Source: a virus (lineage: Duplodnaviria > Heunggongvirae > Uroviricota > Caudoviricetes). From it: a stretch of DNA of 64,000 nt. Where the stretch lies: positions 29,227-93,226 of IMG/VR virus record IMGVR_UViG_2850796239_000011; one strand, given 5' to 3'. This document shows positions 1-64,000 of this stretch, piece after piece. The translations under genes were made by a program, and so were the position numbers. The notes below the pieces were generated by a model. The model did no database searches. It was not told the DNA's origin and saw only the letters and a list, made by a program, of their open reading frames with translations. How positions within the stretch are numbered: the stretch's first letter is position 1; every line of letters begins with the position of its first letter.

Positions 1-24
1 CAGATTCCGGAAAAATCAACCTTG

Positions 25-846
25 TTACCTAGTTACCTTTTTTAACTGCCGCTCAGCCCATGCTTCTTCAATATCAAACCGGGTCACCAGCGCATCATAG
101 AATTTCTTAACTGTTTTTTCCCATGACGCGCGTGTTATCTGGTTTGTCACCTCGCATATAGCATTAAATGCCTCCGTTGATGGTAGTCTTTCATAGCCAC
201 GACCACCACAACGCTGGCAGTCTCTGATAACAGGCATACCACGTTTTACCGACTCTTCACGATGAATGGCGACACCACGCCCACGGCAATCCTTACAGGC
301 GGTGGAAACCTCACCCTTTCCGCCACACTCCGGACAGGCAACTTTTACCACCTCCCTGACTTTTTTCCATTCTTCCCAGTAAGACGGATACACACCTTTC
401 GTACACTTTGCCCATACCGGCGGCTTACCATCCGGATACTGGACCTTGTTTGTAAAAACTACGCTTTCAATAAATTTTTCCCCATAGCAACAAGGGCACT
501 GCTTTTTACTCGCTGCGCTGCGGGCATAATCCTCAAAAGCGTACGAAGCCATAATGCGCATCACTACCGGTTTTATTTCTGCCGGAAGTTTTCTCAACGC
601 CGCCACACGATCGCACCGACTGAGTGCATAATCAGCCAGTAATTCTGTTGCCCGCGCCCTGTCATTCATACTGATGCCCATTTTCCCCAGGAACGCAGAA
701 AACCCCATCTCAGCCCGATTCTGTGTCATGCCCTGCGCGGCCATCACATCAGTGATACTCAGCGCATCTTTTGACGTTGAGGCCGATGCATCGGTCAGGC
801 AAGGGGATTTTGGGGAGTAGTATTTCGGTAAATCTTCCAGTTTCAT
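25..846 (-). CDS. Late-gene antiterminator Q-like protein (273 aa)
   Basis: N-terminus and Cys-rich zinc-finger region align by eye with lambda Q (compare the 207-aa Q at 42836..43459). Confidence 0.85.
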   Translation of the reverse strand: MKLEDLPKYYSPKSPCLTDASASTSKDALSITDVMAAQGMTQNRAEMGFSAFLGKMGISMNDRARATELLADYALSRCDRVAALRKLPAEIKPVVMRIMASYAFEDYARSAASKKQCPCCYGEKFIESVVFTNKVQYPDGKPPVWAKCTKGVYPSYWEEWKKVREVVKVACPECGGKGEVSTACKDCRGRGVAIHREESVKRGMPVIRDCQRCGGRGYERLPSTEAFNAICEVTNQITRASWEKTVKKFYDALVTRFDIEEAWAERQLKKVTR

Positions 847-1217
847 TTTTTGACCTGCTCTTCATGCATTATGGGGTAAATCTTCACCCCCAGACGTCCT
901 CCAGATACTGGCTGACCACGAACGATATTGATTTCATCAAACTGCTCATCGTCCATTAACACTCCCGCATGTGTCAGTGCATCCAGTGGTGCTTTCAGGA
1001 TATTGTCCAGGTCACGACGGCGCTTATCCGGTGGCTCTGCAATAATCTTTATCGCCAGTCTTCCGGACAGGCTTAATTTCAGTCGCTGCTGACGGAAAAT
1101 AAGCGCCACATCCCGGCGATAACGCTCACCGGCTTTTGATACAAAATATGTGTTGTCACGACGTCGCCAGTAAGTATTCACCGTCGGCGGATAAGGTAAA
1201 ATAAACTCATGGCGCAT
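843..1217 (-). CDS. rusA: Holliday-junction resolvase RusA
   Basis: PYPPxxNxYWRRR and RRRDLDN motifs; paralogue of 43641..44003; 4-bp overlap with Q. Confidence 0.9.
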   Translation of the reverse strand: MRHEFILPYPPTVNTYWRRRDNTYFVSKAGERYRRDVALIFRQQRLKLSLSGRLAIKIIAEPPDKRRRDLDNILKAPLDALTHAGVLMDDEQFDEINIVRGQPVSGGRLGVKIYPIMHEEQVKK

Positions 1218-1474
1218 CAGCGCAGCACCTCCTGCACCAGTTTTTCAAACTTTCCGACTCTGGTTTCCAGCTCTGCCACACAGTCCACCAGCTCATCTAC
1301 TGCTTTCTGTGCGCGATGCTTCGCCTGCATCAGTTCCCGAAGCGCGGGTACCATATCTTTACGGATAGCATCTTTTGTTATGCCCGTTTTTTCGAGTTGT
1401 TCAGCATGACGCAGCATTTCCTGCGCGTGTTTACGCAATTGTTCAGGGGTAAAAGTCATTGTCTGGTTGTTCAA
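1217..1474 (-). CDS. Hypothetical small phage protein (85 aa)
   Basis: ORF tightly packed between DnaB-like and RusA genes in the operon. Confidence 0.5.
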   Translation of the reverse strand: MNNQTMTFTPEQLRKHAQEMLRHAEQLEKTGITKDAIRKDMVPALRELMQAKHRAQKAVDELVDCVAELETRVGKFEKLVQEVLR

Positions 1475-2862
1475 AAGAAACGCTCCATCTTACTGCTGTC
1501 AGTTCGTTTATTACTGTATCTGCGCGGATTGCCGGGCTTCATGGGAGTGGAAAGCACCCGTGCACTTTCCTGGTCCACAGGCAGAAAATGTCCGTTATAA
1601 AAACGCCGGTAAATCGTTCCCAGAGAACCGTTACGTTGTTTCGTGATATTGATTTCTGCGATGCCCCTGGCCTGCGTATCCGGGTTGTACACTTCATCCC
1701 TGTAAAGCATCAGAATGATGTCTGCATCCGCCTCTATTTCTCCGGAATTTTTCAGGTCTGAGTTCATGGGACGTTTATTGGGTCTGGACTCCACACCGCG
1801 GGAGAGCTGGCTCAGCGCAATCAACGGAAAACCACCGGATTTTGCCAGGCCTTTAAGCCCCTTTGAGATTTCACCCACGGCAAGGTCATGACGCCCCGTG
1901 GTTCGGGTTTTTATCAGCCCGAGATAATCAACCACCACCAGCGCCGTTTCCGGATGTTTAATCAGATGGTGTTTCGTTGTTGCGCATATCTCATCAATGG
2001 TCAGGTTCGCCTGGTCCACCATCCAGATATTGCGCCCGGTCATCCGCCCCACCCCTTGTGAGAAACGCGCCCAGTCTTCATCTTCAAAGTGAGCCACAGA
2101 TTTCAGGCGTGATACTGGCATCCCTCCAGCCGCAGACACCATACGTTCACCAATCTGGATGTTCGCCATCTCCATGGTGAACAGAAGCACACCATGCCCC
2201 TGCTCAGTCACCTTGTCGATGATGTCCAGCGCAAGTTCGGTTTTCCCCATCGAAGGACGAGCCGCAATAAATACCAGGTCGCCGGGCTCCATGCCGCCTG
2301 TTTTTGCGTCCAGTTCATCAATACCGGTCATCAACGTCCTGGATTTCTCCAGTCCCTGATTCCGGCATTCAACACGCTCAACCACCTCCGGAAGCACATC
2401 ATCAATATGTACCGACTGAATAACGCCCTTTTCCGTCGACAATGAGGCCATCATGTTCTGTGCATCCTTAAGAGCATCTTCAGCTGCTTCACAGGTATGC
2501 GCATCGCGTAATTTCTGTAATGCCTCGTTCAGTGTTTTTTCTGCATCGCGCAGTGCGGCATTGCGCCGCAACGCTGCAACATAGTGCTCCAGTGAAGACT
2601 TCACCCAGGTTTTACGCCCGGTATCAGTAATCACCGGGGCAAGTTCTGGCATCTCATTGCACAACAGCACAGGATCAATCACGCCGGACACACGGGCCTG
2701 TCTGCAGATGCCTGTGTAGATATCCCGGTACGGTCGTACAGAAAAAACGTCCGCCGGTAGTGTGGCCAGAATATCCATCACTTCAGGATCTGCTCCGCGC
2801 AGAAAGAACGCGCCGATGACAGCGCCTTCAAGGTCATCGTTACGCCATACTGGAGTTGTCAT
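1471..2862 (-). CDS. Replicative DNA helicase, DnaB family (phage-encoded)
   Basis: 463 aa; Walker A PSMGKTE, DnaB C-terminal motifs SQLSRxxExR and ITKQRNG. Confidence 0.9.
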   Translation of the reverse strand: MTTPVWRNDDLEGAVIGAFFLRGADPEVMDILATLPADVFSVRPYRDIYTGICRQARVSGVIDPVLLCNEMPELAPVITDTGRKTWVKSSLEHYVAALRRNAALRDAEKTLNEALQKLRDAHTCEAAEDALKDAQNMMASLSTEKGVIQSVHIDDVLPEVVERVECRNQGLEKSRTLMTGIDELDAKTGGMEPGDLVFIAARPSMGKTELALDIIDKVTEQGHGVLLFTMEMANIQIGERMVSAAGGMPVSRLKSVAHFEDEDWARFSQGVGRMTGRNIWMVDQANLTIDEICATTKHHLIKHPETALVVVDYLGLIKTRTTGRHDLAVGEISKGLKGLAKSGGFPLIALSQLSRGVESRPNKRPMNSDLKNSGEIEADADIILMLYRDEVYNPDTQARGIAEINITKQRNGSLGTIYRRFYNGHFLPVDQESARVLSTPMKPGNPRRYSNKRTDSSKMERFF

Positions 2863-3746
2863 GCAGCCACACCTCTGATACGAGAACGGTAACTGGGCCA
2901 GTTAAACGACAACCAGTTGCGTCCCCCGTCTGTGATCCTGTCGGCAATTCGGGGACTGATGAACGCCCACAACTCTTCCGGTGAGAGGTTACTGATCAGA
3001 ATGGTGGGCAAGATACTTTCGTACCTGGCGTTGATAATTTCCTGCAAAATAGCCATTTCAGCCGCGCTGCCAAACTGAACGCCAACTTCGTCGATGATCA
3101 GCAAATCCATTGACGCATAACGCTCAATAACTTCATCCGCTGTTTTTTCGCTGTCATTCCGCCAGCAATTTTTCACAGCACGGGTAAGGCGCATCACGTC
3201 GGTGATCTCCACACTGGCCAGATAGTTACGGATGATGTGTTTTGCCATAGCCACAGCCAGATGATTTTTTCCGGTACCACAACTGCCGGTCATAACAAGA
3301 CTGGTACCGTTCTCCAGCATATCTGGCCAGTTCTCCGCATAGCGGCGACAGGCCGCAAGATTTCTGGCTGCGTCAGGATTAACCTCCAGATAATTATCAA
3401 ACTCGCAGTCCCGAAAACGCAGGGCAATTCCGGCGTTATCAGTCAGCTCTTCCGCCTTGATGGACGACAGCTCCATGGTCAAATCGTTGGCCTCAGCGAT
3501 TAAGCAGTCAGGGCAGCATGAAATTTTTTCTCTGTCCTCGCCATTACGATCGCTCCACACCAGTATATGCGTGTGATATTCGCCATGTTTTTCGCAATAT
3601 CCGCGACCTTCACGCATCAGGCAGGAACGATAAGGCCATGGCTTTTCGCCCTTCTGAGCAAATGCAATCTCTGCCCGTAACTCATCCATTCGCGCCTGTA
3701 GTCTTTTTTGTTGTTCACGCAGGTTAAACGTCATCATCGCTGTCAC
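2859..3746 (-). CDS. DnaC/IstB-like helicase loader ATPase with N-terminal Cys cluster
   Basis: Walker A GSCGTGKNHLA and Walker B LLIIDEVG; overlaps DnaB start. Confidence 0.8.
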   Translation of the reverse strand: MTAMMTFNLREQQKRLQARMDELRAEIAFAQKGEKPWPYRSCLMREGRGYCEKHGEYHTHILVWSDRNGEDREKISCCPDCLIAEANDLTMELSSIKAEELTDNAGIALRFRDCEFDNYLEVNPDAARNLAACRRYAENWPDMLENGTSLVMTGSCGTGKNHLAVAMAKHIIRNYLASVEITDVMRLTRAVKNCWRNDSEKTADEVIERYASMDLLIIDEVGVQFGSAAEMAILQEIINARYESILPTILISNLSPEELWAFISPRIADRITDGGRNWLSFNWPSYRSRIRGVAA

Positions 3747-3747
3747 C

Positions 3748-4662
3748 TCAGAATGTCAGTTTGTCACTGGATTTACCGAATTTGTCAGACATGGCTCCCA
3801 GGCCAGCCAGGACATCGACCTGTCGCTGTCGCCCACCTCCGGGAGCGGCTGGCTGTTGCCAGAAGTCTTCGAAGTGACGATCGGGTCCAAAGAACGTCGC
3901 TGCCTGCTTCACGAACTGTGTGCCGTTATTTCCTGTGGCACGTATCCAGGCGGCATACCGCTTCACGCCATCAAGCATGGTCTCCGGTTTTATTCCCTCC
4001 CTGATACGGGCTTTCCAGGCTTTGAAGGCTGCGGATTTTGAGTTACCACCAGCACGTTTTGGATATTCCTGCCAGGCCTGTTCAAATTCCGGTGAATATT
4101 CCTGTCGGGCAGAACGCGCTGGTGCAGACGCGTCAGCGGATGCGCCAATAGTGTTTTTACTCTCTGTAGTATTCTCTGAAGTAATCTCTGTTGTATTCTC
4201 TGTAAGATCGAAATTGGTTTTCCCTTCTCCGCGGCGAGGGGTTTCCCGTGTCCGCGGTGAAGGCTTTCCCTCCTCCGCGAAATTGGGTTTTACAGTTTCC
4301 CGAAAACGGGTTTCCCCATTTCGGGAAAACTGATTGTTTTCATTGATAATTTCATTAAGGCGCTCACAATCTATACGGTAGAACATTTTGTGCTCAAGAC
4401 GCTTGTTGGTTTCAACCAAAATGCCTCTGGACACAAGATGCTTACGCGCTACAGCCTGTTGTTCAAATGTAAGTCCGGTTTCGTGTTGTATCTCTTCACG
4501 CGTTTTATGTACGCCTTCCGCTGCATGTGCTTTATCCTGCCAGTAAAAAATCTGACCAAAGAAAATAACAGCGTGCGGACTTCCCATGTATTTAACGAGC
4601 CCAGGGTAATAAGCAACCGGATGTCCAAAATCGAGCAGAAGATCAGACGGACGCATAGCCAC
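3748..4662 (-). CDS. Replication initiator (lambda O-like) containing the origin
   Basis: Position upstream of helicase loader; internal iterons and AT-rich tract; repeated peptide (ENTTEIT) encoded by the repeats. Confidence 0.7.
   Translation of the reverse strand: MAMRPSDLLLDFGHPVAYYPGLVKYMGSPHAVIFFGQIFYWQDKAHAAEGVHKTREEIQHETGLTFEQQAVARKHLVSRGILVETNKRLEHKMFYRIDCERLNEIINENNQFSRNGETRFRETVKPNFAEEGKPSPRTRETPRRGEGKTNFDLTENTTEITSENTTESKNTIGASADASAPARSARQEYSPEFEQAWQEYPKRAGGNSKSAAFKAWKARIREGIKPETMLDGVKRYAAWIRATGNNGTQFVKQAATFFGPDRHFEDFWQQPAAPGGGRQRQVDVLAGLGAMSDKFGKSSDKLTF
4165..4360. repeat. Putative replication origin: TTCTCTG x3, five ~22-bp TTTCCC...TCCGCG iterons, AT-rich tract
   Basis: Direct repeats read directly at 4170..4206 and 4218..4331, followed by AT-rich 4332..4360, inside the O-like gene. 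Confidence 0.5.
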
Positions 4663-4876
4663 CTCCCAGGCGTTTAAACATTTTTCCGGACTGAAACGCC
4701 ACCAGCGGATAACTCAGGGTATGAGTACGTCCCTGAACCTGGCAGACAACCTTCTGGCTTTCTGTATTGACCAGGCAAACCCGCAGAACGTGGCCGTTGC
4801 TGGTGGTGAACCACTGCCCCACTCGGGGGCAACGGTTGTATCGGTGATACAGGGAATTAACGATGCGGCGAATCAT
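4643..4876 (-). CDS. Hypothetical small protein (77 aa)
   Basis: Start overlaps stop of upstream Rha gene (ATGA); overlaps O-like start by 20 bp. Confidence 0.4.
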   Translation of the reverse strand: MIRRIVNSLYHRYNRCPRVGQWFTTSNGHVLRVCLVNTESQKVVCQVQGRTHTLSYPLVAFQSGKMFKRLGGGYASV

Positions 4877-5436
4877 GGACGCACCTCCTTGTCAGAACCA
4901 TTCAGCCTGGAATCAACAAGTGCAGCACCAAAAACAGCATCACCTACACGGTCGTACAGTTTGCTGGCCAGCGGAGATTCAACAGCCTTAAGCATTGGGT
5001 AAAGCTGGCTTGTCCAGATTTGATGGATTTCACGCAAATGCAGGTATACGCCTCTGGCGTTTTGTGCGACAGATGACATGTCAGCCGCACCAGCTCCTGA
5101 TAAGCTCCTCTCCATCTGGTTAAAGGCATTGATGTATGCCTCTTTGAACCGGGCGGCACGTTTACCAGTGAAGCCCATAGCAAGGAAGGCGAAGCCGTCG
5201 CGGGTGATTTGGTAGCAGGGAAGTTTGCGAGTACCGCCGTTGGGCTGGCGTACCAAAATTGATGTCTCCGCAAAATTGCGGGCACAAAACTCTGGAGAAC
5301 AATCCAAAATGCGGATCTTTTTCAGAACATCGTCATGACGTTTAGAGAAGAAGTTGGCAACAGCCAGGGATGAAGTAACAGCCTGACCATCAACGATGGC
5401 AATTTCAGGTTGAGTGAGGGTTGGGATCGTAGCCAT
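4873..5436 (-). CDS. Phage regulatory protein, Rha family (187 aa)
   Basis: Rha-like N-terminal motif TSSLAVANFFSKRHDDVLKKI; only the 3' 187 codons of track ORF 4873..6735 are protein-like. Confidence 0.8.
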   Translation of the reverse strand: MATIPTLTQPEIAIVDGQAVTSSLAVANFFSKRHDDVLKKIRILDCSPEFCARNFAETSILVRQPNGGTRKLPCYQITRDGFAFLAMGFTGKRAARFKEAYINAFNQMERSLSGAGAADMSSVAQNARGVYLHLREIHQIWTSQLYPMLKAVESPLASKLYDRVGDAVFGAALVDSRLNGSDKEVRP

Positions 5437-5733
5437 GATGGCAGCCTCTTTGGTGATTTTTAATAACTCACCACCAAAGCTTCTCACGGCAATAGGTGGT
5501 GAGACGTACAGGGGTGAGAAACCGGTCACCAAAGAACCCGGCCCAACCGAAGTTGGCCCTGCACGCCCCACCATAATTTGGGCGTAATGCTGCTCATGAC
5601 ACAAAAAAACCGCAAGAGCGCGGTTGTGCGCTTTGGTGAATTCCGGGTTCTCACGCCCGGCACCCGCTTTATAAGGTGCGGAGACAGTGTAACGTCCCGA
5701 AATTGCAGAATCAATATCAAAATGTTGTAGCTG

Positions 5734-5772
5734 TGGACAACGCGAAGCCTTGTTGTTATTGTTTACAACAAG
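5734..5772 (+). promoter_or_regulatory. Putative promoter (-35 TGGACA, -10 TATTGT) overlapped by inverted repeat CTTGTTGT-N8-ACAACAAG
   Basis: Read from sequence; 17-bp spacer; palindrome 5749..5772 overlaps the -10; lies 20-60 bp upstream of 5791 start. Confidence 0.4.
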
Positions 5773-5790
5773 AACCAGAGGAAGCTTTAA

Positions 5791-6078
5791 ATGCCATCCA
5801 GACTGTATAAACAGTTCATCCGTCATCTCGGTGAATCTGAATACATACGAATCCGCATATGGGAAGTGGAGCCTGCTGTATTGGGTAGCCAGCACAACTA
5901 CAAATACAGCATGGCTTATGTCGTTGATGGCATGTGTGTGATGCGTTACGACAACGAACGGGGTAAAGGCGATCACAAACACATTGGTAGTCAGGAAGTC
6001 AGCACCAGCTTTGTCACCATTGAACAACTGCTCGCTGATTTTCTGGCTGACGTTGAATCCATCCGCAGAGGTATCTGA
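5791..6078 (+). CDS. TumE-like toxin candidate (DUF6516-like), 95 aa
   Basis: Motif YKYS...RYDNERGKGDHKH recalled as the DUF6516/TumE signature; good RBS GAGGAAG; stop followed by partner start one base later. Confidence 0.55.
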   Translation: MPSRLYKQFIRHLGESEYIRIRIWEVEPAVLGSQHNYKYSMAYVVDGMCVMRYDNERGKGDHKHIGSQEVSTSFVTIEQLLADFLADVESIRRGI

Positions 6079-6079
6079 C

Positions 6080-6439
6080 ATGAGAACCGTAACAATCCGA
6101 ATCGAGTCAATGGATAATTTCACGGCTGATGTGCTGTCTGCGTTCCAGGAAGCAGCTACCGGAGCAAAAGCAACCAGAGAAAACGTTATTTCATTTCCTG
6201 ACTGGCAAATGATGCATAAGGTACTGACACCAAAACGCATGGACATTCTGATGGCAATGACTGGTGCCGGAGAAATGTCCATCCGAAAAATTGCAGCCCT
6301 GGTTGGACGTGATGTAAAAAGCGTGCATACTGACGTGACCGCACTCATCAGCAACGGTTTACTGGAAAAAAGCGAGCGCGGAACGTCATTCCCGTATGAC
6401 GACATCCACTTTGATTTTACGCTGGGCAAGGCGGCGTAA
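6080..6439 (+). CDS. Winged-helix DNA-binding protein (HVO_A0114-like), putative antitoxin/regulator
   Basis: LTPKRxxIL...SIRKIAALVGRDVKSVHTDVxxL...PYDDI pattern recalled for partners of DUF6516 proteins. Confidence 0.55.
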   Translation: MRTVTIRIESMDNFTADVLSAFQEAATGAKATRENVISFPDWQMMHKVLTPKRMDILMAMTGAGEMSIRKIAALVGRDVKSVHTDVTALISNGLLEKSERGTSFPYDDIHFDFTLGKAA

Positions 6440-6460
6440 TTTTTCGTATATACCGTGCCG

Positions 6461-6637
6461 TCATTCCGGCGGCGCTTCACACTCCACAAAATCACGCCTG
6501 AACAACCACAACGGGCTGAAACATTCATATGGATAACCATCACGCAGATAAATAACCCGCTGTGTTTCAGGCTCCCAGCGTATAACGTGGACGCGGCGCC
6601 CTCTGCCATCACGGAACCAGCGATTGAGGACTTGCAT
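6461..6637 (-). CDS. Small phage protein, DUF4222-like (58 aa)
   Basis: Translated by hand: MQVLNRWFRDGRGRRVHVIRWEPETQRVIYLRDGYPYECFSPLWLFRRDF...; below the 60-aa ORF-track cutoff. Confidence 0.5.
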   Translation of the reverse strand: MQVLNRWFRDGRGRRVHVIRWEPETQRVIYLRDGYPYECFSPLWLFRRDFVECEAPPE

Positions 6638-6656
6638 AAATTACCCGTAAACATCG

Positions 6657-7370
6657 TCACACCTGCCAGCCAGTAGCCTGAAACAGGCCCATTCTCGGGT
6701 GATACCAGCGGGTACCACGCTGAACGGCACCACACATCATGTGATGAAACGCCTTCAGAAACGGTTCCACAGCAACAATTTCACGACGTGCCAGTAATCC
6801 ATCTGGCGTCAAAAATTCATGAGTGTCTGTCGGGATGTTGTATGCATTTACAAGCGTGCGACATTTCGCATCTGACATACCGGTTTTTGCTTTCAGCTGG
6901 CGATATCCGGCATAGCCCTCACGAATGGTACCCTTTTTGATTTGCTCAACTGTTTCGGCAACATGGCTGACTTTTTCTTCCACCTGAGTGATCCGTTTCT
7001 GCTGGCGAACGGCTTCAAGAGCCATCGCGGCAACCATTTCGATTTCGCTCATTGGCTTACGGATCTGTTCTTCCAGTTCGCGCCAGCGATCTACCAGGCG
7101 AGCAGTGAATTCAGGACAGAGCTGTGCGACGACAATGATACTGTCGCGCTTACCTTGTTCTCCTTCAAACAGGTAATGCTCATATTGAACTTTAAAACCT
7201 AAGTTATTGATTCTTTCGGAAACCTCAATTTGAGGAGACCGGACAACGCCACCTTTGGCTAATGTTTCAATAGTGCGTTTCACATTGTCATGACGCTTAC
7301 CCACCAGTTCTGCGATCTCAACGCTGGTCATGGATGCTTTGTCGTTAAAAATTGCGGTGTTCACTGCCAT
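6657..7370 (-). CDS. Phage antirepressor (Rha/KilAC-type), 237 aa
   Basis: N-terminal block matches paralogue 44350..45018; start reassigned to ATG at 7370 with RBS TAAGGAG. Confidence 0.8.
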   Translation of the reverse strand: MAVNTAIFNDKASMTSVEIAELVGKRHDNVKRTIETLAKGGVVRSPQIEVSERINNLGFKVQYEHYLFEGEQGKRDSIIVVAQLCPEFTARLVDRWRELEEQIRKPMSEIEMVAAMALEAVRQQKRITQVEEKVSHVAETVEQIKKGTIREGYAGYRQLKAKTGMSDAKCRTLVNAYNIPTDTHEFLTPDGLLARREIVAVEPFLKAFHHMMCGAVQRGTRWYHPRMGLFQATGWQV

Positions 7371-7504
7371 CTCCTTACGGATAAATTCTTTTAAGATTCC
7401 GCACATTCGTACTTGTTGGTGCCGAACCTTCCTTCAGTTATCCTTTTGATCCCTATAAACAAAAGAACCAAAGGAGGTTCGACATGAAAGTTCAGGCCGT
7501 TGGT

Positions 7505-7837
7505 TTATTCTGGTTTCGCGATGCTATTCAGTATCATGAGTTCAAAAAGATTTTTACTGATGCAGATGTGCTCTCCGACAGTTACACCTAGTGGAAACAC
7601 GACGCTGAAAAATTGATTAAGCGTGTCGAAAGAAGCGGGCAACGAGTTATTAAAGTTGAAGCGGATACAACCGAGTTCATCACCTGGTGTACAAGCGAAG
7701 GCATTGGACTCAATGCCAAAGGTAGAATGCAGTTCGCATCCTTTAAGGCTTACCAACAACTTCTCAGCGAACGCTAATGTGATTGGGGCAATCGAAATGG
7801 TTGCCCCATCGTATTTAATAGTTATTTTTTCGCTCAT
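7505..7837 (-). CDS. Hypothetical protein in cII position (110 aa)
   Basis: Directly downstream of cro-like gene in the same operon; no recognisable cII motif. Confidence 0.4.
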   Translation of the reverse strand: MSEKITIKYDGATISIAPITLAFAEKLLVSLKGCELHSTFGIESNAFACTPGDELGCIRFNFNNSLPASFDTLNQFFSVVFPLGVTVGEHICISKNLFELMILNSIAKPE

Positions 7838-7847
7838 ATCACCACCA

Positions 7848-8057
7848 TCACTTCTCATCCTCTGTGTGCGCTAAGCTTGGATGTGTATATGGAATGTTCG
7901 GATCCAGATGGCAGAGAATGGCAACATCCTCCGGAACGCCCCGCGTTTTCCACTTTCCAACTCCCTGACTACCACGAGGCTTTCCTTTCTTTGGAAACCT
8001 GCGGCCAATAGCGGCATTGGTTTTAAATTGAGTTTTTAATATTTCATAAAGGGTCAT
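7848..8057 (-). CDS. Putative Cro-like early regulator (69 aa)
   Basis: Divergent from cI across an operator-like region; sequence not a canonical Cro. Confidence 0.4.
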   Translation of the reverse strand: MTLYEILKTQFKTNAAIGRRFPKKGKPRGSQGVGKWKTRGVPEDVAILCHLDPNIPYTHPSLAHTEDEK

Positions 8058-8168
8058 TCTTTAGCCTCACACCGGATACTCTGTTATCCAAGAATGTTAA
8101 ACATGAGAATCCAAAGTATCAAGATATTCTGTTACTTTAGTATCAGCAGCCATGAAAGGAGAAGAAAA
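8058..8168. promoter_or_regulatory. Divergent immunity control region (OR-like) of prophage 1
   Basis: Intergenic between cro-like and cI; palindrome GGATAC-N4-TTATCC at 8073..8088 and repeated AAGTATC motifs. Confidence 0.45.
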
Positions 8169-8825
8169 ATGAAATCTTTAGGTGAACGCCTAATCAACGC
8201 ACGACAAAAAGCTGGGTTAACGCAAGATGCGTTGGCTAAAAAAGCAGGGGTCACCAGAGTTGCAATCAGTAAAGCCGAGCAAGGCCTTACAAAAAGTTTC
8301 AACGGTGACACCCTTTTTAAAGTCGCAGCTGCACTGCAGTGTTCACCGCAGTGGCTTCAGAACGGAGATGAGAAAGGTAAGCATTGGGAAAATAATGTTA
8401 AGAGTTGCCCCCAGAGGGACACAGCACACTCTTACCCTGTAATTAACTGGGTTCAGGCAGGATTATTCACAACTGCAGGTGATGACTACAACATGTATGA
8501 TCAGGATAACTGGAGGCATTCTGTAAAATACGCTGGTGAGAGGGGGTTCTGGCTGGAAGTGCACGGAGACTCAATGACTTCGCCTATAGGAATAACATTT
8601 CCTGAAGGAATGTCGATCCTTGTCAACCCAGATAAAGAAGTTTTTTCAGGGTGTTACGTCATTGCCAGAAAAAAATCCACCAATGAAGCAACATTCAAAA
8701 AATATATTTCTGAAATGGGAAAGGCGTTTCTAAAGCCCCTTAATCCACAATACCCAATCATAGAAATGGACAATGATTGCGAAATAGTAGGCGTTGTGGT
8801 TGATGCCAGATGGGATATTTTCTGA
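8169..8825 (+). CDS. CI-type repressor (HTH + LexA/S24 peptidase domain)
   Basis: N-terminal HTH, C-terminal HGDSM serine and KK lysine motif; RBS AAAGGAG. Confidence 0.85.
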   Translation: MKSLGERLINARQKAGLTQDALAKKAGVTRVAISKAEQGLTKSFNGDTLFKVAAALQCSPQWLQNGDEKGKHWENNVKSCPQRDTAHSYPVINWVQAGLFTTAGDDYNMYDQDNWRHSVKYAGERGFWLEVHGDSMTSPIGITFPEGMSILVNPDKEVFSGCYVIARKKSTNEATFKKYISEMGKAFLKPLNPQYPIIEMDNDCEIVGVVVDARWDIF

Positions 8826-8852
8826 CCAGATACAAAATACAAAAAGAAACCT

Positions 8853-8886
8853 AAGTATCAAAAACACTTGCAACACCTTGATACTT
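8853..8886. promoter_or_regulatory. Operator-like inverted repeat AAGTATCAA-N16-TTGATACTT (OL-like)
   Basis: Perfect 9-bp arms read from sequence, immediately downstream of cI and upstream of 8928 gene. Confidence 0.45.
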
Positions 8887-8927
8887 TAGTTACCATAAAA
8901 CAAAGTTCGTAACTGAGGTATCATCTC

Positions 8928-9377
8928 ATGATCAATAAAGCTACAACTCTTGACTGTCTCGAAGAACTGAAAAACCTCGGCAGCCTCATTACACTAATAG
9001 CAAAAGCAACGGCAGATGCTACGCTCTCTAGCGATATAGAGTCATGCGCAGGACTGGCATGGGATATGACAAATAGCATATCCAGAAAGCTATCGTCAGC
9101 AATGCTTTTACAGAACAAAAATTCTGCAATCAACAACCGCCTTCGCACCCAACGCGAAGCCTGCGGCTTAACAACAGCCGAACTCGCCAGGCTGCTCGAT
9201 CTCGATGAAGAAATTATCATCCAGTGGGAGAGCGGAGAGTATGAACCAACTATCAGTATGCTTATCCCACTGGCAAATATTCTTGGCTGCGATCCGATGT
9301 GGCTGTTAACTGGTGAGGTTACTCCTCCGGAGCAACCAAAAAGTGAGGAGCAGCAACACCATGACGCATCTCAATAA
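8928..9377 (+). CDS. HTH-XRE domain protein in the N-gene position (149 aa)
   Basis: C-terminal XRE-type HTH (GLTTAELARLLDLDEEIIIQWESGEYEP); unknown N-terminal domain; RBS GAGG. Confidence 0.6.
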   Translation: MINKATTLDCLEELKNLGSLITLIAKATADATLSSDIESCAGLAWDMTNSISRKLSSAMLLQNKNSAINNRLRTQREACGLTTAELARLLDLDEEIIIQWESGEYEPTISMLIPLANILGCDPMWLLTGEVTPPEQPKSEEQQHHDASQ

Positions 9378-9579
9378 GTTTGCCCCTTATCTCGCGAAGC
9401 TCTTCTACGGAAGAACCAATACCAATGGTGACATAATCGCCGCTTCGGCCCTCAAGGTACATGCGAACATTTTTATCAATCATTGCGGAAACAGTCTCAA
9501 TATGAAAACACTTCTGAGACTCGCTATATAGCAGAACATATAAGTCAGCTGAGGAAGCCATGAAAAAGTTCGAAAACAT
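9319..9579 (-). CDS. Hypothetical protein (86 aa)
   Basis: ORF with RBS GGAGA 6 nt upstream; start overlaps divergent start of 9560 gene. Confidence 0.35.
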   Translation of the reverse strand: MFSNFFMASSADLYVLLYSESQKCFHIETVSAMIDKNVRMYLEGRSGDYVTIGIGSSVEELREIRGKLIEMRHGVAAPHFLVAPEE

Positions 9580-9925
9580 AACTGTTCTCCATGTTGATGA
9601 CTTTGATTATACAAACCCGGAACTTCTCCCGGAGGTTGTAAAGGCAATAGATGTTGCCGATATAGTGATTAGAGGAAAGAGAATTGTCAAAAACAGGCTC
9701 GCATGCACTTCAGGAGCAATGACAGAAACAACCTCACAGCAAGATAATTACGAAGGCATTTGTCTGGAGCCTGATTCATTTGCGGTAAATGTTTATCATT
9801 TATTGCATGCAACACAGGTATTACATATGTCCAGTAACCTCGTAACGAAAGCACTTGGCAGCGATATTCTGGACTTTGCATGTGAGTATTCAAAAGCTGC
9901 TGCCGAAAAAGAATTAGCGCAATAA
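9560..9925 (+). CDS. Hypothetical protein (121 aa)
   Basis: RBS AGGAAG; no recognised family. Confidence 0.5.
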   Translation: MKKFENITVLHVDDFDYTNPELLPEVVKAIDVADIVIRGKRIVKNRLACTSGAMTETTSQQDNYEGICLEPDSFAVNVYHLLHATQVLHMSSNLVTKALGSDILDFACEYSKAAAEKELAQ

Positions 9926-10120
9926 CAACAAATATGCCCTGAACGTTTATTGCGGTTTTATCACCGGGGATTGTTACAACCTTAATCCACAGGAGGCTTT
10001 ATTATGACTTTTATAAAGAATATGGCATCACACAAGACCGCCAGCCTTATTGCACAATACGGTGAAAATTACATGCATATTGCCTGCTTATTTCTGCGTA
10101 AAGCATACGGGAAATAACAA

Positions 10121-10480
10121 ATGACACATGAACCCATTAATACATATCGTCGCCGTATAGCTGTTGCGGCACTCCATCGAATAAAACGTAAAACAGGTGG
10201 TGATCTGCTTATTGTTGACCTTCTGGATGGGAACATTACGACCATAGAAATAACAGAACAGTTTATAAACCAGTTGCTGTTGCGCTTTGAAGGTATTACC
10301 CGTGGTGAATTGGGTCGAGTGGAGGGTGAAACAGAAATCCGAACTGCATACCAGAATGCTATCGGGATTAATCAACATACTGAATACCAGGCTGAAACCG
10401 GAAAGTTAATTATAGACAACCTTTTACAAGAGGTTATTGATTACGCGAAAGAAAAATATATCAGAGGAGGAATTAACTGA
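10121..10480 (+). CDS. Hypothetical protein (119 aa)
   Basis: Preceded by a 37-aa ORF (10004..10117) with RBS GGAGG; stop overlaps next start. Confidence 0.5.
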   Translation: MTHEPINTYRRRIAVAALHRIKRKTGGDLLIVDLLDGNITTIEITEQFINQLLLRFEGITRGELGRVEGETEIRTAYQNAIGINQHTEYQAETGKLIIDNLLQEVIDYAKEKYIRGGIN

Positions 10481-10567
10481 TGGCTAATTTATCCCCTGTA
10501 TCTGTTGTGCACGAAAAAGTGCAGTGAGGTGTACTGGCAATAGCGGACACTACCATTTGTTCTTTTT

Positions 10568-11386
10568 TTAAGCAGCCATCTGATGATATTTTTCCCTGAA
10601 GGCTGCCGGGGAGATATTCCCCAGACGAGAGTGACGACGCTGACGATTGTAGAAAATCTCAATGTATTCCCGTATTACTGAGATGGCTTCATCCCGGTTA
10701 TTAAAACGATAGTGGCTCAGGCTCTCATTTTTCAGCGTTCCCCAGAAGCTTTCCATCGGAGCGTTGTCGTAACAGTTACCTTTACGCGACATTGATGTTT
10801 TCAGACCAGACTGCTCCTGTATGACCCGGTAATCGTATGCGCAGTACTGTGAACCTCGATCAGAGTGGTGGATTAGCCCGGCAGGTGGGCGCTGGCTCCT
10901 GAGCGCCATAAACAGGGCTTTACCTGTCAGCTCTTTTGTCATGCGCTCTCCCATGGCGTAGCCGACAATTTCGCACGTATAAACATCTTTGATGCCAGCG
11001 AGGTACAACCATCCCTCCTGTGTGGCAACATACGTCAGGTCCGCCACCCAGACCTGATTTGGTGCTGTAGGAGCGAACGTCTGGTTCAGCAGATTTGGCG
11101 CAACTGGCAGATTGTGGTTCGGGTTCGTAGTCGCTCTGAACTTGCGTTTCTGCTTACAGCGTAGCCTTAGCTCCTTACGAAGACGTGCCAGTCGGTCACG
11201 ACCAACGATGATGCCATTCTCTGCCAGCTCCGTCTGGAGCCGCCGGGTTCCATATGTTTCGCGAGTGCGGATATGTGCCACCTTAATCTCCAGTTTTAGC
11301 CGCTCATCACTTTGTTTTCTGTCTGAGGGTTCATGCTGTACCCAGTTGTAATAACCGCTCCTGGATACACCAAATACCTGACACAT
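10568..11386 (-). CDS. IS600 transposase OrfB (DDE domain)
   Basis: 272 aa, IS3-family catalytic core. Confidence 0.9.
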   Translation of the reverse strand: MCQVFGVSRSGYYNWVQHEPSDRKQSDERLKLEIKVAHIRTRETYGTRRLQTELAENGIIVGRDRLARLRKELRLRCKQKRKFRATTNPNHNLPVAPNLLNQTFAPTAPNQVWVADLTYVATQEGWLYLAGIKDVYTCEIVGYAMGERMTKELTGKALFMALRSQRPPAGLIHHSDRGSQYCAYDYRVIQEQSGLKTSMSRKGNCYDNAPMESFWGTLKNESLSHYRFNNRDEAISVIREYIEIFYNRQRRHSRLGNISPAAFREKYHQMAA

Positions 11387-11421
11387 CGCTTCAATGGGAA
11401 ATTGTTGTCGCCATTGTTCGA

Positions 11422-11724
11422 TTAACGCGTATTTTTCAGCGACTCCTGTGCAAAATACGCTGTTGCTTTTTTTAATATATCTCGCTCAAGGCGAGCTTCA
11501 TTTAACGCCTTACGCAGTTGCAGAATTTCAGATTCCAGTTCAGCCACCGTGCGGGAACCAGGAGTACCGAGCCCTTTTCTGGCGGCGGTAACCCATTGTC
11601 CTAAAGTGCCTTCAGGAAGGGATAATCGGGAAGCGCCTTCACTGATCGAAAGTTGATTTTCAAGAACCGTTCTGACAGCTTCGGCTTTGAACTCTTTAGA
11701 GTAACGTTGGGTTTTTCTGCTCAT
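11422..11724 (-). CDS. IS600 OrfA (HTH)
   Basis: 100 aa, MSRKTQRYSKEFKAEAV..., leucine zipper. Confidence 0.9.
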   Translation of the reverse strand: MSRKTQRYSKEFKAEAVRTVLENQLSISEGASRLSLPEGTLGQWVTAARKGLGTPGSRTVAELESEILQLRKALNEARLERDILKKATAYFAQESLKNTR

Positions 11725-12296
11725 TATTAGCTCCTTCTGATGCCATTCTATTTCAGGAAGGAGTGTCCGTTAAACTCAGGCTACCTCACAGATCGTTATG
11801 ACAATTGAAAATGGCCAGGTAACAGATGTCTGCAAAGTCCGCGATGGAGAGCTGATTGCCAGCATGGATACATTCATACGGCTGGCAGAAAGAGCGGGGT
11901 ATCAGATAACAGCACCTGCTCAGGAGGAAACCAGTGACATTAACAGCAACACGAATTCCTGAGTGGGTCCACCAGCAGGCGTTGCTGGTCCTGCGGCGGT
12001 ACAGATGCCGACGTATATTCCCGCATCGGATACAGCGCAACGGATATCTCAGTCTGAAGGTTAACCGTCGCTGGCGGCTGTTATCGAAAGACGACGGCCG
12101 GAACTGGGAAGTAATGAGTCATGAACGTTATTCGGGGGAAATAAAGAAATGATCGACAACCGCACCGCCAGCGCCATTGACCAGGCATTACAGAAACATG
12201 ATACACCCGTCGGCCCGTTATTTTTTGTAACACGCCACGGAAGAACAAAAAAAATGCCTCACCCGAAAAACGGCAATTCGTTACCTGGCATTCTTT

Positions 12297-12542
12297 ATGA
12301 CCACCCGCGCTTTTGAACGTTCAGGATTCCGACAACGCCATCCTGACAAGCGTTTTATCTTCAACGGGAATGAGATATGGAAACGTGGAGAATCAACCAC
12401 AGAGTATACCCGCGCACACCAGCGAACAATCAGACGACTGCGCAGACTCATCGCCAGGAAACAGTATACAGAAAAATGGTTCAGAAAATATGACACATGG
12501 AGCGCCGGATATTACGAACTGATGGCAACAAAACCATTCTGA
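12297..12542 (+). CDS. Hypothetical small protein (81 aa)
   Basis: One of several small same-strand ORFs (also 11934..12152, 12149..12322). Confidence 0.3.
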   Translation: MTTRAFERSGFRQRHPDKRFIFNGNEIWKRGESTTEYTRAHQRTIRRLRRLIARKQYTEKWFRKYDTWSAGYYELMATKPF

Positions 12543-12602
12543 CGTAAACGAAATTAACCATGACGCAATTAAATAAGGCAAGCCGAATACATCAGGAGGA
12601 CC

Positions 12603-12791
12603 ATGAACATTTATTTCAGAATAGTTATATCACTGGCAATTATCGCATGTATTTACGGATTAATCGTTCCGGCCCTCATATCAATGAAGGATACGGTAGC
12701 AGTGATTTCTGGCTTTGCTCTGGCGTGTCTGACCCCGCCCTGCATTTATGCCATTTATAAGGGTCTTTCTTTCCCCGGGAGGGAAAAATGA
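12603..12791 (+). CDS. Small hydrophobic membrane protein (62 aa)
   Basis: Hydrophobic sequence; stop overlaps start of SPFH gene. Confidence 0.45.
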   Translation: MNIYFRIVISLAIIACIYGLIVPALISMKDTVAVISGFALACLTPPCIYAIYKGLSFPGREK

Positions 12792-13016
12792 AAAAAACAA
12801 TTGCGCTTGTTTTCGCGGTCAGTCTGGCTGTCTTCGGACTTGTAGGTTGCGATCGCGTTGAACCAGGTAATGTGGGTATCAAAGTCAACAAACTGGGCGA
12901 CGACAAAGGTGTCGGTGAAGTGGTCGGTGTTGGTCGCTACTGGACTGGCTGGAATACTGAAGTGAACCGCCCCGGGAATCCTGGAGACTAAACTTCCTGA
13001 GAAAGAGGTAAACAGG

Positions 13017-13342
13017 ATGACTAAAAATACTCGTTTTTCCCCGAAGTCCGTCAGAGGGCGATTCGTATGGTTCTGGAAAGTCAGGGCGAATATGACTCAC
13101 AGTGGGCGGCAATTTGTTCCATTGCCCCAAAGATTGGCTGTACACCGGAGACTCTGCGTGTCCGGGTACGCCAGCATGAGCGGGATACCGGAGGCGGTGA
13201 TGGCGGGCTCACCACCGCTGAACGTCAGCGTCTGAAAGAGCTGGAACGTGAAAATCGTGAACTGCGCCGCAGTAACGATATCCTTCGCCAGGCTTCCGCT
13301 TATTTTGCGAAGGCGGAGTTCGACCGCCTCTGGAAAAAATAA
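13017..13342 (+). pseudogene. IS629 orfA with frameshift in a C4 run
   Basis: Translation leaves the OrfA frame after MTKNTRFSP at CCCC 13039..13042 and resumes at 13067. Confidence 0.6.
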
Positions 13343-14229
13343 TGCCACTGCTGGATAAGCTGCGTGAGCAGTACGGGGTCGGACCGCTATGCAGCGAACT
13401 GCATATTGCCCCGTCAACGTATTACCACTGTCAGCAACAGCGACATCATCCGGATAAACGCAGTGCCCGTGCGCAGCGCGATGAGTGGCTGAAGAAAGAG
13501 ATACAGCGCGTATACGATGAAAATCACAAGGTATACGGTGTGCGTAAAGTCTGGCGTCAGTTGTTACGGGAAGGTATCAGAGTGGCCAGATGCACTGTGG
13601 CACGTCTCATGGCGGTTATGGGACTTGCCGGTGTTCTCCGGGGTAAAAAGGTCCGTACGACCATCAGCCGGAAAGCCGTTGCCGCAGGCGACCGCGTAAA
13701 CCGTCAGTTCGTGGCAGAACGACCTGACCAGCTGTGGGTGGCTGATTTTACTTACGTCAGCACATGGCAGGGCTTCGTCTATGTGGCGTTCATCATTGAT
13801 GTGTTTGCCGGATACATCGTGGGGTGGCGGGTCTCATCGTCCATGGACACGACATTCGTGCTGGATGCACTGGAGCAGGCGTTATGGGCCCGTCGACCGT
13901 CCGGCACGGTCCATCACAGTGATAAAGGTTCTCAGTATGTATCGCTGGGCTACACACAGCGGCTTAAGGAAGCCGGATTACTGGCATCAACAGGAAGTAC
14001 AGGCGACTCGTATGACAACGCGATGGCGGAGAGCATCAATGGTCTTTACAAAGCGGAGGTAATACACCGTAAGAGCTGGAAAAACCGTGCAGAAGTGGAA
14101 CTGGCCACACTCACGTGGGTGGACTGGTATAACAATCGACGATTGCTGGAAAGGCTGGGCCATACTCCTCCGGCAGAAGCAGAAAAAGCTTATTATGCTT
14201 CCATCGGAAACGATGATCTGGCAGCCTGA
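13342..14229 (+). CDS. IS629 transposase OrfB
   Basis: 295 aa, DDE transposase. Confidence 0.9.
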   Translation: MPLLDKLREQYGVGPLCSELHIAPSTYYHCQQQRHHPDKRSARAQRDEWLKKEIQRVYDENHKVYGVRKVWRQLLREGIRVARCTVARLMAVMGLAGVLRGKKVRTTISRKAVAAGDRVNRQFVAERPDQLWVADFTYVSTWQGFVYVAFIIDVFAGYIVGWRVSSSMDTTFVLDALEQALWARRPSGTVHHSDKGSQYVSLGYTQRLKEAGLLASTGSTGDSYDNAMAESINGLYKAEVIHRKSWKNRAEVELATLTWVDWYNNRRLLERLGHTPPAEAEKAYYASIGNDDLAA

Positions 14230-14965
14230 GTTCACAGATAAAACACTCTCCAGGAAAACCGGGGCGGTTCAGAAGTTTACATTTTCCCGACCTTCAAGCA
14301 AATGAAGACCTACGATGAACCGTTCAGTTTCCAGATGAGTGACGGCACAACCATCGGCTATCACATCGGCGTGGCCTACAAAGTTGATCCATCCAAAGTT
14401 ACCACAGTCTTTCAGACTTACCGCAAAGGCGTGGATGACATTACCGACACTGACCTGCGCCAGAAAATTGCCGACGCACTCAATCGGCTGGCCAGCAAAA
14501 TGACCACTGACAAATTTATCGACGGCGGCAAGTCTGAACTACTGGATGCCGCACTTAAAGACATTCAGGAAGAGATGACACCCATCGGCATTCAGGTAAT
14601 GAGCCTCTCTTATGTAGGTAAACCGGAATACCCTCCAACCGTTATCGACAGCATTAACGCCAAAGTCACGGCAAACCAGAAAACCCTGCAGCGCGAACAG
14701 GAAGTCAAGCAACGTGAAGCGGAGGCCAACATGCTACGTGCGGAAGCTGCCGGACAGGCTGATGCCATTCGAACAAAAGCCCAGGCAGAAGCCGATGCCA
14801 TTCGTTTACGCGGCGAAGCTCTACGCCAGAACCCAGGCGTCATGGAGCTGGAAGCCATCAACAAGTGGAACGGTACACTGCCGCAATACATGACCAGTGG
14901 TGCCAATACACCATTTATCCAGATTAAATAACTTATATGCCCGGCAGGCCGCCGGGCTAAGGGAA

Positions 14966-15295
14966 ATGCAGATGAACACCCAGAATACTCAACCGCAAAT
15001 AATGAACTATGACCCGAATCTGACGTCATGCGGACGCATGGCAAAACAAACCGTTCGATTAACTTTCGGACTATGGGAATACCGCGAAACATTCGAAGTT
15101 ACTGTCGGCGGCAATCTGACCGGACTGGATGTTATCAGTTGCGCTATTGAAAGCCTGTACGCAACGCTGCCTTATGAAGAAGTCGAGGATGAGCGCACAG
15201 GGGAAACAGATATCATGGCCACCATTAATATTGGCGAACTGATATGTCAGGATGAAGACCTGTCCGGAGAGCTCTGGCTTGCCGGGATGCTTTGA
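14966..15295 (+). CDS. Hypothetical protein, 3' end interrupted by IS600
   Basis: Stop codon is the first TGA of the IS600 end; frame continues after the IS to ~16608. Confidence 0.45.
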   Translation: MQMNTQNTQPQIMNYDPNLTSCGRMAKQTVRLTFGLWEYRETFEVTVGGNLTGLDVISCAIESLYATLPYEEVEDERTGETDIMATINIGELICQDEDLSGELWLAGML

Positions 15296-15356
15296 GGTAG
15301 CCTGAGTTTAACGGACACTCCTTCCTGAAATAGAATGGCATCAGAAGGAGCTAATA

Positions 15357-15659
15357 ATGAGCAGAAAAACCCAACGTTACTCTAAAGAGTTCAAAGCCGA
15401 AGCTGTCAGAACGGTTCTTGAAAATTAACTTTCGATCAGTGAAGGCGCTTCCCGATTATCCCTTCCTGAAGGCACTTTAGGACAATGGGTTACCGCCGCC
15501 AGAAAAGGGCTCGGTACTCCTGGTTCCCGCACGGTGGCTGAACTGGAATCTGAAATTCTGCAACTGCGTAAGGCGTTAAATGAAGCTCGCCTTGAGCGAG
15601 ATATATTAAAAAAAGCAACAGCGTATTTTGCACAGGAGTCGCTGAAAAATACGCGTTAA
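15357..15659 (+). pseudogene. IS600 orfA with nonsense codon (Gln24 to stop)
   Basis: GAA AAT TAA at 15420..15428 versus CAA in copies 1 and 3. Confidence 0.8.
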
Positions 15660-15694
15660 TCGAACAATGGCGACAACAATTTCCCATTGAAGCG

Positions 15695-16513
15695 ATGTGT
15701 CAGGTATTTGGTGTATCCAGGAGCGGTTATTACAACTGGGTACAGCATGAACCCTCAGACAGAAAACAAAGTGATGAGCGGCTAAAACTGGAGATTAAGG
15801 TGGCACATATCCGCACTCGCGAAACATATGGAACCCGGCGGCTCCAGACGGAGCTGGCAGAGAATGGCATCATCGTTGGTCGTGACCGACTGGCACGTCT
15901 TCGTAAGGAGCTAAGGCTACGCTGTAAGCAGAAACGCAAGTTCAGAGCGACTACGAACTCGAACCACAATCTGCCAGTTGCGCCAAATCTGCTGAACCAG
16001 ACGTTCGCTCCTACAGCACCAAATCAGGTCTGGGTGGCGGACCTGACGTATGTTGCCACACAGGAGGGATGGTTGTACCTCGCTGGCATCAAAGATGTTT
16101 ATACGTGCGAAATTGTCGGCTACGCCATGGGAGAGCGCATGACAAAAGAGCTGACAGGTAAAGCCCTGTTTATGGCGCTCAGGAGCCAGCGCCCACCTGC
16201 CGGGCTAATCCACCACTCTGATCGAGGTTCACAGTACTGCGCATACGATTACCGGGTCATACAGGAGCAGTTTGGTCTGAAAACATCAATGTCGCGTAAA
16301 GGTAACTGTTACGACAACGCTCCGATGGAAAGCTTCTGGGGAACGCTGAAAAATGAGAGCCTGAGCCACTATCGTTTTAATAACCGGGATGAAGCCATCT
16401 CAGTAATACGGGAATACATTGAGATTTTCTACAATCGTCAGCGTCGTCACTCTCGTCTGGGGAATATCTCCCCGGCAGCCTTCAGGGAAAAATATCATCA
16501 GATGGCTGCTTAA
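15695..16513 (+). CDS. IS600 transposase OrfB
   Basis: 272 aa, near-identical to other copies. Confidence 0.9.
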   Translation: MCQVFGVSRSGYYNWVQHEPSDRKQSDERLKLEIKVAHIRTRETYGTRRLQTELAENGIIVGRDRLARLRKELRLRCKQKRKFRATTNSNHNLPVAPNLLNQTFAPTAPNQVWVADLTYVATQEGWLYLAGIKDVYTCEIVGYAMGERMTKELTGKALFMALRSQRPPAGLIHHSDRGSQYCAYDYRVIQEQFGLKTSMSRKGNCYDNAPMESFWGTLKNESLSHYRFNNRDEAISVIREYIEIFYNRQRRHSRLGNISPAAFREKYHQMAA

Positions 16514-16641
16514 AAAAAGAACAAATGGTAGTGTCCGCTATTGCCAGTACACCTCACTTATCTCAGCAGAAATTATCAGTATTGAACCCGCTACAAACAT
16601 ACGGCTCTGAAGTTCTCACTATTCAGAGAGCAGGAGAAAAA

Positions 16642-16884
16642 ATGTTCGCTTTGATTAATCAGGGACAACTGTATACCGACAGTGCCGGTTACCCGGTAAA
16701 AATTATTCGCTGCATAAACAACACTGTGTTGTACAGAAGAATGGATGGGCGAACACAGTCAGTAAAAATAAACGATTTCAATGAACTGTTTGAACGGATC
16801 GATCACCAGGAATACCGACAAATTCTGGCAGAAACAGAGCAGGAAGCTCATCTGAAAAAATTACGGGCCATGAAAAGGAAGTAA
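16642..16884 (+). CDS. Hypothetical phage protein (80 aa)
   Basis: RBS AGGAG; followed by a 48-aa ORF at 16888..17034. Confidence 0.45.
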   Translation: MFALINQGQLYTDSAGYPVKIIRCINNTVLYRRMDGRTQSVKINDFNELFERIDHQEYRQILAETEQEAHLKKLRAMKRK

Positions 16885-17042
16885 AGAATGAATAAAGCGT
16901 TTGAGCTATGGGTACGCCAGCGTTACGGCAATCGCTATGACCTGACGCGAGATGTTGACGGTTTCTACTGTCGTGAAATTGTGAAACGAATGTTTGAAGT
17001 GTGGTGCCACTGCCGTGGGCTGAGTGTTGTGTGAGGTAATGC

Positions 17043-17279
17043 ATGGGCAATGTGATTCAACTGGCTCCCAATGAATGGGTTTGTGAAAGCGTTCTTATCG
17101 CAATTACCGGGCTCAAACCAGGCACAATTCTCCGAGCCCGGAAAGAATGCTGGATGGTAGGAAGAGAGTATATTCACGTATCACCAGACGGTAATCCAAA
17201 GCCATCCAGCGAATGTATGTATAACAGAAAAGCAATAGATGCCTGGGTCTCTTCAATGAAAAACAAACAACCTGGGTGA
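17043..17279 (+). CDS. Excisionase-like DNA-binding protein
   Basis: 78 aa, immediately upstream of integrase; recalled excisionase-like pattern. Confidence 0.65.
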   Translation: MGNVIQLAPNEWVCESVLIAITGLKPGTILRARKECWMVGREYIHVSPDGNPKPSSECMYNRKAIDAWVSSMKNKQPG

Positions 17280-17334
17280 TTTAATGCCATGAAGTATGTA
17301 AGCTCGTATCGCTCTTGGGCGTCTGGAGGTATCA

Positions 17335-18648
17335 ATGGATAAAGTCAAATATCCAACAGGCGTCGAAAACCACGGTGGCACATTACGCATCTGGTTTAAT
17401 TTTAAAGGTAAACGTGTCAGGGAAAATCTTGGTGTCCCTGACACTGCCAAGAACAGGAAGATCGCCGGAGAGCTGCGGACATCTGTATGTTTTGCCATTC
17501 GTACAGGAAATTTTGATTATGCTGCGCAGTTCCCTGACTCTCCTAACCTCAAGGCTTTTGGGGTAAATAAAAAAGAAATTACGGTGAAAGAACTTGAAGA
17601 AAAATGGCTGGATCTGAAACGAATGGAAATCTCTGCAAATGCATTCAATCGCTATGAATCCATTGCAAGGATGATGGTTCCGAAGATTGGTGGCAACCGA
17701 CTGGTATCAGCAGTGACCAAAGAGGAATTGCTGTATATCAGGAAAGATTTGCTGACCGGATACCAAAATCCAACAAAAGGTAAAGCTCCAGTAAAAGGAC
17801 GAAGCGTTGTCACAGTAAATTATTACATGACAACAATCGCTGGAATGTTTCAGTTTGCTGCAGATCACGGTTACATAGAAGCAAATCCCTTCGAGGGAAT
17901 TAAGCCTCTTAAAAGAGCCAGGGCAGAACCAGATCCGCTAACTCGTGACGAATTTATTCGCCTGATAGATGCTTGCCGGCATCAGCAGACAAAAAACCTG
18001 TGGTCATTGGCTGTGTACACAGGAATGCGTCATGGTGAACTGGTCTCCCTGGCCTGGGAAGATATCGATCTGAAAGCAGGAACAATTACTATCAGGCGCA
18101 ATTATACGAAACTCGGTGAGTTCACTCTACCTAAAACTGAAGCAAGTACAAACAGGGTTGTGCATCTTATCCAGCCCGCTATCAGTGTCCTGAAAAATCA
18201 GGCTGAAATGACAAGACTGGGTAAGCAGCACAACATCAAGGTTCAACTACGTGAATATGGACGTTCAGTAAATCATGAATGTACTTTCGTATTTAACCCC
18301 CAGGTGGTTAGAAAAAGCAAACAGGTAGGTTTTATCTACAAGGTAGATTCCATTGGCGACTCATGGGAAACAGCCATTAAACGTGCAGGCATCAGGCATC
18401 GAAAGGCATACCAGTCACGACACACTTATGCGTGCTGGTCATTATCTGCCGGAGCAAATCCAAGCTTCATTGCCAGCCAGATGGGGCATGCAAGTGCCCA
18501 GATGGTGTTCAATGTATACGGAGCATGGATGACTGACAGCAATGCAGAACAGATCGCAATGCTGAATCAGAAGCTGGCAGATTATGTCCCAATGATGTCC
18601 CATGGTCACCAAAGTGACACAAGAGGCTTATTAAAATCAGTGAGTTAG
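17335..18648 (+). CDS. Tyrosine integrase (437 aa)
   Basis: Arm-binding N-terminus and C-terminal catalytic region with R...HxxR...Y context. Confidence 0.9.
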   Translation: MDKVKYPTGVENHGGTLRIWFNFKGKRVRENLGVPDTAKNRKIAGELRTSVCFAIRTGNFDYAAQFPDSPNLKAFGVNKKEITVKELEEKWLDLKRMEISANAFNRYESIARMMVPKIGGNRLVSAVTKEELLYIRKDLLTGYQNPTKGKAPVKGRSVVTVNYYMTTIAGMFQFAADHGYIEANPFEGIKPLKRARAEPDPLTRDEFIRLIDACRHQQTKNLWSLAVYTGMRHGELVSLAWEDIDLKAGTITIRRNYTKLGEFTLPKTEASTNRVVHLIQPAISVLKNQAEMTRLGKQHNIKVQLREYGRSVNHECTFVFNPQVVRKSKQVGFIYKVDSIGDSWETAIKRAGIRHRKAYQSRHTYACWSLSAGANPSFIASQMGHASAQMVFNVYGAWMTDSNAEQIAMLNQKLADYVPMMSHGHQSDTRGLLKSVS

Positions 18649-18751
18649 CTTTTAATACCCGTCATGTTAACTGTTAATGAGGGCATTGAGTCGGGGGCTG
18701 GCAGCATACTGCGCAAGCACAGTGGCAGCCACATTCTGCACGTTATGCCTC

Positions 18752-19984
18752 CTAGAGTTTCACACTGATATCCGACACATCCAGAACCGGAATCTCATCT
18801 ATCCCGAAAGTGACAGCCGTTGTCCATGACGAACCGTCACGGCTCACAGTAAGGCCCAGAATATCAATATGTTCCGGATCGGTTTTGTAAATGCCGGCAT
18901 AGTAGCGCCCGGCAGAGACAACAGAGGCAACCCTTGCCCGCAGACCACCATCTGTACCATTAAATGCGTCCAGCACGGATTGCTGTACCTGTCGGGTAAT
19001 ATCTGAAGGCAGGTAGTCACTTTTTTTCAGCGTCACACTGACATGCAGACTGACGGGTTTGAGTGTCTGCCAGCTGATCACGTATTCAGGATACGGCGGA
19101 TCGTACTCCTTATCTGCAACAGTGAACGTTGTGTTGCCATTCATATCAATACCCGGCGGAGCCTTACGCCAGATGGCCGCCGCGATATCTGCCGGGCTGC
19201 CGCCGTACACGCCAACATAAAGCGAACCGGGTGTTAATGGATACTGACTGACTCCGGCTTTTTGTTCTGTTTTTTTCGGATTATGGGTGACGTAAACATC
19301 CACCACGTTTTCTACCGTGGAGAGTATTTCACCCCGGATGGCTTCCAGAATATTCCGGGCATTACGGGCAACTGAATTACGTCGGCGGTTTTCAAAGTCC
19401 GCACGGGTTTCCTCATCGCTGCCCGGCACACCGGCACTGGCGTTAGTGACACCTGACCAGCCAGGTATTGCCTTATAAATTTTATTCAGCGTCCCCACAG
19501 GACAGCCGACGGGGCCGGTGGACAAATTCAGAAATACCGCATCAACCTGCCCTGATGCGCCGATAGTGACGTCTGACTGACTGACATACTTATAACCGGC
19601 CTCATCCTGCGCCATACTGCCCGCCGGGATCAGCGTGCCAACCAGCCCGGTACAGGTCGCTGTTACTGTCGTACCTGTGGCCCCGCGGCGCTCCAGGAAA
19701 TAAATCCTGCCTATTGCATCCTGAAAGCGACCACTGGAAAAGTCAGGGTTGATCTGGTTAACGATATACAGCAACTGGTCGTTTTTATCCGCAATAATGG
19801 CGCTTTCGCTGGATGCAAGTTGTCCCTGCGGACTGCTCAGACTGGTACTCATGGCCCCGCCCAGCGCCGCCGAAAAATCAGCAAGCCTGCCGCTCAGAAT
19901 ATCCGCTTCATCCGGCACATTCAGCCCGCGATCCGAAATCTGTACAGCGGGCACTGCGGTAGAAAAAGATTTATTTTCACTCAT
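18752..19984 (-). CDS. Baseplate J-like protein (Mu gp47 family)
   Basis: 410 aa; gene order sheath-tube-tape measure-baseplate. Confidence 0.7.
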   Translation of the reverse strand: MSENKSFSTAVPAVQISDRGLNVPDEADILSGRLADFSAALGGAMSTSLSSPQGQLASSESAIIADKNDQLLYIVNQINPDFSSGRFQDAIGRIYFLERRGATGTTVTATCTGLVGTLIPAGSMAQDEAGYKYVSQSDVTIGASGQVDAVFLNLSTGPVGCPVGTLNKIYKAIPGWSGVTNASAGVPGSDEETRADFENRRRNSVARNARNILEAIRGEILSTVENVVDVYVTHNPKKTEQKAGVSQYPLTPGSLYVGVYGGSPADIAAAIWRKAPPGIDMNGNTTFTVADKEYDPPYPEYVISWQTLKPVSLHVSVTLKKSDYLPSDITRQVQQSVLDAFNGTDGGLRARVASVVSAGRYYAGIYKTDPEHIDILGLTVSRDGSSWTTAVTFGIDEIPVLDVSDISVKL

Positions 19985-20337
19985 AGCAATACCGTAAAAA
20001 TGTCATTATTGGTATCTGTAATACGCAGCACACCTGTTACTGTCCGGGTTTGATCAGCTGTGACCTGGCAGACAGCGGCGCTCACGGTCGGCAGTTTAAG
20101 TGCTTCCTGTTGCAGAGTGGCATTCACCAGTTGTGTGCCGGGCCAGTGTCCGAGGATGCGTGGCCAGTAAGGTATGCCAGCCGTTGAGTCGTACCAGCAC
20201 TCCCCCAGAAAAGTACTGCACGCACACGCCACATCCTGAGCTACCGCATGGGGATTATCAGTAATGGCAAGATTTCCGGTATCATCAAGCAGGATATCCC
20301 ATGTCCCGGTGTCAAGAAGAAGTGATCGTGACTGCAT
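19981..20337 (-). CDS. Baseplate protein (Mu gp46-like)
   Basis: 118 aa, overlaps neighbours. Confidence 0.6.
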   Translation of the reverse strand: MQSRSLLLDTGTWDILLDDTGNLAITDNPHAVAQDVACACSTFLGECWYDSTAGIPYWPRILGHWPGTQLVNATLQQEALKLPTVSAAVCQVTADQTRTVTGVLRITDTNNDIFTVLL

Positions 20338-20349
20338 GTTTTCTCCTGT

Positions 20350-21027
20350 TTACCGGGGTCCCTGCGTGGTTGAGCCGCCGGACTCAACGCCGCCGTGAAC
20401 GTGGTTTCCAAAATCAATACCCCCGATGTTCGAACCGCCGGAAAGCCTGGACTGCCCGGTAACGTCAAGCCCCTTACTGACGGCGGTATCGCCGTTCAGC
20501 GCAATTTGTGGTGAATTAACGGTGAAGCTTTTCGGCGCATTAATCACACCCTCAGGCGCGGATATCTCCACTTTCCAGGGAGATACAATCCGTATCTGGT
20601 TGTCATCAAATACCACAAACTGGACGGGATCACCGTTGAGCACGCCACCCAGCCAGATGGCATCAGCATAATTATGGGTACGCTTTGATCCCGGCATCGC
20701 AGCCTGACGCGTGGCTTTTACCGCACTGATATCCCGATCGCAGATGGCAAGAAAACCGATATCCCCCACATGTGGCGGCATAATCACCGCATTACCGCCC
20801 CCCTGTAGTCGCCATACGGGAATGTTATAAATCACCTCATGTTCAACCGGGGAACCGTCTGCTGCAACGCCCATTACCATCGGTCGGGCCTCAATAAATC
20901 CCTCTTCCACGGCTACCACCCGTCCCAGAGTGATAAACGCATGACGTCCGAGAAACTGCCGCAGCATAAAGTCCTGTGCATTGATTTCGCTGTTCACGTC
21001 TGTCGGGTTACTGAGTGGTTGTGCCAT
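20350..21027 (-). CDS. Baseplate assembly protein V-like (spike)
   Basis: 225 aa; Gly-rich C-terminus. Confidence 0.6.
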   Translation of the reverse strand: MAQPLSNPTDVNSEINAQDFMLRQFLGRHAFITLGRVVAVEEGFIEARPMVMGVAADGSPVEHEVIYNIPVWRLQGGGNAVIMPPHVGDIGFLAICDRDISAVKATRQAAMPGSKRTHNYADAIWLGGVLNGDPVQFVVFDDNQIRIVSPWKVEISAPEGVINAPKSFTVNSPQIALNGDTAVSKGLDVTGQSRLSGGSNIGGIDFGNHVHGGVESGGSTTQGPR

Positions 21028-21877
21028 TTTCTTCAGCCCTCATCATGGTACAGTTGGAACTCCACGGACCGCCCACGGTTCGCGAAGTAATGGTGTGTAT
21101 CACCCCTGTGATCGTATAATCGCCCGTCATATCAGGCAGTGACGATTCCAGATGCGCTGGCCTGCCAGTAAAGAGATCGGGGCAGAATATCGTGGTGGCG
21201 CTGAGTCCGGTCATGGTGTAAACCGGATAGCCAGTCAGTCCGTGATCCGGCGAAATCAGTACCGGCGGAATATTCCGGTTCTGCCCTTTCGGCCAGATGG
21301 TGACTTTCTCCACATTCCCCAGATCAATGTTAATATCGGCGGCTGAAGCGACATCCAGCATTTGTTGTACAACATTACCGGAAAAATGCGGGTCAGACAG
21401 ACTGCGGCTGACCCCCTGGTTTTCAAATCCAAGCCCGACAGTTGACGCCAGCGCACGGATAATATCTGCAACCGCAACATCGCCCTTTGCGCTGAAATCT
21501 GCCGCCGGCTGATTACGCAGATTAAAATGAATCTGTCCTGTCAGAATGAGCGGAATATCCGGCGCCTGGTTGTAGTCGGCGTATGCATCAGTAATATCAC
21601 CTTCAAAAATAAGCCGCCCGTCGGCCCACAGCCGCATTTTATTTGCGGTACTCTGCTCCTGTCGCCACACACCGCGCCAGCTTAAATTCGTCATATGCGC
21701 CGGTGACATTCCCCAGATATACAGCGTGATTTGTGTACCAGCCACCCCTCCATATACGCCAATACTGGCAAAACAGCTTGCGTCGGTAATGGTCAGCATA
21801 TTGCCCTGGCCATTACCAAACGTTCGTCCGTCTGAAAGAGTGAACTCCACCGTTATTTTACGTTGTCTGTAGCTCAT
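21008..21877 (-). CDS. Baseplate hub/tail protein
   Basis: 289 aa, position. Confidence 0.5.
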
Positions 21878-22176
21878 ATCAGTTCCTCAGGTAACAGCCA
21901 GTAGAGCCGGTACCGGGATCCGAGCCCCCGCCAGTCAGGGTCACTATTCCCCTCCGTGTCGGTAAAAAACAGGTCCCCCTGAAACGGCAGGTATCCGTAC
22001 CGGACAATCCGGTTATTATTCAGACACAGCACGCCATACAGGCACGGTTCACCATTAACAATGATATCGATATACATCCCCGTAGTACGCTGATTCAGGC
22101 GAATGGTGCAGACCTGAGCGCCCAGTGTCACCGTAAACTGCTGGGCTTTAACGGGAGATAAAACAATTTCCAGCAT
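21874..22176 (-). CDS. Hypothetical tail protein (100 aa)
   Basis: Operon position. Confidence 0.4.
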
Positions 22177-22886
22177 CAGGTGATCCCCCTGTTCGTGGCG
22201 CTTCGTCTGTCAGCGTCTGACGGTTGTGTCACCGACGCCGTAACTGACTGCGTTTTAACCGATGCGGCCCCTTTTGCTTTATCGTTGTCCGTGGGAGACG
22301 ACTTATCCGTACTTCCCACTGACACCTCTCCTGTATTCATTACGGTCTGAAATACCGCAGTAACCGTCAGTAAGGTCGGACCATTATTACTTCGCATTCG
22401 GTAGTCATATTTCACAAGGTCGCAGGATGTCCATGTCTTGTCCGGCGTCTCAATATCGTAGAGTCCTGCCGTGGTACGCATCCTTTCAAGCGTTTCCAGC
22501 ACATTCGTCCGCGAGGTGGTGGAAAAATTTGTCAGGTTCGGGACGGATCCGGAAAAGGCCGTCCACCCCTCTACAGTGAAAGTCACATGCAGTTCCGGCG
22601 ATCTCTGGATTTTATTAAAGGTGGTATAAGCCCCCTGCTCCACGGGGACGGTGGAAACAGAAGCCTCCGCGCCCACCTCAACGACAACAAAAGAATCCGG
22701 GGAGAAAGGTTTGCCACCCTTCTGATGGGCACCTGCCGGATCATTCCGTGCGTAATAAATACCGAATGACGGTGCCAGTACACTGTTAATGAGTCCCAGG
22801 ACACCGCCGCCACGAACTGCACTCAGTACGTTACTTTCACTGAGCGAAAAGTTATTCAGGGAAATATTATCGAAAGAAAAACTCAT
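22176..22886 (-). CDS. Tail protein (236 aa)
   Basis: Operon position downstream of tape measure. Confidence 0.5.
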
Positions 22887-24373
22887 CCTGTTACCCCGCT
22901 GGAATAAACCGACACAAGCGCCGAATTCGTGATACGCCGACGTGCGTCATCGGTAATACCCTTCACATTGTCCGACGTTGTGGTGACATTCAGTGTCCCG
23001 ATATGCGTGGTTTCCGTTACGGTGGACTGCGATACAGGCGCAGGATGGCGCGACCGTATGGCCATTGCCGCACCCGGATAAGGCAGGTTCGCCAGCACCC
23101 GCGGAATATAGTTGCGGGTCTCCTCCGGAGCAGCAGCCAGTCCCTTACGCTGAACATTTCCCTCTCCCCAGTTATATGCCGCCAGAGCCTTAGCCAGATC
23201 GCCATGAAAAAAACGTATCAGGCCACCAAGTTTTCTCGCGGCGGCATCAGCGGCTTTTTCGGGATCAAAGGCATCGTTCCCCTCAGACCAAATTCACTGG
23301 CCGTCTTCGGCATGAACTGAAACAGTCCCATCGCACCAGCAGGTGAGACGGCAAACTGATTACCACGGGATTCGGTGATCGCAACGCTGCGCAGCAGTCC
23401 GGGCGGCAGGTTATATTTTTCCTCCAGTTGAGACAGTTTCGGTTGCAGCCAGCCTAACAGGGCTTCCCCGGTCTTCGTCGGTCGCTGGCGGTTTTGCATG
23501 GCATTACCGAGTTTTTCCTGCGTCGCACGCATACCCTGTAGCCAGGATTCACCGAAGGCTGCTTCCCTCCCGGTTGCCTGAGAAGCCTGAGTATCCAGCA
23601 TGCCCTGCTGCCATACTGTGGGTGATTGTGCCCGGGTGATGTTGCCAGGCTTTTCTCCGGCATCCAGTTTTGTCTGATACGTCTCCATCTCTTTCTTATT
23701 GAAAAAGAAAGTCCCGTCTGAAGCCCAGAAAAAACCATGTGAATCCAGCCAGTCCTTATTTTCCCTGCCAACAATGGATGTCAGTAATCCGTCAACAACC
23801 GGGTAAAGCGCCGTTATCGCAAAAAGAAGGCCTCCGGGGCCACTGAGGGCTTTTGTCAGCCCCCCGCACCCATGACGCCACTTTCAGCCCGATCAGCGTA
23901 ATAATGGCATTCTGCCAGCCCCCCAGTTCTCCGGCAGCCTTATTCGCCAGGGAGGCCACTGACTCAACGTCATTCAGAAATGTGGTGATAAACCTGTTCA
24001 CTTCCTCCGGATGTTGCTGCATCCAGTCACCGAGTGTCTCCAGCCAGTGGCTGAGCTTCAGCGCGTACGGCATCAACGCGGTGCTAATCGTCATCCCGAT
24101 GCCGGACCAGGTCTGATCGAGCTCAACAAGCTCTTTTCGTAGCTTACGGGCCAGCGCTATACGCCCCGGCGTAACCTGCGAACGGGAAGTAAATTCGTCC
24201 ACATCTTTCAGCGCATGACCGGAGCCAAGAAACTGCTGTCCGGCATAACTGAAGCCCAGCGCGTTGCCGTAGGCAGTTTGTTCGGACTTTGTCAGTCGCG
24301 GAAAAATAACCGCCAGCTTGCGCATGATGGCTTCAGTGCTGTCAGTATTTAAATCAACACTAGGCTGTGTCCC

Positions 24374-24889
24374 TTAATTACGTAAGCGTTGATAAAAGAG
24401 TCGGATGCAGCCCAGTTTCACCATCGCCAGGTAATTTCTCGCCGTTTTGTCGTAACGCGTGGCGATGCGGCGATATTCTTTCAGCCGCCCAAAGCACCGT
24501 TCAACGACATTACGATTGCGGTACGCATCACGATCAAGCTGTGCACGTCCATCCGATGCCATTTTCTCATTTGACTTTCGGGGGATTACTGCCTTTATAC
24601 CGTTATTTTTCAGCTCGTTGCGCAATGCGCGCCCTGAATACGCTTTATCAGCCAGTACCGCATGTCCACGGCGTTTCATGCTGCCGTTCTGACGCTGAAC
24701 GCCAATCCCGTCCAGAAGTCGTTGCGCGAACTGGCTTTCATGAGCTTGTCCGGGGCTTAGCACGATATTTAACGGGAGGCCACTTCCGTCTGTTGCCAGA
24801 TGGATTTTGGTGCCAAAACCGCCGCGAGAGCGACCCAGCCCATTATCTCCGTCGATATCGGGATGTTTTTTTGAGCACCGGCGGCACAT
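24374..24889 (-). CDS. IS5-family transposase OrfB (DDE part)
   Basis: Downstream overlapping frame; intact in this copy. Confidence 0.7.
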   Translation of the reverse strand: MCRRCSKKHPDIDGDNGLGRSRGGFGTKIHLATDGSGLPLNIVLSPGQAHESQFAQRLLDGIGVQRQNGSMKRRGHAVLADKAYSGRALRNELKNNGIKAVIPRKSNEKMASDGRAQLDRDAYRNRNVVERCFGRLKEYRRIATRYDKTARNYLAMVKLGCIRLFYQRLRN

Positions 24890-25218
24890 TTCAGCGCCCG
24901 GATATTACTGCCATCCAGCGCGGTGGCAGACCAGTCAATAAAGCCGTTTGCATCAAGTAGCGAAAGCAACCTGTTGAAAATAATATTAATCACGCCTGAC
25001 TTTGACCATCGGTTAAAGCGGTTATAAACAGTTTTCCATGACCCATATCGTTCGGGTAAATCGCGCCATGGTGCACCGGAACATAACACCCAGAACATGC
25101 CATTGATGATTTTACGGTGCTCAGCCCATGGGCGTCCGGCCCGTGGTGTGGCGGGTTCAGGAGGTAACAGGGGCTTGATGATGGTCCATGCCTCATCGGG
25201 AAGGTCGTAGCGAGCCAT
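24769..25218 (-). CDS. IS5-family transposase OrfA
   Basis: LPDEAW...GRP...WRDLPERYGSWKTVYNRFNRW motif. Confidence 0.8.
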   Translation of the reverse strand: MARYDLPDEAWTIIKPLLPPEPATPRAGRPWAEHRKIINGMFWVLCSGAPWRDLPERYGSWKTVYNRFNRWSKSGVINIIFNRLLSLLDANGFIDWSATALDGSNIRALKCAAGAQKNIPISTEIMGWVALAAVLAPKSIWQQTEVASR

Positions 25219-26029
25219 AGTTCAATATGTTGTGTAAACAGACAGTTACTATAGCTCAGATGATTAAGGGACACAGCCTAATGCCCGCCCTGGCTGCAAC
25301 CTGAAACAAATCCTGTAACACAGGATCAAAGGACCTTCCGGCTCTGAAGGCCGCTTTTGCATTTGCAAGCCGGGAAAATGCCCCAGACATTTCCCCTTCA
25401 TCAACATTATTTGCCCGCGCAGCCCGTAACCATCCGTCCAGATTTCTGGCCTTCATGCCAAAAGCATCAGATTCCACGGACAGACGGTTCAGATCACGGG
25501 CAAAACCTGTTACCAGGTTCTTCAGCCCCCCCAGCGTCAGACTGACACCCGCAAGAGCCAGAATCTCGCTACGGATCCCTGAAAAAAAACGGGACGCCCG
25601 TTTCCCGGCATCTTCCATTCGACGGGCCGTTTTATCAGCATCTTTTCCGGTTTTTTCCAGTGATTCACTGGTTTTCTTCTGTCCCTGACTGAATGTGTCA
25701 GCGACACCTTCCATCACCGTCGTGAGCCGGTTAAGGGCAGCATGTACTGCCTGTTCCCCGGCAGTAAAGTCCCTGTCATCAATCCCGAGGGACAGAACAA
25801 GCTCATCAAGTACCTGCGCCATTTCTGTTCTCCTGTATCACCTGTTCGTTATGGGCATCCACATGAATTATTTCCAGCAGATCCCATAAGTCCTGCACAC
25901 CAAGGACAGAATCCAGTTCAGCTTTTGAAGCCTTACCGGAGGAGATAACGGTCGCAATGGTACGGGGAACATTAACGTAATCCACCACCCCGAACGGTCT
26001 GTCGGGGTCGAGATAACGCGGGGGGATAT

Positions 26030-26434
26030 CTAGCTGACGACGGTAGCGAAAAAATCCACATGCAGCTTAAAGACCTCCGCACGCAGATTAAGACGGGTAA
26101 TGATTTCTTCAATATCCTCTTCAACAAGCGGTCTCCGGATGCTGCGTTTTTTCGGATCGGGAACAAACTGCACACAGTCCATCATTTCATCCATCAACGG
26201 ACGCGCCTCATCAGGCGGAATTTTCGATAATGCTTTCAGCCCTTCAAGGGCAAGCGCAGCCATCCCCAGACTACGAACATCATCCGGTAACTCCACGCCA
26301 CCACGCCCCATTGCCATAATGGCACGCATCGCCCACCATTCCGCCTGTAAGGCAGACATTTCGGTAAGATGAAATACCTTGCCCTTATCCCGTCCCTGAC
26401 CTTCAATAGTGATAAATTTCTCTTTACGGGCCAT
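26030..26434 (-). CDS. Putative tail assembly chaperone
   Basis: 134 aa between tube and tape measure. Confidence 0.45.
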   Translation of the reverse strand: MARKEKFITIEGQGRDKGKVFHLTEMSALQAEWWAMRAIMAMGRGGVELPDDVRSLGMAALALEGLKALSKIPPDEARPLMDEMMDCVQFVPDPKKRSIRRPLVEEDIEEIITRLNLRAEVFKLHVDFFATVVS

Positions 26435-26880
26435 CAGTTAAAAACCTCCGGAGTAATGGTTTCCCACTCAATAACCGCCTGCCCTGGCTGCAACGTACGA
26501 GCTGCATCAGGCAGCGCTTTCCATTGTTTGAGTACGCCATTCACGCAGGTATATTTACGGCCAATCGCCGGAAGCAGGACGACAGCGTTACAACGGAATA
26601 CAGCCCGACTGGCCCGGGATGTGGTTGACCAGGTATCAAAAATATCCCGGCTGGGGGAATCCGGCATGATATGAAACGTCTGGATAATGTTGCTGTACAC
26701 AAATCCCGCGGACAGTTTACCGTCAATACCGCGGGCAGTTTCCGCCAGTACCAGTGGATCGGTGCCATAAACGTTATCTGTTGCAAATCCCTGAAGTCGT
26801 ACGCCGGAGGGATACAGATTATTCACTGTCAGCGTGATAATGGCATCCGCCGCAGTGATGGTGTTGTTGTTACCCGACAT
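26434..26880 (-). CDS. Tail tube protein
   Basis: 148 aa immediately downstream of sheath. Confidence 0.6.
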   Translation of the reverse strand: MSGNNNTITAADAIITLTVNNLYPSGVRLQGFATDNVYGTDPLVLAETARGIDGKLSAGFVYSNIIQTFHIMPDSPSRDIFDTWSTTSRASRAVFRCNAVVLLPAIGRKYTCVNGVLKQWKALPDAARTLQPGQAVIEWETITPEVFN

Positions 26881-28365
26881 TTACTGGACCTCCGTGGATG
26901 CAATAACAAGTTTCTGGATACTACCGCCGTCACAGTACCAGAGCGTACAGGACGGACTGCTACGGGTTGCCCGCAAAGAGGGAAGCATATCGCCGATATA
27001 CAGGTAATAGCCGGTGGCAAACAACGTTGAAGAAACATCTGCCCCCACAACATTGTTAATCTGTTTCTTCTGCGCCTCCGTCAGTGTCACCCCTTCACGG
27101 ATCCCTCCCCAGCGTTTGTACTGCTGGATAACGTCACTCATTGACGCTGCAACCAGCGCCCGCCCTTCATTGTTGTAGGGGATCGTCTGGTTTGACTTGA
27201 ATAACGCGATCACCGCCCCCTGCAAACTGGCATTCAGCCAGATTTGCCCGCAGAAACTGTCCAGCCATTTAAAATCACCGGTAATAGTGCCATCCGCCCA
27301 GTAATCTTCCACCACACTGTTTTCCGCATATTTTCCGTAGAAATTGTAACCTGCGGCGATCAGCGCATCATAATCGCTGCCACTGGTAACATCAGCGGCC
27401 AGCCCCTCATACTCGCGGAACTTGAATGATACACGCCCCTCTGGTCGGACAAAATCAAGGCACGCTGCATACCCCAGTACCGCTGCAGCCCGGTTACCAT
27501 CAGTCGCGAAAACAGGTACAACAGAGCTGTAGTTATTGACAGCAATTATCTGGTAAGCGATGTGTTTAGTACTGCCTTTTACTCTGGCGTTGCCGCTGGT
27601 TGTCCATGCCACATAAAAGTAACGCTTGCCCTGCCCGTTTGCCCATGCAGAAAACGCCAGGTGTTGCTCGTCAGTGACCTCAGATACCGTGGAAAAACCC
27701 GCCCATTGCTGGGAAGCGGCCTTAATGGCTGCCATTGTGTCAGGGACATCAGATACAGGCGCGCCCCGGGATATCACCGCACCGGTGTTACTGGTCATCT
27801 TCAGGAGTTCTGCTGCCGATCCACTGCCGAACGTTATCGTGGTACTCCCGGGTTTCGCACCGGCGACAGTAATGACAAAAGCATTCTGTGTGGTATCGAA
27901 TACCACTGTAGCCACTGCTGCGGTCAGCGCTGTCTGTAGTGCCGTTGCAGCAGCGGCGAAGCTGGCGACACCGTTAAAATTCACTTCAATGCTGACGCTT
28001 TTCCCGTTAATACTCAGCATCAGCGTGCCGGAAAGTTTTTGTAGCTGTTCAACAGTCGCGCCCTTAAACGAACCGCTACGTAACCAGGCCGCCGATGGGG
28101 CAGGACTGAAACGGGAAAACAACAATTGCCCCGGCGTCCTGGTGGCATTTTTGAAGCCCTGGAAATAAAGCTGAGCGCGTGCGTACTCATCGGATAATGC
28201 ACCAAAATACGCGGCCACATCATCCGGAGAGGAAAACGGAACCACAGTGCCGACCGGAAGTAACGGATTACTGGTCAACAGCAGGCCGTTAAGATCAACG
28301 GCATTACCCGCCACAGCCAGCACACCGGGATTTATCTGTACATCTTTACTGAGTGGAATTGGCAT
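26881..28365 (-). CDS. Tail sheath protein
   Basis: 494 aa, position and size. Confidence 0.75.
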
Positions 28366-28891
28366 TATCAGCCTCCGTTGTCCGGGTGATCACGTTGTCA
28401 AAAAACATCAGGGAAGTTGTGACCACAGGGTTAATCTGCATCTGAATATCAAGCGTCCAGCGCGGTTCATACTGTTGCTGACCGTTGGGGAATGTGGTGT
28501 TAAAGGGCTCTGAGCAATACAGCGGGGAAATCAGCCCACCGCCCTGCCGGAAAAGCCGTACGGAAAATTCAGACCGGAAAAGCGTTGCCAGCACCTGCGC
28601 GTTATCTGCCGCGTGAGGGCCGTAGAAATCAAGCTGGCAACGCCATTTTGTGGTACGGGTGATATGCTGAGAGCCCTCACCAGCCTGCGCTGGCGCAGAA
28701 TATGCCACTACCGCAGTGGATAATCCGGTAACATCAATGCCCGTCATGGTGATGAAATTCCCCTGAGGCATCGGGACCTGGTTCTGCTGCGTTCGTTCAA
28801 TCCCGGCATCAGAAAAAAGCCCCCGGAGATAATCACCGAGGGCCTGATAAAGAGCGCTTTCCGTAACGGAGAGGGTCACACCTGAAGGCAT
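28346..28891 (-). CDS. Hypothetical tail protein
   Basis: 181 aa. Confidence 0.45.
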
Positions 28892-29241
28892 ACAATAACC
28901 CTCGTCCAGTCAGGCCAGATTTCCGGTACCTCAATCACCAGCCACGTTTCATCGCCAATAACAAATTTATCGCCTCCCTGTTGCCGGGCACGGTTAAGCC
29001 CGCACCAGTTACCATCGGTATACAATGTGGCGAAAACTCCCTGCTGGTTAAGATTATCAAGATGACGTAAATCAGCCTGGGTGACAGCCTGCTTTTGCAC
29101 CCTGACGGAAACCGGATCTTCATACTCAGGTACGCGGGAATAATCTGCCTGCTGTGTACTCCCGCGGGAACGATAAACCAGCGCGTCTGTAAAGGGATTT
29201 ACCCGACGTACTGCGCCGGAAACAATACCGTGAAAGTTCAT
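28876..29241 (-). CDS. Hypothetical head-tail protein
   Basis: 121 aa. Confidence 0.45.
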   Translation of the reverse strand: MNFHGIVSGAVRRVNPFTDALVYRSRGSTQQADYSRVPEYEDPVSVRVQKQAVTQADLRHLDNLNQQGVFATLYTDGNWCGLNRARQQGGDKFVIGDETWLVIEVPEIWPDWTRVIVCLQV

Positions 29242-29822
29242 TTTTTGCCCCCGTCTACAGAATAATCAACGCTGTCCATCATATGTCCGGTTTCAATAAG
29301 CGGGTTGTTAAAACCCTTTTGCCGGGCAGTGGATGCAGCGTTGGGCGGACTTTCCCAGTCGCGAACAGACATCTGCAACTGCCCTTTGATATGTTCTCCC
29401 ATACACACCAGAGCGGTCGCAGTATCAAAATCATTCGCCCGTAATAAGGTCGCCATTTTTTCGCCCCATTCGGGACTTTTATGTTCGATCATCTTACGGA
29501 AGAACGGACGGGGGGGAATGGTGACCGTGTGCTCAGGAATAACCACATCCTGAACAAAATTCCCTTTACCGGCTTTGACAAAGCGGTGCCCGGTTTCTCC
29601 CGTTTTTTCGTTATAGCGAAAGTGGAGCGTCTGCTCACGGGCGGGTATGACCGCTCTTCCACCAAACTCCTGAACTGCGGCAATATAAGCCACTGACGTA
29701 CCGTCAGGGTAAGTTGCTCCCTCAAGAAAACCCACTTTGAGTTTTTTACCCAATGAAAGGTTCGCGGCAACCTGTTTCAGCTTCTGCCGGAACTGTTTGC
29801 CACCTGTGACTTTATTTACCAT
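29238..29822 (-). CDS. Virion morphogenesis/tail completion protein
   Basis: Start reassigned to MVNKVTGG; upstream part of track ORF is out-of-frame overlap. Confidence 0.5.
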
Positions 29823-30270
29823 CGACGCCCCTCCCGTATCCCCGGTAATAATGCCCCGGATATCGCGAAGGTGACCCCCCGGAATGATACTGCATTGAGC
29901 GGTATGGCGCTGTCGCCTGCCAGTAGTCAGCACCCCAGGGGGTCTGGAGATACCACCACGACGCATCATTACTGCCGCTATTATCCACCGATACCGATAC
30001 AGAACCTTCCGACGCACTGGTGATACGCCCCACCAGACCAGCCTGCCCGTCTCTCCCGTTTCCCAGCCCCCGCAATGCGCACAGATGCGCAACCAGCAGG
30101 AACAGAAGCTGTTCCCGCTCCTTCAGGTCGGTAACCGGACTGTCGTCCGTGTTATCCAGGTACAACGCGGTCGCCTGGTTAAACACCGCCGTCAGTAGCT
30201 CCGGTGTCACCGTGGAAAACTCCGGGTACAGACTGACAAACATCCGACAGTCAAACGTCACCGTACCCAT
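29812..30270 (-). CDS. Head-tail connector-like protein (DUF4054-like)
   Basis: 152 aa. Confidence 0.45.
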
Positions 30271-30275
30271 AGCGT

Positions 30276-30614
30276 TTACTCCTGAGGTTTACCCATCACT
30301 TCATCATTGCGGTTAACGCCCGGAGCCGGATTTTTCTGCGGCAGCGGTTCAAGGCCGGATTTAACGGCTTTCTGCTCCGTAGCCTGCGAGACTGCACTGT
30401 TCGCCTTATCCTGCGCAAAAATAACGCCATTTTTCACATAAGGTTGCTGTCCGTGCTCCGCCAGCCAGGCGTCAAAAAACACCTTATCGACCTGCGTCAG
30501 ACCATAGCCCCCACAATTTTAACCGCGTTATTCCGCCAGCCTGCCACCTGAACCCGTTTCTGACCCACTTCCAGCACCAGACCGTTCGGCAGTTTGCAGC
30601 CCACTGTTACCATT
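30276..30614 (-). pseudogene. Hypothetical head protein with frameshift at a C5 run
   Basis: Two frames join into one ~110-aa protein across 30508..30512. Confidence 0.45.
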
Positions 30615-31652
30615 TCAGCCATAACTCACACCCCAGCATTTGTGCATACGCCAGCGGCTGGCGAATAATCGCCCCCAGGTACCAGCGGATTTTTTCTGTT
30701 TCCAGGAAGACGTATCTGCCACTACCGCATGGGCGCGCATTTTTTCAGTGAAAGCGCAATAGACTGTATCCTGTTCACCCAGACGCTCCGCGATAAGCTG
30801 TACCAGCTCGCCAGCGTCAGAGGTGTATTCCACCGCCGTTTCAATGGTCATCGCCGGGAAATTTTTCGCCAGCAGATCGGACACGTTAACCCTGTACTGG
30901 TTTGTTTTGGTGAGGTTCACCTCTGCCAGCGGCGACATGCACAGTTTCATTTTGTCGGTACGCTCAATATGACCGTTAGTCTGTTTCACCAGTTGCTTAA
31001 AGAGTTTCACGATATCGTCATACACGCCCTGTCCGTCCTTGTCGTCCCACTTCAGTTTACCGTCAACGGTATCCGGGGTGATTGGTGCAGATAACGACGG
31101 ATCATTCAGCAAACCGTAGTTCGTCAGTCCGGCAATACCGTAGAAATAGGACTTATTCTGGAACTTATTCAGCGTCAGTGCTGACGCCACGTTCAGCTCT
31201 GCCGCCCAGCCAATACGGGCTGCGCCGTACATCTCCAGCTCACGTTCGCCCCATACGGTGAAGGTCTGGAAGTGATAGCTCTGGCGCGGTACCCAGTTGA
31301 CGTTTGCGCTTACCACCCCGTTGTTGCTGTAATCCCCGTAGGAACTCACCTCCCCGTCAGATTCTGCAATCGGGAATTGTGCCGACAGTGTCGTCCAGTC
31401 ACCTTTTTTGGTTTCGCCCAGAATCTGAGCGGCTTTCATCGGCGTCACCAGCACGCGGATCAGTTCTGGCTCAACGTAATTGGTGAAATACGCAGGGATA
31501 CCGCTGTTAGCCGCTGTGACCAGCGCAGGCTGCGCGTCCATCGCCAGTCCGTAATCGGCGGCGTACTCCTTCGGCAAATAAGCCTGTGCTCCGGGAAGAA
31601 TAATCCCGTAGTCGCGACTTGCCGTCGCATAATGCTGTTTAAATTTATTCAT
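30615..31652 (-). CDS. Major capsid protein
   Basis: 345 aa after scaffold-like gene; C-terminal ~40 aa look out of frame. Confidence 0.7.
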
Positions 31653-32134
31653 TATTTACTCCAGGTACTGATCTTAATGACTTCTTTTGCCGCCGCAGCG
31701 CTGGCAACGGAAAACCAGGTTTCGACAAACCCCGCCATCGAGGTGCCAGCCGCCCCCGTGGCTATCTCCCCGGTGGCCAGTGAGGCAAATACTTTCTGCC
31801 CGATCGTCGCAGTAGTGGTGGTCAGCGCCCAGAAATCCCCCGACACCATCAGGGTGCATTCACGCCCCGGATAAATGGTGTTCGAGTCCCCGGCCAGCCA
31901 TTCCACAATGGAAGCCTGCCCGTCACGAGGAACAAAACCCGCCGGTGCGCCGACCCCCTTATTAGCGGCAACACCTTTGGTTACCCAGGCAAACCGGGCA
32001 ATTACCAGCCCGTCAGGGCCGGTAATCAGCCCGCCATCTCCCGCCACATACGAGGCATGAGGGTTAGCACTGGCAAACGCCCCCGGAATACCCGGTGCCG
32101 GGTACTGGTTCATGTGTGTCTGAAAAGTATTCAT
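31652..32134 (-). CDS. Head protein (decoration/structural)
   Basis: 160 aa, Gly/Ala-rich. Confidence 0.45.
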
Positions 32135-32135
32135 A

Positions 32136-33473
32136 TCAGTAACCTCGTTTCAGTTTTGCACCGGGGAAATCTGCCGCAAACGTCGATGCGCTGGCCTGAT
32201 CCATCGCCACACGAGGAGAGGATTTGGCCGTCTGCTTCTGCTCAACGGCAAACTTCACCATGCTGCGGTACGCACCGGGGTGAATACCCTGAATATCGAT
32301 CCCCGTCTGTTCCAGCGCGGTACGGTAAACATCTTCGGCGCAGTCCATCGCCACCACATCGCCAATCAGCGGTCGCACTTCAGCTTCAGCCACACGGACG
32401 GCGCGGAAATTTTCAGCAGCCCGTTTCGTTGCCTGGTCAGTTGCCAGCCTGATTGCTGCATCCATCGCAGGTTTATCGACTTTCACATCGTCGGGTTTCA
32501 CATCAGCCTCTTTTGTTTCGGGGGCTTCGTCGGTTGTCGGAGACAGTGCGGATTTAATTTTTTCCAGCACATCATCAGGAACTTTGCCGGACAGCAACGC
32601 CAGTACACTTTCCATCGGGCTGTCGGTATCAAATGCCTTCGACTCGTCAGTTAACCCGGTATCATCATCCCCGACCAGCTCCGGTACGGCTTCTGCTGAT
32701 TCCATCAGTTGCGCCAGCTCCGCCGGTTCAATATCCATATCCTGTGCCAGCCGTTCGCTGTAAGCAGTTTTTACCGCGCTGGCGATAGCTGCCGGACGCT
32801 TATACTGTAACAAATCCCCGGGAGCCGCATCCTGCGCCAGACGCGGCGCAAGATAGGTTCCCAGCGCGGTAAGCACCGCCACTTCTTTTTTACTCAGTTT
32901 CATGCGTTTTAGCTCCTGAGGGAGAGAGTCCATAACAAGACAGTCCGACCCTACCCGGCCATCGCCGACCAGGGCCACATGATTTCCCACGATATTCCGC
33001 ATAACGCCGTCATACGGCTCACCGTCGGGGGTGGTTCCCGGCGTCATATCTGCCACATAGGCATATGACGATGAGATTTCCCGTTGTTCATCCGTTTCTA
33101 TCCCCGCGATGGCGGAGTTGTCCCAGATGGACATGCCGTTAACCAGATAGGTACCGTCAAACTCGCTGTTGGCATGAGTCGTCCCCACCCGGTACTCGCG
33201 CGCGGGCGCGCCCGGATAATCGGGTTTGTGTCGGCACAGGACGGGAATATTGTTGAAGGTTGAAACTGCCTTGCGCAGTTCATCGGGGTCACGGTAAAGC
33301 TGATAAAGTTTTTTGGGGTCGAGTCCCAGCGCTTCCGCCCCCGGTATTTCATACCCGAAATAACCGCAGACGTTCGCCTTGCTGAGATTACTGCGCTCAA
33401 TCTGGAGGCGACCGACTTTATCGAACTGCCTTACCGATGCCCGGTCAAACGCCAGCATTTCGGTAATAATCAT
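32136..33473 (-). CDS. Prohead protease/scaffold-like protein
   Basis: Start reassigned to MIITEML; acidic Ala-rich C-terminal half. Confidence 0.5.
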
Positions 33474-34290
33474 TTTTTCTCCAGTCCGGGAATAACGGCC
33501 TCCCAGCCACACCGGCAGTTGATTTCTTCGCCCGGCAGTACCCACTTACCATCCAGAAACATCCCCTTTCGCAGGTCAAACCGTTTACCGTTCGCCTTCA
33601 CATGCGACGGACGCCATGTTTTACCCGCGCGGGAATGCCTCCAGACACCTTCAGTGATACCCACCGAACGCTGTCTGGCGGCCTGCATTACCGACGTTGC
33701 CTTATTGTTCTGGTCGCGGGCAATCAGCGCCGCGCGCCGTCGTGTGATGCCGTAACGTTTTTCCAGTTCATCGGTCAGCGTTTTCAGGTCACGTCCCCGG
33801 CCAACAGACTGCATGACCAGTGTTTCCACCTGGGTGAGATGTTGCTGCGGGATGGAGCGAATGAGGTTCACATTCTCCGTGATGCTGGCCTGAAGTGCGG
33901 TATTCATCTCCGTTGTCATACGGAAAGGAACCGTAAACCCGGCATCACGGAGCGCAGTGTACAGTGACGCATCGCTGTTTTTCAGGACATCACCGGCAAA
34001 CCGCCTCGCCAGCCGCAGGGCCATTTCGTCAAAATTTTTCTGCCAGCGCCGGGCAAGTTGCTGCATGGCACCACGCATCAGGTTAACGGGGACGCATCCT
34101 GCGCGAGGTCTGTTTTACGGTACTCAGCCCGCAGCCAGTAAAGTACACTGTTGTGCATCCCACTGACGGCATTATCCAGTTGTCTGCGGTACCAGGCCTC
34201 AATCCCCGCGTTGGGTGAAATCCGCCTCAGGGTCTGCATTCGGGCCTTGCGGCGGATTTTCTTCGGTGTTGTCAATTTCAGTGTCGTCAA
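33470..34290 (-). pseudogene. Head morphogenesis protein (Mu gpF / SPP1 gp7 family) with frameshift
   Basis: N- and C-terminal frames rejoin if GGGG at 34088..34091 gains one base. Confidence 0.55.
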
Positions 34291-35749
34291 TTTCGATGTC
34301 CCCGCTCAGGTCAATACCGCTGTACGGGCTGTCCTGCGCAGTCGCCAGCCGTTCGCGTACTTCGTTATTGGTCACTGCTCCGGTGCTCTCATAAATCTGA
34401 TCCGTTTCCGCCTCAGTTTTACGGATATTCGCCAGTTGCTCTCGCGTCAGTTCATGCAGGGGTTCAAATTCAAACGTGATATCAGGATCGATATCGCCGA
34501 ACTCAGACAACTGGATAATATCCAGCACCTTTTTCAGCGGTTTCTTCAGAAGACGGGTGGCAAGTGCAGCAATGGTGTCGTAAAACACCCGGATTTCACC
34601 CTCACTCGACGCATTCAGTCCCGTTGGGCTCAGCCCGGCGAATTTTACGGACGGTATGGCACTGACAAAGAACATGTGTTCCTGTGCCTGCGCCTGAAGG
34701 GTGTCGAGGCCGCTCAGGGGAGTGTTGAACTGGAAAAACTCTTCGTTCGTCTTGTCCAGCATCAGCAGCCCGCGGTTATCACGGGTACGGTTAAACAACT
34801 CCGCGCGTTTTGCGTAATTCGGGTCCCTTTTACCACTTAATACCTGTGTCATATCCGTCTTAATCCCGCTCAGCGAAAACGAATGCAGCATATCGCCCAC
34901 GCTGTCGCGTGTTCGCAGCCAGTTATCAACATAAGGCTCAGCAATCTGAACCAGTGACAGGCCGCCAAAGTTGTAGGCCGGCTTCAGCATGTCCGGAACC
35001 GGACGGGAGATCAGATCAATCATGCGGCTGGCGTGAACCGTTTTTCCCATTACGTACCATTCGGACGGACGGTAAAAATCATCACTCAGCGGATCATCCG
35101 CGTTATATATACCCGGATACGTCCAGACGGGTTCAATAACACGAAGCCCCAGCAGGGAACCTTTCGGGATTTTTTTGTCGGAAATAAACAGTCCGGATCC
35201 CAGCTCCGCCGGGTCAGTCCAGGCAGATATACCCGATGGCGAACGCACATCAATATAAATCTGCCCTCGCCCGAAAAAGCCGTCGTGCTCAATCGCCAGT
35301 CTGAAAACGTCCTGTACGTTATAGTGCTCCAGTGCGTCAGTAAGCTGCGCTATGCGTGACGCGTGGCTGTCGTCCCCTTCTCCGACCGCCTTAACCTTTA
35401 TCCACTTACGGGTCATCTCCTCGGCAAGCACACTGACCATACGCCGGTACTCCGGTAACTGCGCCTGAAGTGCCAGATACGGATAGCCCGGGAAACCACC
35501 ATAAACAAAATCAGGATAATGACTGTTCAGGGTGTCATACGGTGTTGCATCCATTGCCAGCACAGCGTCGCGAACCGGTGCCGGGATAACGCCCGGTGGT
35601 GGCTCATAGCGAACAAACTCCCTCCGTGGTTTCTGCCGGACGGAAGCGATCACCTCATCGTTAATTTCCGGTGGCTGTGGTTCAGGTTGTTTGTCCGGTA
35701 CCGCCGGCGCTGACGGTTCTTTTCGTTTAAACGGCCACATCAGATCCAC
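34199..35749 (-). CDS. Portal protein
   Basis: 516 aa between terminase and head morphogenesis genes. Confidence 0.8.
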
Positions 35750-37359
35750 TCCATAAAGTCATCAGAAATTACGATGGGCATTTCCATCGGGGCATAAGCA
35801 ATCATCACAGAATCAGCCAGGTTTGGAGATTTCGTTCCGTCAGGTTGCTTATCCACAAGAATTTTTCCGGTGGCATTTTTTGACCAGGTAGGTTGTGACA
35901 GCTCCATCAACAACCGGTCTTTATTTTCCATTGTGCTGCTGATGGAAATAATCTCATCCGGGTCATACTCCATACCCTGTAGTGCACGAAATGTATTGCG
36001 GAATAATTTGCGAAGATGCCACCACCCCTGGGCTTTGGCATTGACAAAAAAGTCCTTATTCAGACGAGCCGGTTTACCATTATCACCGGGAACAGCTTCA
36101 TTTTCAGGATGAAACACGCTCCCGCTGCCCCGGAATGGAGTGGCGGTGATTTGACAGATGCCCTCCGCTTCACGCAGTTCGTTGATAGCGCGCGCATCAC
36201 CACGAACGCCAGCACCCAATCCGTCCTCATCAAAGCGAAACTCATCGGCACCAAAGTCATCGCACAGACCAAAAACCTTAACCACAGAGTCATAGATGTC
36301 ACTCCCCTTACCTGACCACTCCTGTACGTCATTCAGCAGGATGCCATAACGGAGCGAACAGGCGTTTTTATCCCGCCCTTCGTCGGCGACATCCATTGCA
36401 CCAAGCCGTTGGCCGCCGGGCTGAATGCCCAGTCTGATATGTGCATCAACCGCAGCCTGTACCCATTCTGAGGGGATCAGGATGCCTTCTGCTGATGCCT
36501 GGTAATTAAGATCCAGTTCCTGGGCAACGATGACTGGGTTATCAATTTTATCGCACTCCTTGTGATACCACTCATCGTCTTTACGCGGATCGCTACGCCA
36601 GTGAAACGTAAACACCGGGATTTTTCCACTGTGCCGCTTCTGTGCGAAGGGGTTGTTCATGCCGTTAACCGATGAGAGATCGATACGACATCGGGTTGTC
36701 TGAGAAAGCGCGGCATCAATAAGTAATGGTCGCTGGAGAAAAGCAGCCTCATCCACAAAATAAAGGGTCGTACGGTCACCACGACCGATATTATCGCCAG
36801 CCTCACCTTTGATAACCGCGCCAGTTTCAGGAAACTCAACACGCATATATGGCGCGTGCTTCTTCTCGCTCCACGAACCGCGAAACTCTACAGGTAGCGT
36901 TTCCACGAACTTGCGCGCCTTCCAGAACAATGCCTTCGGGTCACCGGTGCTGTCGACGTATTCCTCTTTACGGGAGCCGAAACCGATAACCATTTCTTTG
37001 TTGAAGAGACAAAGCGAGCAGGCCAGTCCGATCGCGGTCCAACTGAGCCCCATTTCACGGGATTTTTCGGTAATACCATTCTCCCGATTGCTCCAGCGTT
37101 CCATAATCCAGTGGATCCACTCCTCCTGCTTAGGGAAGAGTAAAAACGGAATGGTCACCGGCAGGCCATAATCAATATTACGCGGGTCCGTTGTCATGCC
37201 CCAGTCGATGATGAACTGAGCCGGATTGGTTCGGTAAAACTGCTTCAATACGGGCAATATTTCAGGGTTCTGGCGAATGCGCTGTAGGCGTTCCATCCGC
37301 CATTCAAAAACCATCTGGTAATCAGGATGTTTAAAATCGAAGGGGAATGGTAACGGCAT
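35740..37359 (-). CDS. Terminase large subunit
   Basis: 539 aa; Walker-like motifs and nuclease-domain acidic residues. Confidence 0.9.
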
Positions 37360-37491
37360 ACTTAGCCCATCATTTTTCTATACACCTCTGCGGCCTGCTC
37401 AGGCGTTAATTTGGTAATTTCTGTTCTGACTGGTCCTCCGTCAGCGCCTGAGGTGTACTGGCAATAGCGGACACTACCATTTGTTCTTTTT

Positions 37492-38310
37492 TTAAGCAGC
37501 CATCTGATGATATTTTTCCCTGAAGGCTGCCGGGGAGATATTCCCCAGACGAGAGTGACGACGCTGACGATTGTAGAAAATCTCAATGTATTCCCGTATT
37601 ACTGAGATGGCTTCATCCCGGTTATTAAAACGATAGTGGCTCAGGCTCTCATTTTTCAGCGTTCCCCAGAAGCTTTCCATCGGAGCGTTGTCGTAACAGT
37701 TACCTTTACGCGACATTGATGTTTTCAGACCAAACTGCTCCTGTATGACCCGGTAATCGTATGCGCAGTACTGTGAACCTCGATCAGAGTGGTGGATTAG
37801 CCCGGCAGGTGGGCGCTGGCTCCTGAGCGCCATAAACAGGGCTTTACCTGTCAGCTCTTTTGTCATGCGCTCTCCCATGGCGTAGCCGACAATTTCGCAC
37901 GTATAAACATCTTTGATGCCAGCGAGGTACAACCATCCCTCCTGTGTGGCAACATACGTCAGGTCCGCCACCCAGACCTGATTTGGTGCTGTAGGAGCGA
38001 ACGTCTGGTTCAGCAGATTTGGCGCAACTGGCAGATTGTGGTTCGGGTTCGTAGTCGCTCTGAACTTGCGTTTCTGCTTACAGCGTAGCCTTAGCTCCTT
38101 ACGAAGACGTGCCAGTCGGTCACGACCAACGATGATGCCATTCTCTGCCAGCTCCGTCTGGAGCCGCCGGGTTCCATATGTTTCGCGAGTGCGGATATGT
38201 GCCACCTTAATCTCCAGTTTTAGCCGCTCATCACTTTGTTTTCTGTCTGAGGGTTCATGCTGTACCCAGTTGTAATAACCGCTCCTGGATACACCAAATA
38301 CCTGACACAT
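37492..38310 (-). CDS. IS600 transposase OrfB
   Basis: 272 aa. Confidence 0.9.
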   Translation of the reverse strand: MCQVFGVSRSGYYNWVQHEPSDRKQSDERLKLEIKVAHIRTRETYGTRRLQTELAENGIIVGRDRLARLRKELRLRCKQKRKFRATTNPNHNLPVAPNLLNQTFAPTAPNQVWVADLTYVATQEGWLYLAGIKDVYTCEIVGYAMGERMTKELTGKALFMALRSQRPPAGLIHHSDRGSQYCAYDYRVIQEQFGLKTSMSRKGNCYDNAPMESFWGTLKNESLSHYRFNNRDEAISVIREYIEIFYNRQRRHSRLGNISPAAFREKYHQMAA

Positions 38311-38345
38311 CGCTTCAATGGGAAATTGTTGTCGCCATTGTTCGA

Positions 38346-38648
38346 TTAACGCGTATTTTTCAGCGACTCCTGTGCAAAATACGCTGTTGCTTTTTTTAAT
38401 ATATCTCGCTCAAGGCGAGCTTCATTTAACGCCTTACGCAGTTGCAGAATTTCAGATTCCAGTTCAGCCACCGTGCGGGAACCAGGAGTACCGAGCCCTT
38501 TTCTGGCGGCGGTAACCCATTGTCCTAAAGTGCCTTCAGGAAGGGATAATCGGGAAGCGCCTTCACTGATCGAAAGTTGATTTTCAAGAACCGTTCTGAC
38601 AGCTTCGGCTTTGAACTCTTTAGAGTAACGTTGGGTTTTTCTGCTCAT
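38346..38648 (-). CDS. IS600 OrfA
   Basis: 100 aa, intact. Confidence 0.9.
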   Translation of the reverse strand: MSRKTQRYSKEFKAEAVRTVLENQLSISEGASRLSLPEGTLGQWVTAARKGLGTPGSRTVAELESEILQLRKALNEARLERDILKKATAYFAQESLKNTR

Positions 38649-39284
38649 TATTAGCTCCTTCTGATGCCATTCTATTTCAGGAAGGAGTGTCCGTTAAACT
38701 CAGGCTACCTCAGCCAGTCACTTCATTTTTGACGTTGTCTTTAAACGCCTGAACAGAAACATGACGCCCAAGCAACTCAAGGTTTTTAACCTTATCAGGC
38801 CATTTGATTTTCTTCAGAAGTGCGGCGCTATCTGCGGATACCATCTCCACGACATCCATTCCTGATAGCGTTGTGCGCCATACCTTAGGCCAGTCTTTAA
38901 TGGGCTTTAGCTCACCGTTTTGCAGGAGAATGTCGAGCACATCCATCTGGTCGATTTCAACCAATCTACGAAGAACATAGGCGGCATCTATACCCGTCTG
39001 CTCAACGCGGGCGGATTTAAGTTCAGCAACGAATTTTTGAACATTAACATTTGCTAATAATCGAGATGCCTGCTCATTGGCGGTCTTCTCGCTGTAGCCC
39101 GCCCTGATAGCTGCCTGTGTGCCGTTCAGATCTTTCAGGTACTCACGGGCAAACAGCTCTTGTTTGTCGGTGAGCTTTGCCATTATTTGTGCTCCGTTTA
39201 TCCGTTAAAAGGGATATCAGTTAAGTTATCCCGTGTAGGGTATAAGCCATTATCAAGCCCACCCGTAGATGGGCTTTGTAATGG

Positions 39285-39542
39285 CTACTTCGCTTTTGCT
39301 TCCGCTCGCTTACGCCGGCGCTCTTCTTTCCTCTCGGCTTTTGCCATGTCCATGAATGCCTGCATGATCGAGTTCCGCATCATGTAGCTAACAAAGTGAT
39401 GATTGACACAGCCGTTGAGGCGCAGCTGCTCGCCAAACTCATCCACCGAGGCCAATGCTTCCATCATGCCCTTCTCGCCTTTCATGAACTCTGAGAAGTC
39501 GCGCCCCGCTCTGGAGGCGCATTCAATGACACGATCACTCAT
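39285..39542 (-). CDS. Hypothetical protein (85 aa)
   Basis: Coupled to upstream KilA-N gene. Confidence 0.45.
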   Translation of the reverse strand: MSDRVIECASRAGRDFSEFMKGEKGMMEALASVDEFGEQLRLNGCVNHHFVSYMMRNSIMQAFMDMAKAERKEERRRKRAEAKAK

Positions 39543-40036
39543 CCCGGAAGCCCGGGGATCGTTATCTGCAGCTGGTTAGCCAGGGAGTTAATCTCAGCGA
39601 CCAACACTGGCTTCGTATAGCGCCATGCCGCCAGCCCTTGTCCACAGAAGCTCGCCATATCTTTTTTCTGATCAAACTCATGACACTTCATATTGAGCTG
39701 CGCACTTAATCTGTTGCGATGCTGAAGTTCTCCGGTGAAGTAGTCATCCAGGACTTTATAGGCTGCATATTTAAATCCGGGGTTTAGCCATGCTGCATAA
39801 TCATAAGCAACAAACTTCCCGCCATATGTTCCACCGTGTACACCGCGCTCAGTAAAAACCACAGATTCGTGGTTTTTCTCCAGCTCGGCTAAGAACTCTT
39901 TGGTCTGCTTGTTTCGCAGGTAGTGGTACGGAGATTCAGATTCACTTTTACCACTGGCTTTCCACATATCAGTGAGGCAGATCATTCCTGATTCATCAAC
40001 ACGGATCGGTGTATTAAAAAGCGTGATTGCTTTCAT
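39539..40036 (-). CDS. KilA-N domain protein
   Basis: MKAITLFNTPIRVDESGMICLTDMWKA N-terminus typical of KilA-N. Confidence 0.7.
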   Translation of the reverse strand: MKAITLFNTPIRVDESGMICLTDMWKASGKSESESPYHYLRNKQTKEFLAELEKNHESVVFTERGVHGGTYGGKFVAYDYAAWLNPGFKYAAYKVLDDYFTGELQHRNRLSAQLNMKCHEFDQKKDMASFCGQGLAAWRYTKPVLVAEINSLANQLQITIPGLPG

Positions 40037-40185
40037 GGCGTCTTTACCTTTTAGAAAGATGAGCCTGTTCGCACAGAAAAGCCGTCCCCGAGATGGTCGC
40101 CACCATATACGGCAATTCTCAGGCTCAGCTTTCTGAAAGACTCGGGGTTTATATGCGCTGCGATGCGCGGTTTACTGCGGACATA

Positions 40186-40209
40186 TAAAAGCCCCGCAAG
40201 TGCGAGGCT
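40186..40209 (-). terminator. Putative intrinsic terminator downstream of Rz
   Basis: 7-bp GC-rich stem, tetraloop, then TTTTAT on minus strand. Confidence 0.4.
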
Positions 40210-40241
40210 CATTAAATGGACTTTGTGATTTGCAAAAAAAT

Positions 40242-40709
40242 TTATTTCAGGCACTGAGTCCTGATGTACTCCTGAAGCATTCTCAATGCTGTCTGGTCGC
40301 TGATGATTCCGTCCCGGATACCGAGAACGTTTCGTCCAGCAACTGGAGAGAGTTCGACGGTGGCATCATTGCCCATGCCGGAGGCGCTGGAGGTTTCGGC
40401 TGAGGATGGCACAGGGCATTTTCCTTTGACGAGCACCCGACCACCATTATCAAGCTTGCGCCGAAGAGCATCATTTTCAGCTTTCGCATCAGCTAACTCC
40501 TTCGTGTATTTAGCATCGAGTGCATCAGCAGAACGCTGGCGCTGCTGCATGTCAGTAATGGTTGCGTTCGCCAGCTTCAGTTCTCTTGCGTTTTTGTCGC
40601 GCTGCTCTTTGTAGGTAATGGCGTTATCACGGTAATGAATAACAGTCCATGACAGGCAGACGATGATGCAGATAACCAGAGCGGAGATAATCGCGGTGAC
40701 TCTGCTCAT
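40242..40709 (-). CDS. Rz: Spanin, inner-membrane subunit Rz
   Basis: Close match to lambda Rz ([17 protein letters not shown]...); start taken at MSRV. Confidence 0.85.
40283..40489 (-). CDS. Rz1: Spanin, outer-membrane lipoprotein Rz1 (embedded in Rz)
   Basis: +1 frame inside Rz; lipobox VVGC; Pro-rich. Confidence 0.7.
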
Positions 40710-41193
40710 TGCTGCCCCCACAAACAGACTTCACGCTCAATCTCACGACGGGTCATCAGCCCTTTCCATTGCTTACCGCCAGCATATGTCCAGCGACGTA
40801 GCTGGTCACATGCGCCTTTGATATCGCCCTGGTTTATTTTGCGAAGAAGCGTCGATGTTCTGAAATTGCCAGCGCCCACGTTGTAAACGAACGAGTAAAG
40901 AGCGCCGCGCGTTGTTTCCGGTATATCGACTTTGATGTACGGGTTAATTTGTCTGGCGACAGTGGCAAGGTCTTTATTCAGGAGAGCTTTGCATTCTGCT
41001 TCGGTATACGTTTTACCAGGCATGATGTCTTTTCCGGTGTGTCCGTGACATACAGTCCATACACCAATGATATCTTTGTATGGTATGTAGCTGACACCTT
41101 CCAGACCATCGTTACCACCTGGGCCAGTGATTAGGCTGTGTCCCTTAATCATCTGAGCTATAGTAACTGTCTGTTTACACAACATATTGAACT

Positions 41194-41643
41194 ATGGCTC
41201 GCTACGACCTTCCCGATGAGGCATGGACCATCATCAAGCCCCTGTTACCTCCTGAACCCGCCACACCACGGGCCGGACGCCCATGGGCTGAGCACCGTAA
41301 AATCATCAATGGCATGTTCTGGGTGTTATGTTCCGGTGCACCATGGCGCGATTTACCCGAACGATATGGGTCATGGAAAACTGTTTATAACCGCTTTAAC
41401 CGATGGTCAAAGTCAGGCGTGATTAATATTATTTTCAACAGGTTGCTTTCGCTACTTGATGCAAACGGCTTTATTGACTGGTCTGCCACCGCGCTGGATG
41501 GCAGTAATATCCGGGCGCTGAAATGTGCCGCCGGTGCTCAAAAAAACATCCCGATATCGACGGAGATAATGGGCTGGGTCGCTCTCGCGGCGGTTTTGGC
41601 ACCAAAATCCATCTGGCAACAGACGGAAGTGGCCTCCCGTTAA
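41194..41643 (+). CDS. IS5-family transposase OrfA
   Basis: Identical to copy A OrfA. Confidence 0.8.
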   Translation: MARYDLPDEAWTIIKPLLPPEPATPRAGRPWAEHRKIINGMFWVLCSGAPWRDLPERYGSWKTVYNRFNRWSKSGVINIIFNRLLSLLDANGFIDWSATALDGSNIRALKCAAGAQKNIPISTEIMGWVALAAVLAPKSIWQQTEVASR

Positions 41644-42037
41644 ATATCGTGCTAAGCCCCGGACAAGCTCATGAAAGCCAGTTCGCGCAACGACTTCTGG
41701 ACGGGATTGGCGTTCAGCGTCAGAACGGCAGCATGAAACGCCGTGGACATGCGGTACTGGCTGATAAAGCGTATTCAGGGCGCGCATTGCGCAACGAGCT
41801 GAAAAATAACGGTATAAAGGCAGTAATCCCCGAAAGTCAAATGAGAAAATGGCATCGGATGGACGTGCACAGCTTGATCGTGATGCGTACCGCAATCGTA
41901 ATGTCGTTGAACGGTGCTTTGGGCGGCTGAAAGAATATCGCCGCATCGCCACGCGTTACGACAAAACGGCGAGAAATTACCTGGCGATGGTGAAACTGGG
42001 CTGCATCCGACTCTTTTATCAACGCTTACGTAATTAA
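41523..42037 (+). pseudogene. IS5-family transposase OrfB with frameshift
   Basis: CCCC at 41828..41831 versus five in copy A; frame diverges after KAVIP. Confidence 0.7.
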
Positions 42038-42119
42038 GGGACACAGCCTAACACAGATGCTATAGCAACAGCCCCGCCACCAATAGCAACTGCAACAGCC
42101 TTGCGTAATGATGGCGACA

Positions 42120-42335
42120 TTATTCACCTCTCGCAGCCTTACGCTTGTCTTCTCTTATTTTGAAATACAGATTCGTCAGATAAGTCAGAAGCCCCAGAAG
42201 CAGACTTCCCAGCACACCAATCGCAGCCCACTGTGATGGACTGACCTGATCCAACCACTGCAAAAACCAGTAGCCGGCACTGCCGGCGGAGGTGCCGTAG
42301 GCAATGCCCGTTGAAATTTTGTCCATGGATTTCAT
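42120..42335 (-). CDS. S: Holin, phage 21 S-type (pinholin)
   Basis: [28 protein letters not shown] matches recalled S21; stop overlaps endolysin start. Confidence 0.8.
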
Positions 42336-42450
42336 AGCCTCACCTCCGCAAATAACGGATGGCGTAGTTCTTATATTGGGAAGGGGAAAAGAAGGCCGCA
42401 GCGTAACTGTCACTGATGAATTCAGGATAGCCAGTGGCTACGGCTCAGTT

Positions 42451-42526
42451 ATGGTGCTGGTTAACGGACTTGAACCGCTACCCATTCGCTTACAAGGCGA
42501 CTGCTCTACCATTAGAGCTAAACCAG
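42451..42526 (-). tRNA. tRNA-Thr (anticodon UGU)
   Basis: Hand-folded cloverleaf: perfect 7-bp acceptor stem, 4-bp D stem, loop CUUGUAA, TTCAAGT T-loop, 3' CCA. Confidence 0.7.
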
Positions 42527-42531
42527 CATAT

Positions 42532-42606
42532 TTGGCGGGACAGCGTGGACTCGAACCACGATAAGAAGGTTAACAGCCTTCCGTAATGACCTTTATACGA
42601 CTGACC
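42532..42606 (-). tRNA. tRNA-like gene (possible Asn, anticodon GUU), imperfect
   Basis: Perfect anticodon stem, loop CUGUUAA, GGTTCGAGTCC T-arm, 3' CCA; one acceptor-stem mismatch and 3-bp D stem. Confidence 0.45.
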
Positions 42607-42796
42607 CAAATAAAAAATCCCGAAAGCAGGCTCTATTCCTATGTGCTCTCGAGTTTATGATGCGCATGTCAGTGCGCTTAGCGAAAAACGCCGTAAACCC
42701 TCGCCCGACAGGGCGGGGAGCAGTCACAACTTAAAGATGAGGTGGGTAAAAAACCGAAAGAATGTGAACGGATATAAACCTGCCATTCTTGAGTCA

Positions 42797-42825
42797 AATT
42801 TACCCAACTTTATTCAAAAAGTCAA
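42797..42825 (-). promoter_or_regulatory. Late promoter PR' (-35 TTGACT, -10 TAAATT)
   Basis: Same hexamers and context as recalled lambda PR', just downstream of Q. Confidence 0.6.
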
Positions 42826-42835
42826 TATCATGCCG

Positions 42836-43459
42836 CTAACGTGTGACCGCATTCAAAATGTTGTCTGCGATTGACTCTTCTTTGTGGCATTGCACCACCA
42901 GAGCGTCATACAGCGGCTTAACAGTGCGTGACCATGTGGGTTGGGTGAGGTTTGGGATTAGCATCGTTACAGCGCGATATGCTGCACTTGCTGGCATCCT
43001 TGAATAGCCGACACCTTTGCATCTTCCGCACTCTTTCTCGACAACTCTCCCCCACTGCTCTGTTTTGGCTATATCAACTGCCAGACCTGTTCCGTGGCAA
43101 TCTCTGCATCTTGCGCCCGGCGTCGCGGCACTACGGCAATAATCCGCATAAGCGAATGTTGCGAGCACTTGCAGTACCTTTGCCTTAGTATTTCCTTCGA
43201 GCTTTGCCACACCACGGTATTTCCCCGATACCTTGTGTGCAAATTGCATCAGATAGTTGATAGCCTTTTGTTTGTCGTTCTGGCTGAGTTCATGCTTACC
43301 GCAAAATGCAGCCATTCCGAATCCGGCTTGTGATTGCGCCATCCCCATAGCAGCCATCACATCAGTACCGGAAAGAGAGTCAGAAGCCGTAGCCCGTGGT
43401 GAGTCGCTCATCATCGGGCTTTTTGGCGAATGAAATTTAGCTACGCTTTCGAGTCTCAT
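42836..43459 (-). CDS. Q: Antiterminator Q (lambda type)
   Basis: 207 aa, near-identical to recalled lambda Q. Confidence 0.95.
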   Translation of the reverse strand: MRLESVAKFHSPKSPMMSDSPRATASDSLSGTDVMAAMGMAQSQAGFGMAAFCGKHELSQNDKQKAINYLMQFAHKVSGKYRGVAKLEGNTKAKVLQVLATFAYADYCRSAATPGARCRDCHGTGLAVDIAKTEQWGRVVEKECGRCKGVGYSRMPASAAYRAVTMLIPNLTQPTWSRTVKPLYDALVVQCHKEESIADNILNAVTR

Positions 43460-43644
43460 CGTCTTCCCCTCTTGCCCTGTTTGACCATCAGGACGCCGTT
43501 AACTATTACGTGACGCTCGCCTTTGCTGTCTCGGTTGTACTTGAGCACTGTTCCTCTTGCGCAGGAAAGCATCCTCGCCACTTCGGTCTGATTGCCTCGT
43601 GTCTGGATAAGAAGCTCTGGTATCGTTTGAATTGTGGCGTTCAT
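43456..43644 (-). CDS. ninH: NinH-like protein
   Basis: 62 aa; resembles lambda NinH. Confidence 0.6.
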   Translation of the reverse strand: MNATIQTIPELLIQTRGNQTEVARMLSCARGTVLKYNRDSKGERHVIVNGVLMVKQGKRGRR

Positions 43645-44003
43645 ACGTTCTCCAGTTCGGTGATTTTTATTCCAAGCCTTCCGCCTGGTACTTTCACACC
43701 ACGAATTACGCGAATGTCATCGAATTGCTCGTCGTCTTCCGCAAATCCGGCGTGGATAAGAGAGTCGAGTAGCCCCTTCAGGATGTTGTCGAGGTCGCGG
43801 CGGCGGGAGTCTGGAACGTCTGCGATGACTTTGATGCGGAGTCGTGCTTTGGTGAAAATATCTAACTTGAGTTGGCGGATGATTTGCTGAACGTCTTTTC
43901 GGTATTTCTGGCCTTTATCGCTGATGTAGTATCGGCTTCCCCGTCTTCGCCAGTAGGTGTTCAGCGACGGTGGGTATGGAAGCACAAACTGATATTCGTT
44001 CAT
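43641..44003 (-). CDS. rusA: Holliday-junction resolvase RusA
   Basis: 120 aa; RusA motifs. Confidence 0.9.
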   Translation of the reverse strand: MNEYQFVLPYPPSLNTYWRRRGSRYYISDKGQKYRKDVQQIIRQLKLDIFTKARLRIKVIADVPDSRRRDLDNILKGLLDSLIHAGFAEDDEQFDDIRVIRGVKVPGGRLGIKITELENV

Positions 44004-44290
44004 GGCTTAATCTTCCCCTCCTTCAGCAGTATCGCCTGCGTCCTGATCACGCCTTCGAGGTGGTAAAGTCTGGCGTCTTTGTTGTCGAGGTTATGGGTGC
44101 GTCGGTCGATTTCATCGTGACACGCGCTACAAGCCCATGCGCCGATCAGGTCGTCAGGCTTCATTCCCGTTCCGCAAATTCCAGCCATCCGGTAATGTGC
44201 CAGAACTGTAGTTTCAGGATTGCCATTGCATACGCCGTAAATACGTACCTGGCATTCTCTGCCGCGCGCTTCTTTGCGTAAGTTAGCCAT
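44000..44290 (-). CDS. YbcO-like protein (DUF1364)
   Basis: Cys-rich pattern recalled from DLP12 YbcO. Confidence 0.7.
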   Translation of the reverse strand: MANLRKEARGRECQVRIYGVCNGNPETTVLAHYRMAGICGTGMKPDDLIGAWACSACHDEIDRRTHNLDNKDARLYHLEGVIRTQAILLKEGKIKP

Positions 44291-44349
44291 TAAGCAGCCT
44301 CCCCTGTTACTTTCAGCATTCCGTTATAGAGCAGCTTTCTGGTCAGCCA

Positions 44350-45018
44350 CTATTGGCCACGCCCGGTGATTTTTGTGGTGAACGATATCTGTATTCCGTG
44401 ATTTGTGTTGACTGCTGTTTCTTTCACTGTGAAATAGCCGCGATCCATATATTCCTGCATTGGCACATTGCGCCGGGAACCTGAAGCAATAAGGATTTTG
44501 TGATCGCGCATCCACGCAAACAGTTTGTTTGGACCAATTCCAACAACCTTTGCAAAGTTTCCAATCAAAATTCCGCTGGCCTCGCTAACGCGATCGGCAA
44601 ACTCAACTTTAGGTGCTGCGAGAGCAAGCTGTTTCTCCAGTTCAGCCTTCTGGTCTTCAAGGTCGGCCGCAAGGCGCAATGCCTCAGAAAAGGTTTGTGG
44701 GATTTTCGCGGTTGCCCCTTCAAGCTCTCGCCAACGGTCAACAAGACGAGCGGTGAATTCCGGCGACAACTGGGCAACGACAATAATGCTGTCGCGCTTA
44801 CCTTGTTCGCCTTCGAAGACGTAATGCTCGTACTGAACATTGAACCCTAAGTTATTGATTCTTTCGGAAACCTCAAATTGAGGATGCCGGATAACACCAT
44901 TTTTAGCCAGCGTTTCGATGGTACGTTTCACATTGTCATGACGCTTACCCACCAACTCAGCGATTTCAATGCTGGTCATTTTGATGGCGTTGCTATTTAT
45001 CAGCTCGTTCATTGTCAT
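44350..45018 (-). CDS. Phage antirepressor (KilAC domain)
   Basis: Paralogue of 6657..7370. Confidence 0.8.
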   Translation of the reverse strand: MTMNELINSNAIKMTSIEIAELVGKRHDNVKRTIETLAKNGVIRHPQFEVSERINNLGFNVQYEHYVFEGEQGKRDSIIVVAQLSPEFTARLVDRWRELEGATAKIPQTFSEALRLAADLEDQKAELEKQLALAAPKVEFADRVSEASGILIGNFAKVVGIGPNKLFAWMRDHKILIASGSRRNVPMQEYMDRGYFTVKETAVNTNHGIQISFTTKITGRGQ

Positions 45019-45086
45019 GTCCTCTCATATTGAAAATTCAGCAATAAAAAACCCAGCCGAAGCTGGGTCGTTGCGTTGGCAATCTG

Positions 45087-45773
45087 TCAGTAGTGATGTA
45101 GTGAAGGAGGTAATTCTTTGTTCTTAAGTCTTACCCATGCAGAAAGATTCGTTGGTCCGTCTGGCTCATTAATATCAACATCTCGTGTGTGATTGATTAA
45201 AACGTCTCTCGCCATTCCGATAACATACGAGAACTCATGACCGTAGTCGTGGCATCTGCCGGAATAGTTAGACTGAATTTGTCTTAGCGCCGGATACAGT
45301 TCGCGGAATAATGCCTGTGAGCGGTTGGCATAATCCCACAACCATACCAGACTGTTTGCATCTTTTGCAGAAAGCTCGCTGGTTTTCTTCTCGTGATGAC
45401 CTGCGCTTTTCGAAGTCTGGCTGAAATAGCAGTCTTCCAGTTTTTCGAACACGTCCCATGCCTGATCGGTTTCGAGCATCTTCGCGTGACGAGCTGCGCC
45501 GCGTTCTGTCCAGAGGATGAGGGAGCGGGTTTTTGGAGAAATTTTCACCTCATTTTGCGACTCGTTTAAAACTAGTCGCAAATTTTTGAGCTCATCACCA
45601 ACAGCTTTAAAGAAGTGTTTTCCCTCAATAAATCGAGATTTATTTTCATGGTGATTCTGCTGTATACGGATTGCTTCTGTTCCGTAAAGGCGGGCGAGTA
45701 ACTCAGTTGTGATTACAGGAATCTGGTTATAAGTGACAGGGGAAAGGTTTTTGACAGCAACTTGAACAGTCAT
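45087..45773 (-). CDS. Roi-like DNA-binding/antirepressor-family protein
   Basis: 228 aa; ORF6N/Bro-N-like N-terminus by recall. Confidence 0.55.
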
Positions 45774-45939
45774 AACGACCTCGCGTTTCGATAATTTTTA
45801 CCTCACCACCTTCAGGTTCCAATCATCGGGTGGCGAACTGTGCAGGGTTGGAACTACCGGTCGAAACATCCGGCGCACCTTTCGGTGCCCCCACACAGCC
45901 CGCCATAAATCGCGAATGTGACTGTGCTTAGCGCATAAA

Positions 45940-45965
45940 AAAACCGCCAGCGCGGTATGCACCGT
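45940..45965 (-). terminator. Putative weak intrinsic terminator (tR-like) in nin region
   Basis: Short GC stem followed by U7 on minus strand. Confidence 0.3.
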
Positions 45966-46091
45966 TTCGATATCCGGGGTTCCAATCCCGACGCCAGATT
46001 TTGCTGGCGCGTGAGGAATATAGCCCCGGATATGTGTTGTCGTCAACTACAGGCCTTGAATGCATATAACGATTTTGTTATGTTGATACCT

Positions 46092-46421
46092 ATGAACTAC
46101 ACTATCGAATACTACAGTGAAGATGTAAGGCTGGAAGTCGATCGGCTTCCATTGAGTATGCGTGCCCGATACCAACATCTCGTTGAACGTATGAAGATAT
46201 ATGGCAGCAATCTCGGAGAACCTCACACCAGCGCCTTTGGTGACGGACTTTTCGAACTCAGAATTAAAGGCAACGATGGGATCGCGCGTGTTTTTTACTG
46301 CACTCTGACAGGGAAACGCATCATCATGCTGCATAGTTTTGTAAAGAAAACGCAGAAAACACCGCCAGCCGAACGCAAGAAAGCTGAAACCAGAATGAAG
46401 GAGGTTAAGCATGACTGGTAA
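46092..46421 (+). CDS. Type II toxin, RelE/HigB-like (Gp49 family)
   Basis: ARVFY...IIMLHSFVKKTQKTP motif; 11-bp overlap with downstream antitoxin. Confidence 0.7.
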   Translation: MNYTIEYYSEDVRLEVDRLPLSMRARYQHLVERMKIYGSNLGEPHTSAFGDGLFELRIKGNDGIARVFYCTLTGKRIIMLHSFVKKTQKTPPAERKKAETRMKEVKHDW

Positions 46422-46719
46422 ACGCACTCTCCCCACCATGACACACGACGAAATGGCAGCCAAATGGATGGAAGACCCGGCTTTTAAAGCAGAATACGAC
46501 GCTATCGCTGACGAATTCGCACTGCTTGATGAAATGCTGGCAGCACGCAAAGAAGCTGGCTTAACTCAGGCTGAAGTTGCCGAGCGAATGGGAACAAAAG
46601 CGACCGCGATCACCAGAATGGAAAGTAATCTCGCATCAGGTATCAGCGGCCCATCATTTGCCACCCTAAAAAAATTCGCCCGCGCTACTGGAAAAAAACT
46701 CCAGATCCGCTTCGTTTAA
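46411..46719 (+). CDS. Type II antitoxin, HTH-XRE (HigA-like)
   Basis: HTH GLTQAEVAERMGTKATAITRME...; operon partner. Confidence 0.7.
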   Translation: MTGKRTLPTMTHDEMAAKWMEDPAFKAEYDAIADEFALLDEMLAARKEAGLTQAEVAERMGTKATAITRMESNLASGISGPSFATLKKFARATGKKLQIRFV

Positions 46720-46760
46720 CCACACCGCGCCGTCATTCTGGCGGCGCACCGGATAAATAG

Positions 46761-46937
46761 TCATTTCCTCGCACGATGTCTTAGCCACCGGATATCCCAC
46801 AGGTGAGCCGTGTAGTTGAAGGTTTTTACGTCAGATTCTTTTGGGATTGGCTTGCATTTATTTCTGGAGCGTTTCGTTGGAAGGTATTTGCAGTTTTCAC
46901 AGATGATGTCGGTGAAACTTCGTCGCTGTCGCCTCAT
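46761..46937 (-). CDS. ninE: NinE
   Basis: Hand translation [27 protein letters not shown]... matches recalled lambda NinE; ATGA overlap with NinB. Confidence 0.75.
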
Positions 46938-47344
46938 TCATACCTCCTGTCGGTAAATCTGACACCCTGACCAATAGCCCAGGCTGTCGTGTACTCAATC
47001 AGACTTGCCATACGCTTCACACTCATCTGCGCGCTGCTTTCGCGAATGTTGACGAATTCGCCTTCAAGGCCGCGCAAAACATCAGCTTCCTGTTTTGTTG
47101 CCACTGCATGACCGCTAATCAACAAAACCTTCCATTGTTCCGGTTTTAACCATTTGCCGCACCATTGAACCTGACGAGCGATATCCGCCAGCATCGCGTG
47201 AAATTTTGCGTTCTGGTCAAGATTTCGCTTGTAGTCAGTAATGCGGATTGTGACTGGCTTGTCTTTATCGAGTGGTGTTGAGAGGATGGCGTTGATTGCG
47301 GCTTGCTGTTGTTGCTTACTTCGGAGGAAGATTGTTTGCTTCAT
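46934..47344 (-). CDS. ninB: NinB recombination protein
   Basis: 136 aa; resembles lambda NinB. Confidence 0.8.
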
Positions 47345-47346
47345 CG

Positions 47347-47619
47347 TTACTCCTTCACTTTGACTCCAGCAGCGCGGATGTTTTCCTCATAAGCATCCAT
47401 TGCATCACCGAAGCCATTGGAATAATCAACAGTAAACCCTTTGGATAATGCTTCTCTGCTGTCGATAAACTTTGGCGCGGTTATTTCAATATCTGCTCGC
47501 GATGCCTGCCACGCCTCCCATGCAATCTCAACCTTGATGTGCATCATCTTCATCACGTCACTTGAAACGTGATATTTGTTTTTAAACCATTCTTCAAACT
47601 GCTTTCTTGATTCATCCAT
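47347..47619 (-). CDS. Hypothetical phage protein (90 aa)
   Basis: Operon position. Confidence 0.5.
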   Translation of the reverse strand: MDESRKQFEEWFKNKYHVSSDVMKMMHIKVEIAWEAWQASRADIEITAPKFIDSREALSKGFTVDYSNGFGDAMDAYEENIRAAGVKVKE

Positions 47620-47636
47620 CGATACTTACCCTCAGT

Positions 47637-47843
47637 TCAACTCACAAAACGCCACGCCATTTTTGCTATAGCGACAGGCATAACACCGATAATCACCCAG
47701 ACAAATGTAGCGCCAAACAACGTATACCATGGGTCTTTACCGTCATTCACAAGACGAATGTAGCCATGCAGAACAATAAAAAACGTCAGAAGAATCCATC
47801 CAACGCCAACGCATTTGAGTGCGACGAGCATAAACTCAACCAC
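47637..47843 (-). CDS. Small membrane protein (68 aa)
   Basis: Two hydrophobic segments. Confidence 0.4.
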   Translation of the reverse strand: MVEFMLVALKCVGVGWILLTFFIVLHGYIRLVNDGKDPWYTLFGATFVWVIIGVMPVAIAKMAWRFVS

Positions 47844-47918
47844 GATTTACTCTCCCCCAAATAAAAAGGCCTGCGATTACCAGCAGGCCTGTTATTAGCT
47901 CAGTGATGTAGATGGTCA

Positions 47919-49370
47919 TCAGAATCCTCCTTTCTTCTTGGACTGCGGTTCCTCGCGTTCACGTCGGCGCATTTCAGCAGACTGTTGGTCTGTGTCATAA
48001 ATAGCGCCATTTGCCTGAATGCAATACACCGTGCCGGTATTGCCATGACGATTGAGACGAAGGATTAGTTCGGTTTCACCAGGTGGAACACTGTCATCAA
48101 AAGCACCTTCACGATGGATCCCCACCCAATAATCGCAATCCTGTTCAATCTGCCCTGTATCTCGTGAGTCACTTGGTAATGGGCGTTTATTGGTTCGGCT
48201 TTCCAGTGCGCGGTTAAGCTGCGTCAGAAGCACAACAACGCAATCAAGCTCTTTGGCAAGGTTCTTCAGTCCTTTGGTGATCATGCCGTAGGCAAGGTCG
48301 TTGCGATCGGCCTTTTCAGCGGTCATTAGTGTCAGGTAATCGACCAGAATCATGCCAACACATCCTTTTTCTCGCTTGATTCGACGGCTTTCGCTGACGA
48401 TTTGAGCCAGAGATAATCCCGGCGTGTCGTCGATGTAAAGCAGGTCGATTTCACTCAAGCGATTGGCTGTTTCGATCGCCCTGTTGAAGTCACCATCGTA
48501 ATCACCCTGATAGCCGTCATCGGCGTCATTTGTCGCCGGAAGGTAAAAAATATTCGGGTTAACACCAGACTTCTGCCCTACCAGTTTTTCCAGTATCTGA
48601 TCACCTGGCATTTCAAGGCTGAACATCAGAGCGGGCTTTTTCTCATGCACTGCGCAGTTGATTGCCATCTGGCTGTATAGCGTCGTTTTCCCCATCTTAG
48701 GGCGAGCGCCAATGACAAACAGAGAGCCTTTCACCAGACCTTTCGGTGACAGCATCCTGTCCAGCGATGGGATCCCTGTGCTCATTCCTCGTTGTTCGCC
48801 TGACGGGTCAAAACGCTTCTCAAGGTCGCTAACCCAGTCTTCCATGACCTCACCAAATGAGCGAAGGCCGCGACGTGATCCGGTTTTTGCATGGTCTGTC
48901 AGTTGCGTGAAAATCGCCTGAATAGCTTCGTACTTCTGCGTTGCAGTCATTCCGTTGCGGGAATAGAGCAATTCCGTCGCTTCAGTCATGCGGTTGATGG
49001 CGTAGCGTTCCATTGCGGTTTCGCGAACCTGCATTGCATAGGCAACGATGTTTGCGGCGCTTGGCGTGTTCTTTGCGATCTCAGCGATATAAGCAAAACC
49101 GCCAACAGACACCGTTAACGATTTACGCTCCAGTTCATCGAAAAGCGTCAGGCCATCTACTGGCTTTTGCTCCCGGTGCATTCTGGTTATTTCTTCGAAA
49201 AGGATTTTGTGTGGCCGGCTGTAAAATGAGTCAGGCTTCAGCATCGCAAGAACCTTCTGGACGCGCTCACTGCTGTCATCATCCAGAAGCAATCCACCAA
49301 TCACCGCCTGCTCTGCCTCGATGCTATGGGGCGGCGCATAAAAATTATCGGTCATCGTGTTCACCCTCAC
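47919..49370 (-). CDS. Replicative DNA helicase, DnaB family
   Basis: 483 aa; Walker A GARPKMGKTT; start may be at MTDNFY. Confidence 0.9.
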   Translation of the reverse strand: MRVNTMTDNFYAPPHSIEAEQAVIGGLLLDDDSSERVQKVLAMLKPDSFYSRPHKILFEEITRMHREQKPVDGLTLFDELERKSLTVSVGGFAYIAEIAKNTPSAANIVAYAMQVRETAMERYAINRMTEATELLYSRNGMTATQKYEAIQAIFTQLTDHAKTGSRRGLRSFGEVMEDWVSDLEKRFDPSGEQRGMSTGIPSLDRMLSPKGLVKGSLFVIGARPKMGKTTLYSQMAINCAVHEKKPALMFSLEMPGDQILEKLVGQKSGVNPNIFYLPATNDADDGYQGDYDGDFNRAIETANRLSEIDLLYIDDTPGLSLAQIVSESRRIKREKGCVGMILVDYLTLMTAEKADRNDLAYGMITKGLKNLAKELDCVVVLLTQLNRALESRTNKRPLPSDSRDTGQIEQDCDYWVGIHREGAFDDSVPPGETELILRLNRHGNTGTVYCIQANGAIYDTDQQSAEMRRREREEPQSKKKGGF

Positions 49371-50232
49371 GAACTTTCAGGTAGGTATTATCGTTAAGCA
49401 GGTAATCAAATCCCTTTTTGTACCAGACGGTTCCGCGCTGATGGTTTGGGCGCTCTTCGAACATCCATCGGCAATTTTCGCCTACGTAGCTCAAATAATT
49501 TCTCCAGTCCTGCATCGTGAACCCATGCCCGTCAAGCTGGCGGGTTATCACTCCGGCTTTGCGCCAGAACGTTCGGCTCTGGTTTTTACGCTTGTCATTC
49601 AGTGCGCGGATTCTTGGCGCTTCAGGAAGGATTTCGTGGTAAGCATCGACAACATCCTGACAGCTAACGGAAGGTTTTTTCTTGTCAGACTTTTTGTCTG
49701 CTGTGGCACTCTCTAATACGTCAGTATTAGAGATATTATTTATATTCTTGTTAATACCTTCTTGTTCATGATGTGCGGTTGTTTGTGCGGCTTCATGTGC
49801 GGGTGAATTGTCCATTTTTTGAGCATATTCATGGTAATTTGTGATGGTGATCACACGACCTTTTTGCTTCTCTCCATCAATGGAGATCATCCCCTCTTTC
49901 ACAAAAACCTGAAGCATCCGCTCAACCTGATCACGGCTTGCTGGCTTGCCATGCCTGTCGCATAACTGAAGACCTAAATCAGCTGCTGTCACAACCAGTT
50001 GACCGGGTTGCACATGCCATTCATGACCTTTGAAATTCGCTTTGTATGGCTTTCTGGCAGCATTCAGGAGAAGGTTTTCCCACAGGGTGCGAAGATAAAC
50101 ATCTTTCGCCCATGACTGTTTCAGAATGCTCCGGTACAACGGAATGTAACCAGTTTTCTGGTTCTCCATCCTGTTGCTCCTGCGCTCGTGTGCGGCGCTG
50201 AAATCGTAGATTTTTGCTGTATTGCTCATCAC
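49345..50232 (-). CDS. Replication initiator (O-like) containing the origin
   Basis: Position; internal iterons and AT-rich tract; start ambiguous. Confidence 0.7.
   Translation of the reverse strand: MMSNTAKIYDFSAAHERRSNRMENQKTGYIPLYRSILKQSWAKDVYLRTLWENLLLNAARKPYKANFKGHEWHVQPGQLVVTAADLGLQLCDRHGKPASRDQVERMLQVFVKEGMISIDGEKQKGRVITITNYHEYAQKMDNSPAHEAAQTTAHHEQEGINKNINNISNTDVLESATADKKSDKKKPSVSCQDVVDAYHEILPEAPRIRALNDKRKNQSRTFWRKAGVITRQLDGHGFTMQDWRNYLSYVGENCRWMFEERPNHQRGTVWYKKGFDYLLNDNTYLKVREGEHDDR
49715..49802. repeat. Putative origin: TGTGCGG x3 at ~11-bp spacing plus AT-rich tract
   Basis: Repeats at 49773, 49784, 49796; AT-rich 49717..49760. Confidence 0.5.
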
Positions 50233-50504
50233 TACCTGCCTTGACGAAAGACCTTAAGAACATCGTTAAACTGACTTACGGATATGTCTTCTTTGAGCAG
50301 CTTTTCCAGAAATGCGTTTGGAATGAACGTATATCCCTCCTCTTTTGGTAGAGACGGGAGCAACGCCCTCGCCTCAGCTTTCAGAAGCTCAGTTCTGGCA
50401 ACTTTCACAAAAGAGATTTGAGTTCTTTCATCAATGGAACGAAGGAAGCGCAAACGCTTAGCTTCTTTGTGTGTATCAGGTGGATTAAAGCCTTTGTTTC
50501 GCAT
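50232..50504 (-). CDS. Hypothetical protein (90 aa) between cII and O
   Basis: Start reassigned to MRNKGF with RBS GAGGT. Confidence 0.45.
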   Translation of the reverse strand: MRNKGFNPPDTHKEAKRLRFLRSIDERTQISFVKVARTELLKAEARALLPSLPKEEGYTFIPNAFLEKLLKEDISVSQFNDVLKVFRQGR

Positions 50505-50526
50505 ATAATTACCTCGTTGGATGTTG

Positions 50527-50826
50527 TTAAAATTCCATCTGGATTTGTTCAGAACGCTCGGTCTTGCACACCGGGCGTTTTTTATTGGTGAGTCCATCAA
50601 GCGCATACTTAAAAGCCCTGCTAATCGGACTGATGTCTGATGCCATTCCGAAAGCACACAAGACCGAAGCAATAAACCGCCAGTCGGTACGACTGATCTT
50701 CGATTCATGGCAGCCAATCATCTTTGCCAGACCGCGCTGTGTAAGCGTTGACAGGTTGATAAGTAAATCTGTTTCTGCGCGATCAACGTCGCGCTGTGAT
50801 AGTTTGCTGTAACTTGTTTGTTCCAT
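50527..50826 (-). CDS. cII: Transcriptional activator CII
   Basis: C-terminus TNKKRP..ERSEQIQMEF as in lambda CII. Confidence 0.85.
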   Translation of the reverse strand: MEQTSYSKLSQRDVDRAETDLLINLSTLTQRGLAKMIGCHESKISRTDWRFIASVLCAFGMASDISPISRAFKYALDGLTNKKRPVCKTERSEQIQMEF

Positions 50827-50911
50827 TTCTTAAGATTTCCAATAGTGAATAGTTAGTTGAAAGGTATGCATGGAAACGCATATGGCCTTAGTTGGTCAGA
50901 TATCTTGGGGC

Positions 50912-50926
50912 TCGCTTTGTCAGCGA
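50912..50926 (-). promoter_or_regulatory. nutR boxB-like hairpin
   Basis: TCGCTGACAAAGCGA hairpin on the transcribed strand between cro and cII. Confidence 0.5.
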
Positions 50927-50964
50927 CGTAGGACGAATGCCCATTGTGAAAATAGCGGTGTTAC

Positions 50965-51189
50965 TTATGCTGCCTGATTCGGTTTTGGAAACAGGTGTGG
51001 TAAATCTGGGCGAATTTCGTAAGCCTTGATCTGCCCTCCAGTGGCGTTAACGATGGCGGTAACTTTCTCTGGAGAAACCTGCCCGCCTTTCAGCCATTTG
51101 TGTACTGCTGGCTGCGTTACACCACACTTGTCGGCAAGCCGCTTTTGACTACCGACAATCTTCAAGGCTCGTTGAATTACTAAATTCAT
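50965..51189 (-). CDS. Cro-like repressor
   Basis: HTH LADKCGVTQPAVHKWL; start chosen at MNLVIQ with RBS AGAGG. Confidence 0.75.
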   Translation of the reverse strand: MNLVIQRALKIVGSQKRLADKCGVTQPAVHKWLKGGQVSPEKVTAIVNATGGQIKAYEIRPDLPHLFPKPNQAA

Positions 51190-51225
51190 GAGCATACCTC
51201 TTTCAGCCATTACTTATAACCAAGG

Positions 51226-51288
51226 ATAACCCAAGTTATAAAAGATAGCAATAACCTTTATTATTTTACTTTGGATAACCGTAGTTAT
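51226..51288. promoter_or_regulatory. OR operators ATAAC-N4-GTTAT (two sites)
   Basis: ATAACCCAAGTTAT at 51226..51239 and ATAACCGTAGTTAT at 51275..51288 between cro and cI. Confidence 0.5.
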
Positions 51289-51300
51289 AGATTTGTGGAT

Positions 51301-52008
51301 ATGAAAACATTCGCAGAAAGACTAAATGCAGCCATGAGATCGGCAGGGGTGTCGCAATCACAGCTTGCGGACATGGTTGGAATATCTCAGCCAGCCATAC
51401 AGAAGATGTCATCCGGTAAAACAAACGGATCTCGCAAGATGGTTGAGTTAGCTAATGCTTTAAAAGTACGCCCTGAATGGCTTAGTTCTGGTATTGGTGA
51501 AATGAGGGATGGTACACATGAAGAACCATCCAATATCCGTGAGTCATCTTTAAAAGCTGTGGTATGGGAAGACATTAAAAAAAACGATGACGAGTTTGTC
51601 GCATTGCCTCTTCTTAACGTTTCGCTTTCGGCTGGAAGCGGTAGCTGCGAGATAGAAGAATCATCAGAGTTCTCTTTGGTTTTCAGAAAGTACTATCTGA
51701 AAAAGATGGGGGTAACTGAAAGTTCTGCCAAGCTGGTAAGGGTAACAGGTCAAAGCATGGAACCAACTCTTCACGATGGCGATGTTGTTGGTGTTAACAC
51801 ACAAGATACCACCATCAGAGATGGTAAAACCTACGCTATTTGCCAGTCTGATTTGTTGCGAGTAAAAACATTAATCGCCACTCCTACATCGGTGATAATC
51901 AGATCAATAAATCGCGAAGAGTACCCGGATGAAGTAATGGATAGAGATGAATTTCATAAAACCGTAAGGATTATTGGCAGAGTATTCTGGTCATCGCATA
52001 GCTGGTAA
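51301..52008 (+). CDS. CI-type repressor (HTH + S24 peptidase)
   Basis: HTH at N-terminus, GQSMEP serine motif. Confidence 0.85.
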   Translation: MKTFAERLNAAMRSAGVSQSQLADMVGISQPAIQKMSSGKTNGSRKMVELANALKVRPEWLSSGIGEMRDGTHEEPSNIRESSLKAVVWEDIKKNDDEFVALPLLNVSLSAGSGSCEIEESSEFSLVFRKYYLKKMGVTESSAKLVRVTGQSMEPTLHDGDVVGVNTQDTTIRDGKTYAICQSDLLRVKTLIATPTSVIIRSINREEYPDEVMDRDEFHKTVRIIGRVFWSSHSW

Positions 52009-52045
52009 CCAGTGGCCTGAAGAAACGTTTGGGTGAGGAGGATAG

Positions 52046-52387
52046 ATGGCGTTCACTGACCTTGAATATCAAGCGGTCAAAAAAGAAGTTCACCAATTCA
52101 TTGAAAGCATAAGGCCGCCTGAACATATCCGCAATGAACTGGATATTGTTTATAGCATCAATGACCAAACGATAGATATCGGCGAACAGCGCCCCGTGTG
52201 GCAGGGCAACCCAGGTGAAACAAACATCCTGCCATCAGCAAGAATCAAGTACATACGTTCTCTGGATAGATGGAAAATCTATTGGATGCGGAAGGATATG
52301 AAATGGCATCAGTACAGTACTGAACTTTCGCTGACTGATGCGCTTGAGCTTGTGCGTGCTGACCCGGATTGCTGCTTCTTCGGATGA
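52046..52387 (+). CDS. DUF3024-like protein (113 aa)
   Basis: Recalled family resemblance (C-terminal CCFFG); 38 bp downstream of cI. Confidence 0.5.
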   Translation: MAFTDLEYQAVKKEVHQFIESIRPPEHIRNELDIVYSINDQTIDIGEQRPVWQGNPGETNILPSARIKYIRSLDRWKIYWMRKDMKWHQYSTELSLTDALELVRADPDCCFFG

Positions 52388-52549
52388 GTGAAGAGACATT
52401 TTGGTGATGGATGGTCGCAGAAGTGCGGCCTTTAATGTAATCGAAGAAAAGTAATCCTTGTAAAACTTGATTTGACTGTATTGTCACAAAGAAAGGAATC
52501 AACGATCGTTTCTTGGGTCTTGATTTGTTTTGACGATCAAATTAGTATT

Positions 52550-52576
52550 GCCTCATCAACTGTATGAGGCTTTTTT
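52550..52576 (+). terminator. Terminator/attenuator-like hairpin abutting the 52577 start codon
   Basis: GCCTCAT-N7-ATGAGGC then TTTTTT; stem contains the only SD-like GAGG. Confidence 0.45.
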
Positions 52577-53110
52577 ATGCAAACCAAAAGCTACACCATC
52601 AAAGCATTTCAGGACTTCTTACAGATGCTTCCTGAGCTTGGTATCGTCAATGATGCTACAGCCCGCAATCTCCGTGACTCTTCCCTGCGCCTTCTTACTG
52701 TTCTTGGGTCGGATTTCACCGATGCCGATATCCGTGATTATAGCGTTGCCAACTTAGCAAGTTCGTACGCAGACTCAGCAGAAAGCAAACCCTCTGAATC
52801 ATCTTTGCAGGCATACAAAAGCCGGATGCAAAGTGCTATTGATAAATTTATCTCCTACCAGAATGGTGAGATTAATGTGTCAGTTGGTGATGTAAATAAA
52901 AAAAAGGAGCGTAAAAAGATGGCACCTAAGAAGAAGGCGGTAGCTGACGTACAGGTTGGTGTAAAAACATTTGAACTGCCGATTCCATTGCGCGGAGATC
53001 TTATCGTCACCATTGGCAACCTGCCTCGCGACCTGACAAAAGATGAAGCCAAGCGTATCAGTCTGATTGTGGAATCTTTTGCGATGATTGATGGCGGAAC
53101 AAAAGAATAA
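52577..53110 (+). CDS. Hypothetical protein (177 aa), no recognised family
   Basis: Two-domain protein with Lys-rich linker; possible promoter TTGATT-17-TAGTAT at 52520..52548. Confidence 0.55.
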   Translation: MQTKSYTIKAFQDFLQMLPELGIVNDATARNLRDSSLRLLTVLGSDFTDADIRDYSVANLASSYADSAESKPSESSLQAYKSRMQSAIDKFISYQNGEINVSVGDVNKKKERKKMAPKKKAVADVQVGVKTFELPIPLRGDLIVTIGNLPRDLTKDEAKRISLIVESFAMIDGGTKE

Positions 53111-53134
53111 AGCCCCGAGGGAACGGGCTTTTTG
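53111..53134 (+). terminator. Putative intrinsic terminator
   Basis: GCCCC...GGGC hairpin followed by TTTTT just after stop codon. Confidence 0.45.
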
Positions 53135-53283
53135 GGTCGGAAATATATCCAGTATTTCCGAAGTGTATGGAGGATTACCTACCGCTACACCCTTGGCAAC
53201 CGCAAGCCAAGGATAGCGGTTCTCCCAACAAACTACAACCTGTTCGGGTAAACAGGCTGTATACAAAAACAGGAGAAAAGCTA

Positions 53284-53418
53284 TGGCTCACGATGTTAAT
53301 CGCGATAACTTCATCTACGAACACGACAAGCCGGTTTATGTGCGCAGTTACTGCCGCATACGTTTCGGTGAGCTCGAACATGTTCGTCAGCACTTCCGCT
53401 CTTATCCGAGCTGCTGAA
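53284..53418 (+). CDS. Small hypothetical protein (44 aa)
   Basis: Hand translation MAHDVNRDNFIYEHDKPVYVRSYCRIRFGELEHVRQHFRSYPSC; RBS AGGAG. Confidence 0.35.
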
Positions 53419-53648
53419 AATAACTAAATCTCAAACCCGGCTTCCGCGCCGGGTTTTCTTTGCCTCGCGATCGTCCCCCATATTTAACAGCCGCAAATGC
53501 GGTAAACCACGAACCAACACGCCAGCAATACAGCGCCCCCCTTCCAATACCGACCAATCCGCAACATTTACAAAAATAAAATACCTTTATTATCCATCAC
53601 TTATAACTTATTTATCAGAATCCATAAATTAAGTTATTGACCACCGTT

Positions 53649-53662
53649 ATAACCTAGGTTAT
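53649..53662. promoter_or_regulatory. OL operator ATAACCTAGGTTAT
   Basis: Perfect palindrome matching the OR consensus. Confidence 0.5.
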
Positions 53663-53733
53663 CTTTAAGCCATCAGCAGGACGCACTACTCACCAGGGCG
53701 GTGAATATACAACGATTCGAATATGAATCTACG

Positions 53734-53748
53734 GCGCTGACAAAGCGC
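53734..53748 (+). promoter_or_regulatory. nutL boxB hairpin (P22 type)
   Basis: GCGCTGACAAAGCGC as recalled for P22 boxB; upstream of P22-type N. Confidence 0.6.
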
Positions 53749-53913
53749 AATAACCAAAGTGAACTTTGGGGTGTGGTGAAGGGTTCATGGATGGGAATAT
53801 GTCGCACGTAAAGCGGCGAGGCCTGCGGGACTATTGCCGAATTGAAGTAGGCCGAAACAGGTCAAAATGGGTCTCCCACTTACCACACCACCAAAGTTCA
53901 TCAGGAGGTCTAT

Positions 53914-54297
53914 ATGACACGCAGAACTCAGTTCAAAGGCAATTCACGTTCTCGTCGTCGTGAGCGTTTAAAGGCAAAGGCATTAGCTAACGGCGTGCTG
54001 GCCCGCGAAGAAGCAATAAGTTCAGAAGTATTACACCGCCCTACTCTAAGCAGAGCGCAGATTCAGGCTAAAGGTACTCACGAAACGCCTGAGCGCATAG
54101 AAGACGCTAAGCCAATTAAGTTCATGGCACAGGACGTGATCTGGCAACAGAAAGAATACAGACGCAATCTGGAGCGAGCGGCCATTGTGTACGCGAATGA
54201 GTTTGGACATAAGCAACCAGAAACTGGTGTATGTCTTCCAAATGTAGCTCTTTACGCGGCAGGCTACAGGAAATCCAAACAGCTGACAGCGAGGTAA
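53914..54297 (+). CDS. Antitermination protein N (P22 gp24 type)
   Basis: Arg-rich N-terminus; C-terminus VALYAAGYRKSKQLTAR resembles P22 N. Confidence 0.75.
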   Translation: MTRRTQFKGNSRSRRRERLKAKALANGVLAREEAISSEVLHRPTLSRAQIQAKGTHETPERIEDAKPIKFMAQDVIWQQKEYRRNLERAAIVYANEFGHKQPETGVCLPNVALYAAGYRKSKQLTAR

Positions 54298-54299
54298 TT

Positions 54300-54731
54300 A
54301 TGGATTTAAATAAATTAGAAGCGTTATTAGAAGCATCAGTAAAAAATTTTATCTCAGTACTTGATGAAAAAACTGAAGATATTAAGAAGGCAAATATTGT
54401 CGAACTTGTAAAAACAAGAGCCAGTACATTTGATCATCTTCCTGATGATGTCCGGTCAGCGGCAATTCGCGTATATGTAACGGCACTAAGCAATAGTGAA
54501 CCACCAATTGATGAAGAATCAAGAGATATTCAGAAAAAACGGTTTGAGATGTTAGCCAGCAACATTATCGCTGGTTTCACACGGCTCTTAACAAAAGAGC
54601 ATGCCAGTGAAGCTATTCGCCAGCAGGCTCAGGTAATTATTAATCAGGCAGAAACTATTTCACGTGAGCGAAAAGAATTTCGTAAAGAGGTTTCTGAGCT
54701 TCAAGCATCTCAACCGCAATCCACTATTTAA
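54300..54731 (+). CDS. Hypothetical protein (143 aa)
   Basis: Translationally coupled to N; followed by a 28-aa acidic ORF at 54740..54826. Confidence 0.5.
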   Translation: MDLNKLEALLEASVKNFISVLDEKTEDIKKANIVELVKTRASTFDHLPDDVRSAAIRVYVTALSNSEPPIDEESRDIQKKRFEMLASNIIAGFTRLLTKEHASEAIRQQAQVIINQAETISRERKEFRKEVSELQASQPQSTI

Positions 54732-54809
54732 GGTGATATATGGAAGAAGAATTTGAAGAGTTCGAAGAGCATCCTCAGGATGTGATGGAACAATACCAGG
54801 ACTATCCTT

Positions 54810-55010
54810 ATGACTACGACTATTGATAAAAATCAATGGTGTGGACAATTCAAGCGATGCAATGGATGCAAGCTGCAATCGGAATGCATGGTTAAGCCTG
54901 AAGAAATGTTTCCTGTAATGGAAGATGGGAAATATGTCGATAAATGGGCAATACGAACGACGGCAATGATTGCCAGAGAACTTGGTAAACAGAACAACAA
55001 AGCTGCCTGA
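54810..55010 (+). CDS. ral: Restriction alleviation protein Ral
   Basis: 66 aa, matches recalled lambda Ral. Confidence 0.8.
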   Translation: MTTTIDKNQWCGQFKRCNGCKLQSECMVKPEEMFPVMEDGKYVDKWAIRTTAMIARELGKQNNKAA

Positions 55011-55192
55011 TAGTGGCCTTTATTTTTGGCATAAATAACAGAATAAACACTACACTGTGTATTCATTCCAACGAGTGAATACACGGAGCAATGTCGCTCG
55101 TAACTAAACAGGAGCCGACTTGTTCTGATTATTGGAAATCTTCTTTGCCCTCCAATGTGAGGGCGATTTTTTATCTGTGAGGATATGAACAG

Positions 55193-55561
55193 ATGCCAAA
55201 CATCAAAAAATACATCATTGATTACGACTGGAAAGCATCAATAGAAATTGAAATCGACCATGACGTAATGACAGAGGAAAAACTTCACCAGATTAATAAT
55301 TTCTGGTCAGACTCTGAATACCGACTAAATAAACACGGCTCTTTATTAAATGCTGTATTAATCATGCTGGCGCAACATGTTCTGCTTATAGCAATTTCGA
55401 AAGACTTAAATGCATATGGTGTTGTGTGTGAGTTCGACTGGAATGATGGAAATGGTCAGGAAGGATGGCCTCCAATGGATGGTAGCGAAGGAATAAGAAT
55501 TACCGATATCGATACATCAGGAATATTTGATTCAGATGATATGACTATCAAGGCCGCCTGA
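55193..55561 (+). CDS. Lambda Ea10-like protein
   Basis: 122 aa in the lambda ea10 position. Confidence 0.55.
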   Translation: MPNIKKYIIDYDWKASIEIEIDHDVMTEEKLHQINNFWSDSEYRLNKHGSLLNAVLIMLAQHVLLIAISKDLNAYGVVCEFDWNDGNGQEGWPPMDGSEGIRITDIDTSGIFDSDDMTIKAA

Positions 55562-55633
55562 GTGCGGCTTTACCGCATACCAATAACGCTTCACTCGAGG
55601 CGTTTTTCGTTATGTATAAATAAGGAGCACACC

Positions 55634-55798
55634 ATGCAATATGCCATTGCAGGGTGGCCTGTTGCTGGCTGCCCTTCCGAATCTTTACTTGAACGAATCA
55701 CCCGTAAATTACGTGACGGATGGAAACGCCTTATCGACATACTTAATCAGCCAGGAGTCCCAAAGAATGGATCAAACACTTATGGCTATCCAGACTAA
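55634..55798 (+). CDS. cIII: CIII (FtsH inhibitor)
   Basis: 54 aa identical to recalled lambda CIII. Confidence 0.9.
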   Translation: MQYAIAGWPVAGCPSESLLERITRKLRDGWKRLIDILNQPGVPKNGSNTYGYPD

Positions 55799-55910
55799 AT
55801 TCACTATCGCCACTTTTATTGGCGATGAAAAGATGTTTCGTGAAGCCGTCGACGCTTATAAAAAATGGATATTAATGCTGAAACTGAGATCAAGCAAAAG
55901 CATTCACTAA
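55767..55910 (+). CDS. kil: Kil (host killing protein)
   Basis: 47 aa, lambda Kil; overlaps cIII 3' end. Confidence 0.85.
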
Positions 55911-56281
55911 CCCCCTTTCCTGTTTTCCTAATCAGCCTAGCATTTCGCGGGCGATATTTTCACAGCTATTTCAGGAGTTCAGCCATGAACGCTTATTACA
56001 TTCAGGATCGTCTTGAGGCTCAGAGCTGGGCGCGTCACTACCAGCAGATCGCCCGTGAAGAGAAAGAGGCAGAACTGGCAGACGACATGGAAAAAGGCCT
56101 GCCCCAGCACCTGTTTGAATCGCTATGCATCGATCATTTGCAACGCCACGGGGCCAGCAAAAAAGCCATTACCCGTGCGTTTGATGACGATGTTGAGTTT
56201 CAGGAGCGCATGGCAGAACACATCCGGTACATGGTTGAAACCATTGCTCACCACCAGGTTGATATTGATTCAGAGGTATAA
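55865..56281 (+). CDS. gam: Gam (RecBCD inhibitor)
   Basis: 138 aa, near-identical to lambda Gam. Confidence 0.95.
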
Positions 56282-56286
56282 AACGA

Positions 56287-57072
56287 ATGAGTACAGCACT
56301 CGCAACGCTGGCAGGGAAGCTGGCTGAACGTGTCGGCATGGATTCTGTCGACCCACAGGAACTGATCACCACTCTTCGCCAGACGGCATTTAAAGGCGAT
56401 GCCAGCGATGTGCAGTTCATCGCATTGCTGATCGTCGCCAACCAGTACGGCCTTAATCCGTGGACGAAAGAAATTTACGCCTTTCCTGACAAGCAGAACG
56501 GCATCGTTCCGGTGGTGGGCGTTGATGGCTGGTCCCGCATCATCAATGAAAACCAGCAGTTTGATGGCATGGACTTTGAGCAGGACAATGAATCCTGTAC
56601 ATGCCGGATTTACCGCAAGGACCGCAATCATCCGATCTGCGTTACCGAATGGATGGATGAATGCCGCCGCGAACCATTCAAAACCCGCGAAGGCAGAGAA
56701 ATCACGGGGCCGTGGCAGTCGCATCCCAAACGGATGTTACGGCATAAAGCCATGATTCAGTGTGCCCGTCTCGCCTTCGGATTTGCTGGTATCTATGACA
56801 AGGATGAAGCCGAGCGCATTGTCGAAAATACCGCATACACTGCAGAACGTCAGCCGGAACGCGACATCACTCCGGTTAACGATGAAACCATGCAGGAGAT
56901 TAACACTCTGCTGATCGCCCTGGATAAAACATGGGATGACGACTTATTGCCGCTCTGTTCCCAGATATTTCGCCGCGACATTCGAGCATCGTCAGAACTG
57001 ACACAGGCCGAAGCAGTGAAAGCTCTTGGATTCCTGAAACAGAAAGCCACTGAGCAGAAGGTGGCAGCATGA
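56287..57072 (+). CDS. bet: Bet (Red-beta single-strand annealing protein)
   Basis: 261 aa, lambda Bet. Confidence 0.95.
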
Positions 57073-57749
57073 CACCGGACATTATCCTGCAGCGTACCGG
57101 GATCGACGTGAGAGCTGTCGAACAGGGGGATGATGCATGGCACAAATTACGGCTCGGCGTCATCACCGCTTCAGAAGTTCACAACGTGATAGCAAAGCCC
57201 CGCTCAGGAAAGAAGTGGCCTGACATGAAAATGTCCTACTTCCACACCCTGCTGGCTGAGGTTTGCACCGGTGTGGCTCAGGAAGTTAATGCTAAGGCGC
57301 TGGCATGGGGAAAACAGTACGAGAACGACGCCAGAACTCTGTTTGAATTCACTTCCGGCGTGAATGTTACTGAATCCCCGATCATCTATCGCGACGAAAG
57401 TATGCGCACCGCCTGCTCTCCCGATGGTTTATGCAGTGACGGCAATGGCCTTGAGCTGAAATGCCCGTTTACCTCCCGGGATTTCATGAAGTTCCGGCTC
57501 GGTGGTTTCGAGGCCATAAAGTCGGCTTACATGGCCCAGGTGCAGTACAGCATGTGGGTGACACGAAAAGATGCCTGGTACTTTGCCAACTATGACCCGC
57601 GTATGAAGCGTGAAGGACTGCATTATGTCGTGGTTGAGCGGGATGAAAAGTACATGGCGAGTTTTGACGAGATGGTGCCGGAGTTCATCGAAAAAATGGA
57701 CGAGGCACTGGCTGAAATTGGTTTTGTATTTGGGGAGCAATGGCGATGA
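57069..57749 (+). CDS. exo: Exo (lambda exonuclease)
   Basis: 226 aa, lambda Exo. Confidence 0.95.
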
Positions 57750-57928
57750 CGCATCCTCACGATAATATCCGCGTAGGCACGATCACTTTCGTCTACTCCG
57801 TTACGAAGCGAGGCTGGGTATTTCCCGGCCTTTCTGTTATCCGAAATCCCCTGAAAGCACAGCGGCTGGCTGAGGAGATAAATAATAAACGGGGAGCTGT
57901 ATGCACAAAGCATCTCCCGTTGAGTTAA
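57740..57928 (+). CDS. Lambda orf60a-like protein
   Basis: 62 aa, position after exo. Confidence 0.6.
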
Positions 57929-58092
57929 GAACGAGTATCGAGATGGCACATAGCCTCGCTCAAATTGGAGTCAGGTTTGTGCCAATACCAGTAGAAACAG
58001 ACGAAGAATTTCATACGTTAGCCGCATCCCTTTCACAAAAGCTGGAAATGATGGTGGCGAAAGCAGAAGCAGATGAGAGAGACCAGGTATGA
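57901..58092 (+). CDS. Lambda orf63-like protein
   Basis: 63 aa. Confidence 0.6.
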   Translation: MHKASPVELRTSIEMAHSLAQIGVRFVPIPVETDEEFHTLAASLSQKLEMMVAKAEADERDQV

Positions 58093-58168
58093 CAACCACG
58101 GAATGCATTTTTCTGGCAGCGGGCTTCATATTTTGTGTGCTTATGCTTGCCGACATGGGACTTGTTCA

Positions 58169-58384
58169 ATGACACCTCAGCAAGAAAACGCCCTTCGCAG
58201 CATTGCCCGTCTGGCTAACTCTGAAATCAAAAAAGCCAGACAGCAGTTTCCGGATAAAAACGTCGATGACATTTGCCGTAGCGTACTGAAGAAGCATCGC
58301 GAAACGGTAACGCTGATGGGATTCACACCGACTCATTTAAGTCTGGCGATCGGCATGTTAAACGGCGTCTTTAAGGAGCGATGA
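58169..58384 (+). CDS. Lambda orf61-like protein
   Basis: 71 aa from ATG 58169. Confidence 0.55.
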   Translation: MTPQQENALRSIARLANSEIKKARQQFPDKNVDDICRSVLKKHRETVTLMGFTPTHLSLAIGMLNGVFKER

Positions 58385-58482
58385 ACATGAAAAGCAAAAT
58401 CATCAGGGAGCTACAGGCTCCTTTTTTATTGTTCGCATTCACCCTCAAGCGTATTAACCAACAATTCAGGGATTAATGGAAG

Positions 58483-58704
58483 ATGGCAGACATCATTGAT
58501 TCAGCATCAGAAATTGAAGAATTACAGCGCAACACAGCAATAAAAATGCGCCGCCTGAACCACCAGGCTATATCTGCCACTCATTGTTGTGAGTGTGGCG
58601 ATCCGATAGATGAACGAAGACGCCTGGTCGTTCAGGGTTGTCGGACTTGTGCAAGTTGCCAGGAAGATCTGGAGCTTATCAGTAAACAGAGAGGTTCGAA
58701 GTGA
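58483..58704 (+). CDS. DksA/TraR-type C4 zinc-finger protein
   Basis: CCECGDPIDERRR...CRTCASCQ motif. Confidence 0.7.
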   Translation: MADIIDSASEIEELQRNTAIKMRRLNHQAISATHCCECGDPIDERRRLVVQGCRTCASCQEDLELISKQRGSK

Positions 58705-59072
58705 GTGAAATTAACTCTCAGGCACTGCGTGAAGCGGCAGAACGCGCTATTCCGGCAATGGAACGATTGTTGATACTTTCATTTGATGATAGGTTGTTAA
58801 GCGACCAGGAACTAAAAGATTACGACGTGGATATTGATGCGATTAACAACTTCAAACTGCTGGCCGGTCCGAAAACGGTACTGGCGCTGCTAGATGAACG
58901 GGAAAGAAACCAGCAATACATCAAACGCCGCGACCAGGAGAACGAGGAAATTGCGCTAACGGTAGGAAAGCTGCGCGTTGAGCTGGAAGCAGCAAAATCA
59001 AAACTCAACGAGCAGCGTGAATATTACGAAGGTGTTATCTCGGATGGAAGTAAGCGTATTGCTGAACTGTAG
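58701..59072 (+). CDS. Hypothetical protein (123 aa)
   Basis: Coupled to upstream gene; coiled-coil-like C-terminus. Confidence 0.5.
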   Translation: MSEINSQALREAAERAIPAMERLLILSFDDRLLSDQELKDYDVDIDAINNFKLLAGPKTVLALLDERERNQQYIKRRDQENEEIALTVGKLRVELEAAKSKLNEQREYYEGVISDGSKRIAEL

Positions 59073-59322
59073 GCCTAGGTTGTATGTACAAGATTTGCAT
59101 ACGTAAGAGCAAAAGACAAGGGAGAATTGATCAGAGTTATTACCTGCCAACCAACGGGATATTACGCTTACGTACCATGTAACTAGGAATCCTTGAAGTG
59201 GCAGCCTAACTGTGGATACACTGAAATGGCGATTTGGTAACATGTTTCGCACAAGGCTGTTACTACGCTTAGAGATAATCAGTCATGATTAAATGCTTTG
59301 TAAAAAGTAAAAGGAAATTACA

Positions 59323-59937
59323 ATGAAAAAATCAACACTAATTTTAGGGCTTACGTTAATTGTCTCATCTCAAATACCATCGGCAATGGCAAAAAATGAA
59401 TCAAAACTTTGGGTTGTTGTTGATCGAACGGAAAGACATACCTGCCCTTCAAGTAAATGTGGAGTGGCTGGGAAACTATTTTTCAGGGAAGGCGTAGATT
59501 TTCTAGAAAAAAAAGGTGAATGGGTTCGTATAACTGAGCCATATTCAGCCTCATGTATGGGAGGGGAAAGCGAATATATTAAAGAAGGTAATAAATCCTG
59601 CACAAGAAAAAACGGAATCGTTAATGGCAAGTTTTCAGAATGGGTTAAACTTAGTGATCTTAGCAGTGAAAGGCCATCAGATCCTGCTGAAAATGCGAGC
59701 GGAAATGATACCTTAATCAAAGGATCTGATGACTACCGTATATACAAAAAAGAGTTTTCTTCGGCAGCTAGGAAGTTAATAAGTGAAGGTGTCTGCACGG
59801 AGAGCGATTTTAAGGAAATTGGAGGGTGGATGGCATCAAGCAATAAGGGTGAAAACATCTATTTCACATATTGCGGAGGAATGACGTTGTCGAACAGAAT
59901 ATATCTAGACGTTAAAAGTGGAAAGACTTTTAGATAA
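59323..59937 (+). CDS. Secreted protein of unknown function (moron)
   Basis: Signal peptide ending AMA; several Cys; visibly AT-rich; followed by hairpin. Confidence 0.6.
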   Translation: MKKSTLILGLTLIVSSQIPSAMAKNESKLWVVVDRTERHTCPSSKCGVAGKLFFREGVDFLEKKGEWVRITEPYSASCMGGESEYIKEGNKSCTRKNGIVNGKFSEWVKLSDLSSERPSDPAENASGNDTLIKGSDDYRIYKKEFSSAARKLISEGVCTESDFKEIGGWMASSNKGENIYFTYCGGMTLSNRIYLDVKSGKTFR

Positions 59938-60005
59938 TATGATATTACCAATGACAGCATTAATTTAATGCCTCCATAGAATTATCTCTAGGAAGTAAGT
60001 ATAAG

Positions 60006-60040
60006 AAAAGCCCGCACAATGAGCTGCTGCGGGCTTTGTG
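60006..60040. terminator. Putative terminator hairpin after moron
   Basis: AGCCCGCA-N11-TGCGGGCT with T-rich flank. Confidence 0.4.
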
Positions 60041-60239
60041 TTATTCGCCATATTTTATGAAGCAAATACGACACTATAGATAATTAAGCGTTACTGGTTG
60101 TCGATTCCTCACTCATTCCTGCTGATGGCTGTCTTCTTGTATGTGCCATTGAAGGGTAATATCGCGTAAAAAGATACCGGAAGTATCCGCGCCGCCATGA
60201 TTGTCTTTCTCCTGATGCAGGAAAAGCAGAATGACTAAA

Positions 60240-60570
60240 TCAGCAGCAGAGCGCAAAGCCGATCAGAGAGCCAAGCAAGCATCATCCGGTATGCGTAAGC
60301 TGGAGCTTGTACTTGATGCTCAGGAAATTGAAATGCTGGAGCGTAACTGAGCCACGCGCCGCTTCAGGCGTGCGCCTTACGAGTTTGGTGAGTACATAGC
60401 GTTACTGAGCCGCCAGGATGATGCACGTGTGCGCTGGCGTATAAAATCGATTAGCAGAAAACGTTGCCGTAAGTGCGGCGAGAGAGTTCCTGTTAATTCA
60501 TGCCCGTGTAATGGTGACTCACAATACTGGGTGACCAAAGGCTGGCACGAAACAAAATTAATGATATAAA
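60240..60570 (+). pseudogene. Small Cys-rich ORF split by an in-frame TGA
   Basis: Hand translation: 39 codons, TGA at 60357..60359, then 70 in-frame codons with CxxC...CxC. Confidence 0.35.
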
Positions 60571-60597
60571 TCTCTGTGACATGTCACGGAGGCGGCA

Positions 60598-61026
60598 ATG
60601 AAATTAGACCAGCAATATCTAAAAGATCTACTTATCGCATTCGAAAAAACTTATGGCCCTGACACGATGCTTAGTGAACTAGAGGATAATGGCTTTAATA
60701 GATATGACCAAAATTTTATTTTCCATATGCGATTATTATGTGACTACGAATTAATAGTTAGGGTTGATGGAAAACCTGGGTTCGGTCATATAATGTCCAA
60801 CGAGTTAGGGGAAGGTGTTGAATATAGTTGGATCGAAGTACCACTGAGGTTGACAGCAAGAGGGCATGATTTTATTGCTGACTTACGTCAAAAGGAGGTC
60901 TGGCAAGCTATAAAAACAAACTTTAAGGATGAGGGAATTAGTACTCTTATGAGTGTTTCAAAATCACTAGCAAAAGGCTTTGCAAGGAAAAAAATAAAAG
61001 ATATTACAGGAATAGATATTGAATAA
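60598..61026 (+). CDS. DUF2513-like protein (142 aa)
   Basis: AT-rich gene near int; family by recall. Confidence 0.5.
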   Translation: MKLDQQYLKDLLIAFEKTYGPDTMLSELEDNGFNRYDQNFIFHMRLLCDYELIVRVDGKPGFGHIMSNELGEGVEYSWIEVPLRLTARGHDFIADLRQKEVWQAIKTNFKDEGISTLMSVSKSLAKGFARKKIKDITGIDIE

Positions 61027-61316
61027 TTCTTAGCATCAAGCAACTACTGCCTTTGGTAAAAATTATATCTGAACTCGATACGGCGAGTTTTGTTTTACGG
61101 AGATGATAAATGCACTTCAGAGTCACTGGTGAATGGAATGGAGAACCATTCAACAGAGTTATCTAAGCAGAGAACATCAATGACTGCTATGACCACTGGA
61201 TGATATGGGCGCAGATAGCACATGCAGACATAACCAATATTCGAATTGAAGAACTGAAAGAACACCAAGCCGCCTGATGGCGGTTTTTTCTTGCGTGTAA
61301 TTGCGGAGACTTTGCG

Positions 61317-61535
61317 ATGTACTTGACACTTCAGGAGTGGAACGCTCGCCAGCGACGCCCAAGAAGCCTTGAAACAGTTCGTCGATGGGTGCGCGAATGC
61401 AGGATATTCCCTCCTCCGGTTAAGGATGGAAGAGAATATCTGTTCCACGAATCAGCGGTAAAGGTTGACTTAAATCGACCAGTAACAGGTAGCCTTTTGA
61501 AGAGGATCAGAAATGGGAAGAAGGCGAAGTCATGA
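61317..61535 (+). CDS. xis: Excisionase Xis (lambda)
   Basis: 72 aa, near-identical to lambda Xis. Confidence 0.95.
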   Translation: MYLTLQEWNARQRRPRSLETVRRWVRECRIFPPPVKDGREYLFHESAVKVDLNRPVTGSLLKRIRNGKKAKS

Positions 61536-62583
61536 GCGCCGGGATTTACCCCCTAACCTTTATATAAGAAACAATGGATATTACTGCTACAGGGACCCAA
61601 GGACGGGTAAAGAGTTTGGATTAGGCCGAGACAGGCGAATCGCAATCACTGAAGCTATACAGGCCAACATTGAGTTATTTTCAGGACACAAACACAAGCC
61701 TCTGACAGCGAGAATCAACAGTGATAATTCCGTTACGTTACATTCATGGCTTGATCGCTACGAAAAAATCCTGGCCAGCAGAGGAATCAAGCAGAAGACA
61801 CTCATAAATTACATGAGCAAAATTAAAGCAATAAGGAGGGGTCTGCCTGATGCTCCACTTGAAGACATCACCACAAAAGAAATTGCGGCAATGCTCAATG
61901 GATACATAGACGAGGGAAAGGCGGCATCAGCCAAGTTAATCAGATCAACACTGAGCGATGCATTCCGAGAGGCTATGGCTGAAGGCCATATAACAACAAA
62001 CCCGGTCGCAGCCACTCGCGCTGCAAAATCAGAGGTAAGGAGATCAAGACTTACGGCTGACGAATACCTGAAAATTTATCAAGCAGCAGAATCATCACCA
62101 TGTTGGCTTAGACTTGCAATGGAACTGGCTGTTGTTACCGGGCAGCGAGTTGGTGATTTATGCGAAATGAAGTGGTCTGATATCGTAGATGGATATCTTT
62201 ATGTCGAGCAAAGCAAAACAGGCGTAAAAATTGCCATCCCAACAACATTGCATGTTGATGCTCTCGGGATATCAATGAAGGAAACACTTGATAAATGCAA
62301 AAAGATTCTTGGCGGAGAAACCATAATTGCATCTACTCGTCGTGAACCGCTTTCATCCGGCACAGTATCAAGGTATTTTATGCGCGCACGAAAAGCATCA
62401 GGTCTCTCCTTCGAAGGGGATCCGCCAACCTTTCACGAGTTGCGCAGTTTGTCTGCAAGACTCTATGAGAAGCAGATAAGCGATAAATTTGCTCAACATC
62501 TTCTCGGGCATAAGTCGGACACCATGGCATCACAGTATCGTGATGACAGAGGCAGGGAGTGGGACAAAATTGAAATCAAATAA
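61513..62583 (+). CDS. int: Integrase Int (lambda)
   Basis: 356 aa, near-identical to lambda Int. Confidence 0.95.
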   Translation: MGRRRSHERRDLPPNLYIRNNGYYCYRDPRTGKEFGLGRDRRIAITEAIQANIELFSGHKHKPLTARINSDNSVTLHSWLDRYEKILASRGIKQKTLINYMSKIKAIRRGLPDAPLEDITTKEIAAMLNGYIDEGKAASAKLIRSTLSDAFREAMAEGHITTNPVAATRAAKSEVRRSRLTADEYLKIYQAAESSPCWLRLAMELAVVTGQRVGDLCEMKWSDIVDGYLYVEQSKTGVKIAIPTTLHVDALGISMKETLDKCKKILGGETIIASTRREPLSSGTVSRYFMRARKASGLSFEGDPPTFHELRSLSARLYEKQISDKFAQHLLGHKSDTMASQYRDDRGREWDKIEIK

Positions 62584-62671
62584 TGATTTTATTTTGACTG
62601 ATAGTGACCTGTTCGTTGCAACAAATTGATAAGCAATGCTTTTTTATAATGCCAACTTAGTATAAAAAGCA
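62584..62671. other. attL (lambda P' arm plus core) at the prophage-chromosome junction
   Basis: P' arm sequence, core TTAGTATAAAAAGC (five A), then chromosomal arm AGGCTTCAACGGATTC. Confidence 0.8.
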
Positions 62672-62716
62672 GGCTTCAACGGATTCATTTTTCTATTTTA
62701 TAGCCCGGAGCAACCT

Positions 62717-64000
62717 GTGAACACATTTTCAGTTTCCCGTCTGGCGCTGGCATTGGCTTTTGGCGTGACGCTGACCGCCTGTAGCTCAACCCCGCCCGAT
62801 CAACGTCCTTCTGATCAAACCGCGCCTGGTACCTCTTCTCGCCCGATTCTGTCGGCAAAAGAAGCGCAGAATTTCGATGCTCAACACTATTTTGCATCCC
62901 TGACACCAGGTGCGGCAGCGTGGAATCCTTCCCCGATTACCCTGCCTGCGCAACCTGACTTTGTTGTCGGCCCGGCGGGCACTCAAGGTGTAACGCATAC
63001 CACGATTCAGGCGGCGGTAGATGCGGCAATTATCAAGCGTACCAACAAGCGCCAGTATATTGCCGTGATGCCTGGTGAGTATCAGGGAACGGTATATGTC
63101 CCTGCCGCTCCGGGTGGAATTACTCTGTACGGTACAGGTGAAAAACCGATTGATGTGAAGATTGGGCTTTCCCTTGATGGTGGCATGAGCCCTGTCGACT
63201 GGCGTCACGACGTCAACCCGCGCGGCAAATATATGCCAGGTAAACCAGCGTGGTATATGTACGATAGCTGCCAGAGCAAACGCAGCGACAGTATCGGTGT
63301 TCTCTGTTCTGCGGTCTTCTGGTCACAAAACAATGGCCTGCAACTGCAAAATCTGACCATCGAAAACACGCTGGGCGATAGCGTAGATGCAGGTAACCAT
63401 CCGGCGGTGGCACTGCGTACTGACGGTGACCAAGTACAGATTAACAACGTTAACATTCTCGGTCGTCAGAACACCTTCTTTGTCACCAACAGCGGTGTGC
63501 AGAACCGTCTGGAAACGAATCGTCAGCCGCGTACGCTGGTGACCAACAGCTACATTGAAGGGGATGTGGATATCGTTTCTGGTCGCGGCGCAGTGGTGTT
63601 CGATAACACCGAATTCCGCGTGGTGAACTCACGTACTCAGCAAGAAGCGTATGTGTTTGCACCGGCAACGCTGTCCAACATTTACTACGGTTTCCTCGCC
63701 GTAAACAGCCGTTTCAATGCTTTCGGTGATGGCGTGGCGCAACTGGGCCGCTCGCTGGATGTTGATGCAAATACCAACGGTCAGGTGGTGATCCGTGATA
63801 GTGCCATCAACGAAGGTTTTAACACGGCTAAACCGTGGGCCGATGCGGTGATCTCTAATCGTCCGTTTGCGGGTAATACCGGCAGCGTAGATGATAACGA
63901 CGAAATACAGCGCAATCTGAATGACACTAACTACAACCGCATGTGGGAATACAATAACCGCGGCGTGGGTAGTAAAGTGGTTGCAGAGGCGAAGAAGTAA
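62717..64000 (+). CDS. ybhC: YbhC, pectinesterase-family outer-membrane lipoprotein (chromosomal)
   Basis: 427 aa matching recalled E. coli YbhC; lipobox LTAC; GTG start. Confidence 0.9.
   Translation: MNTFSVSRLALALAFGVTLTACSSTPPDQRPSDQTAPGTSSRPILSAKEAQNFDAQHYFASLTPGAAAWNPSPITLPAQPDFVVGPAGTQGVTHTTIQAAVDAAIIKRTNKRQYIAVMPGEYQGTVYVPAAPGGITLYGTGEKPIDVKIGLSLDGGMSPVDWRHDVNPRGKYMPGKPAWYMYDSCQSKRSDSIGVLCSAVFWSQNNGLQLQNLTIENTLGDSVDAGNHPAVALRTDGDQVQINNVNILGRQNTFFVTNSGVQNRLETNRQPRTLVTNSYIEGDVDIVSGRGAVVFDNTEFRVVNSRTQQEAYVFAPATLSNIYYGFLAVNSRFNAFGDGVAQLGRSLDVDANTNGQVVIRDSAINEGFNTAKPWADAVISNRPFAGNTGSVDDNDEIQRNLNDTNYNRMWEYNNRGVGSKVVAEAKK

Follow-up and report, generated by a model that had tools for sequence, protein, structure and literature searches.

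What are two short, closely spaced plus-strand genes doing amid the minus-strand genes of a lambdoid prophage? The question is raised by the pair at positions 5791-6439 of the window, the term used here for the whole 64,000-nucleotide stretch of a Caudoviricetes virus record that was analysed. By profile, the pair is a genuine member of the TumE-TumA toxin-antitoxin (TA) family. The explanation favoured below, to which a probability of about three in four is given, is that it is a type II TA cassette of the TumE-TumA superfamily which regulates itself and which the lambdoid prophage carries as an independently transcribed "moron". The pair is thus a new member of a family that current annotation already recognises, and of an ordinary kind among accessory TA modules; what can be added concerns its extent, its operators and its neighbours. 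The coordinates of all features are given in Table 1.

Table 1. Features of the tumE-tumA locus and its surroundings (window coordinates; predicted elements are named as such)
Feature	Position	Strand	Details
Rha-domain antirepressor gene (AnrP-like)	4873..5436	-	Phage_pRha, 94.6 bits; phrog_821; ATG 5436 after AAGAGG
C4-type antisense RNA	5492..5578	-	Rfam RF01695, 83.4 bits (gathering score 45), E=5.3e-16
isrK Hfq-binding RNA and terminator	5603..5679	-	Rfam RF01394, 63.6 bits (gathering score 50), E=2.2e-12
Putative isrK promoter	5686..5714	-	-35 TTGATT 5714-5709, 17 nt, -10 TACACT 5691-5686; read from the sequence
Portable tumE-tumA cassette	~5718..6480	+	Promoter/operators, two genes, 3' tail
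Predicted operator O1	5723..5742	.	TGTTG-N10-CAACG, imperfect palindrome spanning the -35
Sigma-70-like tumE promoter	5734..5762	+	-35 TGGACA 5734-5739, 17 nt, TG-extended -10 TATTGT 5757-5762; 9/12 matches
Predicted operator O2	5749..5772	.	Perfect palindrome CTTGTTGT-N8-ACAACAAG (arms at 5749-5756 and 5765-5772); surrounds the -10 and the presumed start of transcription
Shine-Dalgarno of tumE	5777..5784	+	AGAGGAAG, 6 nt before ATG 5791; read from the sequence
tumE (ORF1)	5791..6078	+	ATG 5791, TGA 6076-6078, 95 aa; short-form TumE/DUF6516 putative toxin
tumA (ORF2)	6080..6439	+	ATG 6080, TAA 6437-6439, 119 aa; HVO_A0114-type winged-helix putative antitoxin/repressor
Terminator-like hairpin and T-run	6417..6449	+	Overlaps the tumA stop; dG -10.6 kcal/mol, z-score -1.3
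DUF4222 gene	6461..6637	-	Pfam PF13973, 55.8 bits; convergent with tumA, between tumA and the upstream Rha gene
Upstream Rha/Ant-like gene, early rightward region	6657..7406	-	Phage_pRha, 40.4 bits; phrog_63 anti-repressor Ant
O-, DnaC- and DnaB-like replication genes		-	Among the genes surrounding the cassette
cI-like LexA-family repressor gene	8169-8825	+	Beyond the surrounding minus-strand genes

The product of the first gene matches the Pfam profile PF20126 "Toxin TumE" (formerly DUF6516) over profile positions 6-81 of 81, scoring 56.9 bits where the cut-off is 23.4 (E=2.1e-15), and the product of the second gives a full-length match to PF25212 "HVO_A0114" (E=6.5e-25, 87.2 bits, cut-off 27.6). 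A sequence-only reading of the locus had assigned the two genes to these same families, the second as an HVO_A0114-type winged-helix-turn-helix (wHTH) protein; it had proposed the two profile searches as its check, and had let the first assignment hang on a DUF6516 profile match, which is found well above the cut-off. The motif it had singled out as typical of DUF6516/TumE, YKYS...RYDNERGKGDHKH, is present in the ORF1 protein; its other statements on the sequence hold as well, and its overall interpretation is supported. The two coupled plus-strand genes are set apart, as it had noted, by one base, the C at 6079 between the tumE stop and the tumA start. The AGAGG Shine-Dalgarno of tumA lies at 6067-6071, within the 3' end of tumE, where it can act as the ribosome-binding site of ORF2, which makes translational coupling plausible.

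Database annotation points the same way. The DNA is 100% identical to that of E. coli FDAARGOS_944, where RefSeq/PGAP lists a "toxin-antitoxin system TumE family protein" (WP_001141116.1) identical to the ORF1 protein; in RefSeq entries of other strains, an "HVO_A0114 family putative DNA-binding protein" (WP_001300492.1) is identical to the ORF2 protein. As these names stand on identical proteins, the element is already recognised by current annotation. In PHROGs the two proteins fall into families of unknown function, phrog_16135 for ORF1 and phrog_11214 for ORF2, and a TumE model is absent from NCBIfam. In the strains CFSAN029787, RMDEC364 and VL46, tumE is unannotated in RefSeq; an inactivated gene was considered there and rejected, for the aligned ORF is intact, with H12N and one synonymous change, and the omission is therefore an annotation gap.

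In an alignment of 36 diverse TumE homologues, the residues G60, D61, H62, H64, L80 and F84 are invariant, and H35, K38, Y39, G47, D54, N55, E56, G58, K59, E69 and F74 are conserved at 90% or above; the window TumE carries every one of these family-conserved residues. Its AlphaFold model (pLDDT 94.7) comprises six beta-strands and one C-terminal helix. The family fold, as published, has two helices packed against an antiparallel sheet of seven strands (Durairaj et al. 2023, PMC10584680), and the model thus falls short of it by a strand and a helix. Neither a solved structure nor a fold relative of TumE that could serve as a basis for its chemistry was found, and BFVD holds nothing similar to the model. 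TumA, in turn, is modelled (pLDDT 82) with an N-terminal beta-alpha-beta part followed by a winged helix, consisting of an HTH and a wing. Its best Foldseek matches are wHTH proteins of the ArsR/MarR/CadC type (probability ~1.0, E ~2e-3), and its wHTH weakly resembles the C-terminal wHTH of Csa3/CasR regulators (NCBIfam, PADLOC). The literature searched offered no published function for the HVO_A0114 family (PF25212). Older records mislabel HVO_A0114 proteins as "glycosyl transferase family 1".

The definition of the TumE-TumA system comes from Durairaj et al. (2023, Nature 622:646; PMC10584680), who divide the DUF6516 proteins into seven subclusters whose partners are diverse; for six pairs of subcluster 1a, from sulfur- and methane-oxidising Gammaproteobacteria, they showed toxicity in E. 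coli and its neutralisation by the partner. In the same work the TumE of Allochromatium tepidum, the sole toxin labelled, reduced 35S-Met incorporation, and an RNase activity of TumE was proposed, unproven (PMC10584680). The partner lies upstream of the toxin in most DUF6516 clusters, and the tested toxins measure ~115-135 aa and the antitoxins 70-110 aa, as taken from the lengths of the synthetic fragments (PMC10584680). The validated toxins are labelled "DUF6516 family protein", and the relation of the window TumE to them rests on shared Pfam membership. The window pair shares with them the toxin family by profile, a conserved bicistronic arrangement and a partner predicted to bind DNA; by analogy, toxicity through inhibition of translation would be expected of the window TumE. 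It differs in that the subcluster-1a toxins are longer by 20-40 residues and follow their antitoxin, whereas the window toxin comes first; moreover, its partner is an HVO_A0114 winged-helix protein and the whole copy is phage-borne. That TumE is poorly characterised had been remarked at the outset and is confirmed by literature searches, which, besides incidental mentions, gave the 2023 discovery paper only; no later work on TumE, DUF6516 or HVO_A0114, nor any on TumE together with prophages, was found in the literature searched.

The short form of TumE is by no means confined to this prophage. A search of 5.8 billion proteins yields 114 clusters of close homologues, all with PF20126 and mostly of 93-95 aa, from Escherichia, Salmonella, Shigella, Serratia, Pantoea, Yersinia and more distant bacteria. 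A profile search of 1.84 billion representatives returns 1,967 proteins at E<=1e-3, 1,002 of them at E<=1e-10; most are 90-105 aa long, and the short form is thus a large group. For the comparison of loci, 80 were drawn from species-representative genomes, in which at least 587 matching stretches exist, and 72 from IMG/VR viral contigs. A tumA homologue lies directly downstream of tumE on the same strand in 150 of these 152 loci, a count that overstates the number of independent events, related loci not being phylogenetically independent; the two exceptions are contig ends. The order of toxin first and wHTH second is thus fixed in the short-TumE subfamily.

Such an order has a familiar counterpart. 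In toxin-first type II TA operons, for instance higBA, translation of the two genes is coupled and an antitoxin of the HTH type acts as repressor on promoter palindromes, the toxin HigB being a RelE-type ribosome-dependent RNase. The window pair resembles higBA in the upstream position of the toxin gene, in the coupling of the genes and in a predicted HTH repressor with palindromes over the promoter; the toxin fold and the antitoxin family of higBA, however, are unrelated to TumE and TumA.

The extent of the element can be read from two phages. Homology with the related phage Stx2_EH2201, which is without the pair, stops at 5717 and restarts at 6657, and homology with phiSTEC1589-Stx1c, at 77% identity, is limited to 5722-6480. 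From these two independent comparisons the pair is part of a mobile unit of ~760 bp that moves between phage genomes, its 3' tail amounting to ~40 bp with the hairpin and T-run; an intrinsic terminator after tumA is weakly supported. The antisense, insert-like character that the locus had been credited with on first inspection is hence backed by one phage that lacks the cassette and another that shares the cassette only. Its position between minus-strand Rha-family genes is confirmed too, both flanking genes having Phage_pRha domains (in RefSeq, the start of the upstream one corresponds to 7364). In Salmonella, the same cassette runs against the genes around it both in P22-like prophages, where it occupies the early region and is again beside a DUF4222 gene, and in P4-like integrative islands. 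By crude ORF-based gene calls both neighbours are antisense in 26 of 69 viral loci and in 14 of 78 genomic loci; the excess in viral contigs is only modest and is not relied on.

A sigma70-like promoter overlapped by an 8-bp inverted repeat had been taken to fit antitoxin autoregulation, and both elements are where they were said to be. The promoter match is, by itself, not above chance (2 sites found versus 1.3 expected in shuffles of 1.2 kb); it is made credible by conservation, an equivalent TTGACA/-10 pair being found in 70 of 124 non-redundant relatives. The perfect repeat, the palindrome of the sequence-only reading, makes up O2, which has the core TGTTG-N10-CAACA at 5751-5770, and it is accompanied by the less perfect O1, in register and 28 nt upstream of it start-to-start, the modal spacing in the family being 28-29 bp. 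Of 125 non-redundant upstream regions, 41 contain two perfect palindromes that share a half-site and lie 18-40 nt from each other; random segments of the same loci, taken as controls, give 0.9 on average and 3 at most. When up to one mismatch per palindrome is allowed, the figure rises to 71 of 124 upstream regions versus 1-8 in controls, and the two-operator layout is visible in very distant relatives too. The right arm of O2 abuts the ATG in 51 of 71 cases among the relatives, which suggests that these may have leaderless mRNAs; the window tumE has a 21-nt leader with a Shine-Dalgarno.

The half-sites vary with the protein presumed to read them. Residue 79 of TumA (window numbering) lies in the recognition helix, in the motif R-D-V-K, and the half-site class partitions with it: where the residue is V or I, a perfect TGTTG...CAACA palindrome is present in 71 of 88 loci; where it is F or M, 13 of 15 loci have TGATG...CATCA; and where it is Y, TATGG...CCATA is found in eight of 16, with no palindrome of another class in any of the three groups. 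Nominal P-values overstate the case, as the loci share ancestry; even so, a three-way partition as clean as this is strong evidence for TumA dimers as the readers of the predicted operators. It argues strongly for a TumA dimer that would bind O1 and O2 and repress its own promoter. The earlier idea of antitoxin autoregulation is strengthened as well, the palindrome having turned out to be one of two conserved operators with half-sites that co-vary with a recognition-helix residue. Autoregulation by the antitoxin through operators in the promoter, a general criterion for type II TA systems, is supported here on computational grounds. Both the two-copy operator TGTTG-N10-CAACA and the specificity residue are newly proposed for the HVO_A0114 family.

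According to the TA reading, TumA dimers seated on O1 (over the -35) and on O2 (over the -10 and transcription start) would repress the tumE promoter. By homology with the validated pairs, I infer that free TumE would arrest growth by blocking translation, that its active site may be formed by the invariant cluster H35 / K38-Y39 / D54-N55-E56 / G60-D61-H62-x-H64, and that TumA would neutralise it by direct binding. Judging from the context of the cassette, a lysogen would express the pair while the phage early genes are silent, and the pair would then either stabilise the prophage (addiction) or abort or exclude infecting phages. Several points were counted against the TA reading: all six validated pairs belong to another subcluster, with longer toxins and the antitoxin upstream; the six-strand, one-helix model departs from the seven strands and two helices described; and neither promoter nor terminator is individually significant. 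As to why the locus matters, this copy resides in an E. coli/Shigella-type prophage, hence in a genetically tractable host, and stands for a large subfamily of ~2,000 representative clusters, while the comparative data yield an operator model that is open to experiment and includes a residue predicted to switch specificity. Any TumE system would gain its first biological role here if both toxicity and a phage phenotype could be demonstrated.

The cassette might be mainly an anti-phage module, acting by abortive infection or superinfection exclusion: infection or host shut-off would deplete TumA, and the released TumE would halt translation before the invading phage could finish its cycle. This proposal concerns the role and is compatible with a TA mechanism. 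The cassette resides in prophages and in satellite-like islands of several genera, has its own promoter, and is oriented against the phage genes. It is, besides, rare and patchy in the manner typical of accessory defence cargo, being present in 18 of 5426 complete E. coli genomes (nine at >99% identity, nine at ~78%) and in one of 50,697 phage records, that of the Stx1c phage phiSTEC1589. However, PADLOC yields no meaningful match for ORF1 and has no model fitting TumE, so that there is no defence-system precedent; the literature searched held no report of TumE in defence; and half of the relatives are, by a crude strand analysis, in ordinary chromosomal contexts. A mainly anti-phage role is therefore put forward as a tentative possibility.

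A second alternative arises from what lies to the left of the cassette. Next to it, on the minus strand, are an isrK RNA gene and a C4-type RNA gene, followed by an orf45-like ORF of 46 codons whose start (ATG 5574) overlaps the C4 RNA, and by the downstream "Rha" gene, which is, as judged from its sequence, the antirepressor of this isrK/C4 RNA module; a c4-a1b1 target element stays below the Rfam threshold (24.1 vs 46.7 bits). The organisation also resembles the immI c4-icd-ant module of P1/P7. The putative isrK promoter borders the cassette on the left, back-to-back with that of tumE, and its AATCAA element is conserved in other lineages. As the isrK and C4 RNA genes likely have a promoter of their own, the cassette sits at a module boundary and not within an uninterrupted operon. 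Its placement "in the early operon" by the sequence-only reading is refined in this respect. The isrK-orf45-anrP locus of Gifsy-1 has a dedicated promoter, PisrK, from which it is transcribed (Hershko-Shalev et al. 2016, PMC4825925). The minus-strand neighbour in the window is like that locus in having isrK, C4, a 46-codon ORF and a Rha-type antirepressor, and unlike it in the cassette itself, no TA cassette upstream of PisrK being described in PMC4825925.

The vicinity of the two modules is more than a peculiarity of one prophage. In 24 of 159 loci, which stand for about nine cassette lineages, C4 and/or isrK are encoded on the strand opposite to tumE, no more than 700 nt upstream of it; in about seven of the lineages the 5' end of isrK is 100-115 nt from the tumE ATG, and their TumE proteins differ by up to ~45%. 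The association with a phage antirepressor switch is, in other words, reproducible across lineages. The remaining 135 of 159 loci, which include all non-enterobacterial and several enterobacterial ones, have neither isrK nor C4 nearby; the linkage is consequently not essential to the cassette.

Given such proximity, the two genes could be a regulatory pair and not a TA system at all: TumA would repress the isrK-C4-antirepressor promoter in addition to its own, and a non-toxic TumE would act as a co-factor or sensor modulating TumA, thereby tuning prophage induction or immunity. The geometry is in keeping with it, for O1 lies just 9 bp from the putative isrK -35, at -44 to -63 of the isrK promoter, and the spacing of 100-115 nt between isrK and tumE recurs in lineages that have diverged widely; furthermore, toxicity is known for the longer TumE of subcluster 1a, not for the short form. 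Yet the 135 loci without isrK or C4 keep the same two genes and operators, the catalytic-looking motif of TumE is invariant throughout the subfamily, as expected of an enzyme or toxin, and operators over the -35 and -10 of the cassette are explained by autoregulation alone. Since pair and operators persist without isrK and the motif is invariant, a regulatory pair is less likely than a TA system, and it is here considered improbable. A bolder extension of the TA reading, for which the odds are likewise poor, is that TumA or TumE-TumA at O1 also controls the isrK-C4-antirepressor promoter, so that the condition of the TA system, be it antitoxin level, stress or infection, would be relayed to the antirepressor switch and hence to induction. 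If true, such coupling would explain why the cassette is placed 100-115 nt from isrK in many diverged lineages.

Finally, the strand opposite to the cassette has a peculiarity of its own. It is stop-free for 636 codons (6780-4873), in a frame that crosses the DUF4222 gene (out of frame), tumA and tumE in antisense, isrK and C4, and continues in-frame into the antirepressor gene. In RefSeq, the downstream gene is given as a "Rha family" protein of 317 aa that starts at ATG 5826, inside tumE; in another strain the same gene is named "ash family protein", and the N-terminal part of the 317-aa protein matches Pfam Phage_ASH. The open frame of 636 codons and the PGAP start at ATG 5826 notwithstanding, there is next to no chance that the tumE and tumA ORFs are accidental or mis-called and that the real gene is the minus-strand ORF 4873-6735 of 620 aa, for both plus-strand ORFs have strong family matches and hundreds of homologues, the antisense product has no Pfam match, its "Ash" part coincides with the isrK and C4 RNA genes, and the Rha domain starts after ATG 5436, which has a good Shine-Dalgarno. 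The long antisense ORF was accordingly rejected as a real protein.

The open frame may be due to shared ancestry, to avoidance of polarity on the early transcript, or to something else; selection might, for example, have favoured a stop-free strand because ribosomes could then follow early-operon transcripts through the cassette and spare them Rho-dependent polarity. Fully open antisense frames are found in eight of 16 enterobacterial cassette clusters, versus 3.5% of control coding segments of 648 nt. They reach 410-724 codons in several lineages and are present in all seven of those adjacent to isrK.

The minus-strand isrK and C4 RNA genes adjoining the cassette of tumE (putative toxin) and tumA (putative antitoxin) form, together with the Rha-type antirepressor gene, a module of the isrK-orf45-anrP or P1 immI-like kind. 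In some related viral contigs the isrK/C4 unit adjoins the cassette in two to four tandem copies.

The putative isrK promoter lies back-to-back with that of tumE (window 5680-5745), the two -35 elements being about 20 bp apart, with O1, a predicted TumA operator, placed between and over them. Across some seven diverged cassette lineages the distance from the tumE ATG to the isrK 5' end is 100-115 nt, the juxtaposition being seen in the window and in the comparison loci L005, L010, L096, L106, L108, L109 and L161. This recurring arrangement suggests either co-inheritance or functional coupling.

Features beside the cassette and in the rest of the window's prophage (L numbers: fetched comparison loci, genomes or viral contigs)
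Feature	Position	Strand	Remarks
isrK Hfq-binding RNA	5679-5603	minus	Rfam match; upstream of Rha-type antirepressor
C4-type antisense RNA	5578-5492	minus	Rfam match; upstream of Rha-type antirepressor
isrK/C4 RNA stretch as a whole	window 5492-5692	minus	
Rha-type antirepressor gene	start ATG 5436	minus	downstream of isrK and C4 RNAs
Tandem isrK/C4 copies	L096 3145-5902; L106 5338-5812; L108 4819-5850		
Stop-free antisense frame	window 4873-6780	minus	also L010, L096, L098, L106, L109, L158, L161
Second plus-strand ORF within minus-strand early region	window 7485-7777	plus	
IS3-family insertion sequences	window 10568-11724 and 13067-14229		prophage arm adjoining immunity region

The strand opposite the cassette carries, in the window and several loci, a stop-free run of 410-724 codons. 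In the window this frame spans DUF4222, the antisense of tumA and tumE, isrK and C4, and then passes, still in frame, into the antirepressor gene. Of the 16 enterobacterial cassette clusters, 8 have the opposite strand fully open, as against 3.5% of control coding segments; the product has no Pfam match.

Annotations of the region are in conflict. RefSeq draws a 317-aa 'Rha' protein, starting at ATG 5826 within tumE, across the isrK and C4 RNA genes; the same protein is elsewhere named 'ash family', and the Pfam Phage_ASH match falls on these RNA genes. Many older NCBI records name the TumA homologues, 119-aa HVO_A0114 winged-helix proteins, 'glycosyl transferase family 1', evidently a propagated misannotation.

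The closest complete genome is E. coli FDAARGOS_944 (L001), with 99.3% identity over 82% of the window's first 16 kb. Its dnaB is interrupted by IS600 (L001 4653-5809), whereas in the window the helicase gene is intact and encodes 463 aa. The window thus derives from a related strain, rich in IS elements and Shigella-like, that the E. coli collection lacks. The second plus-strand ORF is annotated there as a 97-aa hypothetical protein (L001 10835-11128). An in-frame TAG at about 7588-7590, read by eye, appears to break the window's copy, which may be a pseudogene.

TA-like cargo seems to accumulate around the prophage immunity region: FDAARGOS_944 has a 'ParE family toxin-like protein' gene there (L001 14002-14220), and a Salmonella prophage a HigB_toxin and HTH pair (L160 8744-9471).

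Follow-up and report, generated by a model that had tools for sequence, protein, structure and literature searches.

In the SinR/SinI system of Bacillus subtilis and the AimC/AimX system of arbitrium phages, a small protein forms a heterocomplex with a regulator that blocks the regulator's oligomerisation (bioRxiv 10.1101/2025.11.23.689978), and for phages of Vibrio and Aeromonas induction by antirepressors without proteolysis of cI has been described (Silpe et al. 2023, PMC10432266). The locus described here lies in a window of 64,000 nucleotides (positions 29,227 to 93,226 of IMG/VR record IMGVR_UViG_2850796239_000011) and, as an earlier note on this DNA had pointed out, has at the place of lambda N a gene for an HTH protein whose N-terminal domain is unknown. 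The choice between lysis and lysogeny, or the take-over of the host, is usually shaped by the genes that PL expresses first. To judge by its sequence, the block opens the early-left (PL-type) operon of a phiP27-type prophage that is defective, with the following genes and modules:

8169–8825: cI, a repressor of the LexA/S24 type
8928–9377, plus strand: head-HTH protein, 149 aa, homologue of phiP27 L10 (phrog_4739, 4.7e-90)
8928–9113, residues 1–62 of the head-HTH protein: predicted helical-hairpin head, sequence type A
9129–9317, residues 68–130 of the head-HTH protein: acidic XRE-fold domain
9319–9579, minus strand: orf86, 86 aa (phrog_6104), an optional insert
9560–9925, plus strand: L08 homologue, 121 aa (phrog_5451)
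9560–9703, residues 1–48 of L08: small alpha/beta N module, followed by a disordered linker
9743–9922, residues 62–121 of L08: helical-hairpin X module, which alone corresponds to phrog_4587
10004–10117, plus strand: orf37, a basic microprotein of pI 9.7 behind a strong ribosome-binding site, AGGAGG
10121–10480, plus strand: orf119, 119 aa (phrog_1737), a conserved early-left phage gene

Among phages, phiP27 (NC_003356) matches best, at 93% DNA identity, and in it the homologues are the early-left genes L10, L08 and L07, following the repressor in unchanged order; PHROG families 4739, 5451, 340 and 1737 were matched with E-values of 1e-25 to 1e-90. The order cI, HTH gene, L08 or X gene, orf37 recurs in phiP27, PhiR49_2, ASU11, Stx1a phages and E. 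coli prophages, is seen with at least three different repressor types and was kept in every comparison locus fetched (E. coli prophages and the phages phiP27, ASU11, PhiR49_2 and Stx1_14040). Prophages with the same module beside the repressor occur in many E. coli and Shigella, including Stx1a- and Stx2e-converting phages and prophages of ST131 strains. By this comparison, the HTH gene, L08 and orf37 are backbone genes held in a fixed order across many phages, and cargo-like behaviour is limited to orf86 (optional, on the opposite strand), orf119 (optional) and a ParE-like gene just past IS600. All the ORFs that the earlier note had listed are, on the same comparative grounds, real and conserved genes, and the coordinates it gave for those of 121, 37 and 119 aa are correct. 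It had recognised no family among them, and searches of Pfam, NCBIfam, PHROGs and the PDB likewise returned only families of 'unknown function' or generic HTH matches. Homology to conserved lambdoid early genes, which it had named as evidence against its view, was found in a weak sense only: there are homologues of phiP27 L10, L08 and L07, themselves uncharacterised, and none of a lambda early gene. The copy in the window has decayed, in that a nonsense codon ends the tail of the HTH protein, IS600 splits the L07-like gene and a 130-aa gene is frameshifted.

Between cI and the HTH gene lie the following features:

8848–8894: OL-like operator region, an inverted repeat with arms at 8848–8861 and 8878–8891
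8868–8896, plus strand: candidate PL promoter, TTGCAA-17-TACCAT, with 8 of 12 consensus positions, proposed from reading the sequence

The OL-like region contains an operator-like palindrome, TGATACTTTAGTTAC, at 8879–8893, and the half-sites of its inverted repeat (AAGTATCAA / TGATACTTTAGT) are found again in the cI-cro intergenic region (8106–8145), to which it is also tied by repeat families D2 and D6 and inverted pairs I1–I3. The candidate PL promoter scores below the threshold of the promoter scan, and a terminator scan gave no terminator-like site between cI and the HTH gene. The absence of an N-like protein and of a boxB-like hairpin, both reported earlier, was confirmed: 8826–10525 contains no N-terminally Arg-rich ORF of at least 30 aa, the leader has a length of about 30 nt, and the fold of 8897–8990 is no better than that of shuffled sequences (z = -0.35). 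An Rfam search gave zero matches. Phages of the phiP27 type do without N/nut, and the likeness of this locus to lambda N/nutL is one of position alone, the HTH gene being the first past OL/PL and directed away from cI, whereas there is no Arg-rich motif, no boxB-like hairpin, the fold is unrelated and the protein is acidic. A search for a conserved DNA target found no close inverted repeats in 8826–10530. The repeat GGATT-N11-AATCC 5' of orf37, considered as a conserved site, is not kept in relatives.

The C-terminal XRE HTH proposed earlier for the 149-aa protein is borne out by a match to PF01381 at residues 72–126 (43.6 bits against a gathering cut-off of 23); a match to the DicA repressor model NF007257 covers the HTH part only and reaches 48.8 bits against a curated cut-off of 101. 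In an AF2 model of the protein (pLDDT 81.7), helices at residues 7–27 and 31–78 precede the HTH, the head being predicted as a two-helix hairpin at pLDDT >90 and one long helix connecting it to the XRE-fold domain. The tail is disordered; it stops at a TAA codon that is CAA in the alleles of 167 and 182 aa. Heads of at least eight sequence types sit on a near-invariant HTH, and a fold search found no structural neighbours of the head, matching the HTH part alone.

Modules N and X of L08 are found elsewhere fused to this same HTH, so that L08 is, by sequence comparison, a relative of the head-HTH protein that lacks the HTH. The type B head and the L08 of the window share 40% identity (E = 4e-10), the type D head and P0147 share 57% (E = 2e-19), a profile of the non-A heads matches the X module of L08 with 95.9% probability (E = 6e-9), and phi467 carries free-standing 63-aa paralogues of the heads of types H and C/D. 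Just 42 relatives came out of an exhaustive HMM search through 1.84 billion representative proteins; they are built as N-X, as X or N by itself, as X-HTH (two or three HTH domains) or as N-HTH-HTH. The structure model of L08 has strands at residues 9–12, 35–38 and 41–45 and hairpin helices at 71–89 and 94–120 (pLDDT about 90). In locus L005 the stop of the HTH gene overlaps the start of L08 (ATGA), and in loci L009 and L014 the gap between the HTH gene and the X gene is 5 nt. Proteins with as little as 45% identity still conserve the N-terminal half of L08; the single pair analysed gave a dN/dS of 0.59 for the N module, which does not single out its reading frame. A start at Met54, the PGAP call (68 aa), was rejected for this locus: the N module is conserved at the protein level and is elsewhere fused to HTH domains, while of the two starts the ATG at 9560 is preceded by the better ribosome-binding site and in L005 shows translational coupling to the HTH gene.

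For the type A head of the window, there was no significant profile match to the X module of L08 or to other heads, BLASTP with the 149-aa protein directly against L08 found nothing, and the match of the all-heads profile stems from the non-A heads; at this locus head and L08 are linked only by a two-helix topology, as predicted, and by where the hairpin sits in the protein. Across 13 loci, head type and free-hairpin type did not co-vary, the same X type accompanying A, B and D heads and locus L015 pairing an A head with a D-like X. A fold search with L08 against the PDB and BFVD returned only chance-level helical-hairpin matches, and sequence comparison of L08, orf86 and orf119 with solved structures gave nothing meaningful. 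In Fels-1 and in phages of Klebsiella, N-X and free hairpins follow cI with the HTH protein absent, so the free hairpins must do something in their own right as well.

The minus-strand ORF had been described as overlapping the start at 9560, with good ribosome-binding sites for both; the overlap is exactly 20 nt, with GGAG 7 nt before the ATG of orf86 and GAGGA 4–5 nt before that of L08, and at its 3' end orf86 overlaps the HTH gene by 59 nt. Its dN/dS of 0.17–0.19 at a dS of about 0.9, and its intact state in five diverged loci, mark orf86, an optional antisense gene, as genuine. A rival plus-strand ORF (9313–9531) was discarded, having a stop codon in ASU11 and L003; the low dN/dS seen in one antisense frame is a mirror effect of the usual kind. 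Which of the overlapping ORFs is expressed had been left to RNA-seq or ribosome profiling, and the comparative evidence for both frames answers the question: orf86 and L08 are both genuine coding sequences, overlapping at their first 20 nt only. Moreover, orf86 appears to have its own promoter, with a perfect minus-strand TATAAT (about 9601–9606) some 20 nt before its ribosome-binding site, inside L08 codons, and no recognisable -35; a -10 element of this kind is typical of activator-dependent promoters. The gene is absent from loci L005, L009 and L014, and in these as well as in P27, L004 and L010 it is missing or swapped for another minus-strand ORF, phiP27 having a different one, L09, in place of an intact orf86. 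Also a conserved microprotein by comparison, orf37 is 37 aa long in each of the 11 fetched loci with the gene (dS saturated, dN 0.21–0.23), and a 40-aa variant keeps the C-terminus LFLRKAYGR. The third small gene, orf119, compared with phi467, has a dN/dS of 0.23, and 19 phage records from six genera contain it; its stop codon runs into the start of the next ORF (TGATG), where the insertion element lies:

10480–10524, plus strand: first 15 codons of the L07-like ORF, 71 aa (phrog_340), cut by IS600
10525–11788, minus strand: IS600, IS3 family, 1264 bp, with orfA at 11724–11422 and orfB at 11386–10568
11789–11962, plus strand: remainder of the L07-like ORF, opening with the duplicated CAG
11934–12152, plus strand: ParE-like toxin ORF, 72 aa (PF24732, 7.4e-18, 64.8 bits against a cut-off of 24.4)

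The earlier note was right that IS600 splits an ORF here, after codon 15, but the ORF has 71 aa and not 72. The element is 99.9% identical to a RefSeq-annotated IS600 and has the expected length of about 1264 bp, TG...CA ends, orfA and orfB, and a 3-bp target duplication, CAG (10522–10524 and 11789–11791). The L07-like ORF lies upstream of the ParE-like ORF, which RefSeq names in the same way in L001, and overlaps it by 29 nt; since L07-like genes also occur where the toxin gene is missing (L003, L014, Fels-1), the L07-like ORF is not clearly an antitoxin.

We think it quite possible, while falling short of calling it probable, that this early-left operon of the phiP27 type, which lacks N, is organised around a core of head-HTH protein, L08 and orf37 in which hairpins mediate the formation of mixed oligomers. 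Behind cI and the OL-like operator there is a conserved three-gene core encoding the head-HTH protein, L08 and the 37-aa microprotein, with hairpins that may serve as oligomerisation modules by pairing into four-helix bundles. Soon after infection or induction, the head-HTH protein would work as a dimer joined through the heads, and L08 and other free heads might, by analogy, join head-HTH proteins in mixed oligomers and so titrate or re-target them. Around this core, orf86, orf119, the L07-like gene destroyed by IS600 and the ParE-like toxin gene would be separate items. Against mixed oligomers it can be said that mimicry in the style of SinI would predict cognate pairs, while heads and free hairpins do not co-vary, that the type A head of this locus shows no significant similarity to the X module, that free hairpins also occur behind cI in phages lacking the HTH protein, that the dN/dS of the N module does not single out its frame, and that the helical hairpin is a simple fold for which fold searches gave no significant match.

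The 149-aa protein could instead be an ordinary DNA-binding XRE regulator, namely a CII-like establishment activator or a second repressor, dimerised through its head and controlling phage promoters, with unrelated functions for L08, orf37 and the rest. Such a role would fit the clear HTH_3 match and the closest fold to the HTH, the P22 c2 DNA-binding domain (3jxb; rmsd 0.8 A, TM-score (target) 0.90, 32% identity), with which it shares the motif QWE..E.EP....L..L...L.C.P..LL and, as with 434 and DicA-type XRE domains, a five-helix fold. It would also fit the conserved N-terminal Arg-rich stretch RLRTQRE, the lack of an evident cII homologue downstream of the cro-like gene, and the label 'CII-like regulator' of a related PHROG family, phrog_4836, although this annotation is the sole link to Phage_CII and Pfam gave no CII hit. 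However, the net charge is -11 for the whole protein and -7 (pI 4.2) for its HTH domain, against positive values in P22 C2, 434 and DicA-type domains (a charge comparison that also took in SinR) and +6 in the HTH of this prophage's own cI, as encoded in the window, and it ranges from -10 to -4 for the HTH domains of 118 relatives. D, E and E align with S31, N32 and V33 of P22 c2, and T with Q21, at base- or phosphate-contact positions; D93 and E94 of the HTH protein are nearly invariant, as is the recognition helix LDLDEEIIIQWESG among relatives. The HTH is moreover invariant among prophages of differing immunity and thus cannot recognise operators that differ with immunity, the conserved non-coding stretches yielded no conserved palindrome, and the sharing of modules with L08 would stay unexplained. 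We regard a conventional regulator as unlikely. A strongly acidic HTH with Asp or Glu at the usual base-contact positions makes operator binding of the classical kind the less likely output, and within the mixed-oligomer reading the HTH would more probably bind a protein partner that is conserved, or contact nucleic acid in an atypical way.

It had also been suggested that the block serves an accessory or defence function, and one may think of superinfection exclusion, anti-phage defence or toxin-antitoxin functions expressed in the lysogen. Optional and mosaic genes are indeed present (orf86 and orf119), a ParE_like toxin ORF follows at 11934–12152, and with no terminator after cI read-through from the repressor promoter would be possible. 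The suggestion, as stated, is not supported: the HTH protein, L08 and the 37-aa ORF are backbone genes in a fixed order, and PADLOC-DB 2.0 gave only generic HTH models for the HTH region of the 149-aa protein (RmrA, CapH, HTH_VI) and a chance-level match for orf119 (0.008). Searches of Pfam and NCBIfam detected no membrane, nuclease, NTPase or other effector-type domains in the ORFs of the block, and the L07-like ORF is found without the ParE-like gene too. Cargo of this kind is, in our judgement, a decidedly unlikely explanation of the block.

We give little credence to a further possibility, that the hairpin heads are a diversifying recognition system in the competition between related prophages, in which free heads serve as decoys and the acidic HTH acts on a conserved protein, filling the slot of N. 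Each phage would also express free heads of other types, which would disable head-HTH proteins made by relatives that are co-resident or superinfecting, and the acidic HTH might act on, for example, the transcription machinery, taking the place of N without binding RNA. The extreme diversity of the heads and their non-cognate assortment (an A head with a D-like X; a B head with D/C-like and H-like hairpins) fit this idea. Very improbable too is a scheme in which the HTH protein activates the orf86 promoter and the product of orf86, a real 86-aa gene, inactivates cI as a small antirepressor without proteolysis, for although an XRE-fold protein adjoins a small opposite-strand ORF right beside cI and a perfect minus-strand TATAAT with no recognisable -35 precedes that ORF, the two genes are convergent and not divergent (the gene from which orf86 diverges is L08, and that has no HTH), many prophages keep the HTH and L08 genes yet miss or replace orf86, the HTH gene sits in a cI-repressed operon and the recognition helix is acidic.

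If the mixed-oligomer reading is true, partner switching between head-HTH proteins and free heads would constitute a new and experimentally tractable layer of control over the induction of toxin-converting phages, and an XRE fold would have been turned into a non-classical acidic effector. Whatever the mechanism, it holds in practice that orf86 and orf37 are missing from the RefSeq annotation of most genomes, that RefSeq truncates L08 to 68 aa, and that the block is not a recognisable defence island.

With regard to described systems, the direct homologues lie in phiP27, ASU11, PhiR49_2 and Stx1a-converting phages, in the same order and without a described function, and a literature search by accession number found nothing. 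The TF-smORF modules (PMC10432266) resemble the locus in that an XRE-type protein and an opposite-strand small ORF of about 50–90 aa lie beside a repressor gene; they differ in that here the two are convergent, not divergent, and the small ORF is dispensable in relatives. From SinR/SinI the locus differs in the reversed order of its modules, the head being N-terminal, in having hypervariable heads on an invariant and acidic HTH, and in that the free module is not cognate to the window's own head: the adjacent small protein is homologous to the head module for types B, C, D and H, with no significant match for type A. There is no sequence relationship, and no ORF gave a Pfam SinI hit. The analogy with SinR/SinI and AimC/AimX is one of logic only, and consists in an XRE-fold protein with a helical module, as predicted here, whose adjacent small gene corresponds to a free copy of such a module.

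Around and behind the repressor gene cI, this decayed phiP27-type prophage is laid out as follows:

7848-8057, minus strand: cro-like gene
8169-8825, plus strand: LexA/S24-type repressor gene cI (HTH_3 plus Peptidase_S24)
8826-8927: spacer of 102 bp
8928-9377, plus strand: ORF of the 149-aa head-HTH protein
9579-9319, minus strand: orf86, 86 aa
9560-9925, plus strand: L08, 121 aa
10004-10117, plus strand: orf37, 37 aa
10121-10480, plus strand: orf119, 119 aa
from 10480, plus strand: ORF entering an insertion sequence

The earlier note had placed a 149-aa protein with a C-terminal XRE HTH in the N slot, followed by ORFs of 121, 37 and 119 aa, a divergent ORF and a 72-aa ORF split by IS600. All its factual statements were confirmed, with a sole correction: the split ORF has 71 aa. 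An inverted repeat within the spacer (8848-8861 and 8878-8891) plausibly represents OL, since its half-sites are found again between cI and cro, and TTGCAA-17-TACCAT at 8868-8896 is a weak promoter candidate, picked out by eye and under the threshold of the scan tool. A site scan found no terminator-like sites between cI and the 149-aa gene. The leader before this gene is too short to hold a nut site, its predicted folding is no better than that of shuffled controls, and there are no Rfam matches across 7000-12600, in line with the reported lack of a boxB-like hairpin.

AlphaFold2 models the 149-aa protein (pLDDT 81.7) as a helix (7-27) packed on a long helix (31-78) that continues straight into a five-helix XRE domain, with a disordered tail. 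The N-terminal domain, previously described as unknown, is predicted to be a helical head, for which a fold search found no structural neighbours, while the XRE part superposes on the DNA-binding domain of P22 c2 at 0.8 A. The XRE domain has a net charge of -7 (pI 4.2), compared with +6 for the cI HTH of the same prophage, and in a HMMER alignment the c2 recognition-helix residues S31, N32 and V33 lie opposite D, E and E, and Q21 opposite T (the charge comparison also took in reference sequences of P22 c2, 434 Cro, SinR and DicA; the c2 alignment is a tool result). With this charge and these acidic recognition-helix residues, it would make an unusual DNA-binding domain. Among 118 relatives, the HTH net charge lies between -10 and -4, and the family shows an almost invariant helix LDLDEEIIIQWESG and at least 90% conservation of D93 and E94; judged from these sequences, acidity is a family trait. 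Where distant relatives have two or three HTH domains, the last one alone is neutral or basic. We consider it unlikely that the head-HTH protein is an ordinary DNA-binding regulator; given the acidity, contact with a conserved protein partner seems to us a more probable output than classical operator binding. The HTH gene ends here with TAA at 9375-9377, a codon that is CAA in the common alleles of 167 aa and 182 aa; this nonsense codon costs 18 residues of the disordered tail, which overlaps the 3' end of the oppositely oriented orf86.

The nearest phage is the Stx2e phage phiP27 (93% DNA identity), with counterparts L11 (the repressor), L10, L08 and L07; E. coli prophages match at 96-98%. 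Throughout the 13 related loci fetched for comparison, the order of repressor, HTH protein, L08 or its C-terminal half and 37-aa ORF is fixed; ASU11, PhiR49_2 and one Stx1a-converting phage keep it. That this order is constant despite differing repressors (LexA-type of 218 aa, XRE-types of 229-248 aa) argues that the HTH protein, L08 and orf37 are backbone genes of an N-less temperate enterobacterial phage group, not cargo. Consistent with the earlier impression that none belongs to a recognised family, PHROG places every block ORF in families of unknown function, and public copies are all labelled 'hypothetical' or 'helix-turn-helix domain-containing'. PADLOC returned generic HTH matches only and no other defence model. 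The block is no artefact, and it corresponds to no known defence system. The suggested accessory or defence role is not supported for the three backbone genes and is plausible only for orf86, orf119 and a ParE-like gene downstream; cargo is a rather improbable reading of the block.

Comparison also indicates which of the overlapping ORFs is genuine, a question raised before: both the ORF starting at 9560 and the divergent orf86 are coding, as are orf37 and orf119. Unbroken in five diverged loci, orf86 has a dN/dS of 0.17-0.19 at dS ~0.9, and the rivalling plus-strand frame holds a stop codon in two loci. Its RBS is a GGAG 7 nt upstream of the ATG at 9579, and a perfect TATAAT, apparently part of a promoter of its own, lies ahead of it on the minus strand within the first L08 codons, with no obvious -35. 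The orf86 gene is missing in L005, L009 and L014; there, L08 or a gene for its C-terminal hairpin comes right after the HTH gene, with translational coupling by an ATGA overlap of the HTH gene and L08 in L005, and in P27, L004 and L010 a different minus-strand ORF replaces its distal part. Because it is absent or partly replaced in loci that keep its neighbours, orf86 behaves as an inserted, optional antisense gene; that it is the antirepressor in a pair like the TF-smORF induction module of Vibrio and Aeromonas phages (PMC10432266) is very unlikely, given its orientation and co-occurrence pattern. As the N-terminal half of L08 is kept in proteins down to 45% identity and also occurs as a module within other architectures, the 121-aa reading is right and a start at Met54 too short here. 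On near-identical prophages, RefSeq/PGAP begins L08 at Met54 (68 aa) and leaves out orf37 (10004-10117, plus) and orf86 (9319-9579, minus). The orf37 gene is present in every locus carrying the module (synonymous sites saturated, dN ~0.2). For orf119, dN/dS against phi467 is 0.23; it is found in early-left operons of 19 phage records (hosts Escherichia, Salmonella (Fels-1), Klebsiella, Cronobacter, Yersinia and Aeromonas), and in each case an L07-like gene comes after it.

The end of the block and the region beyond hold further features:

10525-11788: IS600, 1264 bp, 99.9% identical to RefSeq-annotated IS600, with a CAG duplication on either side
11934-12152, plus strand: ParE_like toxin ORF, 72 aa (PF24732, 64.8 bits, cut-off 24.4)
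12149-12316 and 12297-12542, plus strand: frameshifted, split homologue of a 130-aa early-left gene, after the ParE-like ORF
~13017-14235: another IS3-family element, ~2.5 kb beyond the IS600 of the block
15293-16556: further IS600 copy, 99.8-99.9% identical
37449-38712: further IS600 copy, 99.8-99.9% identical

IS600 interrupts the 71-aa ORF after codon 15 (10480-10524 and 11789-11962). This ORF is an L07-like gene (phrog_340) that overlaps the ParE-like toxin ORF downstream. Labelling L07 as the antitoxin is not justified, because L07-like genes also occur without a toxin gene in related phages; if it were one, the insertion should be harmful. The conserved 130-aa gene is intact in L010, Fels-1 and KPP5665-2, and RefSeq annotates it as likewise split in E. 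coli FDAARGOS_944. The IS3-family element appears to truncate an SPFH/lipoprotein gene starting at 12788. Together with IS600, the frameshift and the nonsense codon in the HTH tail, it indicates that this prophage arm is decaying. So many insertion sequences suggest that the genome is that of Shigella or an enteroinvasive E. coli. Elsewhere in the window, a second, distantly related XRE-type HTH coding segment at 51319-51492, which shares 29% identity with the HTH domain, probably belongs to the repressor region of a further prophage. Two plus-strand ORFs (5791-6439) lie inside the minus-strand early-right operon; for their equivalents in L001, the RefSeq names are TumE-family toxin-antitoxin protein and transcriptional regulator. 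NCBIfam returned no match at E <= 1e-5.

In relatives of the 149-aa protein, an N-terminal head 60-90 residues long precedes one or two HTH domains, and these heads fall into at least eight sequence types that look unrelated. In the L08 model, a disordered linker joins a small N module (beta-alpha-alpha-beta-beta) to the C-terminal hairpin X (helices 71-89 and 94-120, pLDDT ~90); its fold search against the PDB and predicted viral structures gave chance-level matches only. At the sequence level, X has clear homologues among several of the head types: type B heads match L08 of the window (40% identity, E = 4e-10), type D heads match the L08 variant P0147 (57%, E = 2e-19), and a profile of the non-A heads matches X with 95.9% probability (E = 6e-9). 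The type A head of the window has no significant similarity to X or to other heads; what links it to them is where it sits in a protein that is homologous elsewhere, and the two-helix topology predicted for it as for them. An exhaustive profile search with the L08 alignment through 1.84 billion representative proteins found only 42, with the architectures N-X, X alone, N alone, X before two or three HTH domains, and N before two. As N and X each precede HTH domains elsewhere, L08 consists of two modules that the family uses as alternative heads, and it lacks the HTH itself. Behind cI, Fels-1 and Klebsiella phages encode an N-X protein plus as many as three free hairpins but no HTH protein, and in phi467 free-standing 63-aa paralogues of head types C/D and H directly follow the HTH gene. 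In three loci the repressor or HTH gene is followed at once by an array of two to four differing ~60-aa helical-hairpin genes, some of which share homology with heads of the HTH proteins:

phi467, 2437-2816
Fels-1, 1688-3005
L015, 2265-3648

Heads and free hairpins assort independently by type: one and the same X type occurs alongside A, B and D heads, and in L015 a type A head coexists with a D-like X and a free hairpin that is H-like.

The analysis identifies the block as an N-less early-left core conserved in phiP27-type phages, proves by comparison that the overlapping genes L08 and orf86 and the microprotein gene orf37 are all coding, relates the first two genes through their modules and brings out the atypical HTH acidity. 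Our tentative preference is that the hairpins serve as oligomerisation modules: the head-HTH protein, made early from PL, would function as a head-mediated dimer, and L08 and other free heads would join it in mixed oligomers. What the analysis shows is conservation, gene order, translational coupling in relatives, family-level sharing of modules, the predicted folds and the acidity; the oligomerisation, the hetero-association and any regulatory output are what we infer here. Such mixed oligomers would follow the same logic as SinI/SinR, a logic also proposed for AimX/AimC of arbitrium phages (bioRxiv 10.1101/2025.11.23.689978). The block is a testable lead and not a surprise, its new element being the architecture, a variant on a regulator combined with a free paralogue of its own oligomerisation domain.

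Follow-up and report, generated by a model that had tools for sequence, protein, structure and literature searches.

The window analysed here, a 64,000-nucleotide stretch of DNA, holds two adjacent degraded prophages that are interrupted by three copies of the insertion sequence IS600. The locus raises the question of how these copies came to lie where they do: did each arrive by a transposition of its own, or did the copies spread by recombination or duplication, and what did each arrival do to the gene that received it? A preliminary description had proposed three independent insertions, each into a gene and each copy carrying lesions of its own. The window corresponds approximately to positions 4,222,068..4,286,067 of GenBank CP026875.1 (assembly GCA_002950355.1, chromosome of 5,164,076 bp). 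A 20.5-kb locus of CP026875.1 was 100% identical to window positions 28710..49183, and a second look-up set window position 1 at 4,222,068. The host chromosome appears to be of the Shigella type, judging from its IS content and from its absence among the RefSeq complete E. coli genomes. The positions of all features are collected in Table 1.

Table 1. Features of the two prophages and their insertion sequences, in window coordinates.
Feature	Position	Strand	Details
IS600 copy 1	10525..11788	-	1264 bp; orfA 11422..11724; orfB frame 10568..~11400
IS600 copy 2	15293..16556	+	1264 bp; orfA start 15357
IS600 copy 3	37449..38712	-	1264 bp; both reading frames intact
CAG duplication, copy 1	10522..10524 and 11789..11791
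CTT duplication, copy 2	15290..15292 and 16557..16559
GCC duplication, copy 3	37446..37448 and 38713..38715
71-aa phage ORF (phrog_340; WP_000002320-type hypothetical protein)	10480..11962	+	cut after codon 15
DUF5406 gene (123 aa intact)	14972..16610	+	cut after codon 107
Small terminase subunit gene (Terminase_2; 184 aa intact)	37362..39183	-	cut after codon 157
In-frame TGA, copy 1 / 71-aa ORF	10525-27	+
In-frame TGA, copy 2 / DUF5406	15293-95	+
In-frame TGA, copy 3 / small terminase	38712..38710	-
IS629-like IS3-family element	12963..14271		1309 bp, in SPFH gene; 4-bp duplication GAAG
ISSfl7-like IS5-family copy	24363..25278		flanked by TA
ISSfl7-like IS5-family copy	41134..42048		flanked by TA
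Left prophage	window start to 18673		Q, DnaB, LexA-type repressor at 8094, accessory genes, excisionase, integrase 17335-18648
Left prophage attachment core TAATACCCGTCATGTTAACTG	18653-73		adjoins yecE (annotated as DUF72 gene) in relatives
Right prophage	~18666 to ~62600		contractile-tail module, portal, terminases, lysis genes, Q, DnaB, RecT/YqaJ
Right prophage large terminase	35740-37359
Right prophage repressor	51271
Right prophage lambda-type integrase	61513-62583
Pectinesterase-family (Pfam PF01095) gene	62717		after right prophage integrase

IS600 was described from Shigella sonnei. The copies in the window run from TGAGG to CCTCA, and their ends form imperfect inverted repeats with 19 of 27 positions matching. 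The first reading frame, orfA, starts at IS position 65 and encodes 100 aa. In its frame a slippery A AAA AAA G run (A7G) occupies IS positions 316-323, where orfB opens in the -1 frame, and an OrfAB product is predicted from -1 frameshifting on this A-run. OrfB, of 272 aa, scored 334 bits against NCBIfam NF033516 (IS3-family transposase), and precomputed Pfam matches placed HTH_Tnp_1 in OrfA and HTH_21/rve in OrfB. Eleven copies in E. coli RefSeq genomes were 99.4-100% identical to the window copies over the full 1264 bp, and the near-identical copies are labelled in RefSeq as ‘IS3-like element IS600 family transposase, programmed frameshift’, with a joined CDS. Across several genomes, a matched 3-bp duplication flanked 12 of the 13 IS600 copies examined. 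The window copies thus agreed with IS600 of the IS3 family in length (~1264 bp), in their TG...CA termini and 3-bp duplication, in the orfA/orfB frameshift layout with a DDE (rve) transposase, and in showing at least 95% identity to the named element. We assign the element to IS600, a name that rests on the RefSeq/PGAP annotation of near-identical copies.

A base-by-base comparison confirmed three full-length copies in the window, each exactly 1264 bp long, and aligned them without a gap. The only differences among the three were single-nucleotide polymorphisms at IS positions 134, 667 and 980, read in the sense of orfA. No 1-bp deletion was present: copy 1 had been described as 1263 bp long, starting at 10526 and lacking one T near an end, whereas it starts one base earlier and is as long as the other two. 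Copy 3 matched the consensus of the three copies and was identical to a copy in assembly GCA_000193915.2; copy 1 had the same sequence as copy 3 except for a C at position 980. Reading frames were intact in both. A repeat search across the window, together with BLAST, detected no further IS600 copies or fragments.

We next consider whether the three copies were inserted independently. Each is bracketed by its own pair of matching triplets, and all three pairs (CAG, CTT, GCC) were found duplicated as first described. For an empty-site test, the IS and one triplet were deleted in silico and complete E. coli genomes were searched for the rebuilt sequence. For each copy, an 80-bp stretch with the insertion point at its centre was matched in uninterrupted E. 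coli prophages with 0 mismatches and a single triplet (FDAARGOS_944 and ZH063 for copies 1 and 2, CFSAN029787 for copy 3), showing that the triplets are true target-site duplications produced by transposition. Over a longer span, the rebuilt 3584-bp left region was uninterrupted in 65 complete E. coli genomes, with 99.6% identity to FDAARGOS_944 and 95% to strains such as ZH063, and the rebuilt terminase region was 98.7% identical to CFSAN029787. Loss of an older IS from the empty sites would not be compatible with such exact junctions holding one triplet. The interrupted genes are annotated as intact in these relatives. Because the duplications match at each copy, no recombination between copies has occurred since insertion, and hence no inversion or deletion between them.

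These junctions also bear on the idea that the copies spread by homologous recombination, by segmental duplication or by movement of a composite transposon, which could be suggested by the near-identity of the copies and by the inverted arrangement of copies 1 and 2 around a 3.5-kb segment. Such spread does not accord with a separate matched 3-bp duplication at every copy, with flanks that differ from copy to copy, or with the colinearity of the 3584 bp, once freed of IS, with uninterrupted prophages at 95-99.6% identity. It is already refuted by the empty-site junctions, and we gave it practically no probability. As for a composite transposon in particular, the likeness ends with the inverted pair: the outer triplets of copies 1 and 2 (CAG and CTT) do not form a single outer duplication, each IS has a duplication of its own, and what lies between the two copies is the prophage's own sequence, in the same order as in relatives.

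Strain FDAARGOS_944 offered a further comparison. It carries the same prophage arm (99.6% identity) with IS600 elsewhere, once at the 3' end of the SPFH gene and once in the integrase gene, and has no IS600 at its counterparts of the window sites; thus, insertions of this kind arise independently in related lineages. By exact-protein look-up, three assemblies contained the truncated terminase product, whereas the truncated DUF5406 product was present in the source assembly and one SRA run. The terminase junction was absent from all RefSeq complete E. coli genomes. We concluded that three separate IS600 transpositions into three prophage genes are the best explanation of the locus, and almost certainly the correct one. 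The proposal of independent insertions without recombination between copies was therefore borne out by the distinct matched duplications, the exact empty sites and the intact target genes of related strains.

The copies had further been said to bear copy-specific lesions, and here the outcome was mixed. We compared alleles among 14 IS600 copies. In copy 2, a C>T change at IS position 134 converts orfA codon 24 from CAA to TAA (Gln24 to stop; window 15426..15428), as had been reported, and this is the only private disabling change: 134T was seen in copy 2 alone of the 14 copies, and in a single assembly. Copy 2 also has a C>T change at position 667 (Pro>Ser; window 15959), an allele that seven STEC copies carry as well. 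At position 980, copy 1 has C (Phe>Ser) and copies 2 and 3 have T, and the 980C of copy 1 is common to the IS600 copy in the SPFH gene of FDAARGOS_944. On this comparison we read 667T and 980C as standing alleles and not as lesions; copy 1 does not have the deletion ascribed to it. The window copies thus show no structural difference from IS600, and depart from it in the private nonsense codon of copy 2 and in the alleles 980C (copy 1) and 667T (copy 2). The presence of three different alleles indicates that the three window copies descend from different donor alleles.

Because OrfAB begins with OrfA, neither OrfA nor the OrfAB transposase should be made from copy 2, given its nonsense codon. 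To judge from its sequence, copy 2 has probably lost its own transposase. Its ends are intact, and it would be mobile only if transposase were supplied in trans from another copy.

Could the differences between copies, including the nonsense codon, instead be sequencing or polishing errors of a long-read assembly in repeats? The restriction of 134T to one copy and one assembly would fit such errors, and the one other contig with the DUF5406 junction extends only 28 bp into the IS. Moreover, the neighbouring IS629-like copy really is 1 bp short, with four C instead of five in the run at 13039-42; this deletion lies in its orfA and, as a 1-bp homopolymer deletion, is of the type typical of long-read error. 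However, 667T and 980C were found independently in other genomes, indicating that the assembly resolves copy-specific bases, and finished assemblies seldom contain substitution errors. We considered assembly error an improbable source of the differences.

We identified the interrupted genes from annotation in uninterrupted relatives and from family searches, and every insertion proved to lie in a gene, as had been claimed. Copy 1 entered a 71-aa ORF that matched phrog_340 (E = 5e-25), copy 2 a DUF5406 gene (Pfam, E = 4e-22), and copy 3 the gene for the small terminase subunit. The truncated small terminase is 157 aa long; it keeps the whole Pfam domain and loses the last 27 residues, whose codons are displaced to 37445..37362.

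The three truncated ORFs end in the same way. TGA is read inward from both ends of IS600, and an in-frame IS TGA ends the target ORF at all three junctions in the window. All three insertions happen to lie between two codons of the target, so that the opening triplet of the IS serves as stop codon for every truncated ORF. The preliminary description had recognised this at two junctions (15293 and 38710..38712); both stand, but the count was one short, because the ORF interrupted by copy 1 is terminated in the same manner. Three of three in frame, against one in three expected (p = 1/27, 0.037), might suggest that IS600 has a frame or target preference, or that selection favours a clean end to the truncated host protein. 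The left end of IS600, where each of the three frames meets a stop within 13 nt (TGA, TAG, TGA), could be taken in the same sense; in any phase, a truncated product is terminated after a few codons.

We determined the insertion phase, within the rebuilt target ORF, for eight further IS600 loci in other E. coli genomes and for the two in FDAARGOS_944. The eight clearly assignable insertions had phases 0, 1, 1, 1, 2, 2, 2 and 2, so that only one of eight was in frame (two of nine if one ambiguous case is counted; one other locus was without a matched duplication). Pooled with the window, 4/11 to 5/12 of the insertions were in frame, which is indistinguishable from one third. Preference or selection is thus a very improbable account of the junctions, and the three in-frame TGA codons of the window are a matter of chance.

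IS600 is not the only insertion sequence in these prophages. The first 42 kb of the window contain six IS copies: the three of IS600, one IS629-like element and two ISSfl7-like elements. An empty counterpart of the IS629-like site was confirmed.

The two prophages meet at a joint of short imperfect homology (GTTAACTGT versus GTTAAAGCTGT). When the right prophage is set beside its relative in E. coli CFSAN029787, a strain that carries ipaH, most of DUF2612 is missing from it, as are the tail fibre genes and the ipaH side. One reading of this arrangement is that the left prophage, whose integrase is normally located at yecE, integrated into a secondary attachment site in the baseplate gene (DUF2612) of the right prophage, so that the locus would be a nested prophage and not a deletion joint; we hold this to be tentative and rather unlikely. 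In a phage collection, the 24-kb structural region had no close relative, and matches, at ~90% identity, were confined to the lysis module. The Q antiterminator protein is very common, with 7505 blocks matched. With its small terminase truncated, its tail genes interrupted and its tail fibre genes absent, the right prophage is probably defective, as far as gene content can tell.

The proposed course of events is as follows. IS600 encodes OrfA and, via predicted -1 frameshifting, the OrfAB DDE transposase, and its insertion duplicates 3 bp of the target. The element transposed separately into three genes of two adjacent prophages, with every insertion truncating its target gene. These insertions belong to the wider spread of IS and decay of prophages that are typical of Shigella and EIEC. 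Five IS, IS600 among them, have expanded in every Shigella species and in EIEC, and reference chromosomes carry 229-348 IS insertions each, together with extensive IS-driven gene loss (PMC7373316). The window resembles the expansion described by Hawkey et al. 2020 (PMC7373316) in its dense interruption of genes by several types of IS at lineage-specific sites. The mechanism is the same, but the targets here are all prophage genes, in contrast to the metabolic and chromosomal genes stressed in that study.

We concluded that the three IS600 insertions are routine genome decay, a phenomenon that is already known. They add three cases of pseudogenisation by IS600 in a type of genome that is known to contain hundreds of them, and they have little importance beyond annotation. 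For annotation, the genome can be curated with the help of the corrected coordinates and of the empty sites that serve as references, and copy 2 is identified as an IS600 copy that probably lost its transposase.

We found that a fourth insertion sequence, an IS629-like member of the IS3 family, is flanked by a 4-bp duplication (GAAG), and that E. coli FDAARGOS_944, which carries a relative of the left prophage, retains an exact empty site for it. When compared with full copies of 99.5% identity, the copy in the window was 1 bp short, because the C-run at 13039-42 holds four C residues and not five; the consequence is a frameshift at about codon 9 of orfA. The missing C may be a true lesion or a homopolymer sequencing error, and it may also be the origin of the claim, in the preliminary description, that an IS600 copy was 1 bp short.

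Insertion sequences in the window and in the comparison loci
Element	Sequence	Position	Length	Context
IS629-like (IS3 family)	window	12963..14271	1309 bp	within SPFH lipoprotein gene; fourth IS
ISSfl7-like (IS5 family)	window	24363..25278	916 bp	inverted relative to the next
ISSfl7-like (IS5 family)	window	41134..42048	915 bp	inverted relative to the preceding
IS600	L005, GCA_000193915.2, AERN01000031.1	1109..2372		left junction is the same terS::IS600 as in the window
IS600	L001, FDAARGOS_944	5417..6680 and 9009..10272		left prophage arm
IS600	L013, E. coli 2015C-4944 (STEC)	901..2164		
IS600	L010, E. coli 2013C-4187	901..2164		full copy
IS600	L010, E. coli 2013C-4187	1..886		second copy

The two ISSfl7-like elements, named after the RefSeq annotation of close matches, are 99.9% identical to each other, and each has TA on both flanks. 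One copy interrupts a tail-module gene annotated 'lytic transglycosylase domain-containing protein', at a site that is empty in CFSAN029787, an ipaH-carrying E. coli strain with a relative of the right prophage; the other copy sits between the holin and lysozyme genes.

At the joint between the prophages (window 18653..18680), the left prophage's attachment core adjoins, with no gap, the interior of the right prophage's DUF2612 baseplate gene, and the homology there is short and imperfect (GTTAACTGT versus GTTAAAGCTGT). The right prophage is without tail fibre genes. The joint reflects a deletion or, alternatively, secondary-site integration that placed one prophage inside the other. Within their Rha-family regulator genes, the two prophages have a 262-nt direct repeat of 82% identity (window 7070..7331 and 44718..44979), which is a paralogous module common to both.

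Among the 13 IS600 copies examined, only that of E. coli 2015C-4944 had unmatched flanks (AAT versus TAT). In GCA_000193915.2, where terS (the small terminase subunit gene) is interrupted, the far flank reads GCT... and not GGC..., and runs into Mu-type transposition genes, which suggests an IS600-mediated rearrangement in that assembly or a mis-join. The two copies in E. coli 2013C-4187 lie 14 bp apart in the same orientation, the second being incomplete because the locus ends there.

Every reading frame meets a stop codon within the initial 13 nt of IS600 at its left end (window 15293..15305): a TGA at position 1, a TAG at position 6 and a second TGA at position 11. Any ORF entering from the left side stops within five codons. 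FDAARGOS_944 carries a copy of the left prophage arm that is 99.6% identical and bears IS600 at two sites: the 3' end of the SPFH gene, where GTG is duplicated, and the integrase gene, where AAG is duplicated. Comparison of the left arms revealed no FDAARGOS_944 IS600 site in common with the window. We concluded that, because the sites differ, the same 9-kb arm has been struck repeatedly and independently.

Follow-up and report, generated by a model that had tools for sequence, protein, structure and literature searches.

What was interrupted at positions 12603 to 14931 of this Caudoviricetes DNA, and what would the intact genes have done for the phage that carried them? Within the window, by which we mean the whole 64,000-nt stretch analysed, a small membrane protein gene is followed by a gene for an SPFH (band 7) lipoprotein that is split by an insertion sequence. 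The reading that we favour, with a probability of roughly 0.8, is that the pair constitutes a two-gene accessory membrane module in the non-essential early-left region of a phiP27-like lambdoid prophage of a Shigella boydii-type host, and that it was killed by a simple IS629-type insertion.

The two parts of the SPFH gene lie on the plus strand. The 5' fragment (12788..12962) comprises codons 1-58 and the first base of codon 59 and holds the signal peptide with the lipobox. The 3' fragment (14276..14931) takes in the remaining two bases of codon 59, all codons up to 276, and the stop. It encodes the bulk of the SPFH domain, then a helix some 65 residues long that is rich in A/E repeats, and a conserved C-terminal motif, K-W-N-G-x-L-P...P-F. 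Between them, on the same strand, is an IS3-family element of the IS629 type (12963..14271, 1309 bp) with terminal inverted repeats (TGAACCGCCCCGG...) and rve/DDE domains in its orfB. It is bounded by two copies of a 4-bp target-site duplication, GAAG, at 12959..12962 and 14272..14275, and the insertion point is after base 1 of codon 59. Joining 12788-12962 to 14276-14931, with the 4-bp duplication removed, restores an open reading frame of 276 aa that has no interruption; when 3 bp are removed instead of 4, the SPFH frame is full of stops. A frameshift was looked for elsewhere in the reconstructed gene, and none was found. The first-pass annotation, which had placed the insertion after codon ~58 between GAAG direct repeats with the frame continuing across it, is therefore confirmed. 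Along its entire length, the product matches P0001, a Shigella boydii protein annotated 'SPFH/Band 7/PHB domain protein', with 100% identity, so the reconstruction is not a chance reading frame. A domain search of the reconstructed protein, set beforehand as the test on which the SPFH assignment could fail, returned Pfam Band_7/SPFH (PF01145) at 108.3 bits (E=6.1e-31) against a curated gathering cut-off of 23.6 bits, with residues 23-209 aligned to profile positions 2-176 of 176; the assignment was not refuted.

In its present form, the reading frame of the gene enters the IS and ends there as a 67-aa stub (12788-12991). The 3' fragment is called by gene callers as a 209-aa ORF starting at an internal ATG (14302) and has been deposited as 'Putative SPFH domain protein' of Shigella boydii ATCC 9905. 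The SPFH gene in the window cannot work, because the N-terminal stub is devoid of the SPFH domain and the C-terminal ORF is devoid of the signal peptide. It is an ordinary IS-made pseudogene of an already catalogued family, both fragments of which were already deposited and annotated. For the window itself this carries little weight, being one more such pseudogene in an IS-rich Shigella-type genome.

Judging by its sequence and by the literature, the element is taken to be of the IS629 type. It shares 99.5% identity with 1310-bp elements that carry the annotation 'IS3 family transposase, programmed frameshift'. Its orfA starts at 13017 and is frameshifted in this copy at codon 9 by a 1-bp deletion at 13038 in a run of five C (C-run at 13034-13038), unless this is a homopolymer assembly error; orfB occupies 13342-14229. 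The loss of one C of that run makes the copy 1 bp shorter than IS629 elsewhere, from which it otherwise shows no difference of substance. IS629 duplications are 3-4 bp long, and in O157:H7 62% of the IS629 copies are located within prophages (PMC3271280); the insertion described here resembles other prophage insertions of IS629 in E. coli O157 and Shigella in its length of about 1310 bp and in a duplication of 3-4 bp. The inactivation by IS629 claimed in the first reading is supported, the element being of the IS629 type within the IS3 family and the duplication 4 bp long. The same IS junction, found by exact look-up of the 67-aa fusion ORF, is shared by 14 or more contigs, S. boydii ATCC 9905 among them, and some of the contigs with this junction do not carry the flanking IS600 copies. 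When one genome was taken for each species and searched for exact copies of the 35-bp IS/gene junction, there was no match.

The pair is located in the early-left region, between a CI-like repressor gene (8094-8825) and xis/int (int at 17335-18648). The same layout is observed in phiP27 and, in annotated E. coli genomes, in prophages at the yecE/yecN site, which bears out the view of the pair as prophage-borne. An intact copy is present at the same prophage position in 216 of the 5,426 complete E. coli genomes (about 4%). Downstream lies a DUF5406 gene (14965..15295, plus strand; Pfam DUF5406, E=1.9e-19), the usual 3' neighbour in E. coli prophages. It is cut to 107 aa by an IS600 copy (15293-16556, CTT duplication) and has 123 aa in loci L003 and L004. 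An inversion between the two inverted IS600 copies around the region was considered and rejected: each copy has its own 3-bp duplication (CTG and CTT), and the gene order is collinear with uninterrupted relatives. No sigma-70-like promoter is predicted directly 5' of the pair, and expression in the lysogen is therefore not supported. A terminator of its own was likewise rejected: the hairpin 3' of the SPFH gene (about 14941-14958) has no T-run.

The first gene of the pair, which encodes a 62-aa protein, is intact (12603..12791, plus strand) and has an AGGAGG before it, at 12594-12599. Its stop codon, TGA, shares bases with the SPFH start codon at 12788 (ATGA, 12788-12791), and a Shine-Dalgarno-like GGGAGGG is found immediately 5' of the SPFH start. 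These features confirm the translational coupling of a 62-aa hydrophobic ORF to a lipoprotein with the lipobox LVGC that had been noticed initially. The partner is predicted to be a two-transmembrane hairpin with cytoplasmic N- and C-termini and a short periplasmic loop containing P23-A-L-I-S; in this predicted topology the conserved P-x-L-[IFV]-S motif is at the periplasmic end of helix 1. The protein falls into PHROG 1130, 'membrane protein' (E=1.9e-23), and gave no Pfam match at E<=0.01 and no NCBIfam match. An identical protein occurs on hundreds of Enterobacteriaceae contigs. Homologous small ORFs precede the SPFH genes of phiP27, Cyrano, N4-type VEc25, Paxi, phiBt, and Ruegeria V10. Among 43 diverse viral SPFH representatives from IMG/VR, which share <80% identity, 35 have a small membrane ORF directly against the SPFH start, in most cases with P-x-L-[IFV]-S. 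A hydrophobic upstream partner is missing at the SPFH homologues of Seunavirus, Kolesnikvirus, and Enterococcus phages. When the ORFs on either side of the genes at about 40 diverse viral loci were compared all against all by BLAST, no recurring family emerged as a third conserved neighbour.

The N-terminus of the SPFH ORF is MKKTIALVFAVSLAVFGLVGC followed by DR, with the lipobox L-V-G-C at residues 18-21. The segment MKKTIALVFAVSLAVFGLVG-C21 combines a basic n-region, a hydrophobic h-region, and the lipobox (pattern [LVI][ASTVI][GAS]C), as expected of a lipoprotein signal; lipidation itself is predicted. Of the 120 listed homologues, 102 carry the lipobox; in these, the two residues after the Cys are D-R in 95 and D-N in 3 (Asp at +2 in 98/102). 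With Asp at +2 after the lipobox, the protein is predicted to be a lipoprotein tethered to the inner membrane from the periplasmic side, with its SPFH domain toward the periplasm. Retention in the inner membrane is expected because Asp22 stands at +2 of Cys21, in line with the established E. coli +2 rule of Lol avoidance: cleavage by signal peptidase II would yield an acylated Cys21, and Asp22 would hold the protein in the outer leaflet of that membrane. The lipobox is kept in nine of ten distant phage homologues. At +2, more distant phage homologues carry S, E, N, or T, and therefore the membrane location may differ there. In the SSU5-like clade the lipobox Cys is replaced by Tyr; these proteins would still possess an inner-membrane signal anchor.

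The AlphaFold model of the SPFH protein, a monomer with a mean pLDDT of 76 in which the last 30 residues are of low confidence, shows the alpha/beta SPFH fold, with strands at 21-95 and helices at 97-162, and after it a long helix at 179-243. Foldseek produced full-length matches to prohibitin, HflK/C, erlin, stomatin, and flotillin (E=1e-14 to 1e-8), the best being full-length prohibitin, HflK/HflC, and erlin at E of about 1e-13. Judging by this model, the protein probably assembles via its long helix into a membrane ring or cage, as prohibitin, HflK/C, and erlin do. These three proteins have the same outward-facing topology. Such a cage would surround the small partner and possibly also host inner-membrane proteins.

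The pair had been regarded as unusual prophage cargo, and this turned out to be wrong. The SPFH protein is a member of PHROG 200 (E=7e-115), and its partner has a catalogued PHROG as well. Using tblastn, homologues were detected in 689 of 50,697 phage records, among them phiP27, N4, P1-like, SSU5-like, Kayvirus, and jumbo phages, and two scans of IMG/VR confirmed 364 and 541 viral stretches that encode relatives. Lytic phages that infect marine, soil, and plant bacteria have the family too. Mentions of SPFH genes in phages go back to 2006 (PMC1524935, PMC7150955, PMC8540360, PMC13239085), and their presence is still called unexplained by a 2026 paper. We found no experiments on any phage SPFH protein; the papers found on SPFH in connection with prophages, phage-encoded proteins, superinfection exclusion, or anti-phage activity gave only annotations and speculation. 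No paper describing or testing the pairing of SPFH with a small partner was found either.

What, then, might the module do? We tentatively propose, at less than even odds, that the P-x-L-[IFV]-S hairpin and the outward-facing SPFH lipoprotein make up a self-contained module that is passed on as one unit among phages not related to one another (lambdoid, N4-like, and large marine phages, and the P1-like and SSU5-like phage-plasmids), a phage counterpart of the SPFH-NfeD and HflKC cages with an undescribed function, such as blocking the entry of rival DNA or capturing a host inner-membrane machine. As for the role, superinfection exclusion is our leading guess, a possible but doubtful one: the pair would change the inner membrane, either at an early stage of infection or in the lysogen, and would thereby keep a second phage from bringing in its DNA. 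This is favoured by N4-type VEc25, where the pair lies directly 3' of the gp17 superinfection-exclusion gene (PF17420, E=1e-55), and by PhiSH19, where the SPFH gene adjoins an annotated superinfection-exclusion gene; however, such adjacency was seen in only two phage groups. The missing predicted promoter also weighs against exclusion, because exclusion by a prophage would need expression in the lysogen. The pair is not filed as a known anti-phage defence system, since the SPFH protein, the partner, and the DUF5406 neighbour gave no match at E<=0.01 to the PADLOC-DB v2 defence models. A different role, which we consider unlikely, follows from the resemblance to HflK/C: the phage ring would act on FtsH from the periplasmic side and alter how quickly membrane and regulatory proteins of phage or host are turned over (CII/CIII in lambdoid phages), thereby biasing the choice between lysis and lysogeny or protecting phage membrane proteins. 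HflC and HflK are the sole named NCBIfam and PDB sequence matches (E=5.6e-6 and 5e-4) and are among the best structural ones, the predicted periplasm-facing topology is the same, and the idea has already been raised for Bruynoghevirus (PMC8540360). Yet the scores, 25.4 bits for HflC (TIGR01932, cut-off 134.4) and 23.3 bits for HflK (TIGR01933, cut-off 159.4), fall far short of equivalog level, and the module has one SPFH gene with a 62-aa hairpin neighbour instead of a K/C paralogue pair. Moreover, the module is common in strictly lytic phages that make no lysogeny choice (N4-like, Kayvirus, jumbo), and no link to FtsH was seen.

Kayvirus suggests another function, in which an SPFH scaffold would order or steady the cytoplasmic membrane for holin, endolysin, or secreted enzymes and thus tune the timing of lysis. 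There, mbpV (one transmembrane helix) and mbpS (SPFH) are located between the endolysin gene lysK and the transglycosylase gene tgl, and a role in Sec-dependent export has been proposed for the proteins (PMC7150955). We regard this as quite improbable for the present pair: the Kayvirus proteins are only about 25% identical and have a partner of a different kind, the lambdoid prophage pair sits in the early-left accessory region distant from the lysis cassette, and the VEc25 pair adjoins gp17 with no annotated lysis gene beside it. A factor of lysogenic conversion directed at the animal host seems very improbable. By analogy with the prophage-encoded HflK/C-like protein PM0222 of Pasteurella multocida, the lipoprotein would be displayed on the surface or on vesicles and trigger TLR1/2; in that organism, deletion of the prophage SPFH gene is reported to abolish virulence, and the protein to signal via TLR1/2 (PMC9872710). 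Against this, Asp at +2 predicts inner-membrane retention and not surface exposure, the family extends to the lytic phages of marine, soil, and plant bacteria mentioned above, and the gene is dispensable in the pathogenic lineage considered here.

SPFH proteins form one of the larger families of phage proteins, and for these the analysis has a modest but real general message: a tiny, conserved membrane protein accompanies them, their predicted orientation is toward the periplasm, and they resemble the cage-forming prohibitin and HflK/C. A widespread phage membrane module is now open to a concrete and cheap experiment.

The pair may be compared with several known systems. Exclusion proteins, of which N4 gp17 is the immediate upstream neighbour in VEc25, are similar to it in being early or lysogen-expressed envelope proteins of lytic and temperate phages, but show no kinship in sequence or fold. 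Other membrane or lipoprotein superinfection-exclusion proteins are T4 Imm and Sp, T5 Llp, phi80 Cor, and TP-J34 Ltp. With SPFH-NfeD operons, e.g., QmcA-YbbJ (PDB 8z5g), it shares a translationally coupled membrane partner gene directly 5' of the SPFH gene; unlike theirs, the phage partner has about 60 aa and no NfeD/OB-fold domain. Membership of this operon class was therefore ruled out and the analogy kept. QmcA is among the fold matches of the phage SPFH protein. Its SPFH domain is cytoplasmic, whereas that of the phage protein is predicted to be periplasmic. HflK/HflC of the E. coli complex with FtsH (PDB 7vhp, 7vhq, 7wi3, 9cz2) have, as is predicted also for the phage protein, an N-terminal membrane anchor, a periplasmic SPFH domain, and an SPFH fold followed by a long helix. 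They are its best sequence-level PDB match, yet at about 17% identity, and are anchored by a transmembrane helix whereas a lipid is predicted for the phage protein. Within PHROG 200, the members include phiP27 L05 ('putative serine protease', a label unsupported by the Pfam, NCBIfam, and PHROG results for the SPFH protein), gp20 of N4-type VEc25, and the 'stomatin-like integral membrane protein' of Cyrano. L05 is 95% identical to the reconstructed protein and occupies the same place between the repressor and xis/int. These relatives share with it the length, the lipobox, the FPTF.Q and FQ.YR.G motifs, and the C-terminal KW.G.LP; unlike them, the gene described here is split by an IS.

The SPFH lipoprotein gene studied here is inactivated by an insertion sequence, and its small partner gene is intact. 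The partner, a 62-aa ORF on the plus strand (12603-12791) with AGGAGG upstream, encodes a hydrophobic product with two segments of transmembrane length, and its TGA stop codon overlaps the ATG of the SPFH gene at 12788 (ATGA). The SPFH ORF begins with MKKTIALVFAVSLAVFGLVGC-DR, a standard lipoprotein signal peptide with the lipobox LVGC. Joining 12788-12962 to 14276-14931, i.e., removing the insertion sequence and one GAAG, restores a 276-aa ORF with no other defect; if only three repeat bases are removed, the frame is full of stops. A protein deposited for Shigella boydii (P0001) matches the reconstruction end to end with 100% identity, so that frame and 4-bp duplication are both settled. The domain search on which the first-pass annotation had staked its SPFH call was run on the reconstructed protein and returned Pfam Band_7/SPFH with E=6.1e-31, the whole profile being covered. 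That call is right, and so is the anatomy the annotation had described: a partner gene overlapping an SPFH lipoprotein gene with lipobox LVGC, an insertion flanked by GAAG, and a frame resuming beyond it.

The interrupting element (12963-14271, 1309 bp) belongs to the IS3 family, has the terminal inverted repeats TGAACCGCCCCGG, and is bordered by GAAG on either side. It is 99.5% identical to 1310-bp elements annotated by NCBI as IS3-family transposases with programmed frameshift, and its orfB carries rve/DDE domains. We take it to be IS629, with the ends of which it agrees. The label fits the literature, since IS629 makes 3-4 bp duplications and is found mostly in prophages (PMC3271280). The C-run at 13034-13038 has four C in the window copy vs. 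five in the 1310-bp copies, which shifts orfA at codon 9. Five C are also present where other assemblies carry this insertion; the loss is therefore either particular to the strain, leaving a defective copy, or an assembly error in the homopolymer.

CP026875.1 matches the window from 6788 to 18991, over 12.2 kb, with 100% identity. At least 14 contigs carry the 67-aa fusion ORF that the insertion made, and the database entry for the 209-aa downstream fragment reads 'Putative SPFH domain protein [Shigella boydii ATCC 9905]'. Two assemblies with the fusion ORF carry the IS629-type insertion and lack both IS600 copies flanking the region, so this insertion preceded the IS600 copies and became fixed in a lineage. 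The three IS600 copies are each 1264 bp long. The first (10525-11788, minus strand, duplication CTG) cuts a 71-aa 'Rem'-like gene; the second (15293-16556, plus strand, duplication CTT) truncates a DUF5406 gene to 107 aa and provides its stop codon; the third lies at ~37.4-38.7 kb (about 37400-38760, minus strand, duplication GGC). They were considered as inversion ends, and this was rejected: each has its own 3-bp duplication and is thus a simple insertion. In one IMG/VR locus with a 100% identical SPFH protein (L018), an ORF leads directly into the beginning of the 62-aa partner gene, and its first residues are the same as those of the window ORF 16419-16610, which spans the IS600 right end. 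This suggests a separate IS600 insertion immediately upstream of an intact pair in another lineage.

The pair is on the same strand as a CI-like repressor gene (8094-8825) and lies between a ParE-like ORF and DUF5406-DUF4222-xis-int (int 17335-18648). Annotated E. coli prophages that are integrated beside yecN/cmoA show this gene order too, as does phage phiP27, in which L05 is the SPFH gene and the small partner ORF exists but lacks an annotation. Such an order marks the early-left region of a lambdoid prophage, which is non-essential, and justifies the earlier term 'prophage-borne'. The ParE-like toxin domain (Pfam, E=7e-18) is in a 72-aa ORF at 11934-12152. Directly upstream of the pair (12149-12542), two ORFs of 55 and 81 aa are the pieces of one gene, which is whole (~130 aa) in E. 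coli AUSMDU00002545 and carries the annotation 'frameshifted' in FDAARGOS_944, so a second pseudogene adjoins the SPFH one. A second prophage (18649-62583) abuts the integrase of the first. It encodes Baseplate_J (18752-19984, minus strand), DnaB (47919-49370, minus strand), a CI-like repressor (51271-52008), RecT (56287-57072) and a lambda-type integrase (61513-62583), and has no SPFH pair. The position of the Baseplate_J gene at the very boundary suggests that tail-fibre genes were lost.

The first-pass view of the pair as unusual prophage cargo did not survive database comparison. The SPFH protein belongs to the phage protein family PHROG 200 (E=7e-115) and the partner to PHROG 1130. A tblastn search found homologues in 689 phage records, with hosts including Staphylococcus, Pseudomonas, Enterococcus, Erwinia, Klebsiella, Escherichia, Burkholderia, and Caulobacter, and also in haloarchaeal viruses. 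Close relatives are found in phiP27 (95%), the P1-like phage RCS47 (92%), the 108-kb phage Cyrano (78%), which we take to be SSU5-like, and the N4-type phage VEc25 (62%). In two scans of IMG/VR, 364 and 541 viral stretches were confirmed to encode relatives, and the two-gene unit is intact in 216 of 5,426 complete E. coli genomes. The window locus is ordinary: a pseudogene made by an IS, in a phage family that is widespread and already catalogued, and both of its fragments had been deposited before. Phage SPFH genes have appeared in papers since 2006 (PMC1524935, PMC7150955, PMC8540360, PMC13239085), and their purpose is still described as unclear in a paper of 2026.

What the analysis adds is the conservation of the partner. 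In phiP27, Cyrano, VEc25, Stenotrophomonas phage Paxi, Burkholderia phage phiBt-TXDOH, and Ruegeria phage V10, an ORF of 49-77 aa with two hydrophobic segments lies just upstream, its end touching or overlapping the SPFH start. All six align on an invariant proline: TM1, P-x-L-[IFV]-S, a short polar loop, TM2, and a basic tail. At the same position Caulobacter phage RBC8 has a 111-aa three-helix ORF, and Pseudomonas phage SA22 an unannotated 72-aa one-helix ORF. We reduced 160 IMG/VR loci to 43 SPFH representatives sharing <80% identity; an ORF of ≤130 aa with at least one hydrophobic segment, ending between 40 nt upstream and 30 nt downstream of the SPFH start, accompanies 35, most with the same motif. 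Since no other gene recurs upstream or downstream across the 43, the pair is a conserved unit, at least in phages of Proteobacteria. Homologues in Seunavirus, Kolesnikvirus, and Enterococcus phages lack the hydrophobic upstream ORF, and Kayvirus has a different partner, the one-helix MbpV. Some IMG/VR loci among L104-L183 have a second partner-like small ORF with P-x-L-I-S just upstream or downstream of the pair, suggesting local duplication.

The lipobox is kept in 102 of the 120 closest homologues, 98 of which have Asp at +2, and by the E. coli sorting rule a lipoprotein with Asp at this position stays in the inner membrane. The charge distribution of the partner fits a topology with both ends cytoplasmic and the P-x-L-I-S loop periplasmic. 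On these grounds, the SPFH protein would be lipid-anchored in the inner membrane, its domain on the periplasmic face beside the partner loop. The two proteins may associate. Throughout one clade (~75% identical, contigs ~110 kb, presumably SSU5-like), Tyr replaces the lipobox Cys; in these proteins the signal anchor should stay uncleaved, with membrane and orientation unchanged. In P0054, P0055, P0059, P0060, and P0103-P0117, several Klebsiella and E. coli homologues included, the place of the Cys is taken by Tyr, Trp, or Phe, all of which can arise from a Cys codon by a single nucleotide change. With replacements in several homologues and a whole clade, lipidation is not essential to the family.

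As to the role of the pair, superinfection exclusion is our guess, with a probability of about 0.3. We favor it because an incoming phage would meet the module on its way through the inner membrane, and because the module is common to lytic and temperate phages, lies directly 3′ of the N4-type gp17 exclusion gene, and adjoins an annotated exclusion gene in PhiSH19. Promoter prediction, which gave none for expression of the pair in a lysogen, counts against it. No PADLOC model matched either protein. The main rival, an HflK/C-like action on FtsH, appears somewhat less probable than exclusion. A PDB sequence search with the SPFH protein finds HflK at E=5e-4, and in NCBIfam the only matches are to HflC and HflK, weak and far below threshold. 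Less likely still are a helper of lysis or secretion and a lipoprotein directed at the host. The function of so conserved a pair should be easy to test experimentally.

The AlphaFold model of the SPFH protein (mean pLDDT 76) has an SPFH alpha/beta domain followed by a single helix of ~65 residues, with low confidence over the C-terminal 30 residues. Foldseek against PDB places it, with full-length matches, among prohibitin, HflK/HflC, erlin, stomatin, and flotillin (E from 4e-14 downwards). The top three, prohibitin, HflK/HflC, and erlin, have an N-terminal anchor and the SPFH domain on the non-cytoplasmic side of the membrane. All full-length SPFH proteins known from solved structures form rings or cages, and by analogy the phage protein may do so as well.

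Follow-up and report, generated by a model that had tools for sequence, protein, structure and literature searches.

Shigella is a textbook case of genome decay, and the pseudogenes of its cryptic prophages reflect IS insertion together with small frameshifts. Genes are also fragmented in long-read assemblies, in which errors are predominantly short homopolymer indels (PMC12007338). In consensus sequences derived from PacBio CLR or Nanopore reads only, the characteristic artefacts are one-base indels in mononucleotide runs, with a bias toward deletion, and genes split into adjacent fragments that a single added base repairs.

The stretch of DNA analyzed here (hereafter, the window) is 64,000 nt in length and corresponds to positions 29,227 to 93,226 of the virus record IMGVR_UViG_2850796239_000011. 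The original prediction held that recurrent one-base indels in homopolymer runs break otherwise intact genes of the window, and it gave two possible causes, systematic assembly error or the decay of a cryptic prophage. Each of these indels does break or alter a reading frame that orthologous E. coli prophages keep intact, although this observation appears to be mostly an assembly artefact and otherwise ordinary. The two causes were offered as alternatives; both appear to occur, at different sites, with assembly error covering most of them.

Six of the homopolymer indels (23279, 30508, 30631, 30672, 34088, and 53125) resemble the long-read artefacts: they are one-base deletions in mononucleotide runs, they split genes that an added base repairs, and they are missing from presumed short-read data of the same clone. 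They differ in affecting G/C runs only, with no A/T run hit, and in their uneven density, and the long-read platform is itself presumed here. When lesions were scored by their presence in independently sequenced relatives, as expected of inherited changes, the extra C at 23860, the short attL core at 62664, the 12-bp in-frame deletion at 32807, and the IS600 and IS5-family insertions were all common to the clone, as was truncation of the baseplate J gene, in keeping with other Shigella cryptic prophages. The six deletions, in contrast, are not clone-wide and thus behave unlike inherited lesions.

Source Assembly and Comparison Set

The window derives from CP026875.1 (GCA_002950355.1), a Shigella chromosome; the capsid locus of this record is contained letter for letter in the window, and a 345-aa variant of the major capsid protein is recorded on this contig only. 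From the accession block, we infer that CP026875.1 is probably a PacBio-only assembly of a historical CDC Shigella strain: two papers place historical CDC Shigella strains in the CP0267xx-CP0268xx block and attribute CP026832, sequenced with PacBio, to Kim et al., 2018 (PMC10132075; PMC9455713). No mention of CP026875 or its assembly accession was found in the literature searched.

A phage collection searched with the structural module yielded no close match (best coverage 10%), and prophages in E. coli genomes were therefore used as references. The same-clone comparison covered 41,758 bp (41.8 kb) of the window, using the best-matching contigs from at least five samples: SRR3793777 (contig L019), GCA_012668945.1 (L020 and L042), GCA_000193915.2, GCA_003572355.1, and SRR1811688. 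Because these contigs end at IS elements, they are taken to be short-read assemblies. The 12-bp deletion in the DUF2213 head gene is a real clone marker and serves as a positive control; it is common to the same contigs, which places them in the same lineage as the window.

Two regions were compared separately. No record was found of the protein encoded by the 620-aa ORF at 4873-6735, the probable reason being that gene calling had placed the start elsewhere. A search with a 463-aa helicase gave relatives that are ∼1% divergent, and the first 10.5 kb was compared with these more distant sequences; against them, positions 1-10524 have no G/C-run indel. Between 38.7 and 41.1 kb, ∼1.1 kb (38713-39820) was covered by two contigs (L056 and L057), with no indel in either and four substitutions in L056.

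Table 1. Homopolymer runs, IS elements, and the clone marker in the window, with their state in other assemblies.
Feature	Position	Strand	State elsewhere or remark
IS629-type IS3-family element, 1309 bp	12963..14271	+	inverted-repeat ends at 12963 and 14271
CCCC, codon 9 of IS629 orfA	13039..13042	+	CCCCC in canonical element
CCCC, tape-measure/lytic-transglycosylase gene	23279..23282	-	CCCCC in every other assembly
CCCCCC, tape-measure gene, +1 frameshift	23860..23865	-	C6 in L019 and L020; C5 in E. coli relatives and L017
IS5-family copy A, 922 bp, in tape-measure gene	24361..25282	-	
CCCCC, 115-aa head-module gene	30508..30512	-	C6 in 15/15 other covering loci, including zero-substitution L013 and L014
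CCCC near 3' end of major capsid gene	30631..30634	-	five C
CCCCC near 3' end of major capsid gene	30672..30676	-	six C
12-bp in-frame deletion, DUF2213 head gene	32807	-	present in L011-L016; E. coli orthologs without it
GGGG, head-morphogenesis (Mu F-like) gene	34088..34091	-	G5 in 14/14 other covering loci
IS5-family copy B, 921 bp, in lysis region	41130..42050	+	single gap and no mismatch versus copy A
CCCC, transposase ORF of copy B	41828..41831	+	five in copy A and E. coli copies
GGG, 3' arm of intergenic terminator-like hairpin (GCCCC-loop-GGGGC-TTTTT)	53125..53127	+	four G
AAAAA, lambda-type attL core (B-O-P' junction) adjoining int	62664..62668	+	L042 (GCA_012668945.1) matches window through site

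One-Base Deletions in G/C Runs

Relative to the best same-clone contigs, the window has no substitution and no insertion; it differs by 6 one-base deletions, all of them within G/C runs whose longer length in the other assemblies is 4-6 bases (Table 1). The longer runs are carried by contigs with zero substitutions relative to the window (L013, L014, L019, L020, L042, L050, L051, and L054) and by every one of the more distant E. coli orthologs, and none of the six deletions occurs in any of the at least five other clone samples. G/C runs of three or more bases comprise 6.2% of the compared bases and hold all six private indels (P ∼5e-8), while A/T runs, though more numerous, hold none (P ∼0.002 for restriction to G/C among homopolymers). 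The excess of indels over substitutions (6 vs. 0) would have P ∼6e-7 if the true ratio were 1:10.

Given that they are private, and that clone assemblies which otherwise match the window lack them, these deletions are most likely consensus errors, and we consider it very probable that all six are errors of one assembly, alongside a separate and genuine decay of the prophage. Consensus error is a cause that we infer from four computed properties, namely the private distribution, the restriction to G/C runs, the zero substitutions, and the restoration of ORFs. The CP026875.1 consensus would have lost a single base from certain short G/C runs, leading to apparent frameshifts in the tape-measure, capsid, 115-aa head, and head-morphogenesis genes, and, at 53125, to a shortened terminator stem.

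Adding the bases back restores the ORF lengths of the relatives. At 23279, where five C are present in all E. coli orthologs and in the same-clone contigs L019 and L020 (no substitution in 7.8 kb), a 156-aa fragment becomes a 268-aa ORF, as called in L019. The base restored at 30508 gives the 115-aa ORF, and restoration at both 30631 and 30672 gives a capsid of 342 aa, as in all relatives, instead of the 345-aa variant. At 34088, where L013 and L014 have no substitutions, the added base joins fragments of 53 and 202 aa into one continuous head-morphogenesis ORF. The four G at 53125 are present in five contigs (L042, L049, L050, L051, and L054), and this is the sole difference across positions 42054-64000. 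Each of these sites is, on the sequence comparison, most likely an artefact.

Nearly all of the runs were found where the original prediction had placed them (13039-13042 in the 1309-bp IS629 element, 23860-23865, 30508-30512, 34088-34091, 41828-41831, and 62664-62668). For the “G run near 23273” the run stands and the position does not: it is CCCC at 23279-23282 on the plus strand, and GGGG on the coding strand. Three further sites of the same kind had been missed, at 30631-30634 (C4), 30672-30676 (C5), and 53125-53127 (G3). Comparison with related prophages, which had been proposed as a check, divides the listed sites, since 23279, 30508, and 34088 are private to this assembly (three of the eight listed, supporting error), whereas 23860 and 62664 are shared with independent clone assemblies (two of the eight, supporting decay).

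The deletions are unevenly spread, as also indicated by the absence of G/C-run indels from positions 1-10524 relative to the ∼1% divergent relatives. Five lie in prophage genes of the GC-richer structural module, within 11 kb, and three of these fall inside 165 bp (30508-30672); one lies in the 22-kb early region. The resulting density is ∼1 deletion per 7-8 kb. The comparison was extended to 5.9 kb of chromosome on the right side of the window, where no difference was seen, and elsewhere outside the window the same assembly has one more G5-versus-G6 case (L058 position 18270).

Two C4 runs within IS elements have the same signature as the private deletions, and are probably artefacts of the same cause. 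Full-length IS629 matches in E. coli are 1310 bp, one base longer than the copy in the window; an exact copy with four C occurs in 5 of 4926 E. coli records, and one C added at 13039 gives a 108-aa OrfA. In the IS5-family pair, the run at 41828 is the sole difference between copies, and copy B has a transposase ORF of 135 aa vs. 171 aa in copy A; the C4 state was found at 0 of 63 places in 14 E. coli records. IS copies are collapsed in short-read assemblies, and the IS629 copy is spanned by none of the short-read contigs.

The CP026875.1 assembly, and probably its sister assemblies, are thus likely to contain many false frameshifts, which at ∼1 per 7-8 kb would amount to several hundred genome-wide. 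As Shigella is a model for genome decay, such errors would inflate pseudogene counts and exaggerate prophage degradation. The value of the listed coordinates is practical, as they are directly correctable.

Alternative Explanations for the Short Runs

All of the homopolymer indels could instead be genuine, with the sequenced stock having acquired private -1 frameshifts as prophage genes free of selection continued to decay. The prophage is defective and unselected, as seen from its IS insertions and truncated baseplate J gene, selection would not protect the structural genes that hold five of the six private deletions, the changes at 23860 and 62664 are real in the clone, and a sequenced stock could in principle hold private mutations. 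Even so, we regard this explanation as unlikely, given that six indels accompany zero substitutions in 41.8 kb, that 6/6 are deletions and 6/6 are in G/C runs despite the commoner A/T runs, that three are clustered within 165 bp and one lies in an intergenic terminator stem, and that 0/6 were found in the at least five other clone samples; extended genome-wide, the density would also imply hundreds of frameshifts. A narrower form, in which a -1 frameshift process specific to G/C runs acted in the archival stock (stress-induced slippage of the Pol IV type over decades in storage, for instance, seen chiefly where prophage DNA is unselected), would make the six deletions real and is very unlikely.

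It is scarcely credible that the window is correct and that short-read assemblers or polishing lengthened the runs in the comparison assemblies. One Logan contig (L012, from DRR015921) has an additional C at the 30672 site (C7, against C6 in the others), so run-length errors do exist in some of these assemblies. The longer runs, however, are present in all of up to 15 loci, which span NCBI drafts, Logan assemblies, and complete E. coli genomes from varied pipelines and years; agreement at six sites is not expected of independent errors, and intact conserved ORFs result from the longer runs only, and on these grounds the explanation was rejected.

Programmed frameshifts are used by IS3-family elements and tail-chaperone genes and every site here is a mononucleotide run, but the idea that these are functional slippery or phase-variable tracts (contingency loci) was rejected as practically without credence, because the runs are merely 3-6 bases long and, this assembly excepted, constant in length among relatives (up to 15 other loci), while the IS629 site is at orfA codon 9, away from the orfA-orfB overlap, and in all relatives the capsid and head-morphogenesis genes each form one uninterrupted ORF.

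Inherited Lesions and the Attachment Site

Apart from the consensus errors proposed above, the prophage is defective regardless, mainly through IS insertions and truncation rather than through homopolymer indels. The genuine lesions include two IS5-family insertions (one disrupting the tape-measure gene, one in the lysis region), an IS600 interrupting the terminase region, and truncation of the baseplate J gene at the junction with a neighboring prophage. The copy A insertion is absent from L001-L006 and occurs at the same position in L011, and the same-clone contigs end there, all of which indicates a real disruption of the tape-measure gene.

The extra C at 23860 is common to other clone assemblies and is therefore a real +1 frameshift fixed in the clone; removal of one C gives a 480-aa ORF that reaches the IS insertion. 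The five-A attL core is likewise shared with an independent clone assembly and, on that basis, is a real one-base shortening in the clone. Genuine homopolymer indels thus do happen in this prophage, and these two lesions are a minor detail on an element that was already defective and IS-riddled.

The attachment site resembles lambda attL (the gal-bio site, near ybhC) in adjoining a gene for a 356-aa lambda-type Int (Arm-DNA-bind_1 and Phage_integrase domains) with Xis upstream, and in having ybhC (pectinesterase family) directly downstream of the core. The core in the window, TTAGTATAAAAA(A)GC, read in reverse complement, is the lambda core, GCTTTTTTATACTAA. It differs in having five A in this clone, compared with six A in ten further genomes whose Int is identical, and the rest of the phage in the window is unlike lambda, having a tail of myovirus type and a head module of E217/Mu-F type. 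A second core (attR) was not found within the window. Int and a 483-aa DnaB-like protein were also tried as baits for same-clone contigs and set aside, as both are widespread and brought in unrelated P22-like or lambda-like loci. The loci fetched with Int were still informative on the length of the attL run.

Homopolymer runs compared within the clone

The short mononucleotide runs that the original prediction linked to broken genes are present where it placed them, except that its "G run near 23273" is CCCC at 23279-23282. IS629 is indeed one base short (1309 bp, compared with 1310 bp in E. coli), and the two IS5-family copies, A and B, differ solely by one G/C in a run. Aligning the 18-kb structural module with the orthologous prophage in E. 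coli FDAARGOS_943 shows one-base indels at six C/G runs (23279, 23860, 30508, 30631, 30672, and 34088), and one 12-bp in-frame deletion (32807), which leaves a DUF2213 head protein of 445 aa rather than 449 aa. Five more E. coli orthologs match FDAARGOS_943 at every one of these indel sites. Because the 12-bp deletion is common to six other assemblies of the clone and absent from the E. coli orthologs, it is a real deletion and a useful lineage marker.

Comparison contigs were chosen via lineage-specific window proteins, by fetching contigs that encode exactly identical proteins (SRR3793777, GCA_012668945.1, GCA_000193915.2, GCA_003572355.1, GCA_014021235.1, SRR1811688, and DRR015921). These contigs terminate where the window has IS elements, a pattern typical of short-read assemblies, and are assigned to the same clone because they have the 12-bp deletion in common with it. 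Over the intervals compared (16529-24385, 25256-37209, and 42054-64000; 41,758 bp in total), there are no substitutions or insertions between the window and the best-matching contigs, and the window departs from them only by lacking a single base at six sites (see table), three of which fall inside 165 bp. Three of these sites (30631, 30672, and 53125) are additions to the original prediction. No difference from a same-clone assembly was found in 5.9 kb more of chromosome past the right end of the window. At the 30672 site, the DRR015921 contig has C7, compared with C6 elsewhere, and its capsid is called at 346 aa; at least one of the comparison assemblies is thus also affected by run-length miscalls.

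In the 1-10.5 kb region, comparison with relatives about 1% divergent revealed no G/C-run indel. At 12247-12254 the window has A8, compared with A7 in five relatives (about 0.3-1% diverged), which could be a real or a consensus insertion.

Origin of the deletions

The original prediction had allowed either decay of a cryptic prophage or homopolymer error; error fits the six private sites, and decay fits 23860 and the attL core, where same-clone contigs carry the change. Judged from these alignments, most of the observation appears to be an artefact of one assembly, with two sites real and two, in IS elements, less certain but probably artefacts. There is no new biological feature among the homopolymer runs. 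Restoring the six bases yields ORF lengths as in relatives (a 342-aa capsid, its 115-aa neighbor, and a 268-aa transglycosylase fragment) and, again as in relatives, a continuous head-morphogenesis ORF. The G missing at 53125 is intergenic, and costs one base pair in the stem of a terminator-like hairpin, which directly follows a 177-aa ORF (52577-53110) and has the N gene (53914) downstream of it.

Private, real mutations of the sequenced stock are a possible alternative, but their spectrum, which is indel-only, deletion-only, and G/C-only, speaks against this, as does the implied genome-wide load. With one indel expected for about every ten substitutions, six indels and zero substitutions have P of about 6e-7; G/C runs account for 6.2% of compared bases yet contain all six deletions (P about 5e-8), and A/T runs, although there are more of them, contain none (P about 0.002). 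As many as 15 loci produced by different pipelines agree, which excludes that the comparison assemblies are wrong and the window right; the shortness of the runs and their constant length among relatives exclude programmed or phase-variable frameshifting.

The error reading is consistent with the presumed source. The 345-aa capsid variant (30615-31652) is on record on one contig only, the 5.16-Mb chromosome CP026875.1 (GCA_002950355.1), and the locus taken from it matches part of the window letter for letter; proteins identical to window proteins carry Shigella boydii names. Neighbors in the CP0267xx-CP0268xx accession block are historical CDC Shigella strains (PMC10132075; PMC9455713), and PMC10132075 refers to one of the block, CP026832, as a PacBio sequence (Kim et al. 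2018). From these neighboring accessions we infer a long-read-only origin for CP026875.1. Errors in long-read assemblies are described as chiefly homopolymer indels that fragment genes (PMC12007338).

Just to the left of the window, CP026875.1 has G5 (position 18270 of locus L058), compared with G6 in a relative (L059), and the neighboring prophage's DUF1441 gene (terminase small subunit-like) is broken up as a result (98-aa vs. 164-aa product); the signature is identical to that of the artefacts in the window. In another complete public genome, E. coli CFSAN029787 (loci L004 and L006), the match to window position 29510 is G6, compared with G7 in all 15 other loci, and the gene is annotated as "frameshifted"; that assembly may have suffered a homopolymer error of this kind as well.

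At two sites inside IS elements, 13039 in IS629 and 41828 in IS5-family copy B, the window has C4 runs that are deletions relative to the canonical element. They lie beyond the same-clone check, since short-read assembly merges repeated IS copies. Of 4926 E. coli records, just 5 contain the IS629 segment exactly with C4; the IS5-family segment has 63 matching places, all without C4; and one added C restores the 108-aa IS629 OrfA. Both are probably artefacts, as the error signature fits.

Prophage structure and real lesions

Artefacts aside, the right-hand prophage, whose lambda-type Int and attL adjoin ybhC, is defective. C6 at 23860 is seen in both same-clone contigs covering the site, and the attL core A5 in a same-clone contig (GCA_012668945.1), compared with A6 in ten other genomes with identical Int; since same-clone contigs have both changes, these are ordinary, real lesions. 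No second core was found in a search within the window. Given what is established about lambda site-specific recombination, a core spacing off by one base, combined with the lack of attR, would be expected to block excision by Int.

Features of the window and private run-length differences
Feature	Position	Description
Lambdoid prophage	about 18.7-62.7 kb	right part of window; Int/attL, early, lysis, head and contractile-tail modules
Second, different prophage	1-18.6 kb (1-18650)	fills left part of window
437-aa integrase of left prophage	17335-18648	directly abuts truncated baseplate J; junction about 18650-18752
IS elements		three IS600, one IS629, two copies of a 922-bp IS5-family element
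Terminator-like hairpin	53112-53134	GCCCC-GAGGGAAC-GGG(G)C then TTTTT
Lesion		IS5-family element splits tape-measure gene; other copy in lysis region
Lesion		IS600 interrupts terminase region
Lesion		baseplate J gene truncated
Lesion	23860	fixed +1 frameshift, tape-measure gene
Lesion		attL core minus one base
Run	23279	window C4; other assemblies C5
Run	30508	window C5; other assemblies C6
Run	30631	window C4; other assemblies C5
Run	30672	window C5; other assemblies C6
Run	34088	window G4; other assemblies G5
Run	53125	window G3; other assemblies G4

The baseplate J gene is cut off at about 18,666, beyond which lies the second prophage's integrase, and this junction is identical in the clone's other assemblies (L019-L021). 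Nine substitutions relative to the E. coli orthologs cluster at 37210-37267, shortly ahead of IS600, inserted at 37449, and two Logan contigs stop beside them at 37209; the large terminase gene may therefore contain a mosaic or recombination boundary here.

The left prophage contains a repressor, replication genes, a RusA/Q region, two IS600 copies, and IS629. It also has side-by-side small genes with TumE (PF20126) and HVO_A0114 (PF25212) domains (5791-6439, + strand), conserved in relatives L059-L063, which may form a toxin-antitoxin or defense pair.
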